A stretch of 64,000 nucleotides of DNA from an uncultured Acidobacteriota bacterium (GTDB taxonomy: Bacteria > Acidobacteriota > Thermoanaerobaculia > UBA5066), in contig CAVZPE010000019.1 in assembly GCA_963776915.1 (NCBI GenBank), positions 7,994-71,993 on the forward strand, written 5' to 3'. The notes beneath the pieces were generated by a model. The model saw only the letters and a program-made list of their open reading frames with translations. It was not told where the DNA came from and ran no database searches. The position numbers and the translations under genes are program-made. Positions 1-64,000 of this stretch are shown here, piece after piece (within the stretch, counting starts at the first letter, position 1; the number at the start of each line of letters is the position of its first letter).

Positions 1-420
1 GGTTCCCGCCGTCGAAGAGAAGAAGTAAGCGGCTTTCCGCTCCGGCCGCTCCGGCGGCCCTTTCGCGCCCCCGGGGCCCGCGCCCGGGGGCGTTTTTCGT
101 TGGTTCCTCACGGTGAAGGAGGACGGAAACGGGTTGCCCCCTCCCATCGTGACGACGAGGTCAGGCAGCTTCGGCCCGGCCGCGCCCGCTCTCGCTCCGC
201 CGGCCGCGCCTGCGGCGGCGCCCGCGGCCGATTTCCCGCCCGCCGCGGCCCCGGAGGCGCCGGCGGCCGCGCCGGCCGCCGCTCCCCCCGCCGCAGCGGC
301 CCCGCCCGCACCGGGAACCGGAGTCGCGCCGGCGGAGGCGCCGCCGACCTGTGCCGGCGCGGGCGAGGCGAGCGGGACCAGGACGAAGGCGGCGACGACG
401 GGGAGGAGCGCGAAACGCAT
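1..420 (-). CDS. Partial secreted Ala/Gly-rich protein ending in a CARDB-like start; no stop before the window edge
   Basis: ATG at 420 gives MRFALLPVVAAFVLVPLASPAPAQ (signal peptide), an A/G low-complexity linker, then PKLPDLVVT...FTVRNQ. The frame then runs into a terminator hairpin. Confidence 0.4.
   Translation of the reverse strand, partial: MRFALLPVVAAFVLVPLASPAPAQVGGASAGATPVPGAGGAAAAGGAAAGAAAGASGAAAGGKSAAGAAAGAAGGARAGAAGPKLPDLVVTMGGGNPFPSSFTVRNQRKTPPGAGPGGAKGPPERPERKAAYFFSSTAGT
66..97 (+). terminator. Intrinsic terminator of an upstream + strand gene (stop TAA near 27-29)
   Basis: 10-bp stem CGCCCCCGGG/CCCGGGGGCG followed by TTTTT. Confidence 0.7.
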
Positions 421-516
421 CGGGATCTCCTTTCCGGGCGTGCGATCTCCCGAGTCTAAGGCGACGGGGTCTCGGTCGCATTGACGCGGCCGGCGGCCCG
501 GGTGGAAGATTTCGCC

Positions 517-786
517 GTGGTGCGCGTCTCGTTCGCGAGGAGCCTCGAGCGCTTTCTTCCCTGCGAGCCGCGCACGGTCGAGGCCGGGACGGTGCGCGAG
601 GCGCTGGACGCGGTCGTGAGGGCCGACCCGCGCCTCGGCGCGTACCTCGTGGACGAGCAGGGGCGCCTGCGGGCGCACGTCGCCGTCTTCGTCGGGGGCG
701 CCTTCGTGCGCGACCGGGAGACGCTGTCGGACCGGGTGGGCGACGGCGGCGAGATCCACATCCTTCAGGCGCTCTCCGGAGGCTGA
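517..786 (+). CDS. MoaD/ThiS-family ubiquitin-like protein
   Basis: About 89 aa beta-grasp pattern (TVREALD...VAVFV) ending in ILQALSGG with a C-terminal Gly-Gly. Confidence 0.85.
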   Translation: MVRVSFARSLERFLPCEPRTVEAGTVREALDAVVRADPRLGAYLVDEQGRLRAHVAVFVGGAFVRDRETLSDRVGDGGEIHILQALSGG

Positions 787-788
787 CG

Positions 789-1887
789 ATGTCCGCAACG
801 CTCTTCGTCGCGACACGAAAGGGTCTCTTCCGGCTCACGCGCTCGCGCGACGGGTGGCGTCTTCCGGCGCCGGCGTTTCTCGGCGATCCCGTCTCGGCCG
901 TGCTGCCGCGGCGGGACGGCTCCGTCCTCGCGGCGCTCGACCTCGGGCACTTCGGCGTGAAGCTGCACGTCTCGACGGACGGCGGCGCGACCTTCGCCGA
1001 GACCGGCTGCCCCGCGTTCCCCGTCCAGACGAAGGCCGAGGCGGAGGCCGAGGCGGCGCGGACGAAGCCGTCGCCGTGGAGCGTCCAGAAGATCTGGACG
1101 CTCGAGGAGGCCGCGGACGGCACGCTGTGGGCGGGCGCGATCCCGGCCGGGCTCTTCCGCTCGGCGGACGGCGGCGCGACGTGGAGCCTCGTGCGCGAGC
1201 TCTGGGACCGGCCCGAGCGCGGCGAGTGGTTCGGCGGCGGGTACGACCACGCGGGCATCCACTCCGTCGCGCCGGACCCGCGCCGCGCGGGCGCGCTCCT
1301 CGTCGGGATCTCCTCCGGCGGCGTCTGGCGGACGGAGGACGGCGGCGCGACGTGGAGCCCGGCGGCGAAGGGCATGCGCGCGGCGTACATGCCGCCGGAG
1401 AGGGCGTACGACGAGAACGTGCAGGACCCGCACCGCGTCGCGCGGTGCGCGGCGCGGCCCCGACACGCTCTGGACGCAGCACCACAACGGCATCTTCCGG
1501 ACGACGGACGGCGCGCGGAGCTGGACGGAGATCGAGAAGGCCGGCCCTTCGACGTTCGGGTTCGCGGTCGCCGCGCACCCGGAGGACGCGGGCACGGCGT
1601 GGTTCGTCCCGGCGGTCAAGGACGAGAAGCGCGTCCCGGTCGACGGCCGCCTCGTCGTCACGCGCACGCGCGACGGCGGCGCGACGTTCGACGTCCTCGG
1701 GAAGGGGCTGCCGGCGCGCGACGCGTACGACCTCGTCTACCGCCACGGCCTCGACGTCGACGCGTCCGGCCGGACGCTCGCGTTCGGGTCGACGACGGGC
1801 AGCCTCTTCGTGTCGGAGGACGCGGGCGACTCGTGGACGCTCGTGTCCGCCCACCTGCCGCCCGTGTACGCGGTGAGATTCGGCTGA
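789..1887 (+). CDS. Cytoplasmic BNR/Asp-box beta-propeller protein, one indel near 1460
   Basis: Repeated S/T-x-D-G-G-x-T/S-W/F Asp-boxes; no signal peptide; frame continues as DTLWTQHHNGIFRTTDG to TGA 1887. Confidence 0.8.
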
Positions 1888-1893
1888 CGCGCC

Positions 1894-3270
1894 TCAGGAC
1901 GCGATCGGCTCGAAGCGGGCCGTGAAGTGCCTCAGGACGCGCGGCGCCGACGTGATGCGATAACCGGGAAGGCTCGCGGCGCCACGTGCGACGGCGAGCA
2001 CGACTTCGGACACGTAGTCGACGTGCGACTGCGTGTAGACGCGCCGCGGGAACGCGAGGCGCACGAGGTCCATCGGCCCGGGCTCCTCGCGGCCGTCCGG
2101 CTTGAGGCCGAACATGACGGTGCCGATCTCGACGCCCCGGATGCCCCCCGTCTCGTAGAGCGCGTTCGCGAGCGCGATCCCCGGGTACTGGACGGGCGGG
2201 ATGTGCGGGAGGAGAGCCCGCGCGTCGAGGTAGACGGCGTGGCCGCCGGAGGGACGGATCATCGGCACGCCGCCCGCCTCGAGCTTTTCGTGGAGGTACT
2301 CGATCGACCGGATGCGGTACTGGAGATAGTGCTCCTCGACGACCTCGATGAGCCCCTGCGCGATGGCCTCGAGGTCGTAGCCCGCGAGGCCGCCGTACGT
2401 CGGGAAGCCCTCGGTGAGGATCGTGAGGTTGCGGGCGTTCTCGGCCCACGCGTCGTCGTTCATCGCGAGGAAGCCGCCGATGTTCGCGAGGCCGTCCTTC
2501 TTCGCGGACATCGTGCAGCCGTCGGCGAGGGAGAACATCTCCTGTGCGATGGCCTTCGGCGTCCGGCCCTCCTGCCCCTTCTCGCGGCGCTTCACGAAGT
2601 ACGCGTTCTCCGCGAAGCGGCACGCGTCGAGGAAGAAGGGCTTGGCGTAGCGGTCGCACAGCGCGCGGACGCCGCGGAGGTTCTCGAGGGAGACGGGCTG
2701 GCCGCCGCCCGAGTTGTTCGTGACCGTCACCATGACGAGCGGCACGCGGTCGCCGTCCTCGGCGAGCGTCCTCTCGAGCGCCCCGAGGTCGATGTTTCCC
2801 TTGAAGGGGTGCACGAGCGAGGGCACGCGGCCCTCGGGGATCACGAGGTCGCGCGCCTCGGCGCCCTCGACCTCGATGTTCGCGCGCGTCGTGTCGAAGT
2901 GGTTGTTGTTCGGGACGACGTCGCCCTTCTTCAGGACGGTGTGGAACAGGATGCGCTCGGCCGCGCGGCCCTGGTGCGTCGGGATCACGTGCTTGAAGCC
3001 CGTGAGGTCCTGGATGACGTCGCGGAAGCGGTAGAACGACCGGCTGCCCGCGTAGGACTCGTCCCCCTGGATGAGCGCGCCCCACTGCGCGGCCGACATC
3101 GCGCCCGTGCCGGAGTCGGTGAGGAGGTCGATCAGGACGTCCGCGGCGGGGAGGAGGAAGACGTTGTAGCCGGCCTCGGCGATCGCGCGCCGGCGGACCT
3201 CGGGCGTCGTCTCCTTGACGGTCTCGACGGACTTGATGCGGAACGGCTCGATGATCGTGCGGAAATTCAT
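1894..3270 (-). CDS. tnaA: Tryptophanase (PLP beta-eliminating lyase)
   Basis: EPFRIKSVE, DLLTDSGT, GDESYAGS and SAKKD motifs. Tnase-type residues HFDTT (Asp), GVEIG (Ile) and LRHFT (His) rather than the TPL Thr/Arg/Phe. Confidence 0.85.
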   Translation of the reverse strand: MNFRTIIEPFRIKSVETVKETTPEVRRRAIAEAGYNVFLLPAADVLIDLLTDSGTGAMSAAQWGALIQGDESYAGSRSFYRFRDVIQDLTGFKHVIPTHQGRAAERILFHTVLKKGDVVPNNNHFDTTRANIEVEGAEARDLVIPEGRVPSLVHPFKGNIDLGALERTLAEDGDRVPLVMVTVTNNSGGGQPVSLENLRGVRALCDRYAKPFFLDACRFAENAYFVKRREKGQEGRTPKAIAQEMFSLADGCTMSAKKDGLANIGGFLAMNDDAWAENARNLTILTEGFPTYGGLAGYDLEAIAQGLIEVVEEHYLQYRIRSIEYLHEKLEAGGVPMIRPSGGHAVYLDARALLPHIPPVQYPGIALANALYETGGIRGVEIGTVMFGLKPDGREEPGPMDLVRLAFPRRVYTQSHVDYVSEVVLAVARGAASLPGYRITSAPRVLRHFTARFEPIAS

Positions 3271-3344
3271 CGTGTCCGCAGGATAACGCGGCACGGCGCC
3301 GACGCGCCGGAAGGGGCGTCGGCCGGTGCCGGACGCGCCGTCGC

Positions 3345-3674
3345 TCAGTGCCCGGGCGTGACCACGGTGTAGCCCACCGTGGCGCCACGCTCGGGGGACG
3401 CGTGGACCTCGATCTTCGTGCCCGTGGCGTCGGCGCACTGGCCGCCCGTCACCACGGCGACGACCTTCCCGTCCGACACGAGCTCGACGACGGGCTCGGC
3501 GTCGCACACGCAGACGCGGTACGTCGCGGGCACGTTTCCCGCGTAGATCGTCTTGGACGACTTGGCGTACACCTGCGCCTCCGTCATCTTGCTGCAGTCG
3601 CGGCCGGCGCCGGCGAGCGGCAGCGCCGCGGCGACGAGAAGCGCGAGCGCCGCGGCCACCGGAGCTTTCTTCAT
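3345..3674 (-). CDS. Small secreted hypothetical protein with 4 Cys
   Basis: Signal peptide MKKAPVAAALALLVAAALPLAGA; typical codon use. Confidence 0.65.
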   Translation of the reverse strand: MKKAPVAAALALLVAAALPLAGAGRDCSKMTEAQVYAKSSKTIYAGNVPATYRVCVCDAEPVVELVSDGKVVAVVTGGQCADATGTKIEVHASPERGATVGYTVVTPGH

Positions 3675-3814
3675 GGAAGCCATCCCTCCACCTGAAAAGG
3701 TGCGCCCGCGGAGGTGCGCCCCGCCATTGAAGCAGCTGCCTCATGGCCGTCCGCCGGGGCGCGGCACCACCGTGAGGCCACGGGGACGTGTTTGCGCGGC
3801 CCTCGGAGGCCTCG

Positions 3815-5095
3815 ATGGCGCACGCGACGGCCCGCACGGGGTACCGCGACCTGGTGGACCGGCTGAACCGGTTCCCGCAGGGCGCGCCGCCCTCGGCGCT
3901 CCTCGACCGGATCCTGAGGATCCTCTTCACGGAGCGCGAGGCGGGCCTCGTCTCGTCCCTCCCGATCAAGCCGTTCTCGGCCGAGACGGCCGCCCGGGCC
4001 TGGAAGACGACACCCGACGAGGCGCGGCGGACGCTCGACGCGCTCGCCGAGCGCGCGCTCCTCCTCGACACGACCCGAAACGGGGAGACGCGCTGGGTCC
4101 TGCCGCCGCCGATGGCGGGGTTCTTCGAGTTCTCGATGATGCGGCTGCGCGGCGACATCGACCAGAAGGCGCTCGCGGAGCTCTTCTACCGGTACCTGAA
4201 CGTCGAGGAGGACTTCGCCCGTGCGCTGTTCGCGCGCGGCGAGACGCAGCTCGGGCGCGTCTTCGTGGACGAGGACGTCCTGCCCGAGGACGACGCCCTC
4301 GAGGTCCTCGACTGGGAGCGCGCGAGCGAGGTCGCGCGGACGAGCCGCGACGTCGGCGTCGGCCTCTGCTACTGCCGCCACAAGATGAGCCACGTCGGGC
4401 GCGCCTGCGGCGCGCCGATGGAGATCTGCCTCACGTTCGGCTCCACGGCCGAGGCGCTCGTGCGCCACGGCCACGCGCGCCGGTCCGACTCCGCCGAGGC
4501 GCTCGACCTCCTCGCCCGCGCCCGCGGCGAGGGCCTGGTCCAGTTCGGCGAGAACGTGCGCCGCCGGCCCGCGTTCATCTGCAACTGCTGCGGGTGCTGC
4601 TGCGAGGCCCTGATCGCGCAGCGCCGGTTCGGCTTCCTCAAGCCGGTCCACACGACCGGCTTCGTCCCGGAGGTCGACACGGCGCGCTGCACGGGCTGCG
4701 GGAAGTGCGTCGAAGCCTGCCCCGTGGAGGCGATGGGCTCCGTGTCGGCGAACGACGCGCGGTCGCCGAAGAAGCGCCTGGCGCGTCTCGACGAGCGGAT
4801 CTGCCTCGGGTGCGGCGTCTGCGTGGCGGCGTGCCGCACGGGCGGCCTGCATCTCGTGAGGCGGGAGAAGCGCGTGATCCCGCCGCTCGACACCGTCCAC
4901 CGGACCGTCGTCATGGCGCTCGAGCGCGGCCAGCTCGCCGACCTTCTGTGTGACGACCGCACGCTCGCGAGCCATCGCATCCTCGGCTCCGTCCTCGGGA
5001 CGATCCTCCGGCTGCCGCTCGTGCAGCGGACCCTGGCCTCGGAGCAGGTGAAGTCGCGGTACCTCGAGGCCGTGCTCGCCCGGATCGCCCCCTAG
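3815..5095 (+). CDS. 4Fe-4S dicluster protein with N-terminal HTH-like region and ICNCCxCCC motif
   Basis: CTGCGKCVEACP, CLGCGVCVAACR, ICNCCGCCC and CYCRH; GGAGG RBS before ATG 3815. Confidence 0.85.
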   Translation: MAHATARTGYRDLVDRLNRFPQGAPPSALLDRILRILFTEREAGLVSSLPIKPFSAETAARAWKTTPDEARRTLDALAERALLLDTTRNGETRWVLPPPMAGFFEFSMMRLRGDIDQKALAELFYRYLNVEEDFARALFARGETQLGRVFVDEDVLPEDDALEVLDWERASEVARTSRDVGVGLCYCRHKMSHVGRACGAPMEICLTFGSTAEALVRHGHARRSDSAEALDLLARARGEGLVQFGENVRRRPAFICNCCGCCCEALIAQRRFGFLKPVHTTGFVPEVDTARCTGCGKCVEACPVEAMGSVSANDARSPKKRLARLDERICLGCGVCVAACRTGGLHLVRREKRVIPPLDTVHRTVVMALERGQLADLLCDDRTLASHRILGSVLGTILRLPLVQRTLASEQVKSRYLEAVLARIAP

Positions 5096-5125
5096 GGCGG
5101 CCGCCCGCGCCCGGGGGGCGCGGCG

Positions 5126-5145
5126 CTGGAAATCTCCTGGAAATC
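5126..5145 (+). promoter_or_regulatory. Direct repeat CTGGAAATC x2 with 11-bp period, putative transcription-factor site
   Basis: Copies at 5126-5134 and 5137-5145, upstream of the EEP gene. Confidence 0.4.
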
Positions 5146-5219
5146 CGTTGTGACCCGGAGCGCGGGCACCCCTACGTTCGGTGCGTCCGGTCCAACGGAC
5201 GGAAAGGCAGGAACCCATC

Positions 5220-6293
5220 ATGAAGAGCCGACGGAACCTGTTCGCTCTCCTCGCCGCGGCGGCGGGAGCGCTGTGTCTCGCGTCATTCCCGGTCGCCTCG
5301 GCGGACGGTCCGAAGCCCGTCAAGGTGATGACGTGGAATCTCTATTACGGCTTCGACGAAGCACCGGTCGTCGCCGCGGCACTGTCGGGCGACCCGTCGC
5401 TCGTCGCCCAGGCGGCCACCGAGGCGTGGCGGCAGGTCCACGCGACGGACTTCCACCGCCGCGTGCGCGACATCGCGCTGCGCGTCCGCCTCGAGGCGCC
5501 GGATCTCGTCGGCGTCCAGGAGGCCGTCCGCTACGTCCAGAGCGACGCCACGGGCTCGATCGTCGAGAGGCTCGACCATCTCGAGATCCTCGTGGCGGCG
5601 CTGCGCGAGATCGGGCTGCCGTACGAGGTCGTCTCGTCCGTCGACACGACGGCCGTCGACCTGCCGGTCCTCGACGCGGCGGGCAACCTCACGGTCGTGT
5701 CGCTCCAGGATCGCAATGCGATCCTCGCGCGCTCGAGGCAGGAACGAATCGCGGTCTCGAACCCGCAGGGCGGCACGTACCAGGTCATCCTCGGACCGCC
5801 GGACTTCCCGTTCCCTCTCGCGCAGGGCTGGGCGTCCGTCGACGTCGAGGCCTCGGGGCGGCGCTTCCGCTTCGTCACGACGCATCTCGAGGACGCGTCC
5901 GCGGATCCGGCGGCCCTGACGCCGCTCCAGGAGGCGCAGGCCCTCGAGCTCGTGAACGTCCACGTCGCGTCGGGCCTGCCCGTCGTCTTCACGGGCGACT
6001 TCAACACGGACGGCTTCCGCAGGTGGCCCACGTACAAGCTGCTCACGCGGGATCTCGGGCTGACGGACGCGTGGACGGACGCGAACCGCGGCCGGCCCGG
6101 TCTCACCTGGGGCCAGTCGCCGGACCTCCTGAACCCCGTCCCGCGCTTCACGCAGCGGCTCGACCTCGTCCTCTTCTCGGGGCCGTTCCGGGTGACGGAC
6201 GCCGACGTCGTCGGCGCGACGCTCCTCGACCGCGTTCCCGCCGGCATGTGGCCGTCCGACCACGCCGGCGTCGTCGTGACGCTCGTCCCGTGA
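5220..6293 (+). CDS. Exported endonuclease/exonuclease/phosphatase (EEP) family protein
   Basis: MTWN, GVQE, TTHL, GDFN and SDH motifs; Tat-like SRRNLF signal. Confidence 0.85.
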   Translation: MKSRRNLFALLAAAAGALCLASFPVASADGPKPVKVMTWNLYYGFDEAPVVAAALSGDPSLVAQAATEAWRQVHATDFHRRVRDIALRVRLEAPDLVGVQEAVRYVQSDATGSIVERLDHLEILVAALREIGLPYEVVSSVDTTAVDLPVLDAAGNLTVVSLQDRNAILARSRQERIAVSNPQGGTYQVILGPPDFPFPLAQGWASVDVEASGRRFRFVTTHLEDASADPAALTPLQEAQALELVNVHVASGLPVVFTGDFNTDGFRRWPTYKLLTRDLGLTDAWTDANRGRPGLTWGQSPDLLNPVPRFTQRLDLVLFSGPFRVTDADVVGATLLDRVPAGMWPSDHAGVVVTLVP

Positions 6294-6305
6294 TCCCCGC
6301 CGCCG

Positions 6306-7937
6306 TCAGGCGGGCGTGAGGCCCACCACCCGGCCGTCCACGAGGTCGATGCGCTCGGCCGCGGGGGCGGCCGGCAGCCCCGGCATCCGGAGAATGTCTC
6401 CGAGGATCGGGACGAGATAGCCGGCGCCCGCGGCGAGCAGCACCTCCCGCACCGTGATGTCGAAGTCCTCCGGACGGCCCCACCGCTTCGGGTCGTCCGA
6501 GAGCGATTTCTGGGTCTTCGCGACGCAGAGCGGGAGGCCGCCGTACCCGAACGACTCGGCGAGCCCGAGGCCCGCCTCGGCGGCCTTCGACCAGACGACC
6601 TCGTGCGCGCCGTACATCGCGCGCGCGATCTTCTCCATCTTGACCTTCGCCGGGTCCGCCGGCGCGTAGAGCGGACGGTAGCGGCCCGGGTCGCGGCCGG
6701 CGACCTCGACGACGGCCTCGGCGAGATCGGTCCCTCCGGCCGCGCCGGAGGCGAAGGCGTCCGACACCGCGAACGGCACGCCGAGGCCCGTGCACGCGCG
6801 CCGGACGACGGCGATCTCGTCGGCGGAGTCCGCCGGGAAGCGGTTGAGCGCGACGACGGGTCCCTCGCCGAACGTCCGGATCGACTCGACGTGCTTTTCC
6901 AGGTTCGAGAGCCCTCGCGTGACCGCGCCGGCGTCGGGCGTGGCGAGATCCGCCTTCGCGGCGCCCCCGTGCATCCGGAGCGCGCGCACCGTCGCGACGA
7001 GGACGACGGCGGCCGTGTCGAGGCCGGCCGAGGCGCACACGATGTCGAAGAACTTCTCGGCGCCGAGGTCGAACCCGAACCCGGCCTCCGTGACCGCGTA
7101 GTCCGCGTGCGCGAGGGCCATCTTCGTCGCGAGGACCGAGTTGCAGCCGTGCGCGATGTTCGCGAACGGCCCGCCGTGCACGAACGCGGGGACGCCGTCG
7201 AGGGTCTGGACGAGGTTCGGCTTCAGGGCGTCCTTGAGGAGGACCATCATCGCCCCGACGGCGCCGAGGTCCCCCGCCGTCACGGGCGACTTCGCGTGCG
7301 TGAGCGCGACGACCATGCGCGCGAGGCGCGCGCGCAGGTCGCCTTCGCCCTCGGCGAGGCAGAGCGCCGCCATGACCTCGGAGGCGGGCGTGATGTCGAA
7401 GCCCGTCTCCCGCGGGACGCCCTCGAGCGCGCCGCCGAGGCCGATCACGACGTGCCGGAGCGAGCGGTCGTTCATGTCGATCACGCGGCGCAGGAGGATG
7501 CGGCGCGGGTCGACCCCGAGCGGGCCCTCGTGATGCAGGTGGTTGTCGAGGAGGGCCGCGAGGAGGTTGTGCGCCGACGAGATCGCGTGGAAGTCGCCCG
7601 TGAAGTGGAGGTTGATGTCCGCCTCCGGGACGAGCCGGGCCTTCCCGCCGCCGGTCGCGCCGCCCTTCATCCCGAACGTGGGGCCGAGGGACGGCTCGCG
7701 CAGCGCGAGGCAGACGCTCTTGCCGATCCGCGCGAGGCCCTGCGCGAGCCCGATCGACGTCGTCGTCTTGCCTTCGCCCGCGTCCGTCGGCGTGATCGCC
7801 GAGACGAGGACGAGCCGGCCCGGCGGCCGGCCGTGGGCGAGCACGGCCGGGTCGACCTTGGCCTTGTCCTCTCCGTACGGCGTGAGCGCCTCGCGGGCGA
7901 TTCCGAGGGTCCGGGCGACGTCGGCGATGGGGCGCAT
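6306..7937 (-). CDS. fhs: Formate--tetrahydrofolate ligase
   Basis: TPTDAGEGKTTT, LREPSLGP, HFTGDFHAI, HGGPFANIAHGCNS and KTQKSLSD motifs. Confidence 0.95.
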   Translation of the reverse strand: MRPIADVARTLGIAREALTPYGEDKAKVDPAVLAHGRPPGRLVLVSAITPTDAGEGKTTTSIGLAQGLARIGKSVCLALREPSLGPTFGMKGGATGGGKARLVPEADINLHFTGDFHAISSAHNLLAALLDNHLHHEGPLGVDPRRILLRRVIDMNDRSLRHVVIGLGGALEGVPRETGFDITPASEVMAALCLAEGEGDLRARLARMVVALTHAKSPVTAGDLGAVGAMMVLLKDALKPNLVQTLDGVPAFVHGGPFANIAHGCNSVLATKMALAHADYAVTEAGFGFDLGAEKFFDIVCASAGLDTAAVVLVATVRALRMHGGAAKADLATPDAGAVTRGLSNLEKHVESIRTFGEGPVVALNRFPADSADEIAVVRRACTGLGVPFAVSDAFASGAAGGTDLAEAVVEVAGRDPGRYRPLYAPADPAKVKMEKIARAMYGAHEVVWSKAAEAGLGLAESFGYGGLPLCVAKTQKSLSDDPKRWGRPEDFDITVREVLLAAGAGYLVPILGDILRMPGLPAAPAAERIDLVDGRVVGLTPA

Positions 7938-8045
7938 GGACGCACCTCCCCCGATACGGTAGTCCGCGCGGCCGGCCGGCGAACTGGTGCCGGTGCATCC
8001 GGGGGTCGAGCCTTCGCTCTAGACTCCGGGCCTCCGGAGGTGACC

Positions 8046-10982
8046 GTGACCCTGCTTCGCCGCTTCGCGCCGCCTCGTCTTCCCGTCGCGCTCCTCGCCG
8101 TCCTTCCCGCGACCGCGCAGCCGTTCGCGCCCTCGCTCTTCTCGGAGCTGCGCTGGCGCATGATCGGCCCCTTCCGCGGCGGCCGCACCGTCGCCGCGTC
8201 CGGCATTCCCGGCAACACGAACGTCTTCTACATGGCGCCGAACAACGGGGGCGTCTGGAAGACGACGGACGCGGGGCGCACGTGGGTCCCGATCTTCGAC
8301 GCCCAGCCGACGGGCTCGATCGGCGCCCTCGCGGTGTCGTGGTCGCGCCCCGACCGCGTCTGGGTCGGGAGCGGCGAGGGCCTGCAGCGGCCCGACCTTT
8401 CCGTCGGCGACGGGATGTACCTCTCGGACGATGCGGGCCGGTCGTGGACGAAGATCGGGCTCGAGGACGCCCAGCAGATCGCGGCGATCGCCGCCGACCC
8501 GAAGGACGCGGACCGCGCGTTCGTCGCCGTCCTCGGACACCCCTACGGGCCGAACGCGACGCGCGGCATCTTCCGGACGAGGGACGCGGGGAAGACCTGG
8601 GAGAAGGTCCTCGACAAGGGCGCGGACACGGGCGGTGCCGCGGTCGCGCTCGACCCGACGAACCCGGACATCGTGTACGCGGCTCTCTGGTCGGCGCGGC
8701 AGGGCCCCTGGGAGAACGGGGAGTGGGAGGGGCCGGGGACCGGTCTCTACAAGTCGACGAACGGCGGGACGACGTGGCGCGCCATCGGCAAGGGCCTGCC
8801 CGGCTTCTCCGAGGGCGGCGGCCGCATCGGGTTCGGGATCGCGCCGTCGGACCCGAAGCGCATCTACGCGACGGTGGACGGGCGCCACGAGGAGAGATCG
8901 GAAGGCGGCATCTTCGTCTCGGACGACGCGGGCGAGACGTTCACGAAGGTCAACGGCGAGAAGCGCCTCTGGGGGCGGGGCTCGGACTTCGCGGAGATCA
9001 GGGTCCACCCGTGGTCGAAGGACACCGTGTGGGTGGCCAACACCTCGGCTTACCGGTCGAAGGACGGCGGGAAGACGTTCGAGCCCGTGCGCGGGGCGCC
9101 GGGCGGCGACGACTTCCACACGATCTGGTTCCACCCGGAGAACCCGAACGTGATCCTCCTCGCGGCCGACCAGGGCGCGATCGTCTCGGTGAACGGCGGC
9201 GCGACGTGGAGCAGCTGGTACAACCAGCCGACGGCGCAGCTCTACCACGTCTCCACGGACGACCGGTTCCCGTACTGGGTCTACGGCGGCCAGCAGGAGA
9301 GCGGCTCCGTCGGCATCGCGAGCCGCGGCGACGACGGCGCGATCACGTCCCGCGACTGGCATCCCGTCGCCGCCGAGGAGTACGGCTACGTCGCGCCCGA
9401 CCCGAAGGACCCCGACGTCGTGTACGGGGGCAAGCTCACGCGCTACCGCCACTCGACGAAGGAGGTCCAGGACGTCTCGCCCGCGCCCCTGCGCGGGAAG
9501 TACCGGTTCCTGAGGACGGAGCCGGTCGTCTTCTCTCCGGCCGACCCGCACCTCCTCTTCTACGCGGGGAACGTCGTCTTCCGGACGGCGGACGGCGGGC
9601 GCCACTGGGACGTGATCAGCCCGGACCTCTCGCGCGAGAGGCCCGCGGTGCCGGAGACGATCGGCGTGTTCCGGACGAAGGACCTCGCGACGATGAAGCG
9701 CCGCGGCGTCGTCTACACGCTCGCGCCGGCCTACCATGATGCCGCGGTGATCTGGGCCGGCACGGACGACGGCCTCGTCCACCGCACGGCCGACGGCGGA
9801 AAGACCTGGACCGACGTCACGCCGCCATCGCTCACGCCGTGGAGCAAGGTCTCGATGCTGGAGGCCTCGCCGCACGACGATCGGACCGCGTTCGCCGCGA
9901 TCAACCGCATCCGCCTCGACGACATGAAGCCGCACGTCCTGAAGACGCACGACGGCGGCAAGACGTGGACGGACATCTCGAGAGGCCTCCCGGACGACCC
10001 CGTCAACGCCGTCCGGGAGGATGCAGCTCGAAAAGGGCTTCTGTACGCCGCAACGGAGACCATGGTCTGCGTCTCGTTCGACGACGGGGCGCACTGGCAG
10101 CCGCTGCGCCTGAACATGCCCGCGACCTCCGTGCGCGACCTCGTCGTCAAGGGCGACGACCTCGTCGTCGGGACGCACGGGCGCTCGTTCTGGATCCTCG
10201 ACGACGTGACGCCGCTGCGCCAGATGACGGCCGCGGTCGCCGCGGGAGGAGCGCACCTCTTCGAGCCGCAGAAGGCGGTCCGCGTCCGCCGCAGCCGGTG
10301 GACGGACACGCCGCTCCCGCCGGAGGAGCCCGCCGGCGAGAACCCGCCCGACGGGGCGATCCTCGACTACCTCCTCGGCGAGACGCCCGCGAAGCCGGTC
10401 GTCCTCGAGATCCGGGATTCCGCGGGCGCGATCGTGCGTCGGTACGCGAGCGACGACCGGCCCGAGACGCCCGTCGATCCGCTCGTCGTGACCGCGAACT
10501 GGGCGCGCCCCCCGCGAACGCTGCCGGCCACGCCCGGCCTGCACCGCTTCGTGTGGGACCTCAGGGACGCGCCGCCGCCCGCCGGGTCGTACGAGTACCC
10601 GATCAACGCGAACCCCGGCCGCACGCCGAAGGAGCCCGAGGGGCCGCTCGTCCTCCCCGGCACCTACACGGTCTCGCTCACGGTCGACGGGCAGACGCTC
10701 ACGCGGCCGCTCACGGTCGCGATGGACCCGCGCGTGAAGGCGTCGGCCGCCGACCTCGCGGCGCAGCACGCCGCCGCCCGGCGCCTCGCGGCGGACCTCG
10801 CGCGCCTGGACGGGGCGCGGAAGAAGGGCGCCGACGCGGGGAAGGCCGACACCCTCGAGAGACGGCTGACGCGCCTCTACGGGATCGTCCAGGAGTCCGA
10901 CGACGCGCCGACGCCGCAGGCCGAGGAGGCGATCACCGCGGTCGAGAGAGAGCTCGCGAAGCTCGCGACCGGAAAGCACTGA
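8046..10982 (+). CDS. Secreted VPS10/sortilin-like BNR-repeat protein (glycosyl hydrolase-like)
   Basis: Signal peptide, LRWRMIGPFRGGR, many Asp-boxes, GGQQESG, THGRSFWILDD. Confidence 0.85.
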   Translation: MTLLRRFAPPRLPVALLAVLPATAQPFAPSLFSELRWRMIGPFRGGRTVAASGIPGNTNVFYMAPNNGGVWKTTDAGRTWVPIFDAQPTGSIGALAVSWSRPDRVWVGSGEGLQRPDLSVGDGMYLSDDAGRSWTKIGLEDAQQIAAIAADPKDADRAFVAVLGHPYGPNATRGIFRTRDAGKTWEKVLDKGADTGGAAVALDPTNPDIVYAALWSARQGPWENGEWEGPGTGLYKSTNGGTTWRAIGKGLPGFSEGGGRIGFGIAPSDPKRIYATVDGRHEERSEGGIFVSDDAGETFTKVNGEKRLWGRGSDFAEIRVHPWSKDTVWVANTSAYRSKDGGKTFEPVRGAPGGDDFHTIWFHPENPNVILLAADQGAIVSVNGGATWSSWYNQPTAQLYHVSTDDRFPYWVYGGQQESGSVGIASRGDDGAITSRDWHPVAAEEYGYVAPDPKDPDVVYGGKLTRYRHSTKEVQDVSPAPLRGKYRFLRTEPVVFSPADPHLLFYAGNVVFRTADGGRHWDVISPDLSRERPAVPETIGVFRTKDLATMKRRGVVYTLAPAYHDAAVIWAGTDDGLVHRTADGGKTWTDVTPPSLTPWSKVSMLEASPHDDRTAFAAINRIRLDDMKPHVLKTHDGGKTWTDISRGLPDDPVNAVREDAARKGLLYAATETMVCVSFDDGAHWQPLRLNMPATSVRDLVVKGDDLVVGTHGRSFWILDDVTPLRQMTAAVAAGGAHLFEPQKAVRVRRSRWTDTPLPPEEPAGENPPDGAILDYLLGETPAKPVVLEIRDSAGAIVRRYASDDRPETPVDPLVVTANWARPPRTLPATPGLHRFVWDLRDAPPPAGSYEYPINANPGRTPKEPEGPLVLPGTYTVSLTVDGQTLTRPLTVAMDPRVKASAADLAAQHAAARRLAADLARLDGARKKGADAGKADTLERRLTRLYGIVQESDDAPTPQAEEAITAVERELAKLATGKH

Positions 10983-11078
10983 CGAGAGAGGGGAGCGCGC
11001 TTCGCGCGCCGGTCCGCGAGGGGACAGCGCGCTGCGCGCGCCCGTCCTTCGAAGGCGTGGGAGGTGATGCCGAGCGAG

Positions 11079-11805
11079 TCAGAGCGGTGCGGTGAGGACG
11101 GCCCTCGCGATCTCGCGTCCGTCGGTGGCGCGCACCAGCGCCGCACGGCGTGCGGTGCCGTTTCCGTCCGTCCGCCCTTCCAGGAAATCCCCTTCGAAGG
11201 CTTCCGCTCTGAACTCGGCCTCGAGGTCGAACGGCGGCCGCGCGTCGGGCAATGCCTCGAGGAGCGCGCGGAAGATCGCGACGTTGTTCGCGTGTCCGTT
11301 GAGGTCGAGGTCGAAGCGTCCGATCCGGGTCTGCGGGCCGGCCGCGGCCGCCTCCGCCGGGGGCGGGGAGCGGATCGAAGAGGTCCGGGATCGTGCGCGG
11401 CGGCATGCCGGCCGCGATCGCCTCGATCCCGGGCGGCTGGCGGAGCGGCCGCTTGGAGGGGACCGCGACGAGGAGCCAGGCCGACGTCGCGACGGCGAGG
11501 GGCCGGCCGCCGGCGCCCGTCGCCCGGAACTCGCGGAGGGCGAAGACGCGGTGGACGCCGGACGGCCACGTCTCGACGGCGATCTCCTCGCGCCACGCCG
11601 GCAGGGCCGCGAGCCCGAGGTGGTGGCGCGAGAGGACCCACGTCCTGCCGTCCGCGAGGAGCGCGTCGGACCCCCATCCGAGCGCCGCCGCGTTCGTTCC
11701 GGCGACGTCCTGGAAGAGGTCGAGGAGCGCGGGGAGGCGCATCGTCCCGCCCGGGCCGATCTCGCTCGAGCGGACGCGAAACGTCTCGCGGTGGACCGCG
11801 CTCAT
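11079..11805 (-). CDS. Acyl-ACP thioesterase family (double hotdog fold), indel near 11350
   Basis: FRVRSSEI...LDLFQDVA, WVLSR, REFR; after the shift RFDLDLNGHANN; ATG overlaps the aroF TGA. Confidence 0.8.
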
Positions 11806-12942
11806 GCCTTCGCGGCGGACGGCGCGGGCGCCGCGTGCGCCTGCGCGAGCACGCGGCGCTTCTCGTACGCCGCGCGGGCGATCGCGACGTCCTCGAGGAA
11901 CCAGCCGAGCTCGGAGAGGAGGAGCGCCTGCGGCCCGTCCACGAGCGCCTTGGCCGGGTGCGGGTGGAAGTCCACGAGAACCATGTTCGCGCCCGCCGCC
12001 ACGCCCTGCGCCGTGACGTGCATGAGGTCCGGGATGCCGTCGGGCGCGCGGTCGCGGCTCCCGACGGAGTGCGACGGGTCGATGCAGACGGGCAGGCGCG
12101 TGAGGCGCTTGACGACGGGCACGTGCGCGAAGTCCACGAGGTTGCGGTGCGGGTCGCCGAGGTTCGTCTTGACGCCCCGCAGGCCGAAGACGATCTGCGA
12201 GTTGCCCTCGGAGGCGAGGTACTCGGCGGCGTTGAGCGATTCGTTGAGCGTGATCCCGAAGCCGCGCTTGACGAGGACGGGGAACTCCGGGTTGGCGGCC
12301 GACCGTCTTCAGGAGCTCGAAGTTCTGGATGTTGCGGGTGCCGATCTGGAGCATGACGCCCGTGGGCCGGCCCGTCTTCTCGAGGCACTCGGCGATCTCG
12401 TCGATGTGGCTCTCGTGCGTGATCTCCATCGCGATGACGCGGATGCCGTGCTTGCCCGCCTTCTCGAAGACCCACGGCAGACAGCCCTTCCCGTGGCCCT
12501 GGAACGCGTACGGGTTCGTGCGCGGCTTGTAGGCGCCCATCCGCGTCGTGACCTGCCCGAAGGAGGCCAGGGCCGCGAACATCGCGTCCGCGTTCTCCGG
12601 CGTGTCGACCGCGCAGAGGCCGGCGAAGACGTGCAGGTTGTCCTGCGAGAACTCGACGCCGTTGTACGTGAAGCCGCTCGCCCGCCGGTCGTCCTTGTGG
12701 CGCCCGATGACGCGGTACTCCTCGGAGACGCGGACGACGCGCTCGACGCCGGGCAGGACCGCGACGTCCTCGAGGACGAGGCGGTGCGTGTCGCCGATGA
12801 GGTAGACCTCGGTGACGGTCTTCTCGGCGCCGCGGACCCTGTGGACGCGCACCTCGATGCCGGGCAGGCGCGCGAGGGCGTCGAGGAGCTCCTTCTCGGC
12901 GGCCGCGTTCTTCGCGGTCGCCTCGTCGACGAGGACGATCAC
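11802..12942 (-). CDS. aroF: DAHP synthase type I-beta with N-terminal regulatory domain, indel near 12300
   Basis: AGLCAVD, YKPRTNPYAFQG, QIGTRNIQNF, VLVKRG and DPSHS motifs. Confidence 0.85.
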
Positions 12943-14111
12943 CGGTCCCCCTCCGGGAGGCGGTCGACCCGCCCCCTCTTCGTCGTGCGCGCGGGGTACG
13001 AGCCGAGGACCCTGAGGTACGGGCACTCGCCCGCGAGCGCCGCGATCGCGCGCGAGGCGGCGTCCTCGCCGGCGGCGCCCTCGAAGTCGACGTAGAAGAG
13101 GTACTCCCACGGGTGGCGCGGCACCGGCCGCGATTCCAGCTTCGTGAGGTTCAATCCGTGGGCGTCGAGGACGTTCAGGCAGTGCGCGAGCGCGCCGTGC
13201 CGGTGCGGCGTCGAGAAGACGAGCGAGGTCTTCGCGGGAATACGCGGGTCGAGCGCGATCGGGATCGCCGACACGACGACGAACCGCGTCCAGTTCTCCT
13301 CCTGGTCCGCGAGGTCGCGCGCGAGGACCGTCAGGCCGTGGAGCGCGCCCGCTTCCTCGGAGGCGATCGCGGCGAGCGCCGGGTCGCCGGACTCCTTCAC
13401 GAAGCGGGCGGCTTCCGCCGTGTCCACGTAGGGCACGGCCGCCGCCCGCGGGAGCTGCGCCAGGAAGCGCCCGCACTGGGCGAGCGCCTGCGGGTGCGAG
13501 GCGATGCGCGTGATCCCCTCGAGCGGGGCGCCCGCGAGCGCGAGGAGGCAGTGGCGCACCTCGAGGATCTCCTCCCCGACGATCTTCAGGTCCGTGTGCC
13601 GGAGGAGGTCGTACGTCTCGTTGATCGAGCCCGCGGTCGTGTTCTCGATCGGCAGGAACGCGTAGCCCGCGTCGCCGCGCTCGGCCTCGGCGAGCGCGGA
13701 GGCGAAGGTCGGGAAGCCGGCGAAGTCCGACGCGGACGAGCCGAAGTACTTGCGCGCCGCGATGTGGCTGTACGCGCCCTCGGCGCCCTGGAAGGCGACC
13801 CGGTGCGCGTTCCCGAGCGAGCGCTCGGCCGCGCGGCGGTCGAGGAGGGCCTCCTCCTGCGCCTTGACGGACATCGCGATGACCTCGCGGAAGATCTCCG
13901 TCGCCCGGAAGGCGTCGAGGCCGAGCTCGCGGGCCTGGGCCTCGACCTTCGCGAGGAGCGCGGCCTCGCGCGCGGGGTCGCGCAGGAACGGGACGCCCTG
14001 TCTCTTGAGCCGCCCGACCTCCGCGACGTGCTTCAGCCGCTCGGCGAGCGTCTCGAGCAGCCGCCGGTCCGTCTCGTCGATTCGCCGTCTCAGGTCCTCG
14101 AGCGTGTCCAT
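12939..14111 (-). CDS. pheA: Chorismate mutase / prephenate dehydratase (P-protein)
   Basis: LRRRIDETD chorismate mutase domain; FQGAEGAYS, PIENTTAG, SHPQALAQC, NWTRF and NLTKLESRP (ACT). Confidence 0.93.
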   Translation of the reverse strand: MDTLEDLRRRIDETDRRLLETLAERLKHVAEVGRLKRQGVPFLRDPAREAALLAKVEAQARELGLDAFRATEIFREVIAMSVKAQEEALLDRRAAERSLGNAHRVAFQGAEGAYSHIAARKYFGSSASDFAGFPTFASALAEAERGDAGYAFLPIENTTAGSINETYDLLRHTDLKIVGEEILEVRHCLLALAGAPLEGITRIASHPQALAQCGRFLAQLPRAAAVPYVDTAEAARFVKESGDPALAAIASEEAGALHGLTVLARDLADQEENWTRFVVVSAIPIALDPRIPAKTSLVFSTPHRHGALAHCLNVLDAHGLNLTKLESRPVPRHPWEYLFYVDFEGAAGEDAASRAIAALAGECPYLRVLGSYPARTTKRGRVDRLPEGDR

Positions 14112-14162
14112 GGGGTAACCGGCGATGTTACGGGAGACGCGCGAACTTCGCCCGGAACGAAG

Positions 14163-14184
14163 CGGGGCGGCCGGAGCCGCCCCG
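14163..14184 (-). terminator. Terminator-like hairpin in the pheA 5' region
   Basis: Perfect 9-bp stem CGGGGCGGC/GCCGCCCCG followed by CTTCGTT on the minus strand. Confidence 0.45.
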
Positions 14185-14381
14185 GCTATTCCGCTCACAG
14201 GCGCCACGGGGAGGGAGAAGGCCTCGCCGAGGATCCTCAACGAGGCGTAACGCAAGACGTTCGCGTATCTCCTCCGCACCGGACTCCTCGCCATCTAGCC
14301 GTCCGTTCCCTCGACGATCGCCGGGGCCGCCGCCTCGGGAGGCGGCCCCGATCTGCTATCCTCCGCGGTCCGATCGAGTGC

Positions 14382-14458
14382 GGTGGGAGTAGCTCAGTCG
14401 GTAGAGCGTCGGATTGTGGTTCCGAATGTCGCGGGTTCGACCCCCGTCTTCCACCCCA
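14382..14458 (+). tRNA. tRNA-His(GTG)
   Basis: Acceptor stem GTGGGAG/CTTCCAC with G-1, anticodon loop TTGTGGT, GTTCGA T-loop, encoded CCA. Confidence 0.95.
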
Positions 14459-14477
14459 GTACTTCTCGCCTCGGAAT

Positions 14478-14554
14478 GCGCCCGTAGCTCAGCTGGATAG
14501 AGCGTCAGACTCCGGATCTGAAGGCCAGGCGTTCGAATCGCCTCGGGCGCACCA
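14478..14554 (+). tRNA. tRNA-Arg(CCG)
   Basis: GCGCCCG acceptor stem, TCAGA-CTCCGGA-TCTGA anticodon arm, GTTCGAATC, CCA end. Confidence 0.95.
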
Positions 14555-14557
14555 CCT
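14508..14557 (+). repeat. att-like 50-bp direct repeat, copy 1 (tRNA-Arg anticodon loop to 3' end)
   Basis: Identical to 16365-16414. Confidence 0.95.
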
Positions 14558-14673
14558 AACTCTAGAGGCGTCCCGGAACGTCCGCCCCTCTCTGGGCCTC
14601 GAGTGCGCCGATGCGCTCCCGGGCATGGGCGATAATCAGTCTCAATTCATCCCAGAGTTCCGAAGGAGGCGTC

Positions 14674-16190
14674 ATGAAGAGCACTCGCACGTATGTCGTG
14701 TTCGCACTGCTCGGGATTTCGACGGCGGCAGCGGCGGCGATCATTCCGAATTGGCCTGCGCCGAAGACATGGACGCCGGCCTCGGGCGGGCGGACGGCGC
14801 TGGCCGGGGGCTTTCCACCCCTTCCGTTCATTGCACTCACCCCTTGTCGCCTGGTGGACACGCGGGGCAACGCGCCGCTGACGGGCGGCTTCCTCCCCCC
14901 CGCCACCGTGCGCAGCTACACCCTGACGGGAATCTGCAACCTCCCCGCGGGTGCCCAGGCTGTCTCGCTGAACGCCACGGTCGTCCACCCGACCGGGCCC
15001 GGGTTCCTGACGCTGTACCCGGAGGGAGGGACATTTCCGCCCGTCTCGACCCTCAACTACCTCGGGGGCGACGTCATCGTGAACGCCGCCGTCGTTCCAT
15101 TGAGCGTGTCGGGCGGCATCTCGATGGCGCTCGGCGTGTCGGGCGGCGACGTGATTCTCGACATCAACGGTTTCTACGGGCCGACGCCCGCTGATCAGAC
15201 CCAGACCTTCAAGCTCAACAGCAACTCGATTAACCCGATCATGCTTCTGTCGAACGCCTCCCCCGACTGCGGTATCAACTGCGGTTTGGCCGTGTTAGTA
15301 AGCAGTGGCAGTGCGATCTATGGCGGCTCGTCCGGGCCTTCGGCGAGTTTCTTCGACTCGGGCGTTTATGGGGTCTCCGATTACGGCCGCGGCGTGCTTG
15401 GCATTACCGAGTCTGCGGCGAACGACACGGAAGGTGTCTACGGAGAGGACTACATCGGAGCGGGGTATCACACGGGAATTCTCAGCGCCGGCGTCCGTGG
15501 CGAGGGACAGACCGGAGTCGTAGGGCTTTCGAACATCACTGGAGGGGCCGGAGTCATCGGGCTCGCCTATGGCAGCACGGGCGTTGGGGTAGCCGGCGAG
15601 GCGGAATCTCCCGCGACCACGGGTGTGGAGGCATTCGGAAACCTCGTGGCGACCGGGGCGAAGCCCTTCGTAGAGCCCCATCCGACCGATCCGACATGAC
15701 GATCCGGTACGTGGCTCTCGAGGGGCCGGAGGCGGGGACGTACTTCCGTGGCACGAGCAGTACCGTCAACGGCGAGGCCGTCATCCCCGTCCCCGAGAGT
15801 TTCCGCATCGTGACGGCGGAGGAAGGAATGACCGTTCAGCTCACGACGGTCGGCGGGTTCGCCCAGATGACGGTCATGAGTCAGGATCTCGACCAGATCG
15901 TCGTCCGCTCCACGCGGGACGTCACGTTCCACTATCTCGTGAACGGGATCCGGCGCGCGTTCAAGGACTGGCAGGTCATCTCCGAGGGCATTGATTTCCG
16001 ACCCGCTTCCCCGGACCAGAAAATGCCGTCCTGGGTGACCGAGGAGGCGAAAAAGCGCCTCATCGCGAACGGGACGTACAACGCGGACGGGACGGTCAAC
16101 ATGACGACCGCCGAACGGCTGGGCTGGGCGCAGACGTGGAGGGAGCAGGCGGCGGCGACAACAGCGGCAAAGGCGGTCACTCACCACTAG
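14674..16190 (+). CDS. Secreted protein: TPCRLVDTR-type domain, GVYG-like repeats and tail-fibre-like C-terminal domain; split at 15696-15699
   Basis: AAGGAGG RBS; signal peptide; KPFVEPHPTDP in ORF1 continues as TIRYVALEGPEAGTYFRG in ORF2 across ACATGA. Confidence 0.7.
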
Positions 16191-16291
16191 GCGAAGGGGC
16201 TGTCCAGAGGCTCGGGGCAGCGCAGAAAGACGCCCCGAGATTGTCCGCCTTCTGTCCGTGTACCCCTGCCGAGAGGATCCGAAGGAAAGAG

Positions 16292-16318
16292 AAAGCGGGG
16301 GCTCTCAACCCCCGCTTT
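16292..16318. terminator. Bidirectional terminator-like hairpin
   Basis: AAAGCGGGGG-CTCTCAA-CCCCCGCTTT. Confidence 0.6.
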
Positions 16319-16364
16319 TCAACGCATTAGCCGCCTCGTTCGGCAGGCTTCGGCGACCGGGACG

Positions 16365-16414
16365 GACTCCGGATCTGAAGGCCAGGCGTTCGAATCGCCT
16401 CGGGCGCACCACCT
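16365..16414 (+). repeat. att-like 50-bp direct repeat, copy 2 (tRNA-Arg 3' fragment)
   Basis: GACTCCGGATCTGAAGG...CGGGCGCACCACCT, identical to 14508-14557. Confidence 0.95.
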
Positions 16415-16455
16415 GTTCGGACTGACGCCGGCGCCGTTGTCCTCGGCGCCGCCGC

Positions 16456-17349
16456 TCAGTCCTCCGCCAGCGCCCTTTCGGGGCCGTGGAAGACCTGCTT
16501 TCGATGCCAGGCGATGAACGTCGGGTCGGGTGACCAGACCGGATTCTGGGGCGGGCGCAGCCTGCAGCCATGCCAGGCTAGGAGTTCGGCGAACCCGTCA
16601 CTCCCGTGCAGATCCTGCGACAGAAGAACGCGAGCGTCGTCCGTCAGGGAGAACGCCCCACGATCAAAGAGCTTGTGATGCAGGGCGCAGAGCGCGAGGC
16701 CATTCTGCTCCTTGTCCGGCCCGCCCGCCTGATGCCACTTGATGTGAGCGGCGTCGAGGCCGAGCGAGGCGTTCCTCAGCCTGACGTCGAAGGCACAGAT
16801 CGCGCAGCGCCGTTCATAAGCAACCAGGATTCGCTCCCGAAATGCCGGATCACGGCGGCTTCCCGCGACCGGCGGCAAGTCGTCGAGCCCCGTAGCGCTC
16901 AGAAGTTCCTCGTGAAGCGACTCGGGGAAGTGAGCGTCGAGGAGGATGTTCGCGAGCCTCCGCACGAGCGCAGGGTTCCGCCTCAGGAGGCGGTCCACTT
17001 CCGGCGTGAATCCCCCGACGGCGTGTTCCCTGACGAGCTCGGACTTCCTCGGATCCGAGTGGCCGGACCTCGGCGCCATGGGGCCGTCGGCGTGGACCTC
17101 CCACAAGCCGTCGCTCTGCAACCACCAGAACGGGTACTCAGGGTGAACCGAGAGCCGTGGCGGGCCGAAGTCCACGAGGAGACTCGAAACCGGTCTTTCA
17201 AGCTCCGTGAACGGGATCAGCCGTTCGTTCTTTCGCACCACACGACCCAGGGCGTAGAGCAGGAGGAGGGGTTTGTGCGGCGCCCGTTCTCCTCCTCGTG
17301 CCCAGACGCCCAGAGACGCGAATCGCTCCTCGAGTTCGGCGGGGGTCAT
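16456..17349 (-). CDS. HNH restriction endonuclease, probably SBD-HNH (phosphorothioate-dependent type IV)
   Basis: N-terminal RAPHKPLLLL...YPFWWL; C-terminal CAIC...LDAAHI...NGLALCALHHKLFDRG. Confidence 0.75.
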   Translation of the reverse strand: MTPAELEERFASLGVWARGGERAPHKPLLLLYALGRVVRKNERLIPFTELERPVSSLLVDFGPPRLSVHPEYPFWWLQSDGLWEVHADGPMAPRSGHSDPRKSELVREHAVGGFTPEVDRLLRRNPALVRRLANILLDAHFPESLHEELLSATGLDDLPPVAGSRRDPAFRERILVAYERRCAICAFDVRLRNASLGLDAAHIKWHQAGGPDKEQNGLALCALHHKLFDRGAFSLTDDARVLLSQDLHGSDGFAELLAWHGCRLRPPQNPVWSPDPTFIAWHRKQVFHGPERALAED

Positions 17350-17502
17350 CTCCCGGGAACGATAGCGGATTGGCCCTCCAAGGCCCGGAGCGATGGCGCC
17401 GCGTCAGTGCCCGCGCCCCCCTTGCGGCGGCGGGATCGTGGGACTAGGGTTTCAACGGACGCGAGTCTGCTCGGCTCGGTCAGCGCCCGGAAGAGAGGCC
17501 AT

Positions 17503-18081
17503 ATGAGAGGTGACGTCCTCCACGATCGCGAACGCGGCATCGAAGCCCAGTGGGCCCGGCAGCGCGACGAGGAGCTGATCCGGAAGCTGCGCGAACGCGG
17601 CAGGCTCGACGAAATTTCCAGGCTGCTCGCCCGGAAGCTGCGCATCGAGGACCCGGCGCTGCGGCGCCGGATCCTCGACCTCGGGATGACGCACGAGACG
17701 GGCCCGGCCCTGTTCCTGGCGCCGCTGATCCAGGTCGCGTGGGCGGACGGCAAGGTGACCGGCCGCGAGCGGGACGCGATCCTGGGCATGGCGGCCGTCC
17801 GCGGCGTCGCCCCCGGCTCGCCCTCCCACGCGCGGATCCTCGAGTGGCTCCTGAAGCCGCCGCCCCAGGCGCTCTTCGACGCCGCCGTCGAGGTCCTTCG
17901 GGTCGGGATCTCGGTCCTCCCCGGGGCGGAGCGTGAAGAGCGCATCGCGGCCTACGTCGACTCGTACCGTCGCGTCGCGGCGGCATCGAGATCGGGGATC
18001 CGCCGCGTGCTCGGTTCGTGGGCAGCGTCCCCGAGGGAGGCGGCGGTCATCGGGAAGATCGCCGCGGCGCTGCGGGCCTGA
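17503..18081 (+). CDS. TerB-like helical hypothetical protein
   Basis: LIQVAWADGKVTGRERDAI motif; GAGAGG RBS. Confidence 0.6.
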   Translation: MRGDVLHDRERGIEAQWARQRDEELIRKLRERGRLDEISRLLARKLRIEDPALRRRILDLGMTHETGPALFLAPLIQVAWADGKVTGRERDAILGMAAVRGVAPGSPSHARILEWLLKPPPQALFDAAVEVLRVGISVLPGAEREERIAAYVDSYRRVAAASRSGIRRVLGSWAASPREAAVIGKIAAALRA

Positions 18082-18092
18082 GGCCCGACGGA

Positions 18093-18512
18093 TCAGCCGA
18101 AGTTGCTGGCCACCATGATGCAGGCCTCGTAGACGGTCTTGAACGGCGCCGAAGCGGCGATCGCGAGCGTCTCGTCGTCGTAGCTCCCGTCCTGCAGCCA
18201 GACCGCGGGGAGGCCGAGACGGGCGGCCTCCGAGAGAACGCGGCGCGTGACCGGCGGCGGCGTGACGACGTCCACGAGGTGCACGGGCCCGGGGACCGAC
18301 GCGAGGTCCGGGTAGGCCGGCAGGCCCGCGATCTCCTTCTCGCGGGGGTTCACGGGCAGGACCGTGTAGCCCTTCGCGGCGAGGTTCCGCACGATGATGT
18401 TCCCGTACTTGGAGGGGTCGTTGCTCGCGCCGACGACGGCGATGCGCGTCGCGCCGGACTTGTGGCGCAGGAGCTCGAAGACCTCGCGCGGATGGGGATC
18501 GACGGCGGTCAT
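18093..18512 (-). CDS. CoA-binding domain protein (YccU-like)
   Basis: IAVVGASNDPSKYG, PVNP, VWLQDG and CIMV motifs. Confidence 0.85.
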   Translation of the reverse strand: MTAVDPHPREVFELLRHKSGATRIAVVGASNDPSKYGNIIVRNLAAKGYTVLPVNPREKEIAGLPAYPDLASVPGPVHLVDVVTPPPVTRRVLSEAARLGLPAVWLQDGSYDDETLAIAASAPFKTVYEACIMVASNFG

Positions 18513-18526
18513 GAGCGGATTGTGCC

Positions 18527-19331
18527 TCAGCCCCCGGAGGCGAGCGGCCGGAAGCGCGTGCCGTCCGGGAAGGCGAGGCCGAACCGCTCGCGCAGGAGGG
18601 CGAGGAGGCCGTCGCCCGCGGGGGCGGGCGTCTCGACGGGCGCCTCGCCGGGGACGACGGTCGCGAGGACCTCGCCGCGCAGCATGAGGGCGCCGGCCGC
18701 CCACGTGCGCTGCACGACGGCGATCTTCGTGAACGTCGAGTCCGGGTGCGTCGAGGTGTGGTAGTTCGCGACCGTCGTAGTCGGAGCGGGAGCTGCGGCT
18801 CGAGCGTGAAGCCGTAGAGATCGCGCCAGCCCGACGCTCCCACGTTCTGCAGGACGCGCTCGCGGCCCTGCTGCGACGACGCGGAAGCGCCACCCGCCCT
18901 GCACGATCTCGCCGGACGGTTCGAGCGGAAGGGGCTCCCAGGGTCCGCCGCCGCCGAAGCCGACGTCGCAGAGCCAGTCCCGGCCGCTTGCCGCGACGGA
19001 GAGCAGCATGTGCGTCCGGGGGCCGTCCGTGCGGCCGCCGAGCCGTACCCGCGCCCCGAGAAGAGTGATCGGGAAGCCGAGGGCGGTCAGCGCGGCGGCG
19101 AAGAGCGTGTTCTGCTCGAAGCAGTAACCGCCGCGCCGGGCCGCGACGAGCTTGGCCTCGAGGGACGGAAGATCGAGGCTGATCCCGCGTCCGAGGAGGA
19201 TGTCGAGGTTCTCGAACGGGATCGACGCCGCGTGCGCGCGGTGCAGGGAGAAGAGTCCTTCGAGGGTCGGAGGAGGAGGCGCGTCGAGACCGACCCGACG
19301 GATGTAGCGGCCGAGGCCCGCGGTCGTCCAC
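18527..19331 (-). CDS. Arylamine N-acetyltransferase with several indels; start approximate
   Basis: IPFENLD, RGGYCFEQN (Cys), RTHM (His), DVGFG (Asp) and VANYHTSTHP across frames. Confidence 0.8.
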
Positions 19332-19428
19332 CGAGGACGATGCGGAAGAGCCGGTGAAAAGGCAATCGTCCGGCCTTCGCGGGGCGCGCCGGTCGCATGG
19401 GCGTCGAGACGGGCGATACGATCCGACC

Positions 19429-20578
19429 GTGCCCCGCCCGCCGGCCACCTCGCCCGCCGCCGCCGCGCTCCGCGCCAGCCCGTATTCGGCCCTCCTCGGT
19501 CGCATGGCGACGCACCGCGGCGAGGTCTTTCCGCTCCACGTGGGAGATACGTGGCGGCCCGCTCCCGCGGGGTGCCGGCCGGAGGAGCTCGGGTCCGGCC
19601 TCGCGGGCGTCAACCGCTACACCGACGTGTGGGGGCTGCCCGAGCTGCGCGACGCGATCGCGGCGCGCGCCTCGGCGCAGACGGGCGCGCCGGTCGCGCG
19701 CGCGAACGTCCTCGTGACCGGCGGCGCGACCGCGGGGCTCATGGCGGCGGTCGCCGCGCTCGTGGCGCCGGGCGAGGAAGTCCTCCTCCTCGGCCCGCGC
19801 TGGCCGCTCATCGAGGGGCACGTCCGGCTCGCGGGCGCGACGCCGGTCGAGGTCCCGTTCTTCACGGGGGACCTGTCGCCGGAGGCCGCGGCCGCCGCGG
19901 TGCGGGAGCGCGTGACGGAACGGAGCGCCGCTCTCTACGTCAACACGCCGAGCAACCCGACGGGCCGCATCCTCCCGTCCGGGACCGTCGACGCGCTCGC
20001 GCGCGTGGCCGAGGAGAAGAACCTCTGGCTCATCGCGGACGAGGTCTACGAGCTCTATGCCTATGCCGGAGCGCACCGGCCGGCCTACGCCGCCGCGCCC
20101 GGGCGCACGGTCGCCGCGCACTCGCTCTCGAAGGCGTGGGGGCTCGCCGGCGCGCGCTGCGGCTGGCTCGTCGGACCCGCCCCGGCGCTCGCCGAGATCG
20201 TGAAGATCGGCGCCCACACGATCTACTCGGCGCCGACGGCGTCGCAGCACGCGGCCCTCCGGATCCTCGCGGGCGGCGGAGACGCGTGGGTGGCCGAGGC
20301 GCGCGCCGAATATGCGGCGACCGGCCGCGAGGCCGCGCGGAGGCTCGGGCGTTCCGGCGCCCGAAGGGGGGACCTTCCTCTTCCTCGACGTGGCCCGCGC
20401 CCTCGACTCGCGCGGTCTCGGCGGCCTTCTCGAGGACGTCGCGGACGAGGGCCTCTTCCTCGCCCCGGGTCCGAGCTTCGGTCCCTACCCGACGCACGTG
20501 CGGCTCTGCTACACGGCCGTGCCGCCGGACGCCGCGCTGCGCGGCGTCGACGTCCTGGCGCGACGGCTGGGACGCTGA
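19429..20578 (+). CDS. PLP-dependent aminotransferase class I/II, indel near 20365
   Basis: NTPSNPTG, IADEVYE and SLSKAWGLAGARCG; C-terminal GTFLF...VRLCY in the shifted frame. Confidence 0.85.
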
Positions 20579-20593
20579 GTCGAGAGGGAGAGA

Positions 20594-20711
20594 GAAGAGG
20601 GGATTTTCTTAGAGGGTGAAGAGGGAAACAGGCGCGCCCAGGCGACCCTCGCGCGAGGTGGCGGTCCGGCCTGAACTTCCTCCTAAACCATTCTAAGAAA
20701 ATTCTTTCTTC
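20594..20711. repeat. About 118-bp element with terminal inverted repeats (copy E1)
   Basis: ATTTTCTTAGA (20603-20613) and TCTAAGAAAAT (20692-20702) are a perfect inverted repeat; GAAGA/TCTTC outer ends; similar to 40428-40550. Confidence 0.65.
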
Positions 20712-20774
20712 CGATCTGCGTTTGGTTCGCTCATATTGGGGAATAGCTCCGGGCGGCCCTACGTTTTGTCCGTC

Positions 20775-23267
20775 ATGACGGATAGCTTCACCCTCCCGGT
20801 TCTCCCTCTCCGCAACGCCGTTCTCTTCCCCGGCGTGTCGACGCCGATCTCCGCGGGCCGCGCGGGGACGATCCGCGCGATCGAGGCGGCGCTGCGCCAG
20901 GCCGAGCCGCTCGTCTTCGCGCTCGCCCAGCGTGCGGACATCGAACGGGTGACCCCCGACGGCCTCTACACGATCGGCACGATCGCGAAGGTGAGCTCGG
21001 TCCAGCGCGGCCTCGGCGGCATGCGCCTGCTCCTCGAGGGCCAGCACCGCGGCATCGCGATGCGCGTGACGGAGAAGAAGGGCGGGATGCTGGAGGCCGT
21101 GGTCGTGAGCGCGGCCGAGATGGCGCCGCCCGACCCGAAGGATCCGGTCTTTCTCGCGCTCCACAAGGAAGCGCGCGAGCGCGCCTCGGAGCTCGGCCAG
21201 AAGCTGGGCCTGCCCGAGGAGGCCGTCGAGCAGTTCCTCGACCAGGCCGACGACCCGGGCCGCCTCGCGGACCTCGTCGCGGGCTACATCGACATCCCGG
21301 CGGCCGACCGCCAGCAGCTTCTCGAGACCCTTTCCGTCGAGGACCGCATCCGCCGCGTCCTCGTCCACGTGCAGCGCCAGATCGGCGTCCTCTCCGCGCA
21401 GGAGGACATCCAGTCCAAGGTCAAGGAGCAGATCGGCGACCGCCAGCGCGAGATGCTCCTGCGCGAGCAGCTCCGGGCGATCCAGAAGGAGCTCGGGGAG
21501 GGCGAGGGAAAGGACGCCGCCGACCTCGAGGAGCTCAAGAAGAAGCTCGCGGCGCACCCGCTGACCGAGGAGGTGCGCAAGGAAGTCGACCGCGAGCTCG
21601 CGCGGCTCGAGCGCATCGGCCGCGAGTCCATGGAGTCCCAGGTCATCCGGACGTTCCTCGAGAACGTCGCGGAGCTGCCCTGGGGCGTGCGCAGCGAGGA
21701 CAAGCTCGACGTCAAGGAGGCGGCCAACATCCTCGACGAGGACCACTACGCCCTCGCCGACGTGAAGGACCGGATCCTCGAGTTCCTCGCCGTGCGCGAG
21801 ATGCGCGCGAAGGCGGAGAAGTCCGAGAAGGCCGAGCCCGCCGCCGGCACGCCCGACGCCTCCGAGGGCACCCCCGGCGGCGCCCCGGTCCTGCCGCGGA
21901 AGGAGGCCTCGACCGGCAAGGGCCGGATCCTCCTCTTCGTCGGCCCTCCCGGCGTCGGCAAGACGTCGATCGCGAAGTCCATCGCCCGCGCGATGGGCCG
22001 CAAGTACGTCCGCATCTCCCTCGGCGGCGCGCGCGACGAGGCGGACATCCGCGGCCACCGCCGCACGTACGTGGGCGCGATGCCCGGGCGCATCGTGCAG
22101 GGGCTGAAGCAGGCCGGCACGAAGAACCCGGTCTTCCTCCTCGACGAGATCGACAAGCTCGGGGTCTCGTTCCAGGGCGACCCCGCGAGCGCCCTCCTCG
22201 AGGTGCTCGACCCCGCCCAGAACGACTCCTTCACGGACCACTACCTCGGCGTCCCGTTCGATCTCTCCGAGGTCCTCTTCATCGCGACGGCGAACTTCCT
22301 CCAGAACATCCCCGGGCCGCTCCTCGACCGGCTCGAGGTCGTGGAGTTCTCGGGCTACACGGAGAGGGAGAAGCTCGCGATCGCCCGGCAGTACCTCGTC
22401 CCCCGCCAGCTCGTCGAGAACGGCCTCGCCGGGGACCAGCTCGCGCTGACCGACGCGGCGATCGCCGAGGTCGTCACGAGCTACACGCGCGAGGCGGGCG
22501 TCCGCCAGCTCGAGCGCGAGATCGGCAGGCTCGCGCGCAAGGTCGCGCGGAAGATCGCGGCCGGCGACGTGACGGCCGTGACCGTGGACGCCGCGGACGT
22601 CTTTCCGCTCCTCGGCAAGAAGCGCGTCCACCCGGAGAAGAAGATCGTCACGGACCAGGTCGGCCTCGCCACGGGCATGTACTACACGCCCGCGGGCGGC
22701 GACATCATGTTCATCGAGGCGATGCTCATGAAGGGCAAGGGCGAGGTCGTCCTCACGGGTCAGCTCGGCGACGTCATGAAGGAGTCGGCGCGCGCCGCCT
22801 GGACGTACGCCCGCTCGCACGCGGCCGAGCTCGGCATCCCCGACGAGGCCTTCGAGCGCGACCTCCACATCCACGTCCCGGCGGGGGCGATCCCGAAGGA
22901 CGGGCCGTCGGCGGGGATCGCGATGGCGACCGCGATCGTGTCGGCCCTTTCGAGGGTGCCGGCCCGCCACGACATCGCGATGACGGGTGAGGTCACGCTT
23001 TCGGGCCGCGTCCTGCCGATCGGCGGCCTCAAGGAGAAGATCCTCGGCGCCGTGCGGGCCGGGATCCGGACGATCGTCCTGCCGAAGGACAACGAGCCGG
23101 ACCTCGCGGACCTGCCGAAGGAGGTCCGCGACGCCCTCGAGGTCCACCCCGTCGACGCCCTCGGCGAGGCGCTCGCCGTCACGCTCCGCGGCGCGAGCTT
23201 CCGGGGCGGCCACTTCGTCCTGAGGGACGAGGTGCCCGCGCCCGCGCTCGTGACGCAGGCGCACTGA
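20775..23267 (+). CDS. lon: ATP-dependent Lon protease
   Basis: LPVLPLRN N-domain, [24 protein letters not shown] (Ser) and IGGLKEK (Lys). Confidence 0.96.
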
Positions 23268-23291
23268 CCCCGGGCGAAGGGAGCCGCCGCG

Positions 23292-23576
23292 TCAGGCGTG
23301 CGCGGCGAAGAAGGCGCGGTGCCGGCGGACGACCCGGCCGATCGTCGCCGGATCGCCGGGCCCGAGGGGCAGGACGTAGAGGGCGCGGTAGAGCGCCTTC
23401 TTCACGCGCGTCGGGACCGGGAGCGCCGACAGCACCCGCCACGTGTCCAGGCTCGCCGAGCGGATCGGCATGAGCCGCCCGACCGGGCGGATGCCGCGGG
23501 CGAGGACGATCGGCGTGCCGAGCGGTCCGCGGAGGAATTCCTTCCAGGCGAAGCGGGAGAAGCGGGCGGTCTTCAT
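23292..23576 (-). CDS. Small basic hypothetical protein
   Basis: ATG overlaps the MFS TGA; TATCCT 7 nt upstream. Confidence 0.5.
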
Positions 23577-24745
23577 GCCGCCGAGGATACCGCGGTTTCC
23601 GGGGGGAATGCGCGCCGGTCCAGCAGGAGGAACGCCGGCACCGAGAGGAGCGCGAGGGCCGCGGCGAGGGCGTAGGCCGCCGGGAAGCCGGAACGTCCGA
23701 TGACCGCGCCGAGCGCGATCGACCCGGTGCCGATGCCCACGTCGAACGCCGCGAGGATCGCCCCGAACGCGGCGCCCCGGCGCTCGTGCGGCACGTGCCG
23801 CGTCACGTGGGCGGCGAAGACCGGATAGACGTTCCCGAACCCGGCGCCGAAGAGGAGCGCGGAGAGCGCGAGGAGGGGCCGGGTCGTCGCGGCCGCGAGG
23901 ACGGCGAAGGACACCGCCGTCAGCCCGAGGAGCGGAACGAGGACGCGGCGCGGCCCGGCCCGGTCCGCGTAGCGGCCGAGGACCGGGCGCAGGACGAGCA
24001 CCGTGAGCGAGAAGACCGTGAAGAAGAGGCCCCGCGGCGCCAGGCCGTTCCTCTCGGTCCACATCGCGACGAAGCTCGTGACCCCGCCGTACCCGAAGCT
24101 GCAGAGGAAGAGCGCGAAGGAAGGAGCGAGGACGCGCCACTCGACGAGATCGCGCGAGAAGAAGGGGCCGCCCCCCGTCGGCCTCGGGGGGTCCGGCTCG
24201 AGGTTCCACGCGATCGCGGCCATCGCGAGGTTCAGGACGCCGACGGACGCGCAGAGGGCCTTCCAGCCCAGCGCGTACACGGCCAGGCCGAGCGCCGGCG
24301 CGAACGCGGTCGCGAGGACCGTCGCCATTCCCCAGTAGCCGATCCCCTCGGCCCGCCGTTCCGCGGGAATGAGTCCCGTGACGTAGGCCGCCGACGCCGA
24401 CAGCAGCCCCGACCAGAAGAGGCCGTGGAAGAACACGAGAGAGACGAGGACCTCCCACCGCGGGGCGAAGGCGTAGGCGGCCGAGAAACCGGCGATGACG
24501 AGGCTCGCCACGAGGAGGACGCGGCGGCGGCCCAGGCGGTCGGCGAGAGCGCCCGTCAGGGGCGCCGAGAGCGCCGAGGCGTACGTCAGGAGGCCGAGGA
24601 AGAGGCCGGCCGTCGTCGTCGTGCCGCCCAGCTCGAGGATGCGGAAGGGCGCCGTCGGGAGGAGCTGGAAGAGCGAGAGGAAGACCGTGAACGTGAACCC
24701 GCACATCACGAGGAATCGGCGCGTGAAGAGCGGCTGCGCGGTCAC
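23573..24745 (-). CDS. MFS transporter
   Basis: About 12 hydrophobic segments; GALADRLGRRRV motif A. Confidence 0.9.
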   Translation of the reverse strand: MTAQPLFTRRFLVMCGFTFTVFLSLFQLLPTAPFRILELGGTTTTAGLFLGLLTYASALSAPLTGALADRLGRRRVLLVASLVIAGFSAAYAFAPRWEVLVSLVFFHGLFWSGLLSASAAYVTGLIPAERRAEGIGYWGMATVLATAFAPALGLAVYALGWKALCASVGVLNLAMAAIAWNLEPDPPRPTGGGPFFSRDLVEWRVLAPSFALFLCSFGYGGVTSFVAMWTERNGLAPRGLFFTVFSLTVLVLRPVLGRYADRAGPRRVLVPLLGLTAVSFAVLAAATTRPLLALSALLFGAGFGNVYPVFAAHVTRHVPHERRGAAFGAILAAFDVGIGTGSIALGAVIGRSGFPAAYALAAALALLSVPAFLLLDRRAFPPETAVSSAA

Positions 24746-24774
24746 GGCGGGAGTCTAGGGGGAGAGCCCGGCCC

Positions 24775-24802
24775 AAAAAAAGGGCCGCCCATCGGGGCGG
24801 CC
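24775..24802 (-). terminator. Intrinsic terminator downstream of rng
   Basis: GGCCGCCC-CGAT-GGGCGGCC stem followed by a T7 run on the minus strand. Confidence 0.85.
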
Positions 24803-24835
24803 GGCAGGAGGTTGGAAGTGCGCCACCCTGCTATC

Positions 24836-24850
24836 GCACGCTCCGTGCCA
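24836..24850 (-). promoter_or_regulatory. sigma54-type -24/-12 site
   Basis: TGGCACGGAGCGTGC versus consensus TGGCACG-N4-TTGC. Confidence 0.5.
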
Positions 24851-24895
24851 GCCGCGGCGCGCCGAATCGGCGCGGCGGGGGCCCCGGGGGACGCC

Positions 24896-26476
<1,581 letters not shown>

Positions 26477-26501
26477 CGGGGGAGTGTACGCGGAGGCCCG
26501 C

Positions 26502-27603
26502 CTAGACGTTCACGTACCGCCGGTACGCGACGGACAGCATGAGCCCGACCATGCACCACGTCGCGATGAGCGACGAGCCGCCGTACGAGAGGAACGGGAA
26601 GCGTGATCCCCGTCGTCGGCAGGACGCCGACGTTCATCGCGACGTTCACGAGGAACTGCGCCCCGATGTTCACGACGAGCAGGAGGACGAGCATCGACCC
26701 GCCGCGGTCGCGGGCGTCCCGTGCGATCGCGAGCGCCCGGGCGACCAGGAAGCCGTAGATCCCGAGGAGGGCCGCGACGCCGGCGAAGCCCCACTCCTCG
26801 GCGAGCGCCGCGAAGATGAAGTCCGTGTGGCGCACGGGAAGGAACCCGAGCCGGCTCTGCGTCCCCTGCTTCCAGCCCTTCCCGAGGATCCCGCCCGAGC
26901 CGATCGCGATCCGCGCCTGCCGGACCTGGTAGCCCGCGCCGCGCGCCGCGAGGTTGGGATCGAGGAAGGTCCGGATGCGGTCTTTCTGGTAGTCCTTCAG
27001 GAAGAACCACGAGCCGCCGATCGCGAGCGTGCCGGCGACGATCAGCGTCGCCCACCAGCGCGCCTTCAGGCCGCCGAAGAACAGGGCGGCGGCGAGGAAC
27101 GGCAGGTACGTGAGGGCGACGCCGAGGTCCGGCTGCGCGAGGACGAGGAGGACGGGGACGCCGACGGCGGCCGCGAGGGCGGCGAGCGTGCGGGTCCTGA
27201 GGATCGGCCGGTCGTCGTTCTCGAGGATCCACGCGAGGAGGAGCGCGATCGAGATCCGGGCGAACTCCGACGGCTGGAGCTGGAACCCGCCCCCGATCCT
27301 GATCCACGACTTCGCGCCCGCGATCCGCGTCCCGAAAACGGGCAGATAGAGAAGGACGAGGAGCGTGAGACCGTACAGGCCGGGCGAATACTGCAGGAGG
27401 ATCCGGTAGTCGATCGCGAGGAAGATCCCGGCCGCGATGAGGCCGATGACGGCGAAGAACACCTGCTTGCCCGCGAGGTCGGAGCGCGGCGAGCCCGCGG
27501 TCGTGGACACGACCATGACGATTCCGATGACGGTCAGGAGGGCCGCGAGGAGGAGAAGCCGCAGGTCGATCCGGCGGGGGAGGACCTCCGCGAGCCGCGA
27601 CAC
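26502..27603 (-). CDS. rodA: Rod shape-determining protein RodA, indel near 26600
   Basis: GAKSWI, QPSEF, QPDLG, GYQVRQ, HTDFIF; LPFLSYGGSS in the shifted frame. Confidence 0.92.
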
Positions 27604-29488
27604 TCAGTCCGCCGGGCGCTCGCGGGGCGCGGCCGCCTGCGCGACGACGGGCGCCGGACCCGCGCGCATCTTCGTGACCCAGTACTGCGCCATCTTCGCC
27701 GCGAGCGGCGCCGCGGCCGTGTTGCCGTGCTCGCCGTGCTCCGCGAAGACGGCGACCACGATCAGGGGGTCGTCCTTCGGCGCGAAGCCGACGAACCAGC
27801 CGTGGTCGCGGAGCTGCTCGGGGAGGAGGTGACCCTTCTTCGCCTCCTTCTGCGCGACGACCTGGACCGAGCCCGTCTTGCCGCACATGTCGAGGCCGGG
27901 GATCCGCTCGCGGTACGCCGTCCCGCCGGGCTGGTTCATGACGCGCCAGAGCCCGTCGAGGACGATGTCGCGCGGAAGCCCCGCCCACGGCACGGACTTC
28001 CTTGACGGCCGGCCGGTAGACGAAGCGCTCGCTCGTCTGGACGTTCTCGGCGATGTGAAAGAGGTGGGGCGTCGGGAGCGCGCCGTCCGCGTTCGCGATT
28101 CCGCACATGGCGCGCGCGAGCTGGAGCGCGGAGACGAGGACGGGCCCCTGGCCGATCGCGACGGAGATCGTCTCGCCCGCGTACCACGGGTGCTTGCGCA
28201 CGGCGAGGCTCCATTCCGTGGACGGAACGATCCCGGGCTTCTCGTGCGCGAGGTCGATCCCGCTCGTGCGCCCGAACCCGAAGAGGCGCGCGGCCTCGGC
28301 GATCGCGTCGATGCCGAGGCGCTTTCCCATCGTGTAGAAGTACGAGTCGCACGAGACCTGGAGCGCCGTCGCGAGGTCGACGCTCCCGTGCTTGCCGTGG
28401 CAGCGGAACGGGCGGCCGTAGAACGTGAGCCCGCCCGGACAGAAGACGCGCTCCTTCGGGTCGATTCCGTGCTTGAGGATCGCGTAGGCCATGAACGGCT
28501 TCCACGTCGAGCCGGGCGAGTAGACGTTCTGGAGGACCCGGTTGTTGAGCGGGTGATTCGGGTCCGTGAGGATCCCCTCCCACTCGGAGCGGGTGACGCG
28601 GCGCGTGAAGAGGTTCGGGTCGTAGGCGGGCGCCGAGACGAGCGCGAGGACCTCGCCCGTCTTCGGGTCGAGCGCGACGGCCGAACCGACCTTGCCGGCG
28701 AAGTAGTCCTCCGCGATGCGCTGGAGCCCGGCGTCGATCGTGAGCTGGAGCGTGTTGCCGGGCAGCGGGTCCTGATGGCCCGACTCGCCGACCTCGCGGC
28801 CGAACGAGTCGATCACGTACGAGCGCGAGCCCGAGACGCCCGCGAGGAGGTCCTGGTACGAGGCCTCGACGCCCTGCTGTCCGATCGCCTCGCCCGGGCG
28901 CGGCACCGACGCGTCGCCCGGGTGCGCCTTCGCGCGCGCGGCGACCTGCTCGGCCGTCGCCTCCCCGAGCTGGCCGAGGAGATGCGCGGCCACCGTCCCC
29001 TGCGTGTAGACGCGGCGCTCCGTCTTCTGGACGACGAGCTCGGGGTGCTCGAGGGCGCGCGCCTGCATCGCGCCGACCTCCGCGACGGTCAGGTTCTCCT
29101 GGAGGACGACCGGGACGAAGTCGTAGTACGAGCGGTCGCGCTCGACGCGCCGCTTGAGCTCGTCGAACGGCCGGTTGAAGAGCTCGGCGACGAAGCGGAG
29201 AGACCCGTCGAGGTCCTTCGTCTCCCGGCGGTAGAGGAGCAGCGTGAACGAGGGCTCGTTCTCGGCGAGGACGACGCCGTTGCGGTCGAGGATGAACCCG
29301 CGCGGCGCCGTCACGGGCACCTTTCGCATCCGGTTGTTCTCGGCCTGCCGCTCGTAGTCCTCGCCGCGCAGGACCTGGTGGACCCAGTAGACGCCCGCGA
29401 GCAGACCGAGGATCCCCCAGAGGATCCGCATCGCGACGTCGATGCGCGAGAGGACGGGCCGCCGGTCCTCGCGGGCGCTCGCGGGCAT
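27604..29488 (-). CDS. mrdA: Penicillin-binding protein 2, indel near 27985
   Basis: APRGFILDRNG, SPGSTWK (SxxK), SCD (SxN position) and GKTG...DHGWF. Confidence 0.92.
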
Positions 29489-29993
29489 CTACGTGAGCCT
29501 CATCCGGCGCCGCGTCTCGCGGCGCTGGCGCCACGGGACGCGCGAGGCGGCGTGGAGGGCGCCGCCGAGGAGACCCGTCGAGAGCGCCCGCGCGAGAAGG
29601 GTCCACGGCGCGGGCGCGAGGAGCGTGCCGCGCAGGATCCAGAGCAGGAACGTGAGCGTCGCGGCCTCGGCCAGAACGGCCCCCGCGAGGAGCCCGCCGA
29701 CCGCGAGCGGCTTCTCGACGATCGTGCGCGAGCCGATCGTGGCGAGCAGGTAGCCCATCAGGATCTTCGTGAAGGCGTGCAGCCCGAGGAGGTGGCCGGG
29801 CCCCGCCAGGGCGTCCTCGAGGAGGCCCGCCGGGAGCCCGGCGAGCATCGCGGGGACCGACCGCGCCGCCGCGGGCCATGTCCGCCACGACGAGGAGGAA
29901 GAAGTCGGGCGGCGCCGGGACGTGGAGGGCGCCGAGCGCGAGCGTCGCGAGGACCGCGAGCGCGAGGCCCACCGCGATCCGGAGCGCCTTCAC
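29489..29993 (-). CDS. mreD: Rod shape-determining protein MreD, indel near 29860
   Basis: Hydrophobic; GLLEDAL...GLHAF; lies between mreC and mrdA. Confidence 0.8.
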
Positions 29994-30850
29994 CGGCGGT
30001 CTCCGGCCGCGGGACCGCCCACGACGTCCGAGCGCCGGACGGGCGGCAGGACGAAGACCATCGTCTCGTGGCGGGGGTCGGCCGCGGGCTCGAGCTGGAT
30101 GTCCCAGAAGAGAGTGCTCTTGCGCGCGAGGGAGGAGACGCGACCCACGGGGAGCCCGTTCGGGTAGACGCCGTCCGTGCCCGAGGAGACGACGAGGTCG
30201 TCCTTCTCGACCGGCTCGATCGTCGGGACGTACTCGACGGCGATTCCGCCCTTGCCGTCGCCCTTGGCGACGCCGGCGCGCGCCCCGCGCGGGAGGAGGA
30301 CGCCCGCGGCGGCGGTCTTGTCGGACAGGAGCTGGATGCGCGCCGTCCTCGGGCCGATCGCGATGACCCTCCCGACGAGGCCGCCGGGCGCGACGACGAC
30401 CCCGTCCACGCGGATGCCGTCCGAGGAGCCGCGGTCGAGGAGGCCCGTCCGGAAGGGCCCCGAGGACTCGATCGCGATGAGGCGCGCGGGCACCGTGCCC
30501 GCGGGAGGCGCGGGCTGCGTGCCGAAGAGCTCGAGGAGGCGGTTCTTGTCGCGCTCGGCGTCGCGGAGCCTCAGGAGCTCCCCCTCGAGCCGCTCGACCT
30601 CGCCGGAGAGCGCGCGGTTCGCGGCGAGGAGGGTCCGTCTCGAGGAAGCCCACGTCCCGACGTCGGCCGCCCCGGAGCGCAGCGACGTGACGGCCTCGAC
30701 GAACGGCGACACCGCCGCGAGGAGCCAGGTCTCGCCCGCGGTCCGGCCCCCGGGCCGCCGCACCTGGAGCGAGAGCCCGACGAGGCACAGCGAGAGCAGC
30801 ACCGCCAGCAGGATCTCGGGTCGGCGGGCGGCGAGGGACGGGGACGCCAC
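29990..30850 (-). CDS. mreC: Rod shape-determining protein MreC
   Basis: TM helix, coiled coil, LDRGSSDGI, GLVGRV and SGTDGVYPNGLPVG. Confidence 0.92.
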   Translation of the reverse strand: MASPSLAARRPEILLAVLLSLCLVGLSLQVRRPGGRTAGETWLLAAVSPFVEAVTSLRSGAADVGTWASSRRTLLAANRALSGEVERLEGELLRLRDAERDKNRLLELFGTQPAPPAGTVPARLIAIESSGPFRTGLLDRGSSDGIRVDGVVVAPGGLVGRVIAIGPRTARIQLLSDKTAAAGVLLPRGARAGVAKGDGKGGIAVEYVPTIEPVEKDDLVVSSGTDGVYPNGLPVGRVSSLARKSTLFWDIQLEPAADPRHETMVFVLPPVRRSDVVGGPAAGDRR

Positions 30851-30856
30851 GTGCGT

Positions 30857-31921
<1,065 letters not shown>

Positions 31922-33349
31922 TCAATTGCTGATGAGTACCGTTTCTCGCTTGACCGTCTCGCCGCCCGCGGTCCGGGCCTTGATCACGATCGTCTGCAGG
32001 CCCTCCCCGCCCACCGTGATGATCTTGCGGAAGCTGCCGTCGGCATTCACGTCCGCCGTCTCGCCGTTCACGGTCACAAGTGCTCCGGGGACCGTCCGTC
32101 CCACGAGGACGACCGAAGAGCCCACGACGTTCGGGCGCTGGGTGATCAGGAGGTCGGGCGGGAGCGTGTCGGCCTGGACGGCGACGAGGTCGCTCCCGAC
32201 CGCCTTGAACCGGCGTTCGGCGGTCCATTCGGAATAGACGGTGGGAGAGCCCTTCTTCACGGTCCGCACGTGCCAGAAGTAGAGGCCGGGGTCGTGGACC
32301 TGGATGAGCGTCTCGGGCTGGACGCGCTCGGACGGGAAGCCGGGCAGGACGGAGTCCTTCACGAAGAGCCGGCTCGCCGCGATCTCGACCTGGTAGGCGC
32401 TCGCGTCCTTGATGGGGGACCAGCGGAGCCGGAGGGGCTCGGTCTTGCGGACGTCGACGAGCAGGTTGTCGTCCGGCGCGAGGAGGTTCGGCACGTCCGG
32501 CAGCGACGTCTTGGGGCCGATCGCGCCGCCGCGCTGGGCCACCGCGCGCTCGCGCGCCCCCAGGGTGACGCTCTGGCCGGCGGCGTTGGACAGGACCGTG
32601 CGGCCCCGGTAGGACGACACGGACGTCGCGCCCGCGTCCTGTTCCATGCCGACCGTGGAGTTCGTGTCGATGTTCGCGGTCGCGACGTCCGTCGACACGC
32701 GCGACCGGCTCTTCTCGCCCGTCGAGACGTCCGTCGTGCCGACGACGAGCTTCGGGTTCGAGCCGCCGGCGGCGGCGTGGACCTCGAAGAGAGTCTCGGG
32801 CCGGATGCGGTACATCGTCCCGTCGTTCCAGAGGACCTCGGCGGTCCCGTTCGGGCCCGTCTTGATGAAGTCGCCCTCGTGGAGCGGCATGGCCTGCCGG
32901 AGCGTCTCCCACGTCGTGCGGCTCGCGCGCTGGATCTGCACGGTGCCCGCGACGTCCGCGACACTCGCCTCGCTCTTGATGACCGCGCCCGCCATGATCT
33001 TCAATGCGGTGGACTTCACGTCGAGCGCCGTCCGCGTCGCGCGCTCGTTCTGGCCGGCCGCGAGATCCCGGCGGGCGTCCGCGAGCTTCTCGTCGGCGGC
33101 CGCGATCTCGCGCTGCAGGAGGGGGGCGTCCTGCTGCTTCTTCGCGCGGGAGAGCGCGTCCTCGGCGTCGGCGACCTCGTGCCGCGCGCGGCGCGAGGAG
33201 TCGTCCCGCTTCACGAAGAGGAAGACGCCGCCCGCGACGAGCCCCGCGACGACGAGAAATCCCACGACGATCCTGACGAGCGTCTGCGTCGAGACGTAGT
33301 ACCACTCGAGTTGCGACTCGAGATCCCGGCCCTTCTTGCTGTCCGTCAT
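31922..33349 (-). CDS. Single-TM FecR-domain protein with coiled coil and C-terminal Ig-like domains
   Basis: TM segment, GDFIKTG...AEVLWNDGT FecR motif, VGRTVPGALVTVNG. Confidence 0.75.
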   Translation of the reverse strand: MTDSKKGRDLESQLEWYYVSTQTLVRIVVGFLVVAGLVAGGVFLFVKRDDSSRRARHEVADAEDALSRAKKQQDAPLLQREIAAADEKLADARRDLAAGQNERATRTALDVKSTALKIMAGAVIKSEASVADVAGTVQIQRASRTTWETLRQAMPLHEGDFIKTGPNGTAEVLWNDGTMYRIRPETLFEVHAAAGGSNPKLVVGTTDVSTGEKSRSRVSTDVATANIDTNSTVGMEQDAGATSVSSYRGRTVLSNAAGQSVTLGARERAVAQRGGAIGPKTSLPDVPNLLAPDDNLLVDVRKTEPLRLRWSPIKDASAYQVEIAASRLFVKDSVLPGFPSERVQPETLIQVHDPGLYFWHVRTVKKGSPTVYSEWTAERRFKAVGSDLVAVQADTLPPDLLITQRPNVVGSSVVLVGRTVPGALVTVNGETADVNADGSFRKIITVGGEGLQTIVIKARTAGGETVKRETVLISN

Positions 33350-33392
33350 GGTGTCGTGCTGATCCGGAAACCCTTCTAGGAACGGATGTTAT

Positions 33393-33408
33393 AGCACGCG
33401 ACGTGCCG
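33393..33408 (-). promoter_or_regulatory. sigma54-type -24/-12 site upstream of the FecR-domain gene
   Basis: CGGCACGTCGCGTGCT about 44 nt upstream of ATG 33349. Confidence 0.55.
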
Positions 33409-33528
33409 TGCGCAGCCCCCTCGTGACGGGAACGGTCAACTTTACCGCGGTCAACCGGTGAGGTATCGTCCCCCGTTCTTCGGGTGGCGGCACCCGCACC
33501 GCGGGCCGCGCCCGGTTCCGGAGAAGAA

Positions 33529-35478
33529 ATGCTCAAAGAGCTGCGCGAGAACTTCAAGCACCTCAAGTGGATCCTGTGGGCCGTCATCGCGATCTTCGTG
33601 CTCTTCGTTTTCGTCGACTGGGGCATGGGCTCCTCGCGCGGCGGGGCGGGTGACACGGCGCTCGCGGCCTCGGCGGGCAGCATCCGCATCACGACGGCCG
33701 AGTTCCAGAAGGAATACGCCTTCGCCGAGGACCGCTACCGGCAGGCCTACGGCAAGAACTTCAGCCCCGAGCTCGCCCGGGCGATGAACCTGCCCGAGCA
33801 GGTCCTGAACGGGATGATCGACCGCCAGCTCCTGAGGCGAGAGGCCGACGCGCTCGGCATCCGCGTCACGGACGAGGAGCTCACGCAGCACCTCCTCGGC
33901 ATCAAGGACCCGCAGTCGGGCCGGCCGCTCTTCGTGAAGGACGGCGTCTTCGTCGGGGACGCGACGTACAAGCGCATCCTCGCCGCGAACCGCCTCTCGC
34001 CCGAGACCTTCGAGGCCGAGACGCGCGACTCGCTCGTCCTCGAGAAGCTCAACCGCTTCTACACGCAGTCCATGGTCGTCGGCGACGACGAGGTCAAGGC
34101 CGAGTACGAGAACCGCAACGTGAAGGCCAGGATCGCCTGGGCGCTCGCGCCCCCGTCGGTGGTGGCGCCGCCCGTCGCCGTCACGGACACCGAGGCCGAG
34201 GCGTGGTTCAAGACGAACCCGACGCCTTACATGCAGCCCGAGAAGCGCAAGGCGAAGTACCTCCTCGTCGAGACGGCCAAGATCCGCCCCACGATCCAGG
34301 TCTCGGACGCCGACGTCCAGGCGGACTACGCCGCGAACAGCGAGGCCTACCGCAAGGGCGAGGAAGTCCACGTGCGCCACATCCTCTACAAGGTGGAAGG
34401 CGGGAACGAGGCCGCGCAGAAGGCGAGGGCCGAGGCCGCCGTGAGGAAGCTGAAGGCCGGCGCGGACTTCGCGGCGCTCGCGAAGGCCGAGTCCGACGAT
34501 CCCGGTTCAAAGGGCAATGGCGGAGATCTCGGATCCTTCCCGAGGGGCCGCATGGTCAAGGAATTCGAGCAGGCCGCGTTCGGCGCGAAGGAGAAGGAGA
34601 TCGTCGGACCGATCCGGACGAGCTTCGGGTGGCACGTGCTCCAGGTGCTCGACAAGACGGGCGAGCGCGTGCAGCCCTTCTTCGAGGTCGCGCCCGGGAT
34701 CCGCCAGCGCCTCCAGGAGGACCGCGCCCGCGAGGAGGCCAAGCGCCTCGCCGCCGCTCTGTCCGAGAAGGTCGCGAAGCTCGGGAAGGCCTCGGACGAC
34801 GACCTGCGCAAGCTCGCCTCCGCGGGCGTCACGTTCAACGAGACGGACTTCCTCGCACGGACCGACGCCCCCGCGGGCATCGGCTTCAACCCGCAGTTCA
34901 CGGAGAAGCTCTTCTCCCTCAAGGAGGGCGAAACGTCGCCGACTCCCGTGTCGACCGCGCGCGGCGAGGCGATCGTCAAGTGCGTCGAGATCAAGAAGCC
35001 CGGCCTGCCGACGTTCGCGGAGGTCAAGGCCCGCGTCGTCGCGGACATCCAGAAGAAGAAGCAGGACGAGGCGACGCTCGCGAGCGTCAAGCAGGCCCTC
35101 GAGGCCGCCGGTTCCCTCGAGGCGCTCGCCAAGAAGCTCAACCTCAAGATCGAGACGCCCGACGCGTTCCCGAAGGCCGGGCCGATCCCGGGCCTCGGCG
35201 CGCCGCAGGCCGTTCTCGACGCCGTGTTCGCCGCGAAGCCCGGCGAGACGAAGGGCCCCGTGCCGGTCGAGGGGCGCGGCGTCGTCGTCTTCCGGGTCGA
35301 GAGCGTCACGCCGTTCGACGCGGCGGCCTTCGACCGGGAGAAGGACGCCCTGCGGGAGCAGCTGCGCGGCCAGAAGGCCTCGCGGGTGCTCCAGGCGCTC
35401 ATTCAGCGGAAGAGGGCCGACCTCAAGGTCGAGTTCAACAAGGACCTCCTCTCGCGGATGGGCGGGGCTCGCACCTAG
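33529..35478 (+). CDS. ppiD: PpiD-like periplasmic folding chaperone (SurA-N plus parvulin)
   Basis: N-terminal TM, VRHIL, SDDPGS..GGDLG..RGRMVKEFE and TSFGWH. Confidence 0.88.
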   Translation: MLKELRENFKHLKWILWAVIAIFVLFVFVDWGMGSSRGGAGDTALAASAGSIRITTAEFQKEYAFAEDRYRQAYGKNFSPELARAMNLPEQVLNGMIDRQLLRREADALGIRVTDEELTQHLLGIKDPQSGRPLFVKDGVFVGDATYKRILAANRLSPETFEAETRDSLVLEKLNRFYTQSMVVGDDEVKAEYENRNVKARIAWALAPPSVVAPPVAVTDTEAEAWFKTNPTPYMQPEKRKAKYLLVETAKIRPTIQVSDADVQADYAANSEAYRKGEEVHVRHILYKVEGGNEAAQKARAEAAVRKLKAGADFAALAKAESDDPGSKGNGGDLGSFPRGRMVKEFEQAAFGAKEKEIVGPIRTSFGWHVLQVLDKTGERVQPFFEVAPGIRQRLQEDRAREEAKRLAAALSEKVAKLGKASDDDLRKLASAGVTFNETDFLARTDAPAGIGFNPQFTEKLFSLKEGETSPTPVSTARGEAIVKCVEIKKPGLPTFAEVKARVVADIQKKKQDEATLASVKQALEAAGSLEALAKKLNLKIETPDAFPKAGPIPGLGAPQAVLDAVFAAKPGETKGPVPVEGRGVVVFRVESVTPFDAAAFDREKDALREQLRGQKASRVLQALIQRKRADLKVEFNKDLLSRMGGART

Positions 35479-35502
35479 CTTCGGAGCACGTAACATAGCC
35501 GC

Positions 35503-36096
35503 GTGATCGCGCGGCTCACCGGGACGCTCCTCGAGGTGAGGACGAACGGCGTCGTCCTCGACGTCGCCGGCGTCGGCTACGAGCTCGCGATCCCGCTCGG
35601 GACGTTCTCGGCGCTGCCCCCGGCGGGCGAGAAGGCCTCCCTCCACGTCCACACGCACGTCCGCGAGGACGCGCTCCAGCTCTTCGGCTTCGCGACGCGG
35701 GAGGAGAAGGTCGTCTTCGAGCGGCTCCTCTCCGTCTCCGGGATCGGGCCGAAGGTCGCGCTCACGGTCCTCTCGGGCCTCCCGCTCCCGGAGCTCGTCG
35801 GCGCGATCGTCTCGCAGAACGCGCGGCTCCTCTCGACGATCCCGGGGGTCGGCCGGAAGCTCGCCGAGCGTCTCGGCCTCGAGCTCAAGGAGAAGCTCGC
35901 GAGCGTCGGCCTCGGGGCGGCGCCGGGCGCCCCGGCCGCGAAGGCGTCCGCCGTGGACGACGCGATCGGCGCGCTCGAGAACCTCGGCTACAAGGTCGCG
36001 CAGGCCGAGCAGGCCGTCGAGAGCGCCGTCCGGGCCGTCGGGGCGTCGGACCTCAACAAGATCCTCGCCGCCGCCCTGAAGTCGTTGGCCCGATAA
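35503..36096 (+). CDS. ruvA: Holliday junction protein RuvA
   Basis: MIARLTG, GVGYE, HVRED..LFGF, GIGPK and IPGVGRK. Confidence 0.95.
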   Translation: MIARLTGTLLEVRTNGVVLDVAGVGYELAIPLGTFSALPPAGEKASLHVHTHVREDALQLFGFATREEKVVFERLLSVSGIGPKVALTVLSGLPLPELVGAIVSQNARLLSTIPGVGRKLAERLGLELKEKLASVGLGAAPGAPAAKASAVDDAIGALENLGYKVAQAEQAVESAVRAVGASDLNKILAAALKSLAR

Positions 36097-36105
36097 TCGA
36101 CGCCG

Positions 36106-37125
36106 ATGGACGAACGGATTCTCTCGGGCGTGCTCCAGACGGAGGAGGCGGATCCCGAGATCACGCTCAGGCCGCGCGCGCTCCCGGAGTTCATCGGGCA
36201 GTCGAAGCTCAAGGAGACCCTCGGCGTTTTCCTCCAGGCGGCGCGCCAGCGCCAGGAGCCGCTCGACCACGTCCTCCTCTCGGGCCCGCCGGGGCTCGGG
36301 AAGACGACGCTCGCGCACATCATCGCGCGGGAGATGCAGGCGCAGATCCGCGTGACGTCGGGGCCGGTCCTCGAGAAGGCGGGCGACCTCGCGGCGCTCC
36401 TGACGAACCTCGCGCCGGGCGACGTCCTCTTCATCGACGAGATCCACCGGATGCCGCCCGCGGTGGAGGAAATTCTCTACCCGGCGATGGAGGACGGAAA
36501 GCTCGACCTCGTGATCGGGACGGGGCCGGGCGCGCGCACCGTGGAGCTGAAGCTCCCGCCCTTCACGCTCGTCGGCGCGACGACGCGCGCCGGCCTCCTC
36601 TCGCAGCCGTTCACGGCCCGCTTCGGGATCACGCACCGCCTCGACTACTACGACGCCGGGGCGCTCGCCACGATCGTGACGCGCTCGTCCGAGATCCTCG
36701 GCTGTCCGGTCGACGCCGAGGCCGCCCGGGAGATCGCGAAGAGGAGCCGCGGGACGCCGCGCATCGCGAACCGCCTCCTCAGGCGCGTGCGCGACTACGT
36801 CGAGGTCGCGGGGGAGACGCGCGTCTCGTCGCGGGCGGCCGAGACGGCCCTCGACAAGCTGGAAGTGGACCACCACGGGCTGGACGAGGTCGACCGCCGC
36901 ATCCTCTCGACGATGATCGAGCGCTTCGGCGGCGGGCCGGTCGGCCTCTCCGCCCTCGCGCACTCGCTCGGCGAGGACAAGGGCACGCTCGAGGACCTCT
37001 ACGAGCCCTTCCTCCTGCAGTCGGGATTCCTGCAGCGCACGCCGAAGGGCCGCGTCGCCTCCGCGCTCGCCTACCGGCACCTCGGGCTGAAGCCGGCCTC
37101 GGGTCCGGGAACGCTGTTTGGCTGA
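36106..37125 (+). CDS. ruvB: Holliday junction helicase RuvB
   Basis: [31 protein letters not shown] and YEPFL. Confidence 0.97.
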
Positions 37126-38029
37126 CGCGCGCCCGCGCCGCGGCCTGCTCGTCTACAACCCGAAGGCGGGAGGCGCCGCGCGGCGGATCGACGTGCCCGG
37201 CGTCGTGGCGCGCGCGGCGGCGCGCGGCCTCGTCCTCGACCCGATCCCGACGGAGCGCCCGCGGCACGCGACGGAGCTGGTCGCCGCCCGGATCGGGTCC
37301 GAGATCGACCTCGTCGCCGTCGCGGGCGGCGACGGGACGGTCGGCGAGGCGGCCGAGGCGCTCCTCGGGCGGACGTTGCCGATCGCGATCCTTCCCGCGG
37401 GGACGGCGAACGTCGTCGCCCGCGAGTACGGCGTCGCGGACCCCGATGCGGCCGAAGCGGCGCTGTTCTCGGGCAGGACGCGGGAGCTCACGGTCTTCCA
37501 CGCCGCGGGCCGCGCCTGCCTGATCGGCGCGGGCGTCGGGTTCGACGCGCGCGTGATGACGCACACCGTGCCGCTCCTCAAGAGGCTCTTCGGCCGGACG
37601 GGAATCGGCTGGACCGCCACGCTCGAGTGGCTGAAGTACGAGTTCCCGGCGATCGAGGTCGAGGGCCTCGACGCGGAGGGACGACCCTTCCGGCGCGAGG
37701 CCACGTTCGTCCTGTCGGCGAACACGTCGCGCTACGGCGGCGACCCGATCCTCTCGCCCTACGCGGATCCCGCGGACGACCTTCTGGACCTCGTCCTGTT
37801 CACCTCGCGCTCGCGGAAGACGCTCATGCTCTTCTACCACCACCTCTCGGGCGGGAAGGCCGCGCACCTCCGGGACGAGGGCGTGTCGCGAATGGCGGTG
37901 CGCTCGTTCACGGCCCGCTCGAGGGCCGGCTACGAGCTCGAGGTGCAGGTGGACGGCGACGGCGCGGGCACGACGCCCGTGGACGTCGGCCCCGCCGCCG
38001 GCCGCGTCGCGATCCTCGTGCCGGGCTGA
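37118..38029 (+). CDS. Diacylglycerol/lipid kinase family protein
   Basis: NPKAG, GGDGT, PAGTANV, GVGFDA and QVDGD. Confidence 0.9.
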
Positions 38030-38121
38030 AAGCCGGTCACGATATCGGCGCGTGTCCAGGCGCCTCGGCGGGCGCCGCGGGGTCGTGGTCCTCGTCGTCT
38101 CCGGGCGGAAGAGCTGAGCGG

Positions 38122-38524
38122 TCAGACCACCTCGATGCGGGCGCGGTGGCCGCGTGCGGCGCCGAGCGCCGCGTCGCGCGTGAGAAGCGGGGAGTCGAGA
38201 GCCTCGGCGAGCGCGACATAGGCGGCGTCGTAGGCGGTCAGGCCGCCCGCGCAGCTGCCAGACGCGACAGGCGAGCGCGTCGTGAGGGTAGCGGGTGAGC
38301 GGAAGGTCGCGCGAGCTCCTCGACGGCAGCTTCGGACGCGCGCGGCGTCAAGGAGCCCGGTTGCGCTCGAGCCGACGGAGGACGTGAAGAACTTCGAGGT
38401 CGAGAACGTGAGGGGCATGCAGCGACGCCTGGGGGCCGTGAAGAGGCGGCGGCAGCAGCCGGGCGTCGCCTCCGGAGTGCCGAGCAGGACGTCGACGACG
38501 AGCGAACGCGTCGACGACGATCAG
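38122..38524 (-). pseudogene. vapC: VapC/PIN toxin with multiple indels (pseudogene or sequencing error)
   Basis: IVVD, HAPHVLDLEV and LTAYDAAYVALAEAL..PLLTRD found in different frames. Confidence 0.7.
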
Positions 38525-38753
38525 AGCGCGGCCCCTCGGAGCCGGCGGATCTCGTCGGCGCTCGCCCTGGAAACCTCACGGACGAGCAGCTCTCGAGGCG
38601 CCGGCGGATCTCGTCGGGCGTCGGGCGGTCGGCGGCCCGGCGGGCTTCCGCGAGAAGGTAATCCGACAGGGACATGCCGGCCAGGGCGGCGCGGGCCTTC
38701 AGCTTCCGGTGGAGGTCGTCGGGGACGTTACGGATCTGGATCATCGTCGACAT
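38521..38753 (-). CDS. RHH (FitA/VapB-like) antitoxin, indel near the C-terminus
   Basis: MIQIRNVPDDLHRKLKARAA..GMSLSDYL; stop overlaps the toxin start. Confidence 0.8.
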
Positions 38754-38759
38754 GCGAGA

Positions 38760-38789
38760 AGACTACTCAGCATGCGCAGGACATGTAAA
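38760..38789 (-). promoter_or_regulatory. sigma70-type leaderless promoter of the TA operon with RCATGY palindromes
   Basis: TTTACA-N18-TAGTCT-N6-ATG; GCATGC at 38770 and ACATGT at 38781. Confidence 0.55.
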
Positions 38790-38805
38790 AGGCACCTAGA
38801 CCGGA

Positions 38806-40405
38806 TCAGCCCTTCCGGTAGTGGCAGCCCCTCGAGACGGGGTTCTTGAAGGCGGCCGTCGCGATCGCGTGGGCCGCGCGCACGCCGTGGAAGAGGTCGA
38901 CGATCTCCTTGCTGATCTTCGTGACCTGGTAGAAGCGCAGGATCCGCTTCTCGAGGTCGCGCAGGTCCGCGACGGCGCGCGCGAGACGCGCCGTGGTCCT
39001 CACGATCCCGACGTAGTTCCACATCGTGTTGCGGATCGTCGCCCAGTCCTGCTGCAGGAGCGCCGGGTCCTCGTTGGCCGCGTCGCCGGGCGACATCCAG
39101 TCCGGGATCGCGCGGAACACCGTCGCGGGCTGATGTCCTTCCTTCCGGAGGCGCGCCGCGATGGAGCTCGCCGCCGCGTCGCCCCAGACGAGCCCCTCGA
39201 GGAGGGACGTGGAGGCGAGCCGGTTCGCGCCGTGGACGCCCGTGCAGCTCGCCTCGCCGACGGCGTACAGCCGGCGGATCGTCGTCCTCCCGTCGAGGTC
39301 CACGAGGACGCCGCCGCAGTGGTAGTGGGCGGCGGGGACGACGGGGATCGGCTCTTTCGCGATGTCGATCCCGAGCTCCGCGCACCGCGCGGCGATCGTC
39401 GGGAAGCGCTCGCGGATCCCGATTCCCTCGTGCGACTTGAAGTGCCGCGCGAGGTCGAGGTAGACGCAGGGCTCGCCGCGCTCGGTCATCTCGGTGACGA
39501 TCGCGCGCGTCACGATGTCGCGCGGGGCGAGGTCCTTGCGCCGGTCGTAGCGCGGCATGAACGCTTCGCCCGCGCGGTTGACGAGGACGGCGCCCTCGCC
39601 GCGGAGCGACTCGGAGATCAGGAAGCCCTCGGCGTCCTCGTGGTAGAGCGTCGTCGGATGGAACTGGACGTACTCGAGGTTCAGCGTCGCGGCGCCCGCG
39701 CGCTCGGCCATCGCGAGGCCGTCCCCGATCGCGTGCCGCGTGTTCGTCGTGTGCAGGAAGAGTCGCCCGACGCCGCCGGTCGCGAGGACGGTGAAGTCCG
39801 CGAGGACCGTGTGGACCCGGTCGTCCCCGTCGAGGACGTACGCCCCGAGGCACGGGTCCTGGAGGGCGTAGCGCTGCGCGACGTCGGTCGAGTGGTGGCG
39901 GGCCGTGATGAGGTCGATCGCGGTCGCCTCCGTCCAGACCGTGACGTTCTTCTCGGTCTTCAGCCGGTCGAGCATGGCCGTCTCGATGGCCTTGCCGGTC
40001 GCGTCCGCCGAGTGGACGATGCGGGCGACCGAGTGGGCGCCCTCGCGCGTGAAGTCGAGGTCGCCGCCCCGGGTCCGCGAGAACGGCACGCCGGCGTCGC
40101 GCAGGAGGACGCTCTTCACGACCTCGGGTCCGCGCCGGGCGAGAAGCTCGACCGCCTCGCGGCGGCAGAGCCCCGCGCCGGCCCGCAGGATGTCCCGCAC
40201 GAGGGAGGCCTGCGAGTCGCCCTTCCCGAAGTAGATGATCCCGCCCTGCGCCCAGGCCGTGTTGCACTCCGCCGCGTTCGCGGCCTTCGTCAGGACGAGG
40301 ACTTTCACGCCGCGCCGCGCGAGCCGGTACGCCGTCGAGAGGCCCGGCGATCCCCGAGCCGAGGACGAGGACGGGGACGTGCAGGCGGGAGGGGAAGGAG
40401 GTCAT
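38806..40405 (-). CDS. nadB: L-aspartate oxidase, indel near 40345
   Basis: GSGIAG, WAQGGI, EGAHS, QFHPT, SESLRGEG, VPAAHY, HGANRLASTSLLE and GCHYR. Confidence 0.93.
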
Positions 40406-40427
40406 GGGGAACCGAGGGGAGAGAGGG

Positions 40428-40550
40428 GAGAAGAGATTTCGGATTTCTTAGAAGGCGCGTGCGGCGCCGTGTCGGGCCGCCTCGTCGATGCCGCGCCGGT
40501 CATGGCGCGCTGTTCCCTCTCTTCACCTTCGAAGAAATCTTTCTCTTCTC
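40428..40550. repeat. About 123-bp element with terminal inverted repeats (copy E2), plus an extra arm copy at 40563-40600
   Basis: GAGAAGAGA..GATTTCTTAGAAGG (40428-40455) is inverted relative to CCTTCGAAGAAATC..TCTCTTCTC (40526-40550); 42-bp tandem period at 40521/40563. Confidence 0.7.
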
Positions 40551-41483
40551 TTTCTTCTTCCCCTTCACCTTCAAGGAAATCTTCTTTTCTTTCCTCGGGG
40601 CGCTCGCGTCGACGTCGAGGGCGATGTCGATCGCGCGGATCGAGTGCGTGATCGCGCCGGCCGAGACGAAGTCGACGCCGGCCTCGGCGGCCGCGCGCGC
40701 CGTCTCGGGCGTCATGCGGCCGGACGCCTCGGTCGTGACGGTCGCGCCCGTCGCCTCGTTGTAGAGGTGCACGTCCTGGACGGCCTCGGCCATCGCGGCC
40801 GCCGTCATGTTGTCCAGCAGGACGCGCTCGGCGCCCGCGTCGAGCGCCTGGTGCACCTCGTCCCGCGTACGGGCCTCGGCCTCGAGGAGCAGCGGCGCGA
40901 GCTTCCGGTTCAGCGCGCGGAAGTCCTTCGCGCGACGCGTCGCCTCCCACACGCTGCCGGCGCCGTCGGCGTGGTTGTCCTTCACGAGAAAGCCCCACGC
41001 GAGGCCGTAGCGGTGGTTCGTGCCGCCGCCGCAGCGCACCGCGTAGCGCTCGAGGCGGCGCAGCCCCGCGGTCGTCTTGCGGGTGTCGAGGAGGACGGCC
41101 GTCGTCCCCTCGAGGGCGTCGACGTACGCCCTCGTCTTCGTCGCGATGCCGCTCAGCCGCTGGAGGAGGTTGAGGGCGGTGCGCTCGGCCGCGAGGACCG
41201 TGATCGCGGGCCCCTCGATCTCCGCGAGGACCGATCCGGGGGAGACGGCCGTCCCGTCCTCGACGAGGACGCGGACCCGCGCGGGCGGCGAGAGGAAGGC
41301 GAAGAGGCGGGGCAGGAACGCCGCACCGGCGACGACCGCACGCTCGCGGCAGACGATCCGCGCCGAGAGGCGCGCGGCGGGCCCGAACACGGCCAGAGAC
41401 GTGACGTCCTCGCCGTCCTCGGCGAAGGCGCGGGACAGGAGGTCGTCGAGGTCGTCCGCGAGGTCCCGGGAGAGCTTCTTCAC
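40500..41483 (-). CDS. nadC: Nicotinate-nucleotide pyrophosphorylase with a Lys-rich C-terminal extension
   Basis: AERTALN, DTRKT, NHRYGL, KDNH, LLDNM, EASG and SAGAITHS. Confidence 0.92.
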   Translation of the reverse strand: MKKLSRDLADDLDDLLSRAFAEDGEDVTSLAVFGPAARLSARIVCRERAVVAGAAFLPRLFAFLSPPARVRVLVEDGTAVSPGSVLAEIEGPAITVLAAERTALNLLQRLSGIATKTRAYVDALEGTTAVLLDTRKTTAGLRRLERYAVRCGGGTNHRYGLAWGFLVKDNHADGAGSVWEATRRAKDFRALNRKLAPLLLEAEARTRDEVHQALDAGAERVLLDNMTAAAMAEAVQDVHLYNEATGATVTTEASGRMTPETARAAAEAGVDFVSAGAITHSIRAIDIALDVDASAPRKEKKISLKVKGKKKEKRKISSKVKRGNSAP

Positions 41484-42589
41484 GTCCGCACAGAATACTT
41501 GAGGAGGAGGATCGACAGGGCGAGGGCCGCGGCCAGGAGGCCGAAGGACACGGCGAAGAAGAGCCGCCAGAACCGGCGGTGGCCCGGCCGCGCCTCCAGG
41601 TAGAGCCGGGCGCCGATGAGATTCGCGAGCGACGCGACCGGCGTGCCGCAGCCCCCCGCGTTGACCCCGTAGAGGAGGCCCGTGAACGCGGCGGCGTGCC
41701 CCGCCGCCGCGGGAGCGAGAAGGATCGCGGCCGGGACGTTCGAGACGCCCTGCGAGAGCAGGGCTCCCGAGAGCGCGAAGCCCACCGGGGACGTTCCGAA
41801 GAGTCGGACGGGGTCGAGGAGCGTGAAGAGCGCGGACCGCCGCAGCCCCTCGACGCCGACGAAGAGGGCGGCAAAGACGCCGACGAGGGAGAAGTCGACG
41901 CGAAACGCGTCCCGGCCGAGGAGCGCGAGGGCCGGGAGGGCCGCCGCGAACGGCACCCACTCGGGCAGCGCCGAGAAGATCGCGAGGAGCTCGAGGCCGA
42001 GGAGGGCGACGGCCGCCGCGGCGCGCACGGGCCGGACGGGAGAGGCGGCGACACCCGGCGGGGGAAGGGCGCGCGGCGGGACGACGAAGGGGATCGCCGC
42101 GCACGTCGCGGCCGCCATCCCGAGCGTCCACGGCGCCTGCGCCGCGAAGAACGCGCCCGACGTGAAGCCTCCGCGCACGAAGAGGAAGAGGTTCTGGGGG
42201 TTTCCGGTGGGCGTCAGGCACCCGATCACGTTCGCGGCGGCGATCTCGAGGACGACGACGCCCGCGACCTCGAACGCCGGCGCGGCCGACTCGAAGGCGA
42301 GCGTGAAGGGGACGACGAGGAGGAGGGCGACGTCGTTCGTGACGAGCGCCGCCGTCGCCCCCGTCAGGAGGACGGCGGCGAAGGCGAGGGACCGCGAGGA
42401 ACGGACCCGCCCGAGGACGGCGCGCACCCCGCGGGCGAAGAGCCCGGACCCCCGGGCCAGGGCGACGGCCACGATCAGGACGAAGAAGAGGGAGAGGACG
42501 CGCCTGTCGAGGAGGAGCGGAACCTCCCCCGGGGCGACCCAGCCGGCCAGGAGGGCGAGAGCCGCGAGGGCGAGTGCGGCGGGCAGCAC
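41480..42589 (-). CDS. SLC13/ArsB-NhaD family permease (YbiR-like)
   Basis: LVTNDVAL, TPTGNPQN, SNVPAA and PVASLANLI; multiple TMs. Confidence 0.85.
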   Translation of the reverse strand: MLPAALALAALALLAGWVAPGEVPLLLDRRVLSLFFVLIVAVALARGSGLFARGVRAVLGRVRSSRSLAFAAVLLTGATAALVTNDVALLLVVPFTLAFESAAPAFEVAGVVVLEIAAANVIGCLTPTGNPQNLFLFVRGGFTSGAFFAAQAPWTLGMAAATCAAIPFVVPPRALPPPGVAASPVRPVRAAAAVALLGLELLAIFSALPEWVPFAAALPALALLGRDAFRVDFSLVGVFAALFVGVEGLRRSALFTLLDPVRLFGTSPVGFALSGALLSQGVSNVPAAILLAPAAAGHAAAFTGLLYGVNAGGCGTPVASLANLIGARLYLEARPGHRRFWRLFFAVSFGLLAAALALSILLLKYSVRT

Positions 42590-42688
42590 CGATGCAAATG
42601 ATAGGGGTCCCCCCGGGCATGCGGGGGGTCATAATCGGGCGTTTTGCGTGCCCCCGGGGCGCGCCACGTCGACCCGAAGGAGAGACCC

Positions 42689-44920
42689 GTGACCCCTCGT
42701 TCCGCACGTACCGTCCTCGCGTGCGTTCTCGTGCTCCTGTCCGCCCCTGCGCTCGCGGACGAAGGCATGTGGATGCCCCAGCAGATCCCGCAGCTCGCCT
42801 CGCGCCTCGCGGCGATGGGTTTCCAGGGAGATCCCCAGGCCTTCGCCGACCTGACGGGACAGCCGATGGGCGCCATCGTCTCGCTCGGCGGCTGCAGCGC
42901 GTCGTTCGTGTCGCCCGACGGGCTCATCGTCACGAACAACCACTGCGTGCAGGGCGCGCTCCAGTACAACTCGAAGCCCGACCGCAACCTCATGGTCGAC
43001 GGCTACCTCGCCAGGACGCGCGCCGACGAGCTGTGGAGCGGCCCCGGCTCGCGCGTCTACGTGACCGTCTCCGTCCGGGACGTCACGGACGACATCGCGG
43101 GGAAGATCGACCCGAAGCTCGCCGACCGCAAGCGCTTCGACCTGATCGAGCAGCGCACCAAGGCGAAAGTTGCCGAATGCGAGAAGGCCGCCCTGCGCTG
43201 CACGGTCGCGCCGTTCTTCGAGGGCCTGAAGTGGTTCGAGCTCGCCCAGATGGAGATCCAGGACGTTCGGCTCGTCTACGCCCCGCCGGCCGGCATCGGC
43301 AACTTCGGCGGCGAGACGGACAACTGGCAGTGGCCGCGCCAGACGGGGGACTGGTCGTTCTACCGCGCGTACGTCTCGAAGGACGGCAAGGCCGTTCCGT
43401 TCTCGAAGGAGAACGTCCCCTACAAGCCGAAGCACTGGCTCAAGGTGTCGCCCGCGGGCGCCAATCCCGGCGACCTCGTCTTCGTCGTGGGCTACCCGGG
43501 CAGGACGTACCGCCTGAACCCGTACGAGGAGGTCCGGGAGACGGTCGAGTGGACGCTTCCGCGCTCGATCAGGCGCTCCACCGACCGGATCGCGATCCTC
43601 GACAGGCTGGCGAAGGAGGACCGCGAGACGGCCCTGCACGTCGCGCAGACCGTCCGGGGCCTCAACAACGGCCTGACGAAGAACAAGGGCGTGCTCCAGG
43701 GCATGGTCAAGGGCGGCCTCCTCGCGGACAAGAAGCGGATGGAAGAGGACTTCGTGAAGTGGATCGACGCCGAGCCCGTCCGCCGGGCGAAGTACGGCGA
43801 CGTGATCCCGGCCCTCGACGCGCTCGCGGCCGCGCGCGTGAAGACGCGCGAGCGCAACGCCCTTCTCGTCGAGCTCTCGGGCGCGACGTACATGAGCGTC
43901 GGGAGCGCCCTCGGCGCGGCCCAGGGCCTCTACCGGTACTCGATCGAGAAGGCGAAGAAGGACGCCGACCGCGATCCCTCGTTCCAGGAGCGCAACTGGA
44001 GCCGCCTCCACGACATGCAGGTGCGCGCCCAGCGCACGCTCGACCCGAAGGCGGACGCCGCCCTCATGCGCTACGCCCTCGCGGACGTCGCGAAGCTCCC
44101 GCCGGACGAGCGGATCGGCGTCCTCGACGCCCAGATCGGCCTGAAGCCGGGGATGGCCGAGGCCGACGCCGGCAAGGCGATCGACCACTGGCTTCACAAG
44201 CTGATCGCGGGGACGAGGATCTACGAGAAGGACTTCCGGCTGTCCCTCTTCGACAAGTCCACCGCGGACATCGTCGCGACGAAGGACCCGATGATCCGCC
44301 TCGCCGCCGAGCTCTACCCTCTCCAGGAAGAGATCCGCGAGAAGACGCGGGAGCGCGAGGGCGCGCTCTACCGCCTCGGGCCGCGGTACGCGGAGGCGCT
44401 CCTCGCGCGGAGCGGCGGGCTCGTCTCGCCGGACGCGAACTCGACGCTCCGCGTCACGTACGGGAAGGTCCTCGGCGTTCCGGCGCGCGACGGCCTCCTC
44501 TACGCGCCCCAGACGACGCTCGCCGGCATCGTCGAGAAGGCGACCGGCACGGGCGAGTTCAACGCGCCCCGGGCCGAGCTGGACGCGATCAAGGCGCTCC
44601 GCGCGGGGAAGACGAGCCCCTACGTCGATCCGAAGCTGAACGACGTGCCGGTGAACTTCCTCTCGACGGTCGACACGACGGGCGGCAACTCCGGCTCGGC
44701 GACGCTCAACGCGCGCGGCGAGCTCTGCGGCCTCCTGTTCGACGGCACGTTCGACACGGTGGCCTCCGACTATCTCTTCGACCCGGTGCGGACGCGGTCG
44801 ATCCACGTCGACAGCCGCTACATGCTCTGGACGATGTCCGAGGTGGACGGCGCGACGAACCTCCTCCGGGAGATCGGGGAGGCTCCGAGCCTCGACGTGA
44901 CGACCCAGACCGTTCACTGA
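42689..44920 (+). CDS. S46 family dipeptidyl peptidase (DPP7/DAP BII-like), secreted
   Basis: DEGMW, GCSASFVS, TNNHC, NWQWPR, DANSTLR and TTGGNSGS. Confidence 0.92.
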   Translation: MTPRSARTVLACVLVLLSAPALADEGMWMPQQIPQLASRLAAMGFQGDPQAFADLTGQPMGAIVSLGGCSASFVSPDGLIVTNNHCVQGALQYNSKPDRNLMVDGYLARTRADELWSGPGSRVYVTVSVRDVTDDIAGKIDPKLADRKRFDLIEQRTKAKVAECEKAALRCTVAPFFEGLKWFELAQMEIQDVRLVYAPPAGIGNFGGETDNWQWPRQTGDWSFYRAYVSKDGKAVPFSKENVPYKPKHWLKVSPAGANPGDLVFVVGYPGRTYRLNPYEEVRETVEWTLPRSIRRSTDRIAILDRLAKEDRETALHVAQTVRGLNNGLTKNKGVLQGMVKGGLLADKKRMEEDFVKWIDAEPVRRAKYGDVIPALDALAAARVKTRERNALLVELSGATYMSVGSALGAAQGLYRYSIEKAKKDADRDPSFQERNWSRLHDMQVRAQRTLDPKADAALMRYALADVAKLPPDERIGVLDAQIGLKPGMAEADAGKAIDHWLHKLIAGTRIYEKDFRLSLFDKSTADIVATKDPMIRLAAELYPLQEEIREKTREREGALYRLGPRYAEALLARSGGLVSPDANSTLRVTYGKVLGVPARDGLLYAPQTTLAGIVEKATGTGEFNAPRAELDAIKALRAGKTSPYVDPKLNDVPVNFLSTVDTTGGNSGSATLNARGELCGLLFDGTFDTVASDYLFDPVRTRSIHVDSRYMLWTMSEVDGATNLLREIGEAPSLDVTTQTVH

Positions 44921-44995
44921 CGGTTCCCGAGGCCCCCTTCGGGCCATTCGAGTCGGCTGCGGGCCGCCTCCCTCGCGGCGGGCCCGCGCGACGGT

Positions 44996-45350
44996 TCAGC
45001 CCGCCCGCGTGCCGTCGGGAACGGGACGCTCGGGGACGGCGAGCGCCGGGCCGAGGCCGTCGGCGTAGCCGAGGTCGAAGAGCATCCCCTCGGAGACCTC
45101 GCCCGCCATCTTCCGCGGCTCGAGGTTCACGACGAACAGGGCCTGCCTGCCCCTCGAGCTCCTTCGGGTTCGCGCGCTCCTTGCGGATCCCCGCGAGGAT
45201 CGTCCGCGTGTGGTCGCCGAACGACACGACGAGCCGGGCGAGCTTCGCCGACGCGGGGACGTCCTCGACCCTCGTGATCGTCCCGACGCGCACGTCGAGC
45301 GCCTCGAGGGCGGAGAACGGGATCGTCGGCTTCACGGGAGCGGGCGTCAT
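44996..45350 (-). CDS. CsaA/Trbp111-like tRNA-binding OB-fold protein, indel near 45150
   Basis: LDVRVGTI...KLARL; VVNLEPRKMAGEVSEGM in the shifted frame. Confidence 0.85.
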
Positions 45351-45384
45351 GCGGAACCTCCGGGCCGCGCGTATCCTCCGCCGC

Positions 45385-46452
45385 GTGACGACGCGACTCA
45401 AGGGCGCGGCGGCTCGCGGCTCTCGCGGCGCTCGCGCTCGGGGCGGCCTGCGGGCGGCGGCCCGCGGCGCCGGCGGCGGTTCGCGAGAAGAACGCCGGCG
45501 GCTGGGAGGAGGTCCGGATCGGGACGGACGCCGTCTTCAACGGCCTTCACTTCGTCGACGCCGACGTCGGGTGGATCGTCGGCGGGAGCCCGTTCGTGAC
45601 CGGCGGAATCGTCGGACGGACGGAGGACGGCGGGAAGACCTGGCGGTACGTCACCGGCGTGACGGGCGGCGGGCCGACGTGGTCCTCTCCGCGGTCCACG
45701 GGTTCGACCGCATGCGCGCGTGCGCCGTCGGAGAGGGAATCTTCCTCACGTTCGACGGCGGGCAGAGCTGGCAGCCGGCGCAGGGGGCGCATGGCGCGGA
45801 TCACCTGAGCGCCGTCGACTTCATCGACGATCGCGAGGGTTGGGCCGCGGGCGCGACGGGCGTGTTCCACACGGGCGACGCAGGAATGACGTGGCGGAGG
45901 CGGGACGTGGAGGCGGAGGTCCGGATCGGATCCATCTCGCCCCGCGCAATCCGATTCCTCGACGCGCGGAACGGATTCGTCTCGGGCCAGAACGCCAACC
46001 TGTGGCGAACGCGCGACGGCGGAGAGACCTGGGCCCGCGTACCGCTGTCTTTTCCTTCGAAGGCTCCCGAGCCGTCGCCTACGCTGCTCGGCGTGTTCTT
46101 CGAGGACGCGCGTCGAGGCTGGCTCGTCGGAGACTCCGCGACGACCCTCCGCACCCGGGACGGCGGCGAGACGTGGGAGGCCGTGAACGTCGGCGCGGGT
46201 CGTGCGACGCTCAGCGCGATCTCCTTCGCGGGCTCGGACGGGTGGATCGTCGGTTACCTTCCCGACAACGCGGCCCGCTCCTTCGTCTACAGGACCTCGG
46301 ACGGCGGCACGACGTGGGCCGTCGAGCGCACGCTGGACGGCGAGGAGCTGCGCGCGCTGCAGGTCCTCGACGCGGACACCGCCTGGGCCGTGGGGGACAC
46401 GGTCCGGACGGAGCCGCAGCGGATGCTGCGCCGCGCGCGCACCGGGCGCTGA
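45385..46452 (+). CDS. YCF48-like BNR-repeat lipoprotein, several indels
   Basis: LALGAAC lipobox; repeats F.D...GW.VG...T.DGG.TW. Confidence 0.7.
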   Translation: MTTRLKGAAARGSRGARARGGLRAAARGAGGGSREERRRLGGGPDRDGRRLQRPSLRRRRRRVDRRREPVRDRRNRRTDGGRREDLAVRHRRDGRRADVVLSAVHGFDRMRACAVGEGIFLTFDGGQSWQPAQGAHGADHLSAVDFIDDREGWAAGATGVFHTGDAGMTWRRRDVEAEVRIGSISPRAIRFLDARNGFVSGQNANLWRTRDGGETWARVPLSFPSKAPEPSPTLLGVFFEDARRGWLVGDSATTLRTRDGGETWEAVNVGAGRATLSAISFAGSDGWIVGYLPDNAARSFVYRTSDGGTTWAVERTLDGEELRALQVLDADTAWAVGDTVRTEPQRMLRRARTGR

Positions 46453-46453
46453 C

Positions 46454-47557
46454 TCAGGGAGAGAAGCGGATCGAGCGCGCGAGCGCGTCGAGGGCGTCGC
46501 GGCCCTCGTCGGGAACGGCCCATGACCATCCCGCCGGCGAGGAGGCGCCCGCCGTGCACGAAAAGGACGGTGCGCGCGTGGAAGGCGTGGCTCAGCGGGT
46601 CCCGCGTGTCCACGACGAGCGCGTCGCGGTCTCCGGCCGAGACGCGCGTCCGCGACGCCACCTCCCACCGACGCTGGTCGTGCCCGAAGAGCCGGAGGGC
46701 GCGCTGGACGAGCCATTCGTCCTCGAGGTTCGCGGGCCCCGTGCCGGGCGGCAGCTCGCCGCCGTCAACGAGGGCGATCCGCACCTCGCCGCGCCGGAAC
46801 TCCTGCTGCGCTGCCGTAGTCGACGCGCTCCCACCCGTCCGGCACGCTCACGCGGACGCGGTGCTCGCCGACGCGGATCTCCGTCACGCCGGGGGGGTCC
46901 GTCCGCTCGCGGAGAGCTCGTCGGCGCGCGCCGTCCGCACGGCGCCCGCCGCGGTCCGCCCGGCGCGGGGAAGGTCGCGGACGCGACGAGGGCGTCGAAG
47001 ACCGGGACGTCGGCCGGGCGTCCCAGGAACGTGAAGACGAAGACGCGCCGTCCCGCGAGGACGACGATCTCGCGCCCCTGGTGCTCCATGGACCTCTCGC
47101 GGATCGTGTAGTCCGTCTGGAACCCCGGCGCGTTCCCGATCGCCGCGGGCGCCGGCTCGCCGACCTCGGCGGAGTCGGCCGAGCGGAACGTCTCCTTCGT
47201 GAGGCGCAGCTTCGCGATCGCCTCCTCGGGGGTGTTCGGCTCCGGCTCGAGGAACGCCTCGGCCACCGTGATGCGCGTCGGGGGCACGGCGTACCGCGTG
47301 AAGGAGACGCCCTTCCGTCCCCCCTCCGCGTGGCGCTCGCGCGTGAACGGCGCGAGCGGAGGCGAGAAGACGACGGGCTGGTCGCTCCAGAGGAACGTCT
47401 CGGCCGGCGCGAGGGCGACGGGCGTCGCCTGCTTTGCCGGAGCGCCGGAAGAGGGGGATTTCTTCGAAAGGAAGAAGGAGAGAGCGCCGACCGCGAGGGC
47501 GCCCGCGACGACGAGGACCAGCGACGTCGGGACCGCGGCGCCCGGCGGACGCCGCAT
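46454..47557 (-). CDS. Membrane-anchored protein with two PsbP/DcrB-like repeats, several indels
   Basis: N-terminal TM; repeat ends FDALVASATF and DALARSIRF; VSVPDGWERV in a shifted frame. Confidence 0.5.
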
Positions 47558-47559
47558 CC

Positions 47560-48021
47560 GCGACCTCCGGGTTCGCCAATCACGAACCGTCGGGTGACGG
47601 AGAAGGCCGAGAGCGCGACGACGAGGGGAAGCGACGGAGACGAGGAACGCGACGGCCGAGCCGGCGCGAAACAGGGCGAGCGCGTTCGCCGCGTCGGGCT
47701 CGGCGGCCGCGAGCTAAGCGGCGGGAGCGGCCGCGGCGCTGACGCTCGCGGTACGCGAAGAACGCGGACACCGCGAGCGCGACGAGCCCCGTCGTCGCGA
47801 GGAGCGCGCGCGCCCAGGCTTACCCTTCTAAGAAGTCCGAACGCGCCGGCGCCGCGAGAGCCGCGAGGAGCAGGGAGAGGGAAGCAAGGATCTTCTGTCT
47901 CGCCGGTGCTCGAGCTCCTCGAGAGGACGAGGACCGCGCCGACCGCGCCTGCTCCCGACAGAACGATCCACGCCCACGCGAGAACCGTGACGAGGATCGG
48001 GCGCGGGGCGGAGGGCCTCAT
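47560..48021 (-). CDS. Small multi-TM hypothetical protein, multiple indels, end approximate
   Basis: RPILVTVLAWAWIVL and GLLRR.AWAR hydrophobic segments; ATG overlaps the upstream TGA. Confidence 0.45.
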
Positions 48022-49116
48022 GACAGCGACGCGAGGAGGATGAAGAGGAGCACGGCGGCCGCGATCGCGAGGCCGATCTTGACCCACGACCACGGCGCGT
48101 GGCCGTCCGTCTTGCCCGTGACGCCGTTCACGAGAAAGCGGTAGGGCTTGCCGCCGTACTGGTACGCCGCGATCCAGACGGGCAGGAGGCCGTTCTTGCA
48201 CGCGACGCCGGACCACGCGGTCCGCACCTGCAGGTTCCGAAAGCGGTCGCCGGGCACCTCGCGGCCGCAGGCCGCGTACCAGCTCCTCGGTCATGCGGCG
48301 CTGCGCGGACGCGAGCGCGTCCTTCGGCCCGACGGCGTATTCCTCGGCGAGGAAGCCGGACAGGTACGACGCCTCGTACGCGAGGAGGTCGGCCGTCGGG
48401 AAGGGCTCGATCGCGCGCGCGAGGTCGGGCGGGAGGCCGCGCGACGCGGCGACGGGCAGGTCGTCGAAGAAGTGCTCGAGGACGCCCGAGGCCGGCTCCC
48501 AGCGCGTGCGCGTCTCGTAGCGCGTGTGGACCTGCCCGTTCTCCTCGACCTGGACCGCGACCTGATAGTCGTAGCCCGCGTCCGCCGTCCACGCCGAGTG
48601 CGTCGCGGCGTCGAACGTCCAGAACGGGACGTAGACGCCCTTCAGCTCCGACAGCGCCGACTTCTTCGAGAGGTCGTCCGGCCGGAACCAGAGCGACGTG
48701 AGCCACTGCCGGAACCGGCCCGTCGCCGCGTTCCGGTCCACGCGGAACGGGAGGACGCCCGCCGGGCGGACCATCGTGTCGCTCGGCGGCGCCTCGACGA
48801 CGGACGGCGCGCCGCAGAACGCACAGCGCGACGCCGCGACGCCGGCGTCGAACGTCGTCGTCGCGCCGCAGCCGCTGCAGGTCACGGCCTTGCGCGCCAG
48901 GCCCCAGCCGAGGTCGGAGGCACCGCGGAGCGCCTCCTCGATGGGGCGCTCCGTCACCTGTCCCGGCGCCTTCGGAATCTCCTTCTTCACGCCGCAGTAC
49001 GGGCACGTCAGCGCCGACTCGCCGGGGCTCCACACGACGTCCGCGCCGCACGCGGCGCACGGGAACTTGCGGAGCTTCGCCGGCGCGGCGCCTCCCGCGG
49101 TCGGGGTGTCCTTCAC
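48018..49116 (-). CDS. Multi-zinc-ribbon protein with C-terminal TM (SPFH-associated), indel near 48280
   Basis: CAAC, CPYC, CSGC and CAFC; VYVPFWTFD, LLPVWI and VNGVTGK. Confidence 0.8.
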
Positions 49117-49129
49117 GGCCGGCTGCGGA

Positions 49130-50290
49130 TCAGCGCGCCGGCGGCGGGGGCGGCGGCGGCGCCTGGGCCGACCCGCCCGGCGCCGCGAACTCCTCGAAGC
49201 TCGAGAGCGGGGCCCAGCCCGCGGCTCCCGGCTTCCAGGCGAGCGTGCCCGCGGCGACCTGTCCCGACGCGACCATGCCCTTCACGGCGTCGTCGGAGTA
49301 CGGCCCGTACGTCTTGCCGTCCACCGTGAGCGACCAGCGCGGCGCCGCGAAGCCCGGAGCCGGCGGCGGGGGCGGAGGAGCCGTGCCGCCCCCCATCCCC
49401 TGGCCCGCGTTCGCGAGCGCGCCGCCCATCATCCCGCCCATCGCGATGCCGGCGCCGATGCCGATCCCGGCGCCCGCGGCGCCGCCCGGGTTCGCGGCGG
49501 CGATCTTCATGGCGTCGGCCGCCTGCAGCTGCGTGTACTGCCCCATCTTGTCGCCGAGGACGCCCAGCTTCGTGCGCTGGTCGATCGCGGCCTCGACCTC
49601 CTCCGGGAGCGAGACGTTCTCGATGAAGAACTTCGCGAGGTCGAGTCCGAAGGTTCCGAACTCGGGCGCGAGAATCTGCCTGCCGGTGCCCGACAGCTCG
49701 TCGTACTTCGAGGCGATGTCGAGCGCGGAGACCTTCGCCTCGGCGATCGCGTCGGAGAGCTTCGAGAGGATCGTGGAGCGGAGCTGGCCGGTGATCTCGT
49801 CCGTCGTCGTGAGGCCCTGCGTTCCGACGATCGTCGCGAAGAACGTCTTCGGCTCGGCGATCTTCATCGCGTACGTGCCGAAGGCGCGGAGGCGGATCAT
49901 CCCGAACTCCGCGTCGCGCATCATCACGGGGTTCGTCGTGCCCCACTTGAGGTCCGTGAAGAGGCGCGTGTTGAAGAAGTAGACCTCGGCCCGGAACGGC
50001 GACTGGAAGCCGTACTTCCACCCGCGCAGGTCGGTCAGGATCGGCAGGTTCTGCGTCGTGAGCTCGTAGCGGCCCGGACCGAACAGGTCGGCCGCCTTTC
50101 CCTCGTTGATGAAGAGCGCGGCCTGGTTCTCGCGAACCGTGAGCTGGGCGCCCATCTTGATCTCCTGGTTGTAGACGGGGAAGCGGTAGACCAGCGAGTC
50201 GTTCGAGTCGTCCAGCCACTGGATGATCTCGATGAACTGCGAGCCGAGCTGATTGCCGATCTGCTGTTTGAGATTGTCGAGCAGGCCCAC
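49130..50290 (-). CDS. SPFH (YdjI-like) protein with C-terminal GYF_2 domain
   Basis: GAQLTVRENQ, KWGTTNP, RAFGTY; Pro-rich linker; GPYS...AWKPGAAGW. Confidence 0.88.
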   Translation of the reverse strand: MGLLDNLKQQIGNQLGSQFIEIIQWLDDSNDSLVYRFPVYNQEIKMGAQLTVRENQAALFINEGKAADLFGPGRYELTTQNLPILTDLRGWKYGFQSPFRAEVYFFNTRLFTDLKWGTTNPVMMRDAEFGMIRLRAFGTYAMKIAEPKTFFATIVGTQGLTTTDEITGQLRSTILSKLSDAIAEAKVSALDIASKYDELSGTGRQILAPEFGTFGLDLAKFFIENVSLPEEVEAAIDQRTKLGVLGDKMGQYTQLQAADAMKIAAANPGGAAGAGIGIGAGIAMGGMMGGALANAGQGMGGGTAPPPPPPAPGFAAPRWSLTVDGKTYGPYSDDAVKGMVASGQVAAGTLAWKPGAAGWAPLSSFEEFAAPGGSAQAPPPPPPPAR

Positions 50291-50398
50291 GAGGAACCTC
50301 CTTCGGCGGTGAAAATGGAAGCTACAGTCTATCCAACTATACGAAGGGGAGACCCCCCGGGGTTCACCGTTGCGAAAACAGGACTTACGGGATCCCCT

Positions 50399-51058
50399 TC
50401 AGGGCAGCTCGGCAAACGCGCGCACCGGGAACGTGCCCATGCCGGCCACCTTGACCGGCACCGCGTAAAAGCGGAAGCCGGACGCGGGCAGCGCCTCGAG
50501 GTTGCAGAGGTGCTCGACGACGGGGATGCCGGCCCGGAGGAGGATCGAGTGCACGGGCCGCGAGAGGTCGTCCGTGTCGTCGATGTTGTGCGAGTCGATC
50601 CCGACGATGGCGGCGCCGCGCGCGGCCAGCAGCCGCGCGGCGGAAGACGTGAGATGGGAAGAGCGATGAAAGTAAGAGGGACTGCCCCAGAACTCGGCCC
50701 AGCCGCTGTGAATGAGCACGGCCTTGCCGCGGACCTCTTTACCTTCTAAGAAATCTTCTCCGACGGCGAGCCCCCGCGCATGCGGCGCCGCGATGAGAAC
50801 GCCTTCGAGACCTGCGAGGGAAGCAAGAGAAAGCTGCGAAAGGTCCGCTCCGTCTTCCCAGCGGTGAGACGGCGCGTCCACGTACGTGCCCGTGTTCGCG
50901 ACCATCTCGATCTTCCCGATCTGGAACGTCGTCCCGCCCGCGTAGAGCGGGCGGGAGGCCTCACGACTGAGGTGGTCTCGGATGACCGGGCCGGGCAGGC
51001 CCTTGTACGTGGCCATCCCGGCGCGGACCGTGTGACTGAGGTCCACGAGGCGCGGCAT
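50399..51058 (-). CDS. Cyclase / kynurenine formamidase family protein
   Basis: DLSH, NTGTYVDAP.H, GIDSHNID and EHLCNL. Confidence 0.85.
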   Translation of the reverse strand: MPRLVDLSHTVRAGMATYKGLPGPVIRDHLSREASRPLYAGGTTFQIGKIEMVANTGTYVDAPSHRWEDGADLSQLSLASLAGLEGVLIAAPHARGLAVGEDFLEGKEVRGKAVLIHSGWAEFWGSPSYFHRSSHLTSSAARLLAARGAAIVGIDSHNIDDTDDLSRPVHSILLRAGIPVVEHLCNLEALPASGFRFYAVPVKVAGMGTFPVRAFAELP

Positions 51059-52374
51059 GGCGCGAGGATACCGGCTGTCCGGGGCGCGGGCCGGGGGGCC
51101 CGCCGGGCCCCCGCCGTCCCGCCATCCCCGCCTCGTGGATCGCGCGGCGGTCGGCCTTCTCCTTGGCGCGCTTGCGCTCTTCCGCCTTGCGCGCGCGGAT
51201 CGCGGCGATGCGCTCGGCGATGGGGACCTCGAAGCGTTCCGTCGGGCGCGTCGAGTAGTCGAAATCCGGCACGGTGACGCGCGGAAGGCGCTTGCCGATC
51301 GCCCGCTCGATCTGGCGGAGGTCCGCCTCCTCGTCCGGCGCGACGAACGTGAACGCGTCGCCCTTCAGCTCCGCACGCGCCGTGCGGCCGACGCGGTGGA
51401 TGTAGTCCTCGGGCACGTGCGGGACGTCGAAGTTCACGACGTGCGAGAGGGCCTCGACGTCGATGCCGCGCGCCGCGATGTCCGTCGCGACGAGGACCTT
51501 GAACTTGCCGTCCTTGAACCCGGCGAGCGCGGCCGTCCGCTGCGCCTGGCTTCGGTTGCCGTGGATGCGCTCGCAGAGGACGCCGTGGCGCGTGAGCTGG
51601 TCCGCGAGGCGGTTCGCGCGGTGCTTCGTGCGCGTGAACGTGAGCACGCTCTTGAAGTCGCCCCTCTTCATGAGCGCGAGGAGGAGCGCGAACTTGAGGT
51701 CCTGCGGCACCGGGTACACGGCCTGCGTGATCCCGACGGCGGGCAGGGCCTGCCGCTCGATGTTCACCATGCACGGGATCCTTCAGCATCTCCTTCGAGA
51801 GCTGCGCGATCGGAGGCGGCATCGTCGCCGAGAAGAACAGCGTCTGGCTCCGCGGGGGCAGGTGCTTCAGCACGCGGCGGATGTCCGGGAGGAACCCCAT
51901 GTCGAGCATCCGGTCCGCCTCGTCGAGGACGAGGACCTCGAGGCCGGAGAGCTTCGCGTACGGGAAGCGGAAGTGGTCGAGGAGGCGGCCGGGCGTCGCG
52001 ACGATCACGTCGACGCCGCTCCGGAACGCGTGCTCCTGCGGCCCCATCCCGACGCCGCCGAAGACGGCCGCGCCCGACATCGCCGTGTGGACGGCGAGCT
52101 GCTTGAGGTGCTCGTCGATCTGCGCGGCGAGCTCGCGCGTGGGCGTGAGGATCAGCGCGCGCGTCGTGCCGCGCGGCTTGGCCATGAGGCGGTGGAGGAT
52201 CGGGAGGACGAACGCGGCGGTCTTGCCGCTGCCCGTCATCGCGCAGGCGAGGAGGTCCCGGCCCTGCATCGCGGGCGGGATGGAGTCGAGCTGGATGGGC
52301 GTCGGACGCGTGAAGCCCATCTCCTTGACGCCGCGGAGGAGGTCGGGGTGGAGACCGAACGAGGAAAAGGCCAT
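50961..52374 (-). CDS. DEAD-box RNA helicase (RhlE-like), indel near 51770; 3' end uncertain
   Basis: TGSGKT, PTRELA, TPGRL, DEAD, SAT, ATDIAARGID and HRVGRTAR. Confidence 0.9.
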
Positions 52375-52567
52375 GTCGTGACGAATCGCTTTCCGGGCCC
52401 GGCCGCGTTGCGCGCACCGGTCCCGTGGTGGGTCCGGCGGGGCGGGGAACGATGGATCGCCGGCAGGCCATCGAGCGGACCGGGGCGGCCGTTTCCCATG
52501 GGGAGGGCGGCGGCGGGTCCTGTGGGGTTCGGGGCCGGGACGCGCCTTCGCGCCCGTCAGCCGGACG

Positions 52568-54020
52568 TCAGGGTCTCACGGATCGGCGATTTCGGCAAAC
52601 GCGGCCTCCGTGCGGTGCGGGCGGTCTCGTCTCGACGACGTCGACGAGCGGACTCGAGAGGAGCCGCCGCGCGGGGCCGAGTCGCGCGGCGAGGGCCGCC
52701 GACGCGCGCGAGCCGCGCGGCAGGACGAAGACGCGCGGGTGCGCGGGAGCGTCGAGCAGCGCCTCGGCCTCGCGGGCGAGGGTGTCCTCCGGGATCTCCT
52801 CCTCGCGGTACCAGCCCGGATGCGCCGCGACGGCGGACGGAAAGAGCACGACCCGCCCCGGCAGGCCGGCGCGCGCGAGGCGGTAGTCGAGCTCGGGACC
52901 CCAGTAGCCGGCGGCCACGATCGTCTTGCCCGCGCGGGCCGGCGTCTCGAGGAGACGCGCGACGATCTCGCCCGGCGACGGGCCCGCGAGCTCGGGCAGG
53001 GCGCGGACGAGGAACGCCGCCGAGAGGGCGGCCGCGCCGACCGTCACGCGGGGGAGGGGCCGACGCGAGGAGAAGGGCGACGAAGGGAAGGAAGACGACG
53101 GCGGTCCGCCCGGGAAGGACGAGCGCGCCGGTCGCGAGCTGGGCCAGGGCGAGGAGGGCGAGCGACCCCGCGAGGACCGCCGCGACGGGCGAGAGGACGC
53201 CCCGGCGCTCGCGCAGGAGGAGCGCGGCGACGAGCGCGGCGCCGAGGACGGCGAGCGGCAGCGCGAGGGTCCCGGCCGGCTCGACGCCGAACGCGAGGTT
53301 CGCGGGGAAGTCCCGGGCCGCCTCCGCGAAGGCGGGGCCGCGCGCCCAGGCCATGGACGCCGCGGGCTGGCGGAGCGCGATCGGGACCCAGGGCGCGGCG
53401 AGCGCCGCCGCCGCGAGACCGGAAAGCACGAGAGCCCTCCGCGCGGCGGGCCGCGCGCCGACCGCGAGGAGGGCGAGCGCGGCGACGGGGAAGATCGCGA
53501 GGTAGTGCGTGAGGACGGCCCCCGCGGCGGCGAGGGCGACCGCGAGGCCCGTGCCGAACCGGGGCCGCTCGCGCAGCGCGAGCGCCCGCTCGAACGCGGC
53601 GAGCGCGAGGAGCGACGCGAGCGCGTATCCGCGGCCCTCGACCCCGTAGAGGATCGCGAGCGGAAAGACCGCGTAGAGCGCGGCGGCCCTCCGGCCCTCG
53701 TCGGCGCGGCCGAGGCGACGGGCGGCGAGGACGAGGAGCGGAAGGTGAAGGAGGGACGCGACGAGGGAGAAGAGCCGCACGACGGCGTCTCCCGCGCCGG
53801 GAACCGGAAACGGCAGGAGGAGGACGTGCGCCACGAGATAGTGGAGCGGCGGGCCCGAGTCCACGCGCAGCGCGGCCAGGATGTCCGGCACGCTCCGCCG
53901 CGCGAGCGTCAGCGTGAAGATCTCGTCCGCCCAGAGCGGCCGCGCGAAGGCCGCGTACATGCGCGCGAGAACGCCCGCCGCGAAGGCGACGGCGAGCGCC
54001 AGGCGGGCGGTCTTGCTCAA
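52568..54020 (-). CDS. GT-C / ArnT-like membrane glycosyltransferase, indel near 53050
   Basis: LWADE, DSGPPLHY, RLFS, EGRGY and THY; many TMs. Confidence 0.75.
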
Positions 54021-54054
54021 GCCGGGAAAGACTAGCACCCGTGACGGCGGCGGA

Positions 54055-55068
54055 TCAGAGTCCCTTCTCGACGAGGAGCGCGGCGAAGTCGGCGAGGCGG
54101 GCGGAGTATCCCCACTCGTTGTCGTACCACACGAGGACCTTCGCGACGCGCTGGGCGAGGACCATGGTGGAGTCGCGGTCGACGATCGCCGAGTGCGTGT
54201 CGCCGAGGATGTCGCTCGAGACGAGCGCCTCGTCGGCGACGCGGAGGATGCCCTTGAGCGCGGGGGTCTCGGCGGCGTTCGCGAGCGCCCCGTTGATGGA
54301 GTCCGGCGTGGCGTCCTTCTGCAGAATCGCGACGATGTCCGTGATCGAGCCGTCGGGAACCGGGACGCGGAGCGCCATGCCGTCCATCCTTCCCTTCAGC
54401 TCGGGAAGGACGAGCGCCGTGGCCTTCGCGGCGCCCGTCGAGGTCGGGACGATCGAGAGCGCGGCGGCGCGCCCTCTCCTGCGCTTGCGCGTCGGGGCGT
54501 CCATGAGCGACTGGCTCGACGTGTACGCGTGGACCGTCGTGATCATGAGGTGCTCGACGCCGAACGTCTCGTGGAGGACCTTCGCGACGGGGGCGAGGGA
54601 GTTCGTCGTGCAGGAGGCCATCGAGACGACGTGGTGCTTCGCGGGGTCGTACGTGTGGGCGTTCACGCCGAGGACGAACGTGCCGTCCGGATCGTCCGCG
54701 GGCGCCGAGATCACGACCTTCTTCGCGCCGGCCGCCAGGTGCTTGGCGGCGTCCGCGCGCTTGCGGAAGGCGCCCGAGCACTCGACGACGACGTCCGCTC
54801 CCGAGGCACCCCACGGGAGCGCGGCAGGATCCTTCGAGGAGAAAAACGGGATCTTCATGCCGTCGACGACGAGCTCGTGGTCCGTGACCGAGACCCGGTG
54901 GTTCCACCAGCCGTGGACGGAGTCGTACTTGAGGAGATAGGCGAGGTCCCCAAGATCCGCGAGGTCGTTGATTCCGGCAACGACGGCGCCCCGCTGCAGG
55001 AGGTGCTTGAAGAGACAGCGGCCGATGCGGCCGAACCCGTTGATCCCGACGCGAACCGGAGTCGTCAT
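54055..55068 (-). CDS. gap: Type I glyceraldehyde-3-phosphate dehydrogenase
   Basis: INGFGRIG, YDSVHG, ASCTTN, TTVHAYT, PTSTGAA and WYDNEWG. Confidence 0.95.
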   Translation of the reverse strand: MTTPVRVGINGFGRIGRCLFKHLLQRGAVVAGINDLADLGDLAYLLKYDSVHGWWNHRVSVTDHELVVDGMKIPFFSSKDPAALPWGASGADVVVECSGAFRKRADAAKHLAAGAKKVVISAPADDPDGTFVLGVNAHTYDPAKHHVVSMASCTTNSLAPVAKVLHETFGVEHLMITTVHAYTSSQSLMDAPTRKRRRGRAAALSIVPTSTGAAKATALVLPELKGRMDGMALRVPVPDGSITDIVAILQKDATPDSINGALANAAETPALKGILRVADEALVSSDILGDTHSAIVDRDSTMVLAQRVAKVLVWYDNEWGYSARLADFAALLVEKGL

Positions 55069-55162
55069 GAGAAAAGACCTCCGGGGCCGTGCGTCCGCAC
55101 GCGCCCCGGTGGGATCTTAAAGGCCGGGAGGGGAGCCGGCCTGAATCCGATGCATCAGTCCG

Positions 55163-55771
55163 TCATTTCCCGGCGACCGCCACGGGCGCCGCGGGCGGCT
55201 GCGGGTCGGGCACGAGGTTCGAGACGGGAGGGATCGAGCGAAGGTACGCGTAGATCGACTTGAGGTCCTCGTCGGTCAGGTTCCGGTACGCGGGCCACGG
55301 CATGGGCGGGAGGATCTCGCGCGACACCCCGAAGTGCTTGCCCCTCCGGATCGCATTCACGAAATCCTCCTCGCGCCAGATCCCGAGGCCGGTGTTCTGG
55401 TCGGGCGTGAGGTTCGCGGCGTAGCTGACGCCCCAGGGGCCGGCGAACGCCGTGTTCGTCGCGGCGCCGGACCAGAGCCACGGGCCCTGGGCGGCTGGGG
55501 CAGGCGGCATCTTCAGGGCGGCCGGGTGGCCCGAGAGCATCCGCGTCATGTCCGGCTCGGGGCCCTTGGCGCCCATCTTCCACGGCGTGTGGCAGTCGTT
55601 GCAGCCCATGGCCGAGACGAGGTACTTGCCGCGCTCCACACGAGATTGAACGGCGTCCTTGCGCGAGGCCTGCGCGGCGGTGGACGAGAAGAGGATGGCG
55701 ACGGCGGCGGCGAGACCGGCGCCGGCGGCGACGGCGATCGCGGTGCGGGAGGCCCTGCGGGTTTCGTTCAT
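55163..55771 (-). CDS. Exported c-type cytochrome (single CxxCH)
   Basis: Signal/TM, RGKYL...CNDCH, ANLTPD and MPW distal Met. Confidence 0.85.
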   Translation of the reverse strand: MNETRRASRTAIAVAAGAGLAAAVAILFSSTAAQASRKDAVQSRVERGKYLVSAMGCNDCHTPWKMGAKGPEPDMTRMLSGHPAALKMPPAPAAQGPWLWSGAATNTAFAGPWGVSYAANLTPDQNTGLGIWREEDFVNAIRRGKHFGVSREILPPMPWPAYRNLTDEDLKSIYAYLRSIPPVSNLVPDPQPPAAPVAVAGK

Positions 55772-55817
55772 GGTCTCCTGTCCTTTCGTGTCGTGCGTGG
55801 CGTGCTGCCTCGGGCGT

Positions 55818-56624
55818 TCAGGCGGCGGCGGCGTGCGCGAGCGCGGCGAGGAGCGCCTGCTGGCCCGGGGCGGCCACACGCCCCTCGAGCGGGAACGAGG
55901 CGGCGCGCGCGATGACGCGGCCCGCGGCGGAGGCCTCGACCGGCGGCAGGTGCCCGCTGAGGAGCCACGAGATCCCGAGGTCCGCATAGGCCTTGAGCGA
56001 CGCCTCGTAGCGGTCGGGCCGCATGTCCACGAGCCAGGGCGAGTTCGCCCGGCAGAAGACGGACATCCCCTCGAGGACGGCCTTCTCGTCCACGTCCGCG
56101 AACGTCTCGGCCATCGCCGGCACGAACGCGCCGAACGCGTCCGACGTGAAGAGCGCGCGGCTCTTCGAGTCGAAGAACGAGGTCGTGGACGGGTCGTCGT
56201 ACATCGGGGGCCTCAGGGCGTGGAGGACGCGGTCGCCCACGGCGAGCGCCTCGCCGGGGTTCACCCAGGTGACGCGCGGCATCGGCGGGTCGAAGGACGC
56301 GCTGAGCTTTCCGGTCGTGATCCAGTTCATCGCGAGGCGTGCCTTCGGCGCCCGCGCGAGGAGCGGCTCGAGCGCGCCCGTGTGGTCGTCGTCCGCATGC
56401 GTGACGACGATCCACGCGAGGTCCTTCGGGTCGAGAACGCTCTCGAGAGCCTCCACGAAGCCCGCGCGCCCGCGGACCGCGCCGGTGTCGACGAGGACGG
56501 GCTGCTTGCCGAGGAGGAGGTACGACTGGATCGGCAGGAAGCCGCGGCCCGGGACGGGGGCGGCCTGCGCGAGGACGACGAGGTCGGGCAGGAGGCGGTG
56601 GACGGTCGTGGCGGCTTTGTTCAT
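55818..56624 (-). CDS. Stand-alone MBL-fold di-iron-type domain (ODP / FprA N-domain-like)
   Basis: LVDTG, THADDDHTG and TSDAFG; no flavodoxin domain. Confidence 0.75.
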   Translation of the reverse strand: MNKAATTVHRLLPDLVVLAQAAPVPGRGFLPIQSYLLLGKQPVLVDTGAVRGRAGFVEALESVLDPKDLAWIVVTHADDDHTGALEPLLARAPKARLAMNWITTGKLSASFDPPMPRVTWVNPGEALAVGDRVLHALRPPMYDDPSTTSFFDSKSRALFTSDAFGAFVPAMAETFADVDEKAVLEGMSVFCRANSPWLVDMRPDRYEASLKAYADLGISWLLSGHLPPVEASAAGRVIARAASFPLEGRVAAPGQQALLAALAHAAAA

Positions 56625-56677
56625 CGTGTTCTCCTTCGTGACGCCGCAAACGTGCGGCCTTCACGGGGGAGTCGCCA

Positions 56678-56737
56678 CCTAAGAAGTCGCTACGCGCGCC
56701 TTGAGAACTTCCTATGCTTCCTAAGCGTTTCCTAAGC
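56678..56737. promoter_or_regulatory. Direct repeats (TT)CCTAWG in the divergent intergenic region
   Basis: CCTAAG at 56678, CCTATG at 56711, CCTAAG at 56720 and 56731. Confidence 0.55.
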
Positions 56738-56757
56738 GCTGCGATAATCCTTCCGCC

Positions 56758-57234
56758 GTGAAATCCGTCCTCGAGAACCTGCCGCGAATCCTCGCGGGAC
56801 ACGACGCGATCGCCGTCGGAACGCGCGACGACGCGCTGCGGCCCGCGTGCTCGATGGCGGTGGGCGTGGCGTTCCCGGGGGAGGGCCGCGCGACCGTCTA
56901 CGTGCCCGAGGCGACGGGGGAGAGGACGCTCCGCGACCTCGAGGCGAACGGAATGATCGCCGTCGTCTTCGAGGAGATCTCGACCCACCACACGATCCAG
57001 GTGAAGGGCCGTGTCGCCGAGATCCGTCCGGCCGGCGAGGACGAGCGCGCCCTCGTCGAGCGCTCGATCGGCGGCTTCTTCGCGCAGGTCGAGGCGCACG
57101 GCGCCCTGCCGAGCGTCGTGCGCAAGAAGAGGCGCTGGCCCTGCCGCGCCGTCACGTTCACCGTCGCGGAGGTCTTCGAGCAGACGCCGGGCCCGAAGGC
57201 GGGGACGCCGTTCGTCGCGGGGAGCGCACGGTGA
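56758..57234 (+). CDS. Pyridoxamine 5'-phosphate oxidase-like split-barrel protein
   Basis: AIAVGTRDDALRP, LRDLEANG.IAV and TIQVKG; stop overlaps the next GTG. Confidence 0.7.
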   Translation: MKSVLENLPRILAGHDAIAVGTRDDALRPACSMAVGVAFPGEGRATVYVPEATGERTLRDLEANGMIAVVFEEISTHHTIQVKGRVAEIRPAGEDERALVERSIGGFFAQVEAHGALPSVVRKKRRWPCRAVTFTVAEVFEQTPGPKAGTPFVAGSAR

Positions 57235-58598
57235 CGCCGCGCCTTGGGGACCTCATGCGCTGCTTCCAGGGGATCATTCCGTGCGCGATCGCGACGTGCT
57301 CCGCGGAGGGCGTCCCGAACGTGACCTTCATCAGCCAGGTCCACTACGTCGGCCCTTCGCACCTCGCGGTCTCCTGCCAGTTCTTCAACAAGACGAAACG
57401 GAACCTCGAGGAGAACCCGTTCGCGACGGTCGAGTTCTGGGACCCCGTGACCTTTCAGGCGTTCCGCGCGGGCCTGAGGTACGTGCGCTCGGAGACGTCC
57501 GGCCCCCTCTTCGAGACGATGGCCCACCGCATCGAGGTCATCGGCTCGCACACCGGGATGGCCGGCGTCTTCAAGCTGCGCTCGGCGGACGTGTGCGAGG
57601 TCCTCTGGCTCGAGGAGGTCGAGGGATTCCTCGACGAGAGCGCCGAGCCGCCCGAGGCGCCGATCGCGGACGGGCCGATGAACGAGTTCCGCGCCCTGTC
57701 CCTCGTGTCCGGGCGCATCAACCGGGCGCGCGACCTCGAGAGCCTCTACCGGGACGTCCTCGAGGCGCTCGAGGAGGTCTTCCGGTTCCGCCACTCGATC
57801 GTCTTCCTCGCGGACGAGAGGGCGGGGACCCTCACGGCGATCGCGAGCCACGGCTACGGCGAGAGCGGGATCGGCGCGGAGGTCGGGATGGGCGAGGGGC
57901 TCGTCGGGTACGTCGCGGCCAAGCGCGTCCCGATCCGCCTCTCCGGGATGGACCAGCTCCTGCGCTACGGCCGCGCGGTCCGCGGCCGCGTCGAGGTCGC
58001 GGGCGACGCGTCCGCGCTGACGGCCGAGGTCCCGCTCCCGGGCCTCCCGGACGCCGAGAGCCAGCTCGCGCTCCCGCTCGTCGTCGAGGACCGGCTCCTC
58101 GGCGTCCTCGCGATCGAGAGCCGCAACCCGCTCGCGTGCGCGGAGTGGCACGAGGCGTTCCTCTCGGTCCTCGCGAACCAGATCGCGATCGGGATCGACC
58201 GGCTGTCGGAGGCCGAAGAGGAGCCGGCCCCGGCCGAGCCCTGCGCGGCGCCGGCATCGGCCGCGGGCCCGCCGCGGGCGTTCCTGTATTTCCGGAACGA
58301 CGATTGCGTGTTCGTGGACGGGGAGTACCTCGTCCGCAACGTGCCCGCGAAGATCTTCTGGAAGCTCCTGAACGAGCACGTGAGGACCGGCCGGCGCGAG
58401 TTCACGAACCGCGAGCTGCGGCTCGACCCGTCGCTCGGGCTGCCGCCCGTCAAGGACAACCTCGAGAGCCGGCTCATCCTTCTCAAGAAGCGTCTCGAGG
58501 AGCGGTGCTTCGGCGTGCGCATCGTGCCGGTCCGCCGGGGCCGCTTCGCCCTCGAGGTCGCGGGCCCGGTCACGCTCGAGGAGCGCGAGAAAGGCTGA
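57231..58598 (+). CDS. One-component regulator: PNPOx-like, GAF and winged-helix domains
   Basis: IATCSAEGVPNV..SQ...FNKT (PNPOx); GEGLVGYVA...ALPL..EDRLLGVL (GAF); KLL...NREL...LESRLILLKKRL (wHTH). Confidence 0.75.
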   Translation: MTPRLGDLMRCFQGIIPCAIATCSAEGVPNVTFISQVHYVGPSHLAVSCQFFNKTKRNLEENPFATVEFWDPVTFQAFRAGLRYVRSETSGPLFETMAHRIEVIGSHTGMAGVFKLRSADVCEVLWLEEVEGFLDESAEPPEAPIADGPMNEFRALSLVSGRINRARDLESLYRDVLEALEEVFRFRHSIVFLADERAGTLTAIASHGYGESGIGAEVGMGEGLVGYVAAKRVPIRLSGMDQLLRYGRAVRGRVEVAGDASALTAEVPLPGLPDAESQLALPLVVEDRLLGVLAIESRNPLACAEWHEAFLSVLANQIAIGIDRLSEAEEEPAPAEPCAAPASAAGPPRAFLYFRNDDCVFVDGEYLVRNVPAKIFWKLLNEHVRTGRREFTNRELRLDPSLGLPPVKDNLESRLILLKKRLEERCFGVRIVPVRRGRFALEVAGPVTLEEREKG

Positions 58599-59094
58599 CG
58601 TCCGGCGGCGCGGCGGCGCGTTCCCGCCGCCGCTCGAGGCTCCTCCCGAGAATCCCGTCCAGCGAGAGCGCGCCGGGACCCAGGGTCAGGACGACGACCG
58701 ACACGAAGAGGAACCAGAACGGGTCGGCCCTGAGGAACGCGTCGAGGTCGTGGAAGACGCCGAAGAGAGCCGGGCGGTCCGCGGTCACGTACGCGACGAG
58801 CATGTTGCACGTGAGGAGGAGCGCGATCGGCCGCGAGAAGAGGCCGAGAAGGAGGAGCGCGCCCCCGACCAGCTCGAGCCCGCCGATGAACCACGCGTTG
58901 AGGCCCGGCATCGGAATCCCGAGCGACGTGAAGAAGTCCGCCACGCGCGCATGGTTCTCGAGCTTGCCGAGCCCCGTGACGAGGAACTGCCACCCCCAGA
59001 CGAGGCGCAGGACGAGGAGGACGACGTTCCCGAGCGGCGCGAAGGCGCGCTCGAGGCGATCCGTGAGGGCGGCGTAGAGGCCGGAGATCGACAT
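58570..59094 (-). CDS. DoxX family membrane protein
   Basis: LVLRLVWGWQFLVTGLGKL, ELVGGALLLLGL.SR and GPGALSLD. Confidence 0.88.
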   Translation of the reverse strand: MSISGLYAALTDRLERAFAPLGNVVLLVLRLVWGWQFLVTGLGKLENHARVADFFTSLGIPMPGLNAWFIGGLELVGGALLLLGLFSRPIALLLTCNMLVAYVTADRPALFGVFHDLDAFLRADPFWFLFVSVVVLTLGPGALSLDGILGRSLERRRERAAAPPDVSLSRAPRA

Positions 59095-59100
59095 GGCCTT

Positions 59101-59128
59101 GAATGACGTCGCGGGCTCGGACTATTCC
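59101..59128 (-). promoter_or_regulatory. ECF-type promoter of doxX (leaderless)
   Basis: GGAATA-N14-CGTCATTC, 6 nt from ATG; matches 60628-60655. Confidence 0.7.
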
Positions 59129-59163
59129 GGGAGGCGCGCGAAGCGGAGCACGCCTCCCGGATC

Positions 59164-60024
59164 TCAGCGCGCGGCGAACGCCGTCGCGAGGGCGGGGAGG
59201 ACGAGCTCTCCGAGGCGCATCGCCTCGTCGTCGCTCGCGCTCGTCACGAGGAAGACGAGCCGCCCGTCGGCCGCGCTCGTCCCGACGACGGCGAGCCCGT
59301 CGCGGCGTCCGCCGTTCGCGAGGCCCGCGAGCCTCACGTTCGAGGCGAGGGAGGAGCCCGGCCGCGTCGCGATCACGGAGACGAGGTCGTTCTTCGACGT
59401 GGAGCCGTTCTTCCGGTAGACGATGTGGAAGATCTTCTCGCCGGCGTGGCTGCACTCGTGCGCGGTGACCGGCACGTAGCCCGGCAGGCGGCCGGCGGCC
59501 GCCGCGACGGCCGCCTTGAGCTCGGGATCGAGCTGCGCGCCCAGGTCCGCGGCCGCGGGGACCGGCGTCTTCGACCACTTGTCGAAGCGCAGGGCGCAGT
59601 TCTTGTGGTTGAGGGCGGCGAAGAGGAACGCCTTCGCGTCGCGGGCGGCCGCCAGGTTCGTCGCGGGCGACCCCGCCGTGCGGGAGAGCAGGAGCAGTGT
59701 CCCCGCGCCGGCCGCGGCGACGAGCGAGGCCGCGAGGAGGAGCGACGTGGCGGTTCCGGCCGACGGGACGGGAGTCCTTGCGAGGCGCGCGCGGAGCTCG
59801 GCCTCGAAGCCCTCGCGCGGCTCGGGGGCGGCGGCGGCGATCCGGCGGACCGCGGCGCGCAGGTTCTCACGCGCCTTGAGCTCACTCGAGCACGCCGCGC
59901 ACCGGTCGAGGTGCTCGAGGATCTCGTGCGAGAGGTCGACGGAGAGCTCTCCGGCGAGGTACGAGTCCAGGCGGCGGCGCACCTTCGCGCAGCCGTAGTC
60001 CCTCACGTTCAGGGCGGCGTTCAC
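59164..60024 (-). CDS. zf-HC2 (ZAS) anti-sigma factor
   Basis: CAKVRRRLDSYL and HLDRCAAC, TM segment, periplasmic HEC...KIFHIVY. Confidence 0.85.
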   Translation of the reverse strand: MNAALNVRDYGCAKVRRRLDSYLAGELSVDLSHEILEHLDRCAACSSELKARENLRAAVRRIAAAAPEPREGFEAELRARLARTPVPSAGTATSLLLAASLVAAAGAGTLLLLSRTAGSPATNLAAARDAKAFLFAALNHKNCALRFDKWSKTPVPAAADLGAQLDPELKAAVAAAAGRLPGYVPVTAHECSHAGEKIFHIVYRKNGSTSKNDLVSVIATRPGSSLASNVRLAGLANGGRRDGLAVVGTSAADGRLVFLVTSASDDEAMRLGELVLPALATAFAAR

Positions 60025-60605
60025 GGCGTCCCTCCCTGGGCGGCCGGTCTCCCCGCGACGATCGTCGCGGCGGCGGCCGTCCCGCGCACCTTCTCCCGCA
60101 GCGCAGCGCGCGCCCGGGACAGGCGCGACATGACCGTGCCGATCGGCACGCGGAGGATGGCGGCGATTTCCTTGTAGGTGAATTCCTCGACGTCGGACAG
60201 GAGGAGGATCTGCCTGTGCTCGGGCGAGATCCCGTCCAGCGCGGCCGCGACCTCCTCGTCCTTGATCTCGGTGGGGGTCGGCTCCTCGGCGGCCAGCGTC
60301 TCGGCGAGCTGGGCCTCGCCCTCGGCACCGAGCGTGAACGGGACCTTCTTGCGGCTGCGCTGCTGGTTCACGTTCCAGAGGATCTTGTAGAGCCACGCGC
60401 GGCAGTTCGTGCCCCGCTCGAATTTTCCGAACGACTTCCAGGCCTGGAGAAAGACCTCGGCGGCGAGGTCCTCGGCCTCGGCGGGCCGCCGCGTGAGGCG
60501 GAGCGCGGCCCGCGTGATCTCGCGGAAATGCGGCCACGCCTCGCGGTCGAAGTCCGCCCTGAGCGCTTGTTCGGCGTCGGCCGGTCGCGGGCGGAAGAGG
60601 GACAT
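60021..60605 (-). CDS. ECF RNA polymerase sigma factor
   Basis: AEDLAAEVFL.AW, WLYKI and YKEIAAIL.VPIGTVMSRLSRAR. Confidence 0.93.
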   Translation of the reverse strand: MSLFRPRPADAEQALRADFDREAWPHFREITRAALRLTRRPAEAEDLAAEVFLQAWKSFGKFERGTNCRAWLYKILWNVNQQRSRKKVPFTLGAEGEAQLAETLAAEEPTPTEIKDEEVAAALDGISPEHRQILLLSDVEEFTYKEIAAILRVPIGTVMSRLSRARAALREKVRGTAAAATIVAGRPAAQGGTP

Positions 60606-60627
60606 GCGGGCAAGGGCCTCCGGATGT

Positions 60628-60655
60628 GAATGCCGCTTCGGATCGGCATTATTCC
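60628..60655 (-). promoter_or_regulatory. ECF-type autoregulatory promoter
   Basis: GGAATA-N14-CGGCATTC upstream of the GGAGG RBS of the sigma gene. Confidence 0.7.
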
Positions 60656-60683
60656 CCGGGAACTAGAATTCCCCCCTCACCCG

Positions 60684-63354
60684 ATGAGTCTCACCGCAGG
60701 AACCAGGCTCGGCCCGTACGAGATCCTTGCCCCTCTCGGCGCCGGCGGCATGGGGGAGGTCTACCGGGCCCGCGACACGCGCCTGGAGCGGGAGGTCGCG
60801 GTCAAGGTCCTGCCGGAGGCGCTCGCCGGAAGCCCCGAGGCGCTCGCCCGATTCGCGAGCGAGGCACGGGCCGTCGCCGCGCTCTCGCATCCCAACATCC
60901 TCGCGCTGTTCGACGTCGGCGAGGAGGGCGGCGTTCGCTACGCCGTCAGCGAGCTGCTGGAAGGCGAAACGCTTCGCGTGGCGATGGCCCACGGCCCGAT
61001 CCCGCCGCGGCGGGCGCTCGACATCGCCCGTGAGGTGGCCGACGGCCTCGCGGCGGCTCACGAGAAGGGGATCGTCCACCGCGACGTCAAGCCCGAGAAC
61101 GTCTTCCTGACGAAAGACGGGCGGGCCAAGGTTCTCGACTTCGGGCTCGCCCGCCACGACGTCTCGCGCCGCGATCCGGGCGACACGCGCTCGCCGACGC
61201 TCGCGGCGATCAGCGAAAAGGGAGTCGTCCTGGGAACGGTGGCGTACATGTCGCCCGAGCAGGCGCGGGGCACGACGGTCGACTTCCGGAGCGACCAGTT
61301 CTCCCTCGGCGCCCTCCTCTACGAGATGCTCGCGGGCGACAAGCCGTTCGAGGCCGCGTCCGTGCCCGAAACGCTGACGGCCATCATCCGCGACGAACCG
61401 GAGCCGCTCGAGAAGAGAGCCCCTCACGTCCCGGCGCCGGTCCGCTGGCTCGTCGAACGGCTGCTCGCCAAGGAGCCGTCCGAGCGCTACGACGCGACCC
61501 GGGACGTCGCGCGCGACTTGAAGGGCCTTCGCGATCACCTGTCGACGTGGACGTCGAGCCCGACGCCGTCGAATCGGACGGTGAGGAGAGCCTCCCGCTG
61601 GATCCCGCTCGTCGCGGGCGGTCTGCTCCTTCTCGTCCTCGGGGCGATGGCGGGCCGGCGTACGGCCCCGCCTCCTCTCGCACCGCCGCGGCTGGCGTAC
61701 ATCACGTCCTCGGGACGGGACGGCGACCCGGCGATCTCGCCGGACGGGCGCCTGTGCGCGTTCGCCTCCAGCCGCGACGGCGTGTCCCGAATCTGGCTCA
61801 AGCAGCTGGCCGACGGATCCGAGATCGCGCTGACCGCGGGCCCGGACCTGGCACCTCGGTTCACACCCGACTCGGCGGGCATCTTCTTCATCCGGCAGGA
61901 GCCCTCCGCCCCGGCGCTCTACCGGGTGCCCACCCTCGGCGGACCGCCCCAGCGCGTGCTGGCGAATGCGGCCGAGGCCGACGTGTCCCCGGACGGAACT
62001 CGCGTCGCGTTCGTCCGAATCCGCGCCTCGGAGTCGGGGCCGACCCCGGAGCTCTGGGTGGCGGGGGCCGACGGCAGCGGAGAGCGACTGGTGGACACGG
62101 CGGAGACCGTTCAACTTCGCTCGCCACGATGGTCGCCCGACGGGAAATGGGTCGCGACGACCCGTGGGGCTGATCAACATCGGATCGCCGTGGAAGGTCG
62201 TGCTCGTCAATCCCGATACCGCCGAGAAGCGAACCCTCCCCGCCCCGGCCGGCCTCGGAGAGCTCTCGAATGTCGCGTGGACGCGGGACGGCCGCGCCCT
62301 CGTCTACGGCCGCCGGGACCAGGCCATCGTCCCGTCGAGCGAAGGCGCCTACTCCCTCCAGGATGTGGGAACGGGCGCTCTCCGGACGGTCGCGTTCTCG
62401 CTCGGCGTCGGCCAGGGGCTCGACATCGCGGCCCCCGGTCGTCTGATCGTGACGTCGCTCGTGATTCCGACAAACCTGCTCGAGATCCCGCTGGCGGGCG
62501 GTGACAAGGACGCGAAAGTGGCTCACGCGGGGATCCAGGTCAACTTCCAGCCGCTCCTCGCGGGAGACGGCGAGACGCTCGTGTTCACCTCGAACCGGGA
62601 CGGCAACAGCGACATCTGGGAGCTGAACCGGCGATCCAGCGCCGTGCGCCGGCTCACGAGCCACCCCGCGAGCGACGCCGACGTCTTCCTGAGCCGGGAC
62701 GGGAAGACCCTGCTCTGGTCCTCGGCCCGCACGGGCCACTTCGAGATCTGGGGAGCCGGAGGAGACGGAAGCGCGCCCCACCGGATCTCCGACGACGGCG
62801 TGGACGCCGAGAATCCCTCGCTCTCCCGGGACGGCTCGACGATCGTCTACGTCTCCTTCAACGAAAAGAAATCGGGCATCTGGACCATCCGTCCGGACGG
62901 AACGAACGCCCGGCTCCTCGTTCCCGGCCGCAACATCCTGCCCGAGATCTCTCCGGACGGAGAATGGGTTTCCTTCGTGAGCCAGGGATCCCTGAGCATC
63001 CGGGGTGTGCGTCTCGCGGACGGCGCGCCCGTTTTCCGGATCTCCGACGTCCCGCAGGGGAACGGCTTCATCTCGGGCCGTCACCGGTGGCTGCCGGATG
63101 GCCGCGGCATCGCGTTCCTCGGGGGCGACGGAGCCGGGACGGCGCTCTACGTGCAGGACGTCGTGCCCGGCGCGGACACCTCGGCGACGCGGCGAAAGCT
63201 CGCGACGTTCGAGCCGGACGTCGAGCTCCACTCGTTCGGCCTCGCCCCGGACATGAGCTTCGCCGTCGTCGCGGCGCGGCAGCCCGCCTCGAACCTGATG
63301 GAGATCAGCGGGCTCCCGCCCGAGATCGCTCCGGCCGGCACTCGCCGGCCCTGA
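60684..63354 (+). CDS. Hanks-type Ser/Thr kinase with TM and TolB/PD40 beta-propeller, indel near 62175
   Basis: GAGGMGEV, VAVK, HRDVKPEN, DFG and YMSPE; repeated P..SPDG. Confidence 0.9.
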
Positions 63355-63357
63355 CGG

Positions 63358-63627
63358 TCAGTGCCCGGAGCAGGCCGGGACGGCACCGAGGGCGACTTCG
63401 TTCCCCGTGCGGGCGATCTTGCCCTTGCGCTCGAAGAACGCGAGAAGGGCGTCGAAGTCGAAGAGGTCGCCGTGGCAGTTCCCGAAGACCGCGTCCGCGC
63501 CCGAAGGTCCGCGCCGCGGCGGCTCTGGAGCTCGAACACGGTGCAGTCGTCCGCCGCGCACGGCGACGAGGGACAGGACGTCGTGGCCGGGGACGACGGT
63601 CGCGGGGACGGGCTCGGGCGTGGACAT
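63358..63627 (-). CDS. YecH-like (DUF2492) small metal-binding protein, probably with compensating indels
   Basis: GHDVL...FG.DAVF.NC...LLAFFERKGK...C..H pattern resembles E. coli YecH. Confidence 0.65.
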   Translation of the reverse strand: MSTPEPVPATVVPGHDVLSLVAVRGGRLHRVRAPEPPRRGPSGADAVFGNCHGDLFDFDALLAFFERKGKIARTGNEVALGAVPACSGH

Positions 63628-63702
63628 GCCGTGCATGTTAGGGCCGGCGGCGCCCGGCGGGTATGACGTCCGTCATACGCGCCGGGAAGCCGTTCGGGAC
63701 CG

Positions 63703-64000
63703 CTACTTGATCCTCTGGAAGAAGTCGTTCCCCTTGTCGTCCACGAGGATGAAGGCGGGGAAGTCGACGACGTCGATCGCGTAAACCGCTTCCATGCCGA
63801 GCTCGGGGAACTCCAGGATCTCCACCTTCTTGATGTTGTCTTGCGCGAGGATCGCGGCCGGACCGCCCGGCGAGCCGAGGTAGAAGCCGCCGTGCGTCTT
63901 GCACGCCGCCGTGACTTGTGGCGAGCGGTTGCCCTTCGCGATCATGACCATCGACCCGCCCTTGCTCTGGAAGAGGTCGACGTACGAGTCCATGCGCCCG
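63703..64000 (-). CDS. Class I (Fe-S) fumarate hydratase, C-terminal part
   Basis: [28 protein letters not shown] and [15 protein letters not shown]. Confidence 0.92.

Follow-up and report, generated by a model that had tools for sequence, protein, structure and literature searches.

A repeat of facing half-elements, apparently undescribed, in one genus of uncultured Acidobacteriota

The genome of an uncultured Acidobacteriota bacterium of the class Thermoanaerobaculia contains hundreds of copies of a short, purine-skewed half-element, which is largely extragenic, nearly always faces a second copy at a preferred distance, and encloses DNA that is unrelated from one pair to the next. The two arms of a pair vary independently of one another, the orthologous loci record their gain, loss, and remodeling, and they are read through where they lie in an open coding frame. 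The repeat appears, from the genomes searched, to be restricted to a single genus, with a low copy number in one sister-genus genome. It is apparently undescribed: no account of it was found in the literature searched, so far as this was searchable, and two tRNAs were the only Rfam matches at the gathering threshold in the window, that is, the whole stretch of 64,000 nucleotides that was analyzed. The best reading is that of a selfish or near-neutral interspersed repeat, similar to the REP/BIME family or the Rickettsia palindromic elements (RPEs), without a known copying mechanism, and we give this reading about an even chance of being correct.

The repeating unit is a half-element of approximately 70 nt, formed by a GA-rich tract, the core (G)ATTTCTTAGAAGG, which is its near-invariant part, and a degenerate GTGAAGAGGGG tail. 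The tract varies in length, or is replaced by GATTTCGGA-type units, and the consensus, (GA)n-GATTTCTTAGAAGGTGAAGAGGGG, contains a single palindrome, the 9-nt TTCTTAGAA, with no GTAG/CGTC tag. Only some 14–24 nt are conserved per arm, and this most conserved part is internal, the outer ends being the variable GA tracts. The purine skew is limited to positions -40 to +29 around the core, so that full elements span approximately 130–190 bp, rather than the 120 bp or so estimated in an earlier note on this DNA. As the outer boundary is a GA tract of variable length, no target-site duplication can be defined, and the boundaries of the indels found between strains, where the outer edge is a GA/TC tract of this type, have no consistent duplicated target.

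In the 4.49-Mb genome, the 18-mer TTCTTAGAAGGTGAAGAG has 58 exact copies, 157 with up to one mismatch, and 239 with up to two, where approximately 4e-6 would be expected, while the nhmmer arm profile recovers 314 matches at E < 0.01 and 600 at E <= 1. The half-elements number about 300–600, which bears out the earlier proposal of a repetitive, largely extragenic family, present in hundreds of copies and not only at the sites first recognized. They are scattered over all the large contigs, between housekeeping genes, mainly between genes on the same strand, and are rarer than expected between divergent genes (8% vs 24%). The AT-rich core persists in a genome with 71% G+C, and some of the arms date back to the origin of the genus.

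The pairs are strongly polar, with 232 convergent against 19 divergent arrangements, in addition to 65 in tandem. In the convergent pairs, the distance from core to core is mostly 75–110 nt, with a mode of 86–87, the GA tracts point outward, and the DNA enclosed is short, unconserved, and otherwise ordinary GC-rich sequence. The centers of 217 pairs are unrelated, the only matches between centers coming from kinase paralogues and strain-duplicate contigs, and they are as little structured as random genomic DNA (z = -0.28 vs -0.40), whereas whole elements have a mean z of -3.7. Arms that form a pair resemble each other no more closely than shuffled partners do (core z = 2.6, inner part z = -1.5, tract z = 0.3), and the canonical tail is found on both arms in only 7 of the 217 pairs. 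Single arms are common and have no orientation bias (75 vs 69), and the half-elements come and go separately. The discrete MITE- or ERIC-like element of 120 bp that had been proposed is not supported by these results, given that only the arms are conserved, the 217 interiors are unrelated, and the half-elements turn over singly. If whole elements were being copied, recent copies should share their centers, and none do.

The repeat is present in all 24 genomes of the genus and in none of the 16 genomes from two other families of the order. A survey of the class with a 12-mer recovered 45–210 copies in each of 17 genus genomes, 16 copies in one sister-genus genome and none in another, and no more than four in 283 other genomes. 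The sister-genus copies have the same facing-pair layout, at 87–99 nt.

Two elements of the window, E1 and E2, each consist of two inverted arms, as had been claimed, and they share, in opposite orientation, the 45-nt arm GAAGAG..GATTT(T)CTT(A/C)GA(G/A)GGTGAAGAG..GGAA(A)CAG(G)CGCGCC. The internal GGCGG.CCG that they were also said to share carries no weight, since the center has approximately 76% G+C, and the centers of different copies are unrelated. Both elements fold as long hairpins (z = -3.75 and -3.04, respectively, against dinucleotide shuffles).

E1 (20582–20713) lies between an aminotransferase gene and the leader of lon. The left half-element (20582–20629, plus strand; nhmmer E = 6e-6) begins 4 nt past the aminotransferase stop TGA (20576–20578), and comprises a GA tract (20582–20602), the core TTTCTTAGAGGGTG (20605–20618), and an GAAGAGGGAAAC tail. 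The GC-rich center (20630–20675) is not common to other copies, and its only homologues are the centers that relatives (G022 and the co-binned strain on C7) have at this locus. The right half-element (20676–20713, minus strand), identified by the arm profile, has the core TTTCTTAGAATGGT (20700 down to 20687), an atypical TTTAGGAGG tail, and a pyrimidine tract (20701–20713). The lon leader (GATCTGCG...CTCATATTGGGGAATAGC...) and the lon ATG at 20775 (20714–20777, plus strand) are outside the repeat, and the leader is conserved blockwise across the genus. The right arm is kept at this locus in about 20 of the 24 species, while the left arm is found in only five of the 24, with differing centers, and in two species provides the C-terminus and the TGA of the aminotransferase. 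The core of the right arm is 75% identical between clades, compared with 60% at the fourfold sites of lon, which, together with the survival of the AT-rich core, hints at constraint.

E2 (40413–40559) occupies the junction of nadC and nadB. The nadB-proximal half-element (40413–40463, plus strand; arm profile), which is the older arm at this locus, includes a purine tract with a GATTTCGGA unit, the core TTTCTTAGAAGGCG (40444–40457), and a CGTGCGG tail, and its outer tract adjoins the nadB ATG (40405–40403, minus strand). The center (40464–40512) includes the nadC stop TGA (40502–40500, minus strand). The nadC-proximal half-element (40513–40559, minus strand; nhmmer E = 4e-7) has the core TTTCTTCGAAGGTG (40537 down to 40524), followed by GAAGAGAGGGAACAG, and reads ...KRKISSKVKRGN in the tail of NadC, the TAG of the arm being changed to TCG. 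The third arm suspected here proved to be real, and was found by the arm profile at 40560–40598 (minus strand; core TTTCCTTGAAGGTG, 40579 down to 40566). It repeats the nadC-proximal half-element in tandem, a duplication shared with G019 only, and yields ...KEKKISLKVKG on translation, its TAG having become TTG. The two arms encode a Lys-rich C-terminal extension of NadC, ASAPRKEKKISLKVKGKKKEKRKISSKVKRGNSAP*, of 34–36 aa (40500–40610, minus strand), which lies past the end of the QRPTase_C domain.

The outgroups and five species of the genus retain an ATGA/GTGA overlap between nadC and nadB, while other species have the right arm only, the left arm only, or both. At least four independent losses of the nadB-proximal arm were recorded, in addition to the tandem duplication, the GA tract of which is 26 or 75 nt long. 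An ancestral ATGA stop/start overlap has been forced apart at this junction, where the arms have come to encode the Lys-rich tail; the visible effects of the element here are this tail and a putative uncoupling of the translation of nadC and nadB. No function was demonstrated for the elements at either of these window loci. The gain, loss, duplication, and remodeling of arms between species at both lon and nadC–nadB speak against their presence at all orthologous loci, which, according to the earlier note, would have pointed instead to a conserved regulator site. Between two co-binned strains, approximately 8–9 of the 31 shared arm-bearing loci, about a quarter, differ by indels of 66–457 nt or by replacement. 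A clean recent insertion with its empty site was not found in unambiguous form at the loci compared, where every structural difference could equally be a deletion.

The arm profile recovered three further arms in the window that were absent from the earlier note. The arm GGAAGAGGGGGATTTCTTCGAA (47447–47468, plus strand) is convergent with CTTCTTAGAAGGGTAAG (47822–47840, minus strand), yet the two are 375 nt apart, and a single arm, GGAGAAGATTTCTTAGAAGGTAAAGAGG (50728–50761, minus strand), terminates the ORF at 50746–52374 with its own TAG (50748–50746). The degenerate piece that had been reported at 10985–11055 was detected neither by the profile nor by a search allowing three mismatches.

Arms are also found inside coding sequences, which contain 114 of the 541 strict arms (approximately 21%) in called ORFs, where the stop-making base A7 is depleted (56% vs 70%, p = 0.007). 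The arms tolerate translation where the frame stays open, as in the NadC tail and the kinase N-lobe, and can supply stop codons. In 21 kinase paralogues, the arms are in frame, and in one kinase subfamily both arms are written in very rare codons (TTA represents 0.04% of Leu in this genome, GAA 10% of Glu, and GGT 3.6% of Gly). The orthologues of the outgroups have only a weak “proto-site”, PEEFFEDGDR...YAFEEI, in GC-rich codons, and the left arm involves no change in length relative to them, the same positions having been rewritten toward the word. This arm looks like the product of conversion, or of selection on the DNA word, rather than of insertion, and the kinase arms may derive from one event, followed by the expansion of the paralogues.

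The search for a mobilizer was negative. The RAYT (Y1 transposase, PF01797) is missing from this MAG, which is approximately 82% complete, as are TnpB and DDE_Tnp_1, and no reverse transcriptase matched the repeat as its mobilizer. A PF01797 gene is present in 3 of the 24 genus genomes, and in 11 of the 16 outgroup genomes that lack the repeat. The four rve-type transposase genes of this genome are not flanked by arms, and such genes occur in most of the genus genomes, as well as in genomes that lack the word. Only one IS has clear ends, with terminal repeats that are unrelated to the arms, and the transposase with matching ends that had been sought was not found in this approximately 82%-complete genome. 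Neither a sigma-70-like promoter nor an intrinsic terminator, with its GC-rich stem and T/U run, was found at E1 or E2, where the stems end in the AU-rich core, followed by a C/U tract.

The repeat resembles several known systems in part. As in the RAYT-mobilized REP, BIME, and REPIN sequences of the Proteobacteria, there are hundreds of short copies, mostly extragenic and mainly located between same-strand or convergent genes, with inverted doublets typically of approximately 100 nt, and with partners that tend to be different sequence variants, as in BIMEs. The single arm is not a hairpin-forming palindrome, however, and lacks the GTAG/CGTC tag, its 232 doublets have no partner covariation, approximately 21% of the arms lie inside ORFs, and RAYT is missing from this genome and from 21 of the 24 genus genomes. 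The RPEs are also genus-restricted palindromic repeats without a transposase, which lie between genes and in frame within them, adding residues, as in the NadC tail and the kinase loop. Copies of the RPEs share a full-length consensus, whereas here only 14–24 nt per arm are conserved, the interior is unrelated, the half-elements are independent, and one kinase arm arose without a change in length. The uptake sequences of the Neisseriaceae (DUS) and Pasteurellaceae (USS), and HIP1 of the cyanobacteria, are likewise lineage-specific, orientation-neutral words, often in inverted pairs after genes, and over-represented even within genes, at the cost of codon preference. The present word is longer (14–24 nt plus the tract), its pairs are strictly polar, with a gap of approximately 60 nt, and it has variable tracts and a high turnover by indels; the density of DUS and USS is roughly an order of magnitude above its 1 per 5–7 kb.

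The Correia elements of Neisseria, the ERIC/IRU of the Enterobacteria, and the Nezha MITEs of the cyanobacteria are comparable in size and copy number, and likewise have inverted ends, transcripts that form hairpins, and an occasional share in gene ends, but the present repeat has no conserved interior or parent IS, and neither terminal bases nor a target-site duplication can be defined for it. Integron attC sites have conserved inverted end motifs around a center of variable sequence and length, in the range of 60–140 nt, although here the copies are dispersed among housekeeping genes over all the contigs, rather than arrayed one per cassette as they are next to an integron integrase, and the center lacks internal dyad symmetry. 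The mycobacterial MIRUs, which lie in operons at overlapping stop/start junctions and are read as ORF extensions, recall the case of nadC–nadB, but are direct tandem repeats of a conserved unit, and not inverted half-sites.

The main rival to the selfish reading is a paired signal read by the host throughout its genome, in which a genus-specific factor (for instance a dimeric or tetrameric DNA-binding protein, a receptor for DNA uptake, or an enzyme of processing or topology) would recognize two facing half-sites approximately 60 bp apart, the word accumulating by mutation and drive or selection, including the recoding of genes, as in DUS and HIP1. We regard this as possible, although rather unlikely. 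It would account for the strict polarity (232 vs 19) and preferred spacing, repeated in the sister-genus genome, for arms that each derive separately from one consensus and not from their partner, for centers of unrelated local DNA, and for the sharp boundary at the level of the genus. The kinase positions rewritten in very rare codons, on the left side without a change in length, are consistent with it, as are the resistance of the AT-rich core to GC pressure and the somewhat greater conservation of the lon arm in comparison with fourfold sites. The many independent, uncompensated losses at nadC–nadB and lon argue against such a signal, as do the structural differences between strains at around a quarter of the shared loci, a density (1 per 5–7 kb) far below that of DUS or USS, and variable GA tracts and tandem arm duplications unlike those of a pure recognition site; the kinase arms may reflect a single event, and no candidate reader was identified. 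The ComEC competence channel (PF03772) is present in the genus and equally in outgroups without the word, so that it neither supports nor excludes DNA uptake. The polarity and spacing of the pairs are as expected from a factor that reads two half-sites, which runs counter to a selfish repeat, as do the failure to find copying machinery or an unambiguous recent insertion, the lack of shared centers, the conversion-like left arm of the kinases, and the hints of constraint on the AT-rich core.

The other explanations are considerably less probable. Certain REP, ERIC, and Correia copies reportedly act at the RNA level, and a transcribed pair might act as a long hairpin, whether as a terminator or insulator, mRNA stabilizer, RNase III site, or translational uncoupler, which we consider improbable. 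The folding of E1, E2, and whole elements genome-wide far below shuffled controls fits this role, as do the preference for same-strand over divergent junctions and the positions of E1, placed precisely between the stop of the aminotransferase gene and the leader of lon, and of E2, between nadC and nadB. Against this, there is no intrinsic-terminator-like stem with a T tract at E1 or E2, single and ORF-internal arms are common, and a hairpin would not require the arm sequence to be conserved. The test for a sense-RNA hairpin was negative, G:U-compatible purine differences being disfavored on the sense transcript (311 vs 386, p = 0.005), and the partner arms lack covariation or any compensatory likeness. 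A classical MITE, a non-autonomous deletion derivative of an IS with arms serving as terminal inverted repeats for a transposase acting in trans, is largely refuted and retains very little probability. Hundreds of inverted, outward-defined pairs of fairly uniform length, which vary in presence between species and strains in a genus where most genomes have rve-type genes, would suit a MITE, whereas the non-homologous interiors, the internal position of the most conserved part, the single changes of half-elements, and the transposase survey described above, including rve genes in genomes without the word, do not. Locus-specific operators, through which a regulator would control lon and nadB, are refuted by the number and location of the copies, hundreds of which lie near genes with no relation to one another, within ORFs, or at 3' ends, and are the least probable of all, even though the core includes a 9-bp palindrome, E1 and E2 are directly upstream of a gene, and some 20 of the 24 species retain the lon-proximal arm; the nadB-proximal arm was lost at least four times, and the ancestral junction had no intergenic region.

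The half-elements colonize gene junctions and gene 3' ends, and turn over rapidly through indels, tandem duplication, and the slippage of the tracts. Under the preferred reading of a selfish or near-neutral repeat, copying would depend on a sequence-specific activity acting in trans, not encoded by the element, and other than a RAYT, TnpB, reverse transcriptase, or matching IS. The half-elements would be installed, or converted, from a consensus source, rather than by the copying of the whole element, preferentially beside an existing half-element or at sites that already resemble the word. A bolder proposal, which we rate as doubtful, and slightly less probable than the host-read signal, is that of a “writer/reader” encoded elsewhere in the genome of this one Thermoanaerobaculia genus, which would install the 14–24-nt AT-rich word in facing pairs of half-sites that flank arbitrary DNA, their inner distance being set at approximately 60 nt as if by a ruler. 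It would do so by converting sites that resemble the word, also within genes by way of rare codons, and not by moving a defined element. If true, this would be a means of spreading repeats, or a signal running through the whole genome, that differs from transposition, RAYT mobilization, and the drive of uptake sequences.

If the repeat is selfish, it would be a REP- or RPE-like sequence that spreads without any known mobilizer, with the half-site as its unit of propagation, which would add to the known routes by which small repeats fill bacterial genomes. As a host signal, it would represent a new system of genome-wide punctuation in a widespread uncultured lineage of soils and sediments. Either way, the repeat reshapes genes, by opening coupled junctions such as nadC–nadB, adding charged tails and loops, and providing stop codons, and it marks hot spots of rearrangement and indels, which matters for the annotation and assembly of these MAGs. 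The sharp boundary of its distribution, which takes in all the genomes of the genus, one of the two sister-genus genomes sampled, and no others, is a natural experiment, and comparison across it could identify the gene responsible.

The elements beside lon (E1) and between nadC and nadB (E2), which the earlier note had read as a family of MITE- or ERIC-like elements of approximately 120 bp, do share one arm of 45 nt in opposite orientation, on the plus strand in E1 and on the minus strand in E2, and each contains a second, inverted arm. E1 is found between lon, whose ATG is at 20775, and a class I/II aminotransferase that ends in TGA at 20576-20578, and E2 lies between nadC (ORF end at 40500) and nadB (ATG at 40405), both on the minus strand; both fold into long hairpins (z = -3.75 in E1 and -3.04 in E2). 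The third arm that had been proposed was confirmed at 40560-40598, in tandem position at E2, while the “degenerate piece” described at 10985-11055 was missed by both the arm profile and a loose pattern search. Three additional arms were recovered in the window (47447-47468, 47822-47840, and 50728-50761), which were absent from the earlier list. A search of the window against Rfam returned two tRNAs and no other match. The direct-repeat families at 1148-1845, 8411-9981, and 45617-46045 encode repeated ..DGG.(S/T)W.. motifs, and are read as BNR/Asp-box-type repeats of large proteins, unrelated to the AT-rich arms.

The arm is an abundant repeat in the source assembly (G000; 4.49 Mb in 34 contigs, 71% G+C), of which the window covers contig C19:7994-71993, and in which the 18-mer TTCTTAGAAGGTGAAGAG is present in 58 exact copies and in 239 copies at up to two mismatches (expected ~4e-6), and a profile built from 157 copies gives 314 matches at E < 0.01 and 600 at E ≤ 1. 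The consensus runs from a GA-rich tract through the near-invariant core, (G)ATTTCTTAGAAGG, to a degenerate GTGAAGAGGGG, with a purine skew confined to positions -40 to +29 of the core, outside which the DNA is unskewed, with 76% G+C. Paired arms are mostly convergent, with the tracts facing outward (232, versus 19 divergent and 65 tandem), and are mostly spaced 75-110 nt from start to start, with a mode of 86-87 nt. Only 114 of the 541 strict arms (~21%) are found inside rough ORF calls that span 75% of the genome, so the arms are depleted in genes, though far from excluded, and the base that creates a TAG or TAA (A7) is present in 56% of the arms inside ORFs, as against 70% (p = 0.007).

This repeat is restricted to a narrow lineage. 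When one genome was searched per species, an exact 21-mer was found in more than 109 places, all of them in Thermoanaerobaculia or Acidobacteriota MAGs, and the 18-mer, at up to one mismatch, is present in 25-112 copies in each of the other 24 genomes of the GTDB genus of G000, and in none of the 16 genomes from two other families of the order. In a survey of the class (301 genomes of 107 genera), the 12-mer TTTCTTAGAAGG was present in 45-210 copies in all 17 genomes of the genus, and in four copies or fewer in 283 other genomes. In the sister genus, of the same family, one genome (G174) has 16 copies and its congener (G082) has none, which points to either lateral arrival or loss. Those in G174 are true arms that face each other in pairs, at a spacing of 87-99 nt, and their GA tracts are poorly developed. 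A phage vehicle was rejected, given that the only match in IMG/VR, in a phage of 42% G+C, is a chance coding match. In the literature searched, the word had no match, and repeats in the Thermoanaerobaculia were the subject of no relevant paper.

The conservation of the elements ends with their arms. The centres of 217 pairs match one another solely among the kinase paralogues or the duplicate contigs of a second strain, and they fold much like random genomic segments (z = -0.28 versus -0.40), whereas whole elements reach z = -3.7 (mononucleotide shuffles, 88 elements), and thus owe their stable folding to the arms alone. A structured or conserved centre was therefore rejected, and the interior is no part of a conserved element. 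An arm resembles its partner no more than it resembles the arms of other pairs, and less at three positions of the tail; a canonical tail is found on both arms in only seven of the 217 pairs. Together with the centres, these results indicate that each arm derives from a shared consensus independently of its partner, which argues against the replication of a hairpin unit in the manner of the REPINs, and against an origin of either arm as a copy of the other; template switching (quasipalindrome copying) was rejected given the absence of covariation between partners. An invertible segment is also unlikely, as the segments are very short and every comparison of orthologous loci gave the same orientation of the centre.

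The G000 assembly includes long syntenic duplicate stretches of 86-99% identity (contig C7:15083-36392 versus C19:1035-22177, C33 versus C4:559-596 kb, and C31 versus C19:85.6-91 kb), which represent a second, related strain that was co-binned; this slightly inflates the arm copy counts, yet provides built-in comparisons between strains. Approximately 8-9 of the 31 arm-bearing loci found in both strains are structurally different, in some cases through indels of 66-457 nt in which the centre, one arm, and the tract, or else the whole pair, were either gained or are missing, while three loci have an arm pair in one strain and another hairpin element in its place in the other. The remaining apparent differences are one or two substitutions near the detection threshold. 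No indel has the form of a clean insertion accompanied by a target duplication, and deletion could account for every one of them.

A second repeat family, (GA)GATTTTCTTATATGCGGCGGCTGC-tgat-GCAGCCGCCGATAG..GAAATC..CCGGTGTCAAGGG, which may be a TGTCAAGG-tipped hairpin, has approximately 18 copies in G000, none of them in the window, including those at C16:1068, C5:2118, C7:137673/137844, C11:64209/64382, and C18:290420. It is found in one strain opposite an AT-rich arm pair in the other at C19:88116/C31, C27:79478/C5, and C22:6748/C16.

The arms can also form part of a protein. In at least 21 paralogues of a Ser/Thr kinase subfamily of G000 (C4:317-630 kb, C13:59357, C15:337550, C16:108362/113379, and C20:268871), both arms are in frame, 103 nt apart, with the left arm encoding ...LPEDFLEGEER... 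and the right arm ...YSFEEI..., followed by a Ser/Pro tract of 5-15 codons. The nearest outgroup kinases, from genomes that lack the repeat, have PEEFFEDGDR...Y(A/S)FEEI(A/S)xRH in ordinary GC-rich codons, while those of the genus have GAA GAT TTC TTA GAA GGT GAA GAG AGG at the same positions, codons whose share in G000 is 10% (Glu), 0.04% (Leu), 3.6% (Gly), and 8.5% (Arg). This comparison indicates that the left arm arose with its length unchanged, where the sequence was already similar to the word; a pyrimidine tract was gained at the right arm. The kinase arms may reflect one event, followed by the expansion of the paralogues; even so, their origin is conversion-like, rather than insertion-like. 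A second facing pair is found approximately 670 nt downstream in at least three paralogues (C4:358973, C4:366401, and C4:376436). Broken frames were observed within conserved genes at approximately 20330 (the aminotransferase) and 40310 (nadB) in the window, and in several kinase genes of C4, where the Pfam match ends and the N- or C-terminal part resumes in another frame; these breaks are either assembly indel errors or pseudogenes.

At the lon locus, the proximal arm is recognisable in approximately 20 of the 24 species, with CTAAAC upstream and the conserved blocks GATCTGCG and GACTCACATCGGGGAATAG downstream, which indicates that this arm is older than the genus. Between the two main clades, the identity of its 12-nt core is 75%, in comparison with 60% at the fourfold sites of lon, a modest excess observed at one locus. 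Only G000, the co-binned C7 strain, and four other genomes of the genus (G022, G024, G020, and G011) have a distal arm and a centre, and the centre is homologous in G000, the C7 strain, and G022, and different in G011. On a two-protein tree, this distribution requires several independent deletions. The distal arm overlaps the 3' end of the aminotransferase gene in G024 and G022, where it supplies the last residues and the TGA of that gene (RKFLRR*, RRFLGR*). In the C7 strain, G019, G021, and G004, the gene upstream of the element is not the aminotransferase, and the breakpoint coincides with the element's outer edge. The leader of lon (20714-20777 in the window, and the orthologous loci L110-L133) has blocks conserved across the genus (GATCTGCG, GACTCAcATcGGGGAATAG, CGTTATCGGGGCATG) and lacks a Shine-Dalgarno-like sequence, and is a candidate promoter or operator.

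The junction between nadC and nadB records a stepwise series of changes. Wherever the repeat is absent, the two genes overlap in ATGA or GTGA, with no spacer, an arrangement of translational coupling shown by all six outgroup loci compared (L170-L175) and by five species within the genus (G004, G012, G014, G015, and G023). In other species of the genus, the nadB-proximal arm is in frame and forms the tail of NadC (...ARKPLTRLLRNPK...), with the overlap retained; this arm occurs in each of the three clades, one of which shows at least four losses or erosions of it. The clade of G000 has, in addition, a nadC-proximal arm, which is repeated in tandem in G000 and G019, with a GA tract of 26 or 75 nt between the copies. 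In both nadC-side arms of G000, the TAG has been altered, to TTG and TCG, and the stop codon lies in the centre, approximately 95 nt before the ATG of nadB, which has broken the ancestral coupling. The protein ends in ASAPRKEKKISLKVKGKKKEKRKISSKVKRGNSAP*, 34-36 residues beyond the QRPTase_C domain. Two genomes of different clades, G009 (L153) and G011 (L165), have a distinctive NadC tail in common (..RRA(I/L)G(A/G)P...PKST(V/I)SSKVKR..), a likeness that suggests recombination between lineages at this junction.

A role in transcription is not apparent. Unpaired arms have no strand bias relative to the flanking genes (75 versus 69), and neither a sigma-70-like or consensus promoter nor an intrinsic terminator was found in E1 or E2, so a directional promoter, a terminator, and a Rho-utilisation site were all rejected. 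The folding of whole elements might favour a local role at the RNA level, which is improbable: in the 65 pairs located between same-strand genes, the differences compatible with G:U pairing on the sense transcript are fewer than the A:C differences (311 versus 386), an asymmetry in the wrong direction for a selected sense-strand hairpin, and there is no covariation between partners. Little weight falls to either a classical MITE or a locus-specific operator. The main rival is a paired signal read by the host, as suggested by the recoding of the kinases, the survival of an AT-rich word at a genomic G+C of 71%, and the ruler-like spacing of the arm pairs; this reading is tenable, but rather unlikely.

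The best fit, at roughly even chances, is an interspersed repeat, selfish or near-neutral, of the same kind as REP/BIME and RPE, since the arm is abundant, lineage-restricted, concentrated at gene junctions and 3' ends, and tolerated in frame, and is a hot spot of indels, duplications, and tract slippage that is dispensable at individual loci. It differs from the REP/BIME and RPE families in that conservation is limited to the arms, which are independent half-sites of strict polarity and preferred spacing, and in that no known mobiliser fits. The RAYT/Y1 transposase (PF01797) is absent from G000 and from 21 of the 24 genomes of the genus, while 11 of the 16 outgroup genomes have it; RVT_1 is found in one of 14 genomes of the genus and TnpB in none, and all three were rejected, given the lack of co-distribution with the repeat. 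DDE_Tnp_1 was rejected because it is absent from G000, although it is present in five of the 14 genomes. The rve-type genes were rejected as most genomes, repeat-bearing or not, have them, and the four in G000 have no flanking arms; the one insertion sequence with clear ends has terminal repeats unrelated to the arms. Competence does not discriminate, as ComEC is present everywhere. How the arm is copied can only be inferred. At the two loci of the window, the effects that can be demonstrated concern structure: E1 sets the aminotransferase stop apart from the conserved leader of lon, and E2 uncouples nadC from nadB and adds a lysine-rich tail to NadC.

Follow-up and report, generated by a model that had tools for sequence, protein, structure and literature searches.

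Genes and repeats at the locus

Between positions 55163 and 58598 of the window (the whole stretch of 64,000 nucleotides that was analysed), two divergent gene pairs face each other across a gap that contains short repeats. One pair encodes split-barrel proteins, the other a metallo-protein and a cytochrome, and the question is whether the first pair is a regulatory system that acts through the repeats on the second. The four genes, the overlap within the first pair, the gap and four CCTAWG repeats are all present where the preliminary description had placed them, as verified from open reading frames, Pfam profiles and a motif search.

The reverse strand carries a mono-heme cytochrome c gene (55163–55771, 202 residues). 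Its product contains a CNDCH motif and a hydrophobic amino-terminus, acting as signal or anchor, and matches Pfam Cytochrom_C (PF00034) with an E-value of 2e-07 and 32.6 bits (cut-off 21.3); the CxxCH motif, the profile and the export signal of a c-type cytochrome are thus all found. Its ATG at 55771 is preceded by the ribosome-binding site AAAGGACAGGAG. On the same strand lies a gene for a stand-alone MBL protein of the ODP or flavodiiron-core type (55818–56624, 268 residues, motif HADDDH, Pfam ODP PF19583). The two are predicted to form the regulated operon, with the MBL gene first and the cytochrome gene second.

The intergenic gap measures 133 bp (56625–56757). On its other side, the forward strand encodes a small PNPOx-like split-barrel protein (56758–57234, 158 residues; Pfam PNPOx_N, 33.2 bits with a cut-off of 28.1), followed by the larger protein that we call the regulator (57231–58598, 455 residues, PNPOx-GAF-winged helix), the GTG start codon of which overlaps the TGA stop codon of the small gene (GTGA). 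A candidate -10 element for this second operon can be read from the sequence as GATAAT (56743–56748, forward strand). It ends 9 nucleotides ahead of the GTG start codon of the small gene, which would leave the transcript with little or no leader; TAnnnT-like boxes are also present immediately 5' of the small gene in many relatives. A scan of positions 55000–58800 yielded no sigma-70 consensus promoter, and an Rfam scan of positions 54900–59200 yielded no RNA family, which offers no riboswitch or leader as an explanation.

Domain structure of the regulator

The amino-terminal domain of the regulator (residues 9–130, approximately) scores 31.7 bits against PNPOx_N (PF01243, cut-off 28.1). Its model has a pLDDT of 88.7, and all 69 Foldseek matches at E-values up to 1e-3 are split-barrel proteins; profile and fold therefore agree on a PNPOx-like split barrel. 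The nearest barrel structures bind heme (HupZ, HutZ), FMN or F420. Neither a strictly conserved axial-ligand histidine nor a diagnostic cofactor residue pattern was found in the regulator barrel. The barrel is followed by a GAF domain (residues 166–323), with 54.9 bits against GAF_2 (cut-off 28.6) and matches to GAF domains in the PDB with an E-value of 4e-13. The regulator contains no REC domain, PNPOx_N and GAF being its only Pfam matches.

The carboxy-terminal domain (about residues 345–455, nucleotides 58263–58595) is a predicted OmpR-like winged helix. The preliminary description had labelled it as a winged helix-turn-helix, a label that sequence comparison does not return and the structure model supports. 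The last 108–110 residues have no Pfam match at E-values up to 10, Trans_reg_C (PF00486) included, and a 49-sequence profile found no OmpR-family or other relevant chain in the PDB. In the AlphaFold2 model (pLDDT 90.7), an amino-terminal beta-sheet is followed by three helices and a carboxy-terminal beta-hairpin, so that the confidently modelled region has the order of elements of a winged helix with OmpR/PhoB topology. The Foldseek matches that span the whole domain are OmpR-family DNA-binding domains: BaeR (104 columns, TMq 0.58–0.59), PrrA, ArlR and rra. They rank among the top matches with TMq values from 0.47 to 0.59, all with E-values above 0.1 and intermixed with other winged helices, and no Foldseek match reaches 1e-3. 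The DNA-binding assignment therefore rests on topology and context. Judged by sequence, the domain is a family separate from Trans_reg_C, because neither that profile nor any PDB sequence recognises it.

The putative recognition helix, DNLESRLxLLRKRL, is basic and nearly invariant. The carboxy-terminal domain occurs in 1,126 cluster representatives (50% identity), including GAF-only and STAND-TPR architectures that are typical of regulators. Both these architectures and the winged-helix model support the earlier suggestion that the large protein is a one-component DNA-binding regulator. The entire regulator is matched by more than 6,000 clusters at 90% identity, some of them possibly through the GAF domain alone. 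Members occur in bacteria of soil and sediment from at least four phyla, and their only annotations are 'GAF domain protein' or 'adenylate cyclase'. As the preliminary description had supposed, no characterised example was found in the literature.

Pairing with the small barrel protein

The association of the two barrel proteins, also proposed beforehand, is upheld by comparison. The small gene lies directly 5' of the regulator gene in 59 of 60 loci from Acidobacteriota, Planctomycetota, Myxococcota and Eisenbacteria, and in 53 of these 59 the start codon of the regulator overlaps the stop codon of the small gene by 4 nucleotides. In some lineages, the two proteins are naturally fused: the amino-termini of P0150 (651 residues) and P0175 (629 residues) align with the small protein with E-values of 8e-27 and 3e-15, respectively. 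P0272 (595 residues) resembles these fusions by its Pfam matches and sequence, the alignment having covered P0150 and P0175 only. The small protein contains a conserved QxKG motif and a carboxy-terminal FxQTPGPxAG tail. It has no BLAST similarity to the amino-terminal domain of the regulator, so paralogy is not shown at the level of sequence. From gene order and fusions, the small protein is presumed to be a partner of the regulator, and probably an obligate one.

The repeat array in the window

CCTAAG starts at positions 56678, 56720 and 56731 and CCTATG at 56711, the last three copies being 9 and 11 bp apart. The number of CCTAWG sequences in the window is by itself not unusual (eight, with 8.1 expected). 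However, four of the eight are located on one strand inside 59 bp, including all three CCTAAG copies of the window, and the 18-nucleotide tandem unit has one match in the window at up to two mismatches, with 0.09 expected. The four copies first noted stand, but that reading of the repeats was incomplete: they belong to a six-unit (C)TTAGG(A) array (56677–56736) with a period of about 11 bp, which reads towards the MBL-cytochrome operon and ends at a box before a -10-like hexamer.

All units are described on the reverse strand. The promoter-proximal box, CTTAGGT (56677–56683), corresponds to the first CCTAAG. Two degenerate phased units, CGTAGCG (56688–56694) and CTCAAGG (56699–56705), 11 bp apart, can be read from the sequence beyond it. 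These are followed by three predicted strong units, CATAGGA (56710–56716), CTTAGGA (56719–56725) and CTTAGGA (56730–56736), which at the same time lie over the -35 and spacer region of the promoter for the divergent small gene. The candidate -10 element of the MBL-cytochrome promoter is CACGTT (56649–56654), located 22 nucleotides downstream of the TTAGGT hexamer of the proximal box. When the 4.49-Mb genome is scored with a position weight matrix built partly from sites in the 60 loci to which it was also applied, the array of the window scores highest, at 37.6, with the next at 28.3. A second candidate array in this genome (C15:340874) sits inside a dispersed AT-rich element and was not accepted as an operator.

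Conservation of the operator in relatives

A search with the window's own motif alone, which makes the test uncircular, found 15 pairs of CTTAGG spaced 10–12 bp apart with at most one mismatch in 721 kb of loci, compared with 4.95 ± 2.1 in shuffled sequences. Each of the 15 directly precedes, and reads towards, an MBL, cytochrome or hemerythrin-like gene. With the matrix, the best array per 13-kb locus is found 60–140 bp 5' of such a gene in about 45 of the 60 loci. The target is in the same orientation and is a hemerythrin-like or c-type cytochrome gene, or the MBL operon in the closest relatives. In about a quarter of the 60 loci, the matrix scan revealed no clear array nearby.

When 48 arrays are aligned on their last box, the resulting logo has TTA at positions -33, -22, -11 and 0, a phasing that the degenerate units of the window keep. 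The same logo contains a -10-like signal with a conserved A at +28 and T at +32; the last box and the -10-like hexamer are separated by 21–22 bp in the relatives. The equivalent of the proximal box is kept in the closest relatives (L001–L005) and in other phyla. In the genomes carrying L002 and L010, the exact tandem motif is unique, and in the complete genome of Anaeromyxobacter oryzae there is only one other convincing match. This match precedes a distant operon for an SO2930-type diheme cytochrome and a homologue of the cytochrome of the window. A third match in A. oryzae (L063) is devoid of phased units and was treated as due to chance.

The array tracks the regulator over four phyla and three gene orders. 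The link between regulator, operator and regulon is well supported by comparison, and the preliminary view of the repeats holds in that they form a conserved predicted operator aimed at the MBL-cytochrome operon.

Predicted target genes

The MBL protein exceeds the gathering score of Pfam ODP (49.9 bits, cut-off 27.2) and aligns with the di-iron domains of NorV and FprA, best with NorV. In 13 homologues, residues H76, D78, D80, H81, D143, D162 and H225 do not vary; the seven ligand positions of flavodiiron proteins are all occupied by histidine or aspartate, with two aspartates in place of glutamate or histidine.

Co-conservation of all four genes, which the preliminary description had expected, did not hold in the 60 loci: the MBL gene accompanies the regulator in close Thermoanaerobaculia relatives alone (L001–L005), while elsewhere a hemerythrin-like gene is found. 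More distant ODP-type MBL homologues (43% identity) are not adjacent to the regulator and were rejected as its partners. The hemerythrin-like proteins of the relatives have six invariant residues in 26 sequences (H11, H53, E57, H80, H126 and E130), in the order H, HxxxE, H, HxxxE of the HHE ligand set, and with 25.2 bits just miss the cut-off of 25.3 for Pfam PF01814. The genome of the window has no hemerythrin-like homologue, and the MBL gene stands in for the hemerythrin-like gene in the close Thermoanaerobaculia relatives. Homologues of the cytochrome of the window occur in the regulator loci of about half of the 60 relatives. Because the MBL protein is replaced elsewhere by a hemerythrin-like protein, the conserved theme is a di-iron-type protein together with c-type cytochromes.

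Proposed mechanism and alternatives

Comparison shows the gene pairing, the predicted fold of each domain, the conserved predicted operator and its conserved gene targets. The locus probably encodes a two-protein transcription-factor system of an uncharacterised family, with paired barrels, a TTAGG-array operator, an MBL-cytochrome target and a redox- or gas-type cue. We infer DNA binding by the regulator, a heterodimer, activation rather than repression, a cofactor and a signal, as follows. The regulator would combine the split barrel and GAF domain with a winged helix of OmpR/PhoB topology, without a receiver domain. The small protein, presumably co-produced with it through translational coupling, most likely pairs with its amino-terminal domain to complete a barrel dimer. 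The winged helix would bind the six phased direct repeats, the promoter-proximal one of which, 22 bp 5' of the -10-like hexamer, would sit at the usual -35 position. From there, much like PhoB at pho boxes, the DNA-bound protein probably brings in RNA polymerase and would turn on the operon for the two-metal MBL protein and the periplasmic cytochrome. The divergent promoter of the small gene and the regulator is itself overlapped by the two outermost strong units, an arrangement that probably gives autoregulation. The signal is probably sensed via flavin or heme in the barrel pair, via the GAF domain, or both; since the targets are cytochromes and di-iron proteins of the O2/NO-binding type, they point to oxygen, NO, peroxide or redox state as the cue.

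A bolder reading, which we put forward tentatively as a possibility, is that the two proteins represent a new class of gas- or redox-sensing factor. A heterodimeric barrel with one flavin or heme at the interface would act with the GAF domain to control an OmpR-like winged helix, no phosphorylation being involved, and the di-iron target would also be an O2/NO-binding partner that feeds back on the sensor. Such feedback would account for the recruitment of two unrelated di-iron folds to one and the same operator position.

The motif and the regulator are tied by correlation, and the repeats could be bound by another factor. In that case, the array would be real and conserved but bound by this other factor, or be a special promoter, for example for an ECF sigma factor, with the PNPOx-GAF protein only co-regulated or a neighbouring sensor whose carboxy-terminal domain does not bind there. 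The proximal box is often TTAGGAAC or TTAGCAAC, with CACGTT or CATGTT as the hexamer downstream, a combination reminiscent of the GGAAC...CGTT promoters of ECF sigma factors, and the window contains an ECF sigma/anti-sigma pair at 59164–60605. Yet in ECF promoters the distance from AAC to CGT is 16–17 nucleotides, whereas here it is about 22, and a run of four to six phased copies does not belong to sigma-factor promoters; an ECF-type promoter was rejected on these grounds. Of the relatives' loci, moreover, only L002 has the ECF pair, and L001 a weak sigma match, while the array follows the regulator through four phyla, and a nearly invariant recognition helix suits a nearly invariant motif. 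We therefore consider binding by another factor unlikely.

Less likely still is that the protein pair mainly has an enzymatic or cofactor-handling function, as a heme-degrading or flavin- or F420-dependent oxidoreductase with an allosteric GAF domain, and serves to mature or turn over the heme and iron proteins encoded nearby, its carboxy-terminal domain being a protein-interaction module. The neighbours are indeed heme and iron proteins, and the closest structures to the amino-terminal domain are heme-binding or heme-degrading proteins (HupZ/HutZ) and FMN or F420 reductases. Against this, the carboxy-terminal domain has a winged-helix topology with a basic, conserved helix and also ends STAND-TPR and GAF-only proteins, the genes are accompanied by a conserved phased array with a -10 box, and the remote operator of A. 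oryzae fits a trans-acting regulator.

That the repeats are local copies of the dispersed AT-rich family of the genome (core GATTTCTTAGAAGG) is scarcely credible: this family has many CTTAG-containing copies and positions 56677–56689 read similarly on the reverse strand (ACTTCTTAGGT), but the copies score 28.3 at most against 37.6 for the array, unit and spacing differ, and the array keeps its position and orientation in L001–L005 and recurs beside the same gene families in other phyla.

With the two-protein transcription-factor system as the preferred reading, a widespread and unstudied family, the DNA-binding domain of which escapes all profile libraries, now has a predicted operator of phased (C)TTAGG(A) repeats with a defined promoter geometry, and a predicted regulon of di-iron proteins and periplasmic c-type cytochromes. 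Operator, regulon and partner being predicted, the system is directly testable in cultured Anaeromyxobacter. What the window contributes is a natural exchange, with an ODP/flavodiiron-type protein in the place of the hemerythrin-like target, which argues that the common theme is a two-metal, O2/NO-reactive centre rather than one protein family.

Comparison with known systems

The MBL protein resembles ODP (PF19583) and the flavodiiron core in passing the profile threshold and keeping the seven metal-ligand positions. It differs from the flavodiiron pattern (HxExDH, H, D, H) in that the glutamate is replaced by Asp78 and a histidine by Asp143, both invariant in its subfamily. Unlike ODP, it has no chemotaxis context, and phmmer detects no match to the solved ODP sequence. 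The best structural matches of the amino-terminal domain of the regulator are HupZ, HutZ, HugZ and small FMN-binding proteins (Foldseek E-values 1e-7 to 1e-5, TM 0.5–0.7), dimeric barrels with heme or flavin at the interface. However, these binding proteins or enzymes stand alone, carrying no fused GAF or DNA-binding domain, and share 11–20% identity with the regulator domain.

In Escherichia coli, NorR senses NO through a GAF domain and switches on the flavorubredoxin gene (norVW) divergent from its own; it belongs to the sigma-54 enhancer-binding proteins, has an AAA+ domain and a Fis-type helix-turn-helix, and binds inverted repeats. Here, likewise, a GAF-containing one-component regulator is divergent from a flavodiiron-type MBL gene that it is predicted to control. 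Our regulator, in contrast, has no AAA+ domain; its putative DNA-binding domain is an OmpR-like winged helix, the repeats are direct ones, a split-barrel pair is added, and the MBL protein is devoid of the flavodoxin and rubredoxin domains of NorV.

The systems of PhoB at pho boxes and OmpR at ompF and ompC are similar in the predicted topology of the DNA-binding domain (an amino-terminal beta-sheet, three helices and a hairpin), in the head-to-tail array of direct repeats about 11 bp apart as the target, predicted in our case, and in the proximal unit that takes the place of a -35 element about 21–22 bp before the -10 element. The system described here differs in having no receiver domain or phosphorylation, control being assigned instead to a split barrel, a GAF domain and a separate partner protein.

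Organisation of the locus

The locus is a genuine regulatory module with clear limits, and it belongs to a widespread, uncharacterised family. Source annotations name its regulator just "GAF domain-containing protein" or "adenylate cyclase", and full-text literature searches returned no paper on the architecture of a small protein plus a barrel-GAF-winged-helix protein, in agreement with the preliminary description, which knew of no characterised example. Open reading frame listing, Pfam matches and direct reading bear out the four genes described there, in a window with a G+C content of around 71%. On the minus strand lie a gene for a c-type cytochrome (55163–55771, motif CNDCH), with a ribosome-binding site ahead of its ATG at 55771, and one for a stand-alone MBL protein (55818–56624, motif HADDDH), which matches the Pfam family ODP with 49.9 bits (cut-off 27.2). 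On the plus strand, the gene for a PNPOx-like protein of 158 residues (56758–57234) is followed by that of the 455-residue regulator (57231–58598), the GTG of which overlaps the TGA of the small gene (GTGA).

A DoxX-family membrane protein gene (58570–59094, minus strand) is convergent with the regulator gene, their 3' ends overlapping by 29 nucleotides (58570–58598); it is kept beside the regulator in L002 and L003 only, two loci from close relatives. Beyond it, an ECF sigma–anti-sigma gene pair (59164–60605, minus strand) adjoins the gene of a Ser/Thr kinase-TolB-like beta-propeller fusion (60630–62504, plus strand). These are conserved in the closest relative only and have no link to the regulator finding.

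Domain structure of the regulator

The regulator has Pfam matches to PNPOx_N and GAF, leaving about 110 carboxy-terminal residues without a match. In the predicted structure, the fold of the amino-terminal domain is settled as a split barrel (pLDDT 88.7), with 69 Foldseek matches at E ≤ 1e-3, the best being HupZ (heme), Swol_0183 (FMN), MSMEG_3380 (F420), HutZ and the Desulfovibrio FMN-binding protein.

For the carboxy-terminal domain a winged helix had been proposed, and this is supported by topology though not by sequence: no Pfam family was matched even at E values up to 10, so that membership in Trans_reg_C is rejected, and a 49-sequence profile found no relevant PDB sequence. The AlphaFold2 model built on the 49-sequence alignment (pLDDT 90.7) consists of a small beta-sheet followed by three helices and ends in a beta-hairpin. 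Foldseek gave no match in the PDB at E ≤ 1e-3; the whole-domain matches are OmpR-family DNA-binding domains, namely BaeR (104 columns, TMq 0.58–0.59), PrrA, ArlR and rra, while generic winged helices (ScpB, ESCRT-II, Stn1) are also returned. Because the whole-domain matches are of the OmpR family, we classify the modelled domain, by topology, as an OmpR-like winged helix, predicted to bind DNA. Its predicted DNA-contacting helix, DNLESRLxLLRKRL, is nearly invariant across phyla.

Of 1.84 billion cluster representatives covered by a full HMMER scan, 1,126 contain this domain (792 at E ≤ 1e-10). Apart from the usual architecture of 440–470 residues, there are three others: proteins of about 300 residues, such as P0157, containing GAF and the winged-helix domain alone; P0213, an 852-residue STAND NTPase-TPR protein ending in this same, previously unrecognised domain; and proteins of 595–651 residues. 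Its presence at the end of STAND NTPase-TPR and GAF-only proteins makes it a modular output domain that extends beyond the regulator architecture.

The small protein, a probable partner of the regulator

Sixty related loci were compared, taken from one-genome-per-species contigs of Thermoanaerobaculia, other Acidobacteriota, Planctomycetota, Myxococcota (including the cultured Anaeromyxobacter oryzae and strain PSR-1) and Eisenbacteria. The small gene is immediately upstream of the regulator gene in 59 of the 60, and in 53 of these 59 its stop codon shares a four-nucleotide overlap with the regulator start. Two proteins, P0150 (651 residues) and P0175 (629 residues), are natural single-chain fusions of small protein, linker and regulator, their amino-termini aligning with the small protein of the window at E values of 8e-27 and 3e-15, respectively. 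P0272 (595 residues) resembles them by Pfam matches and sequence alone, without alignment to the small protein. The linkers in all three are 30–40 residues long. Taken together, the strict co-occurrence, the coupling and the fusions make it likely that the small protein and the regulator form a physical complex. Split barrels are dimeric, and a barrel-barrel heterodimer would thus be the obvious form of the complex and a reasonably probable one; BLAST detects no similarity between the small protein and the amino-terminal domain of the regulator.

The small protein conserves a QxKG motif, and in all related loci its carboxy-terminal tail, FxQTPGPxAG (residues 140–149, 57175–57231), is nearly invariant. 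The tail is located just ahead of the overlap with the regulator start and is also retained in the fusion P0150.

The predicted operator array

The 133-bp gap between the divergent operons (56625–56757) does contain the four CCTAWG repeats reported in the preliminary description: CCTAAG at 56678, 56720 and 56731, and CCTATG at 56711. Over the whole window this hexamer is not enriched (8 copies against 8.1 expected); however, four of the eight, including all three CCTAAG copies, are on one strand within 59 bp, and the 18-nucleotide tandem unit has one match at up to two mismatches, against 0.09 expected. Read on the minus strand, towards the MBL gene, the repeats are part of a six-unit array, CTTAGGA (starting at 56736), CTTAGGA (56725), CATAGGA (56716), CTCAAGG (56705), CGTAGCG (56694) and CTTAGGT (56683), separated by aacg, ag, agtt, cgcg and actt, with spacings of 11, 9, 11, 11 and 11 bp. 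A -10-like hexamer, CACGTT (56654 to 56649, minus strand), follows the proximal CTTAGGT unit after 22 nucleotides and stands about 25 nucleotides ahead of the ATG of the MBL gene (56624). It lacks a -35 element at the usual spacing, and no sigma-70 consensus promoter was found. Since this geometry matches class II activation by PhoB or OmpR, we slightly favour activation over repression by the bound regulator.

In this lineage the operon of the two regulatory genes is divergent from the MBL side, with a candidate -10 box, GATAAT (56743–56748, plus strand), 9 nucleotides ahead of the small-gene GTG. Similar TAnnnT-like boxes (GATAAT, TAGAAT, TACGAT, TATAGT) occur about 8–12 nucleotides ahead of the small-gene start in many relatives, which suggests that the regulatory mRNA may be leaderless, or very short-leadered, across phyla. 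The two outermost strong units of the array (56719–56736) overlie the spacer and -35 zone of the small-gene promoter, so their occupancy should also alter synthesis of the regulator itself.

Across the 4.49-Mb assembly of the same genome no array scores higher than this one (37.6). The runner-up (28.3) sits inside an unrelated dispersed AT-rich element and was rejected as a second site. This genome carries many copies of a dispersed AT-rich repeat family with core GATTTCTTAGAAGGT(TTAGGAGG), for example at C15:340874, C3:49894, C19:28702 (around 20709 in the window) and C1:17962; it has CTTAG in common with the operator, with a different unit structure.

Conservation of the predicted operator

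The array is kept in the close relatives L001–L005, including a proximal GTTAGGTGGCG or CTTAGGTGGCG box, and L004 and L005 retain it despite a gene order of cytochrome then MBL. In approximately 45 of the 60 loci, the best four-unit array per 13-kb locus precedes a hemerythrin-like, cytochrome or MBL reading frame by 60–140 bp, in the right orientation, as scored with a position weight matrix built partly from the same 60 loci. The uncircular test is therefore a search with the window's motif alone (CTTAGG twice at a distance of 10–12 bp, allowing one mismatch overall). It gave 15 matches in the 60 loci, against 4.95 ± 2.1 (maximum 10) in local-composition shuffles and 7 in reversed sequences. 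All 15 are just upstream of target genes and oriented towards them, whether the MBL/cytochrome operon (L001–L003, L005), a hemerythrin-like gene (L007, L008, L010, L011, L018, L033, L055, L057, L059) or an SO2930-type cytochrome gene (L017).

When 48 arrays are aligned on the last TTAG(G/C), TTA is conserved at -33, -22, -11 and 0, and A at +28 and T at +32 emerge unprompted as further conserved positions, forming a -10-like nAnnnT 21–22 nucleotides past the proximal box. The genomes that carry L002 and L010 have no copy of the exact tandem motif outside the operator. Both regulatory genes belong to an operon headed by the array in Planctomycetota and Anaeromyxobacter; in most Myxococcota the array follows the regulator stop and precedes the hemerythrin-like or cytochrome genes. 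In the genomes G001 (A. oryzae) and G002–G006, matches to the tandem TTAGG motif are 5–10 times rarer than matches to the pattern read backwards (for example, 18 versus 172), a difference that could be due to avoidance or simply to strand and codon composition.

Target genes and the predicted regulon

A hemerythrin-like gene encoding around 200–240 residues is present in 42 of the 60 loci; its product has invariant H11, H53, E57, H80, H126 and E130 and a marginal Pfam hemerythrin score (25.2 against a cut-off of 25.3). The operator-driven operons also encode periplasmic c-type cytochromes of three kinds: 200-residue mono-heme proteins as in the window, SO2930-type diheme proteins and 416-residue CcoP-like multi-heme proteins. 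The window's own genome contains no homologue of the hemerythrin-like protein, and the ODP-type MBL protein stands in its place. For this protein the best alignment is to the di-iron domain of NorV and FprA. Its seven flavodiiron ligand positions (H76, D78, D80, H81, D143, D162 and H225) are invariant in 13 homologues, with Glu to Asp and one His to Asp changes relative to the flavodiiron set. Linkage of MBL and regulator is confined to Thermoanaerobaculia, MBL homologues of 43% identity in other lineages having unrelated neighbours, so the four-gene set is not co-conserved. What is conserved across loci is a functional class: cytochromes together with a two-metal protein of O2/NO type.

The complete A. 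oryzae genome has the exact motif at the known site (4,953,7xx) alone. The best one-mismatch match, 2.36 Mb from the regulator (chromosome 2,594,137–2,594,153, minus strand; L062:1440–1520), is a full array of four TTAGG units with a proximal TTTAGGAAC box and a -10-like CATCCT 21 nucleotides on. Downstream of it come the gene of a diheme cytochrome of the SO2930 family, which shares 48% identity with that of locus L048, and then a gene homologous to the one for cytochrome c in the window; this operon is a predicted regulon member. That the regulator-adjacent motif predicts a distant operon of the same gene families is as expected from a trans-acting regulator. We consider the link from regulator to operator to regulon, judged by comparison across loci, to be quite probable; a redox or gas signal is a tentative assignment.

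Comparison with known systems

PhoB and OmpR act at direct-repeat arrays, as the present regulator is predicted to do; it differs from them in having no receiver domain. In NorR-norVW the gene of a GAF sensor diverges from that of a flavodiiron protein. The arrangement of this locus, in which a GAF protein gene is likewise divergent from a flavodiiron-type one, recalls that system but lacks its sigma-54 machinery.
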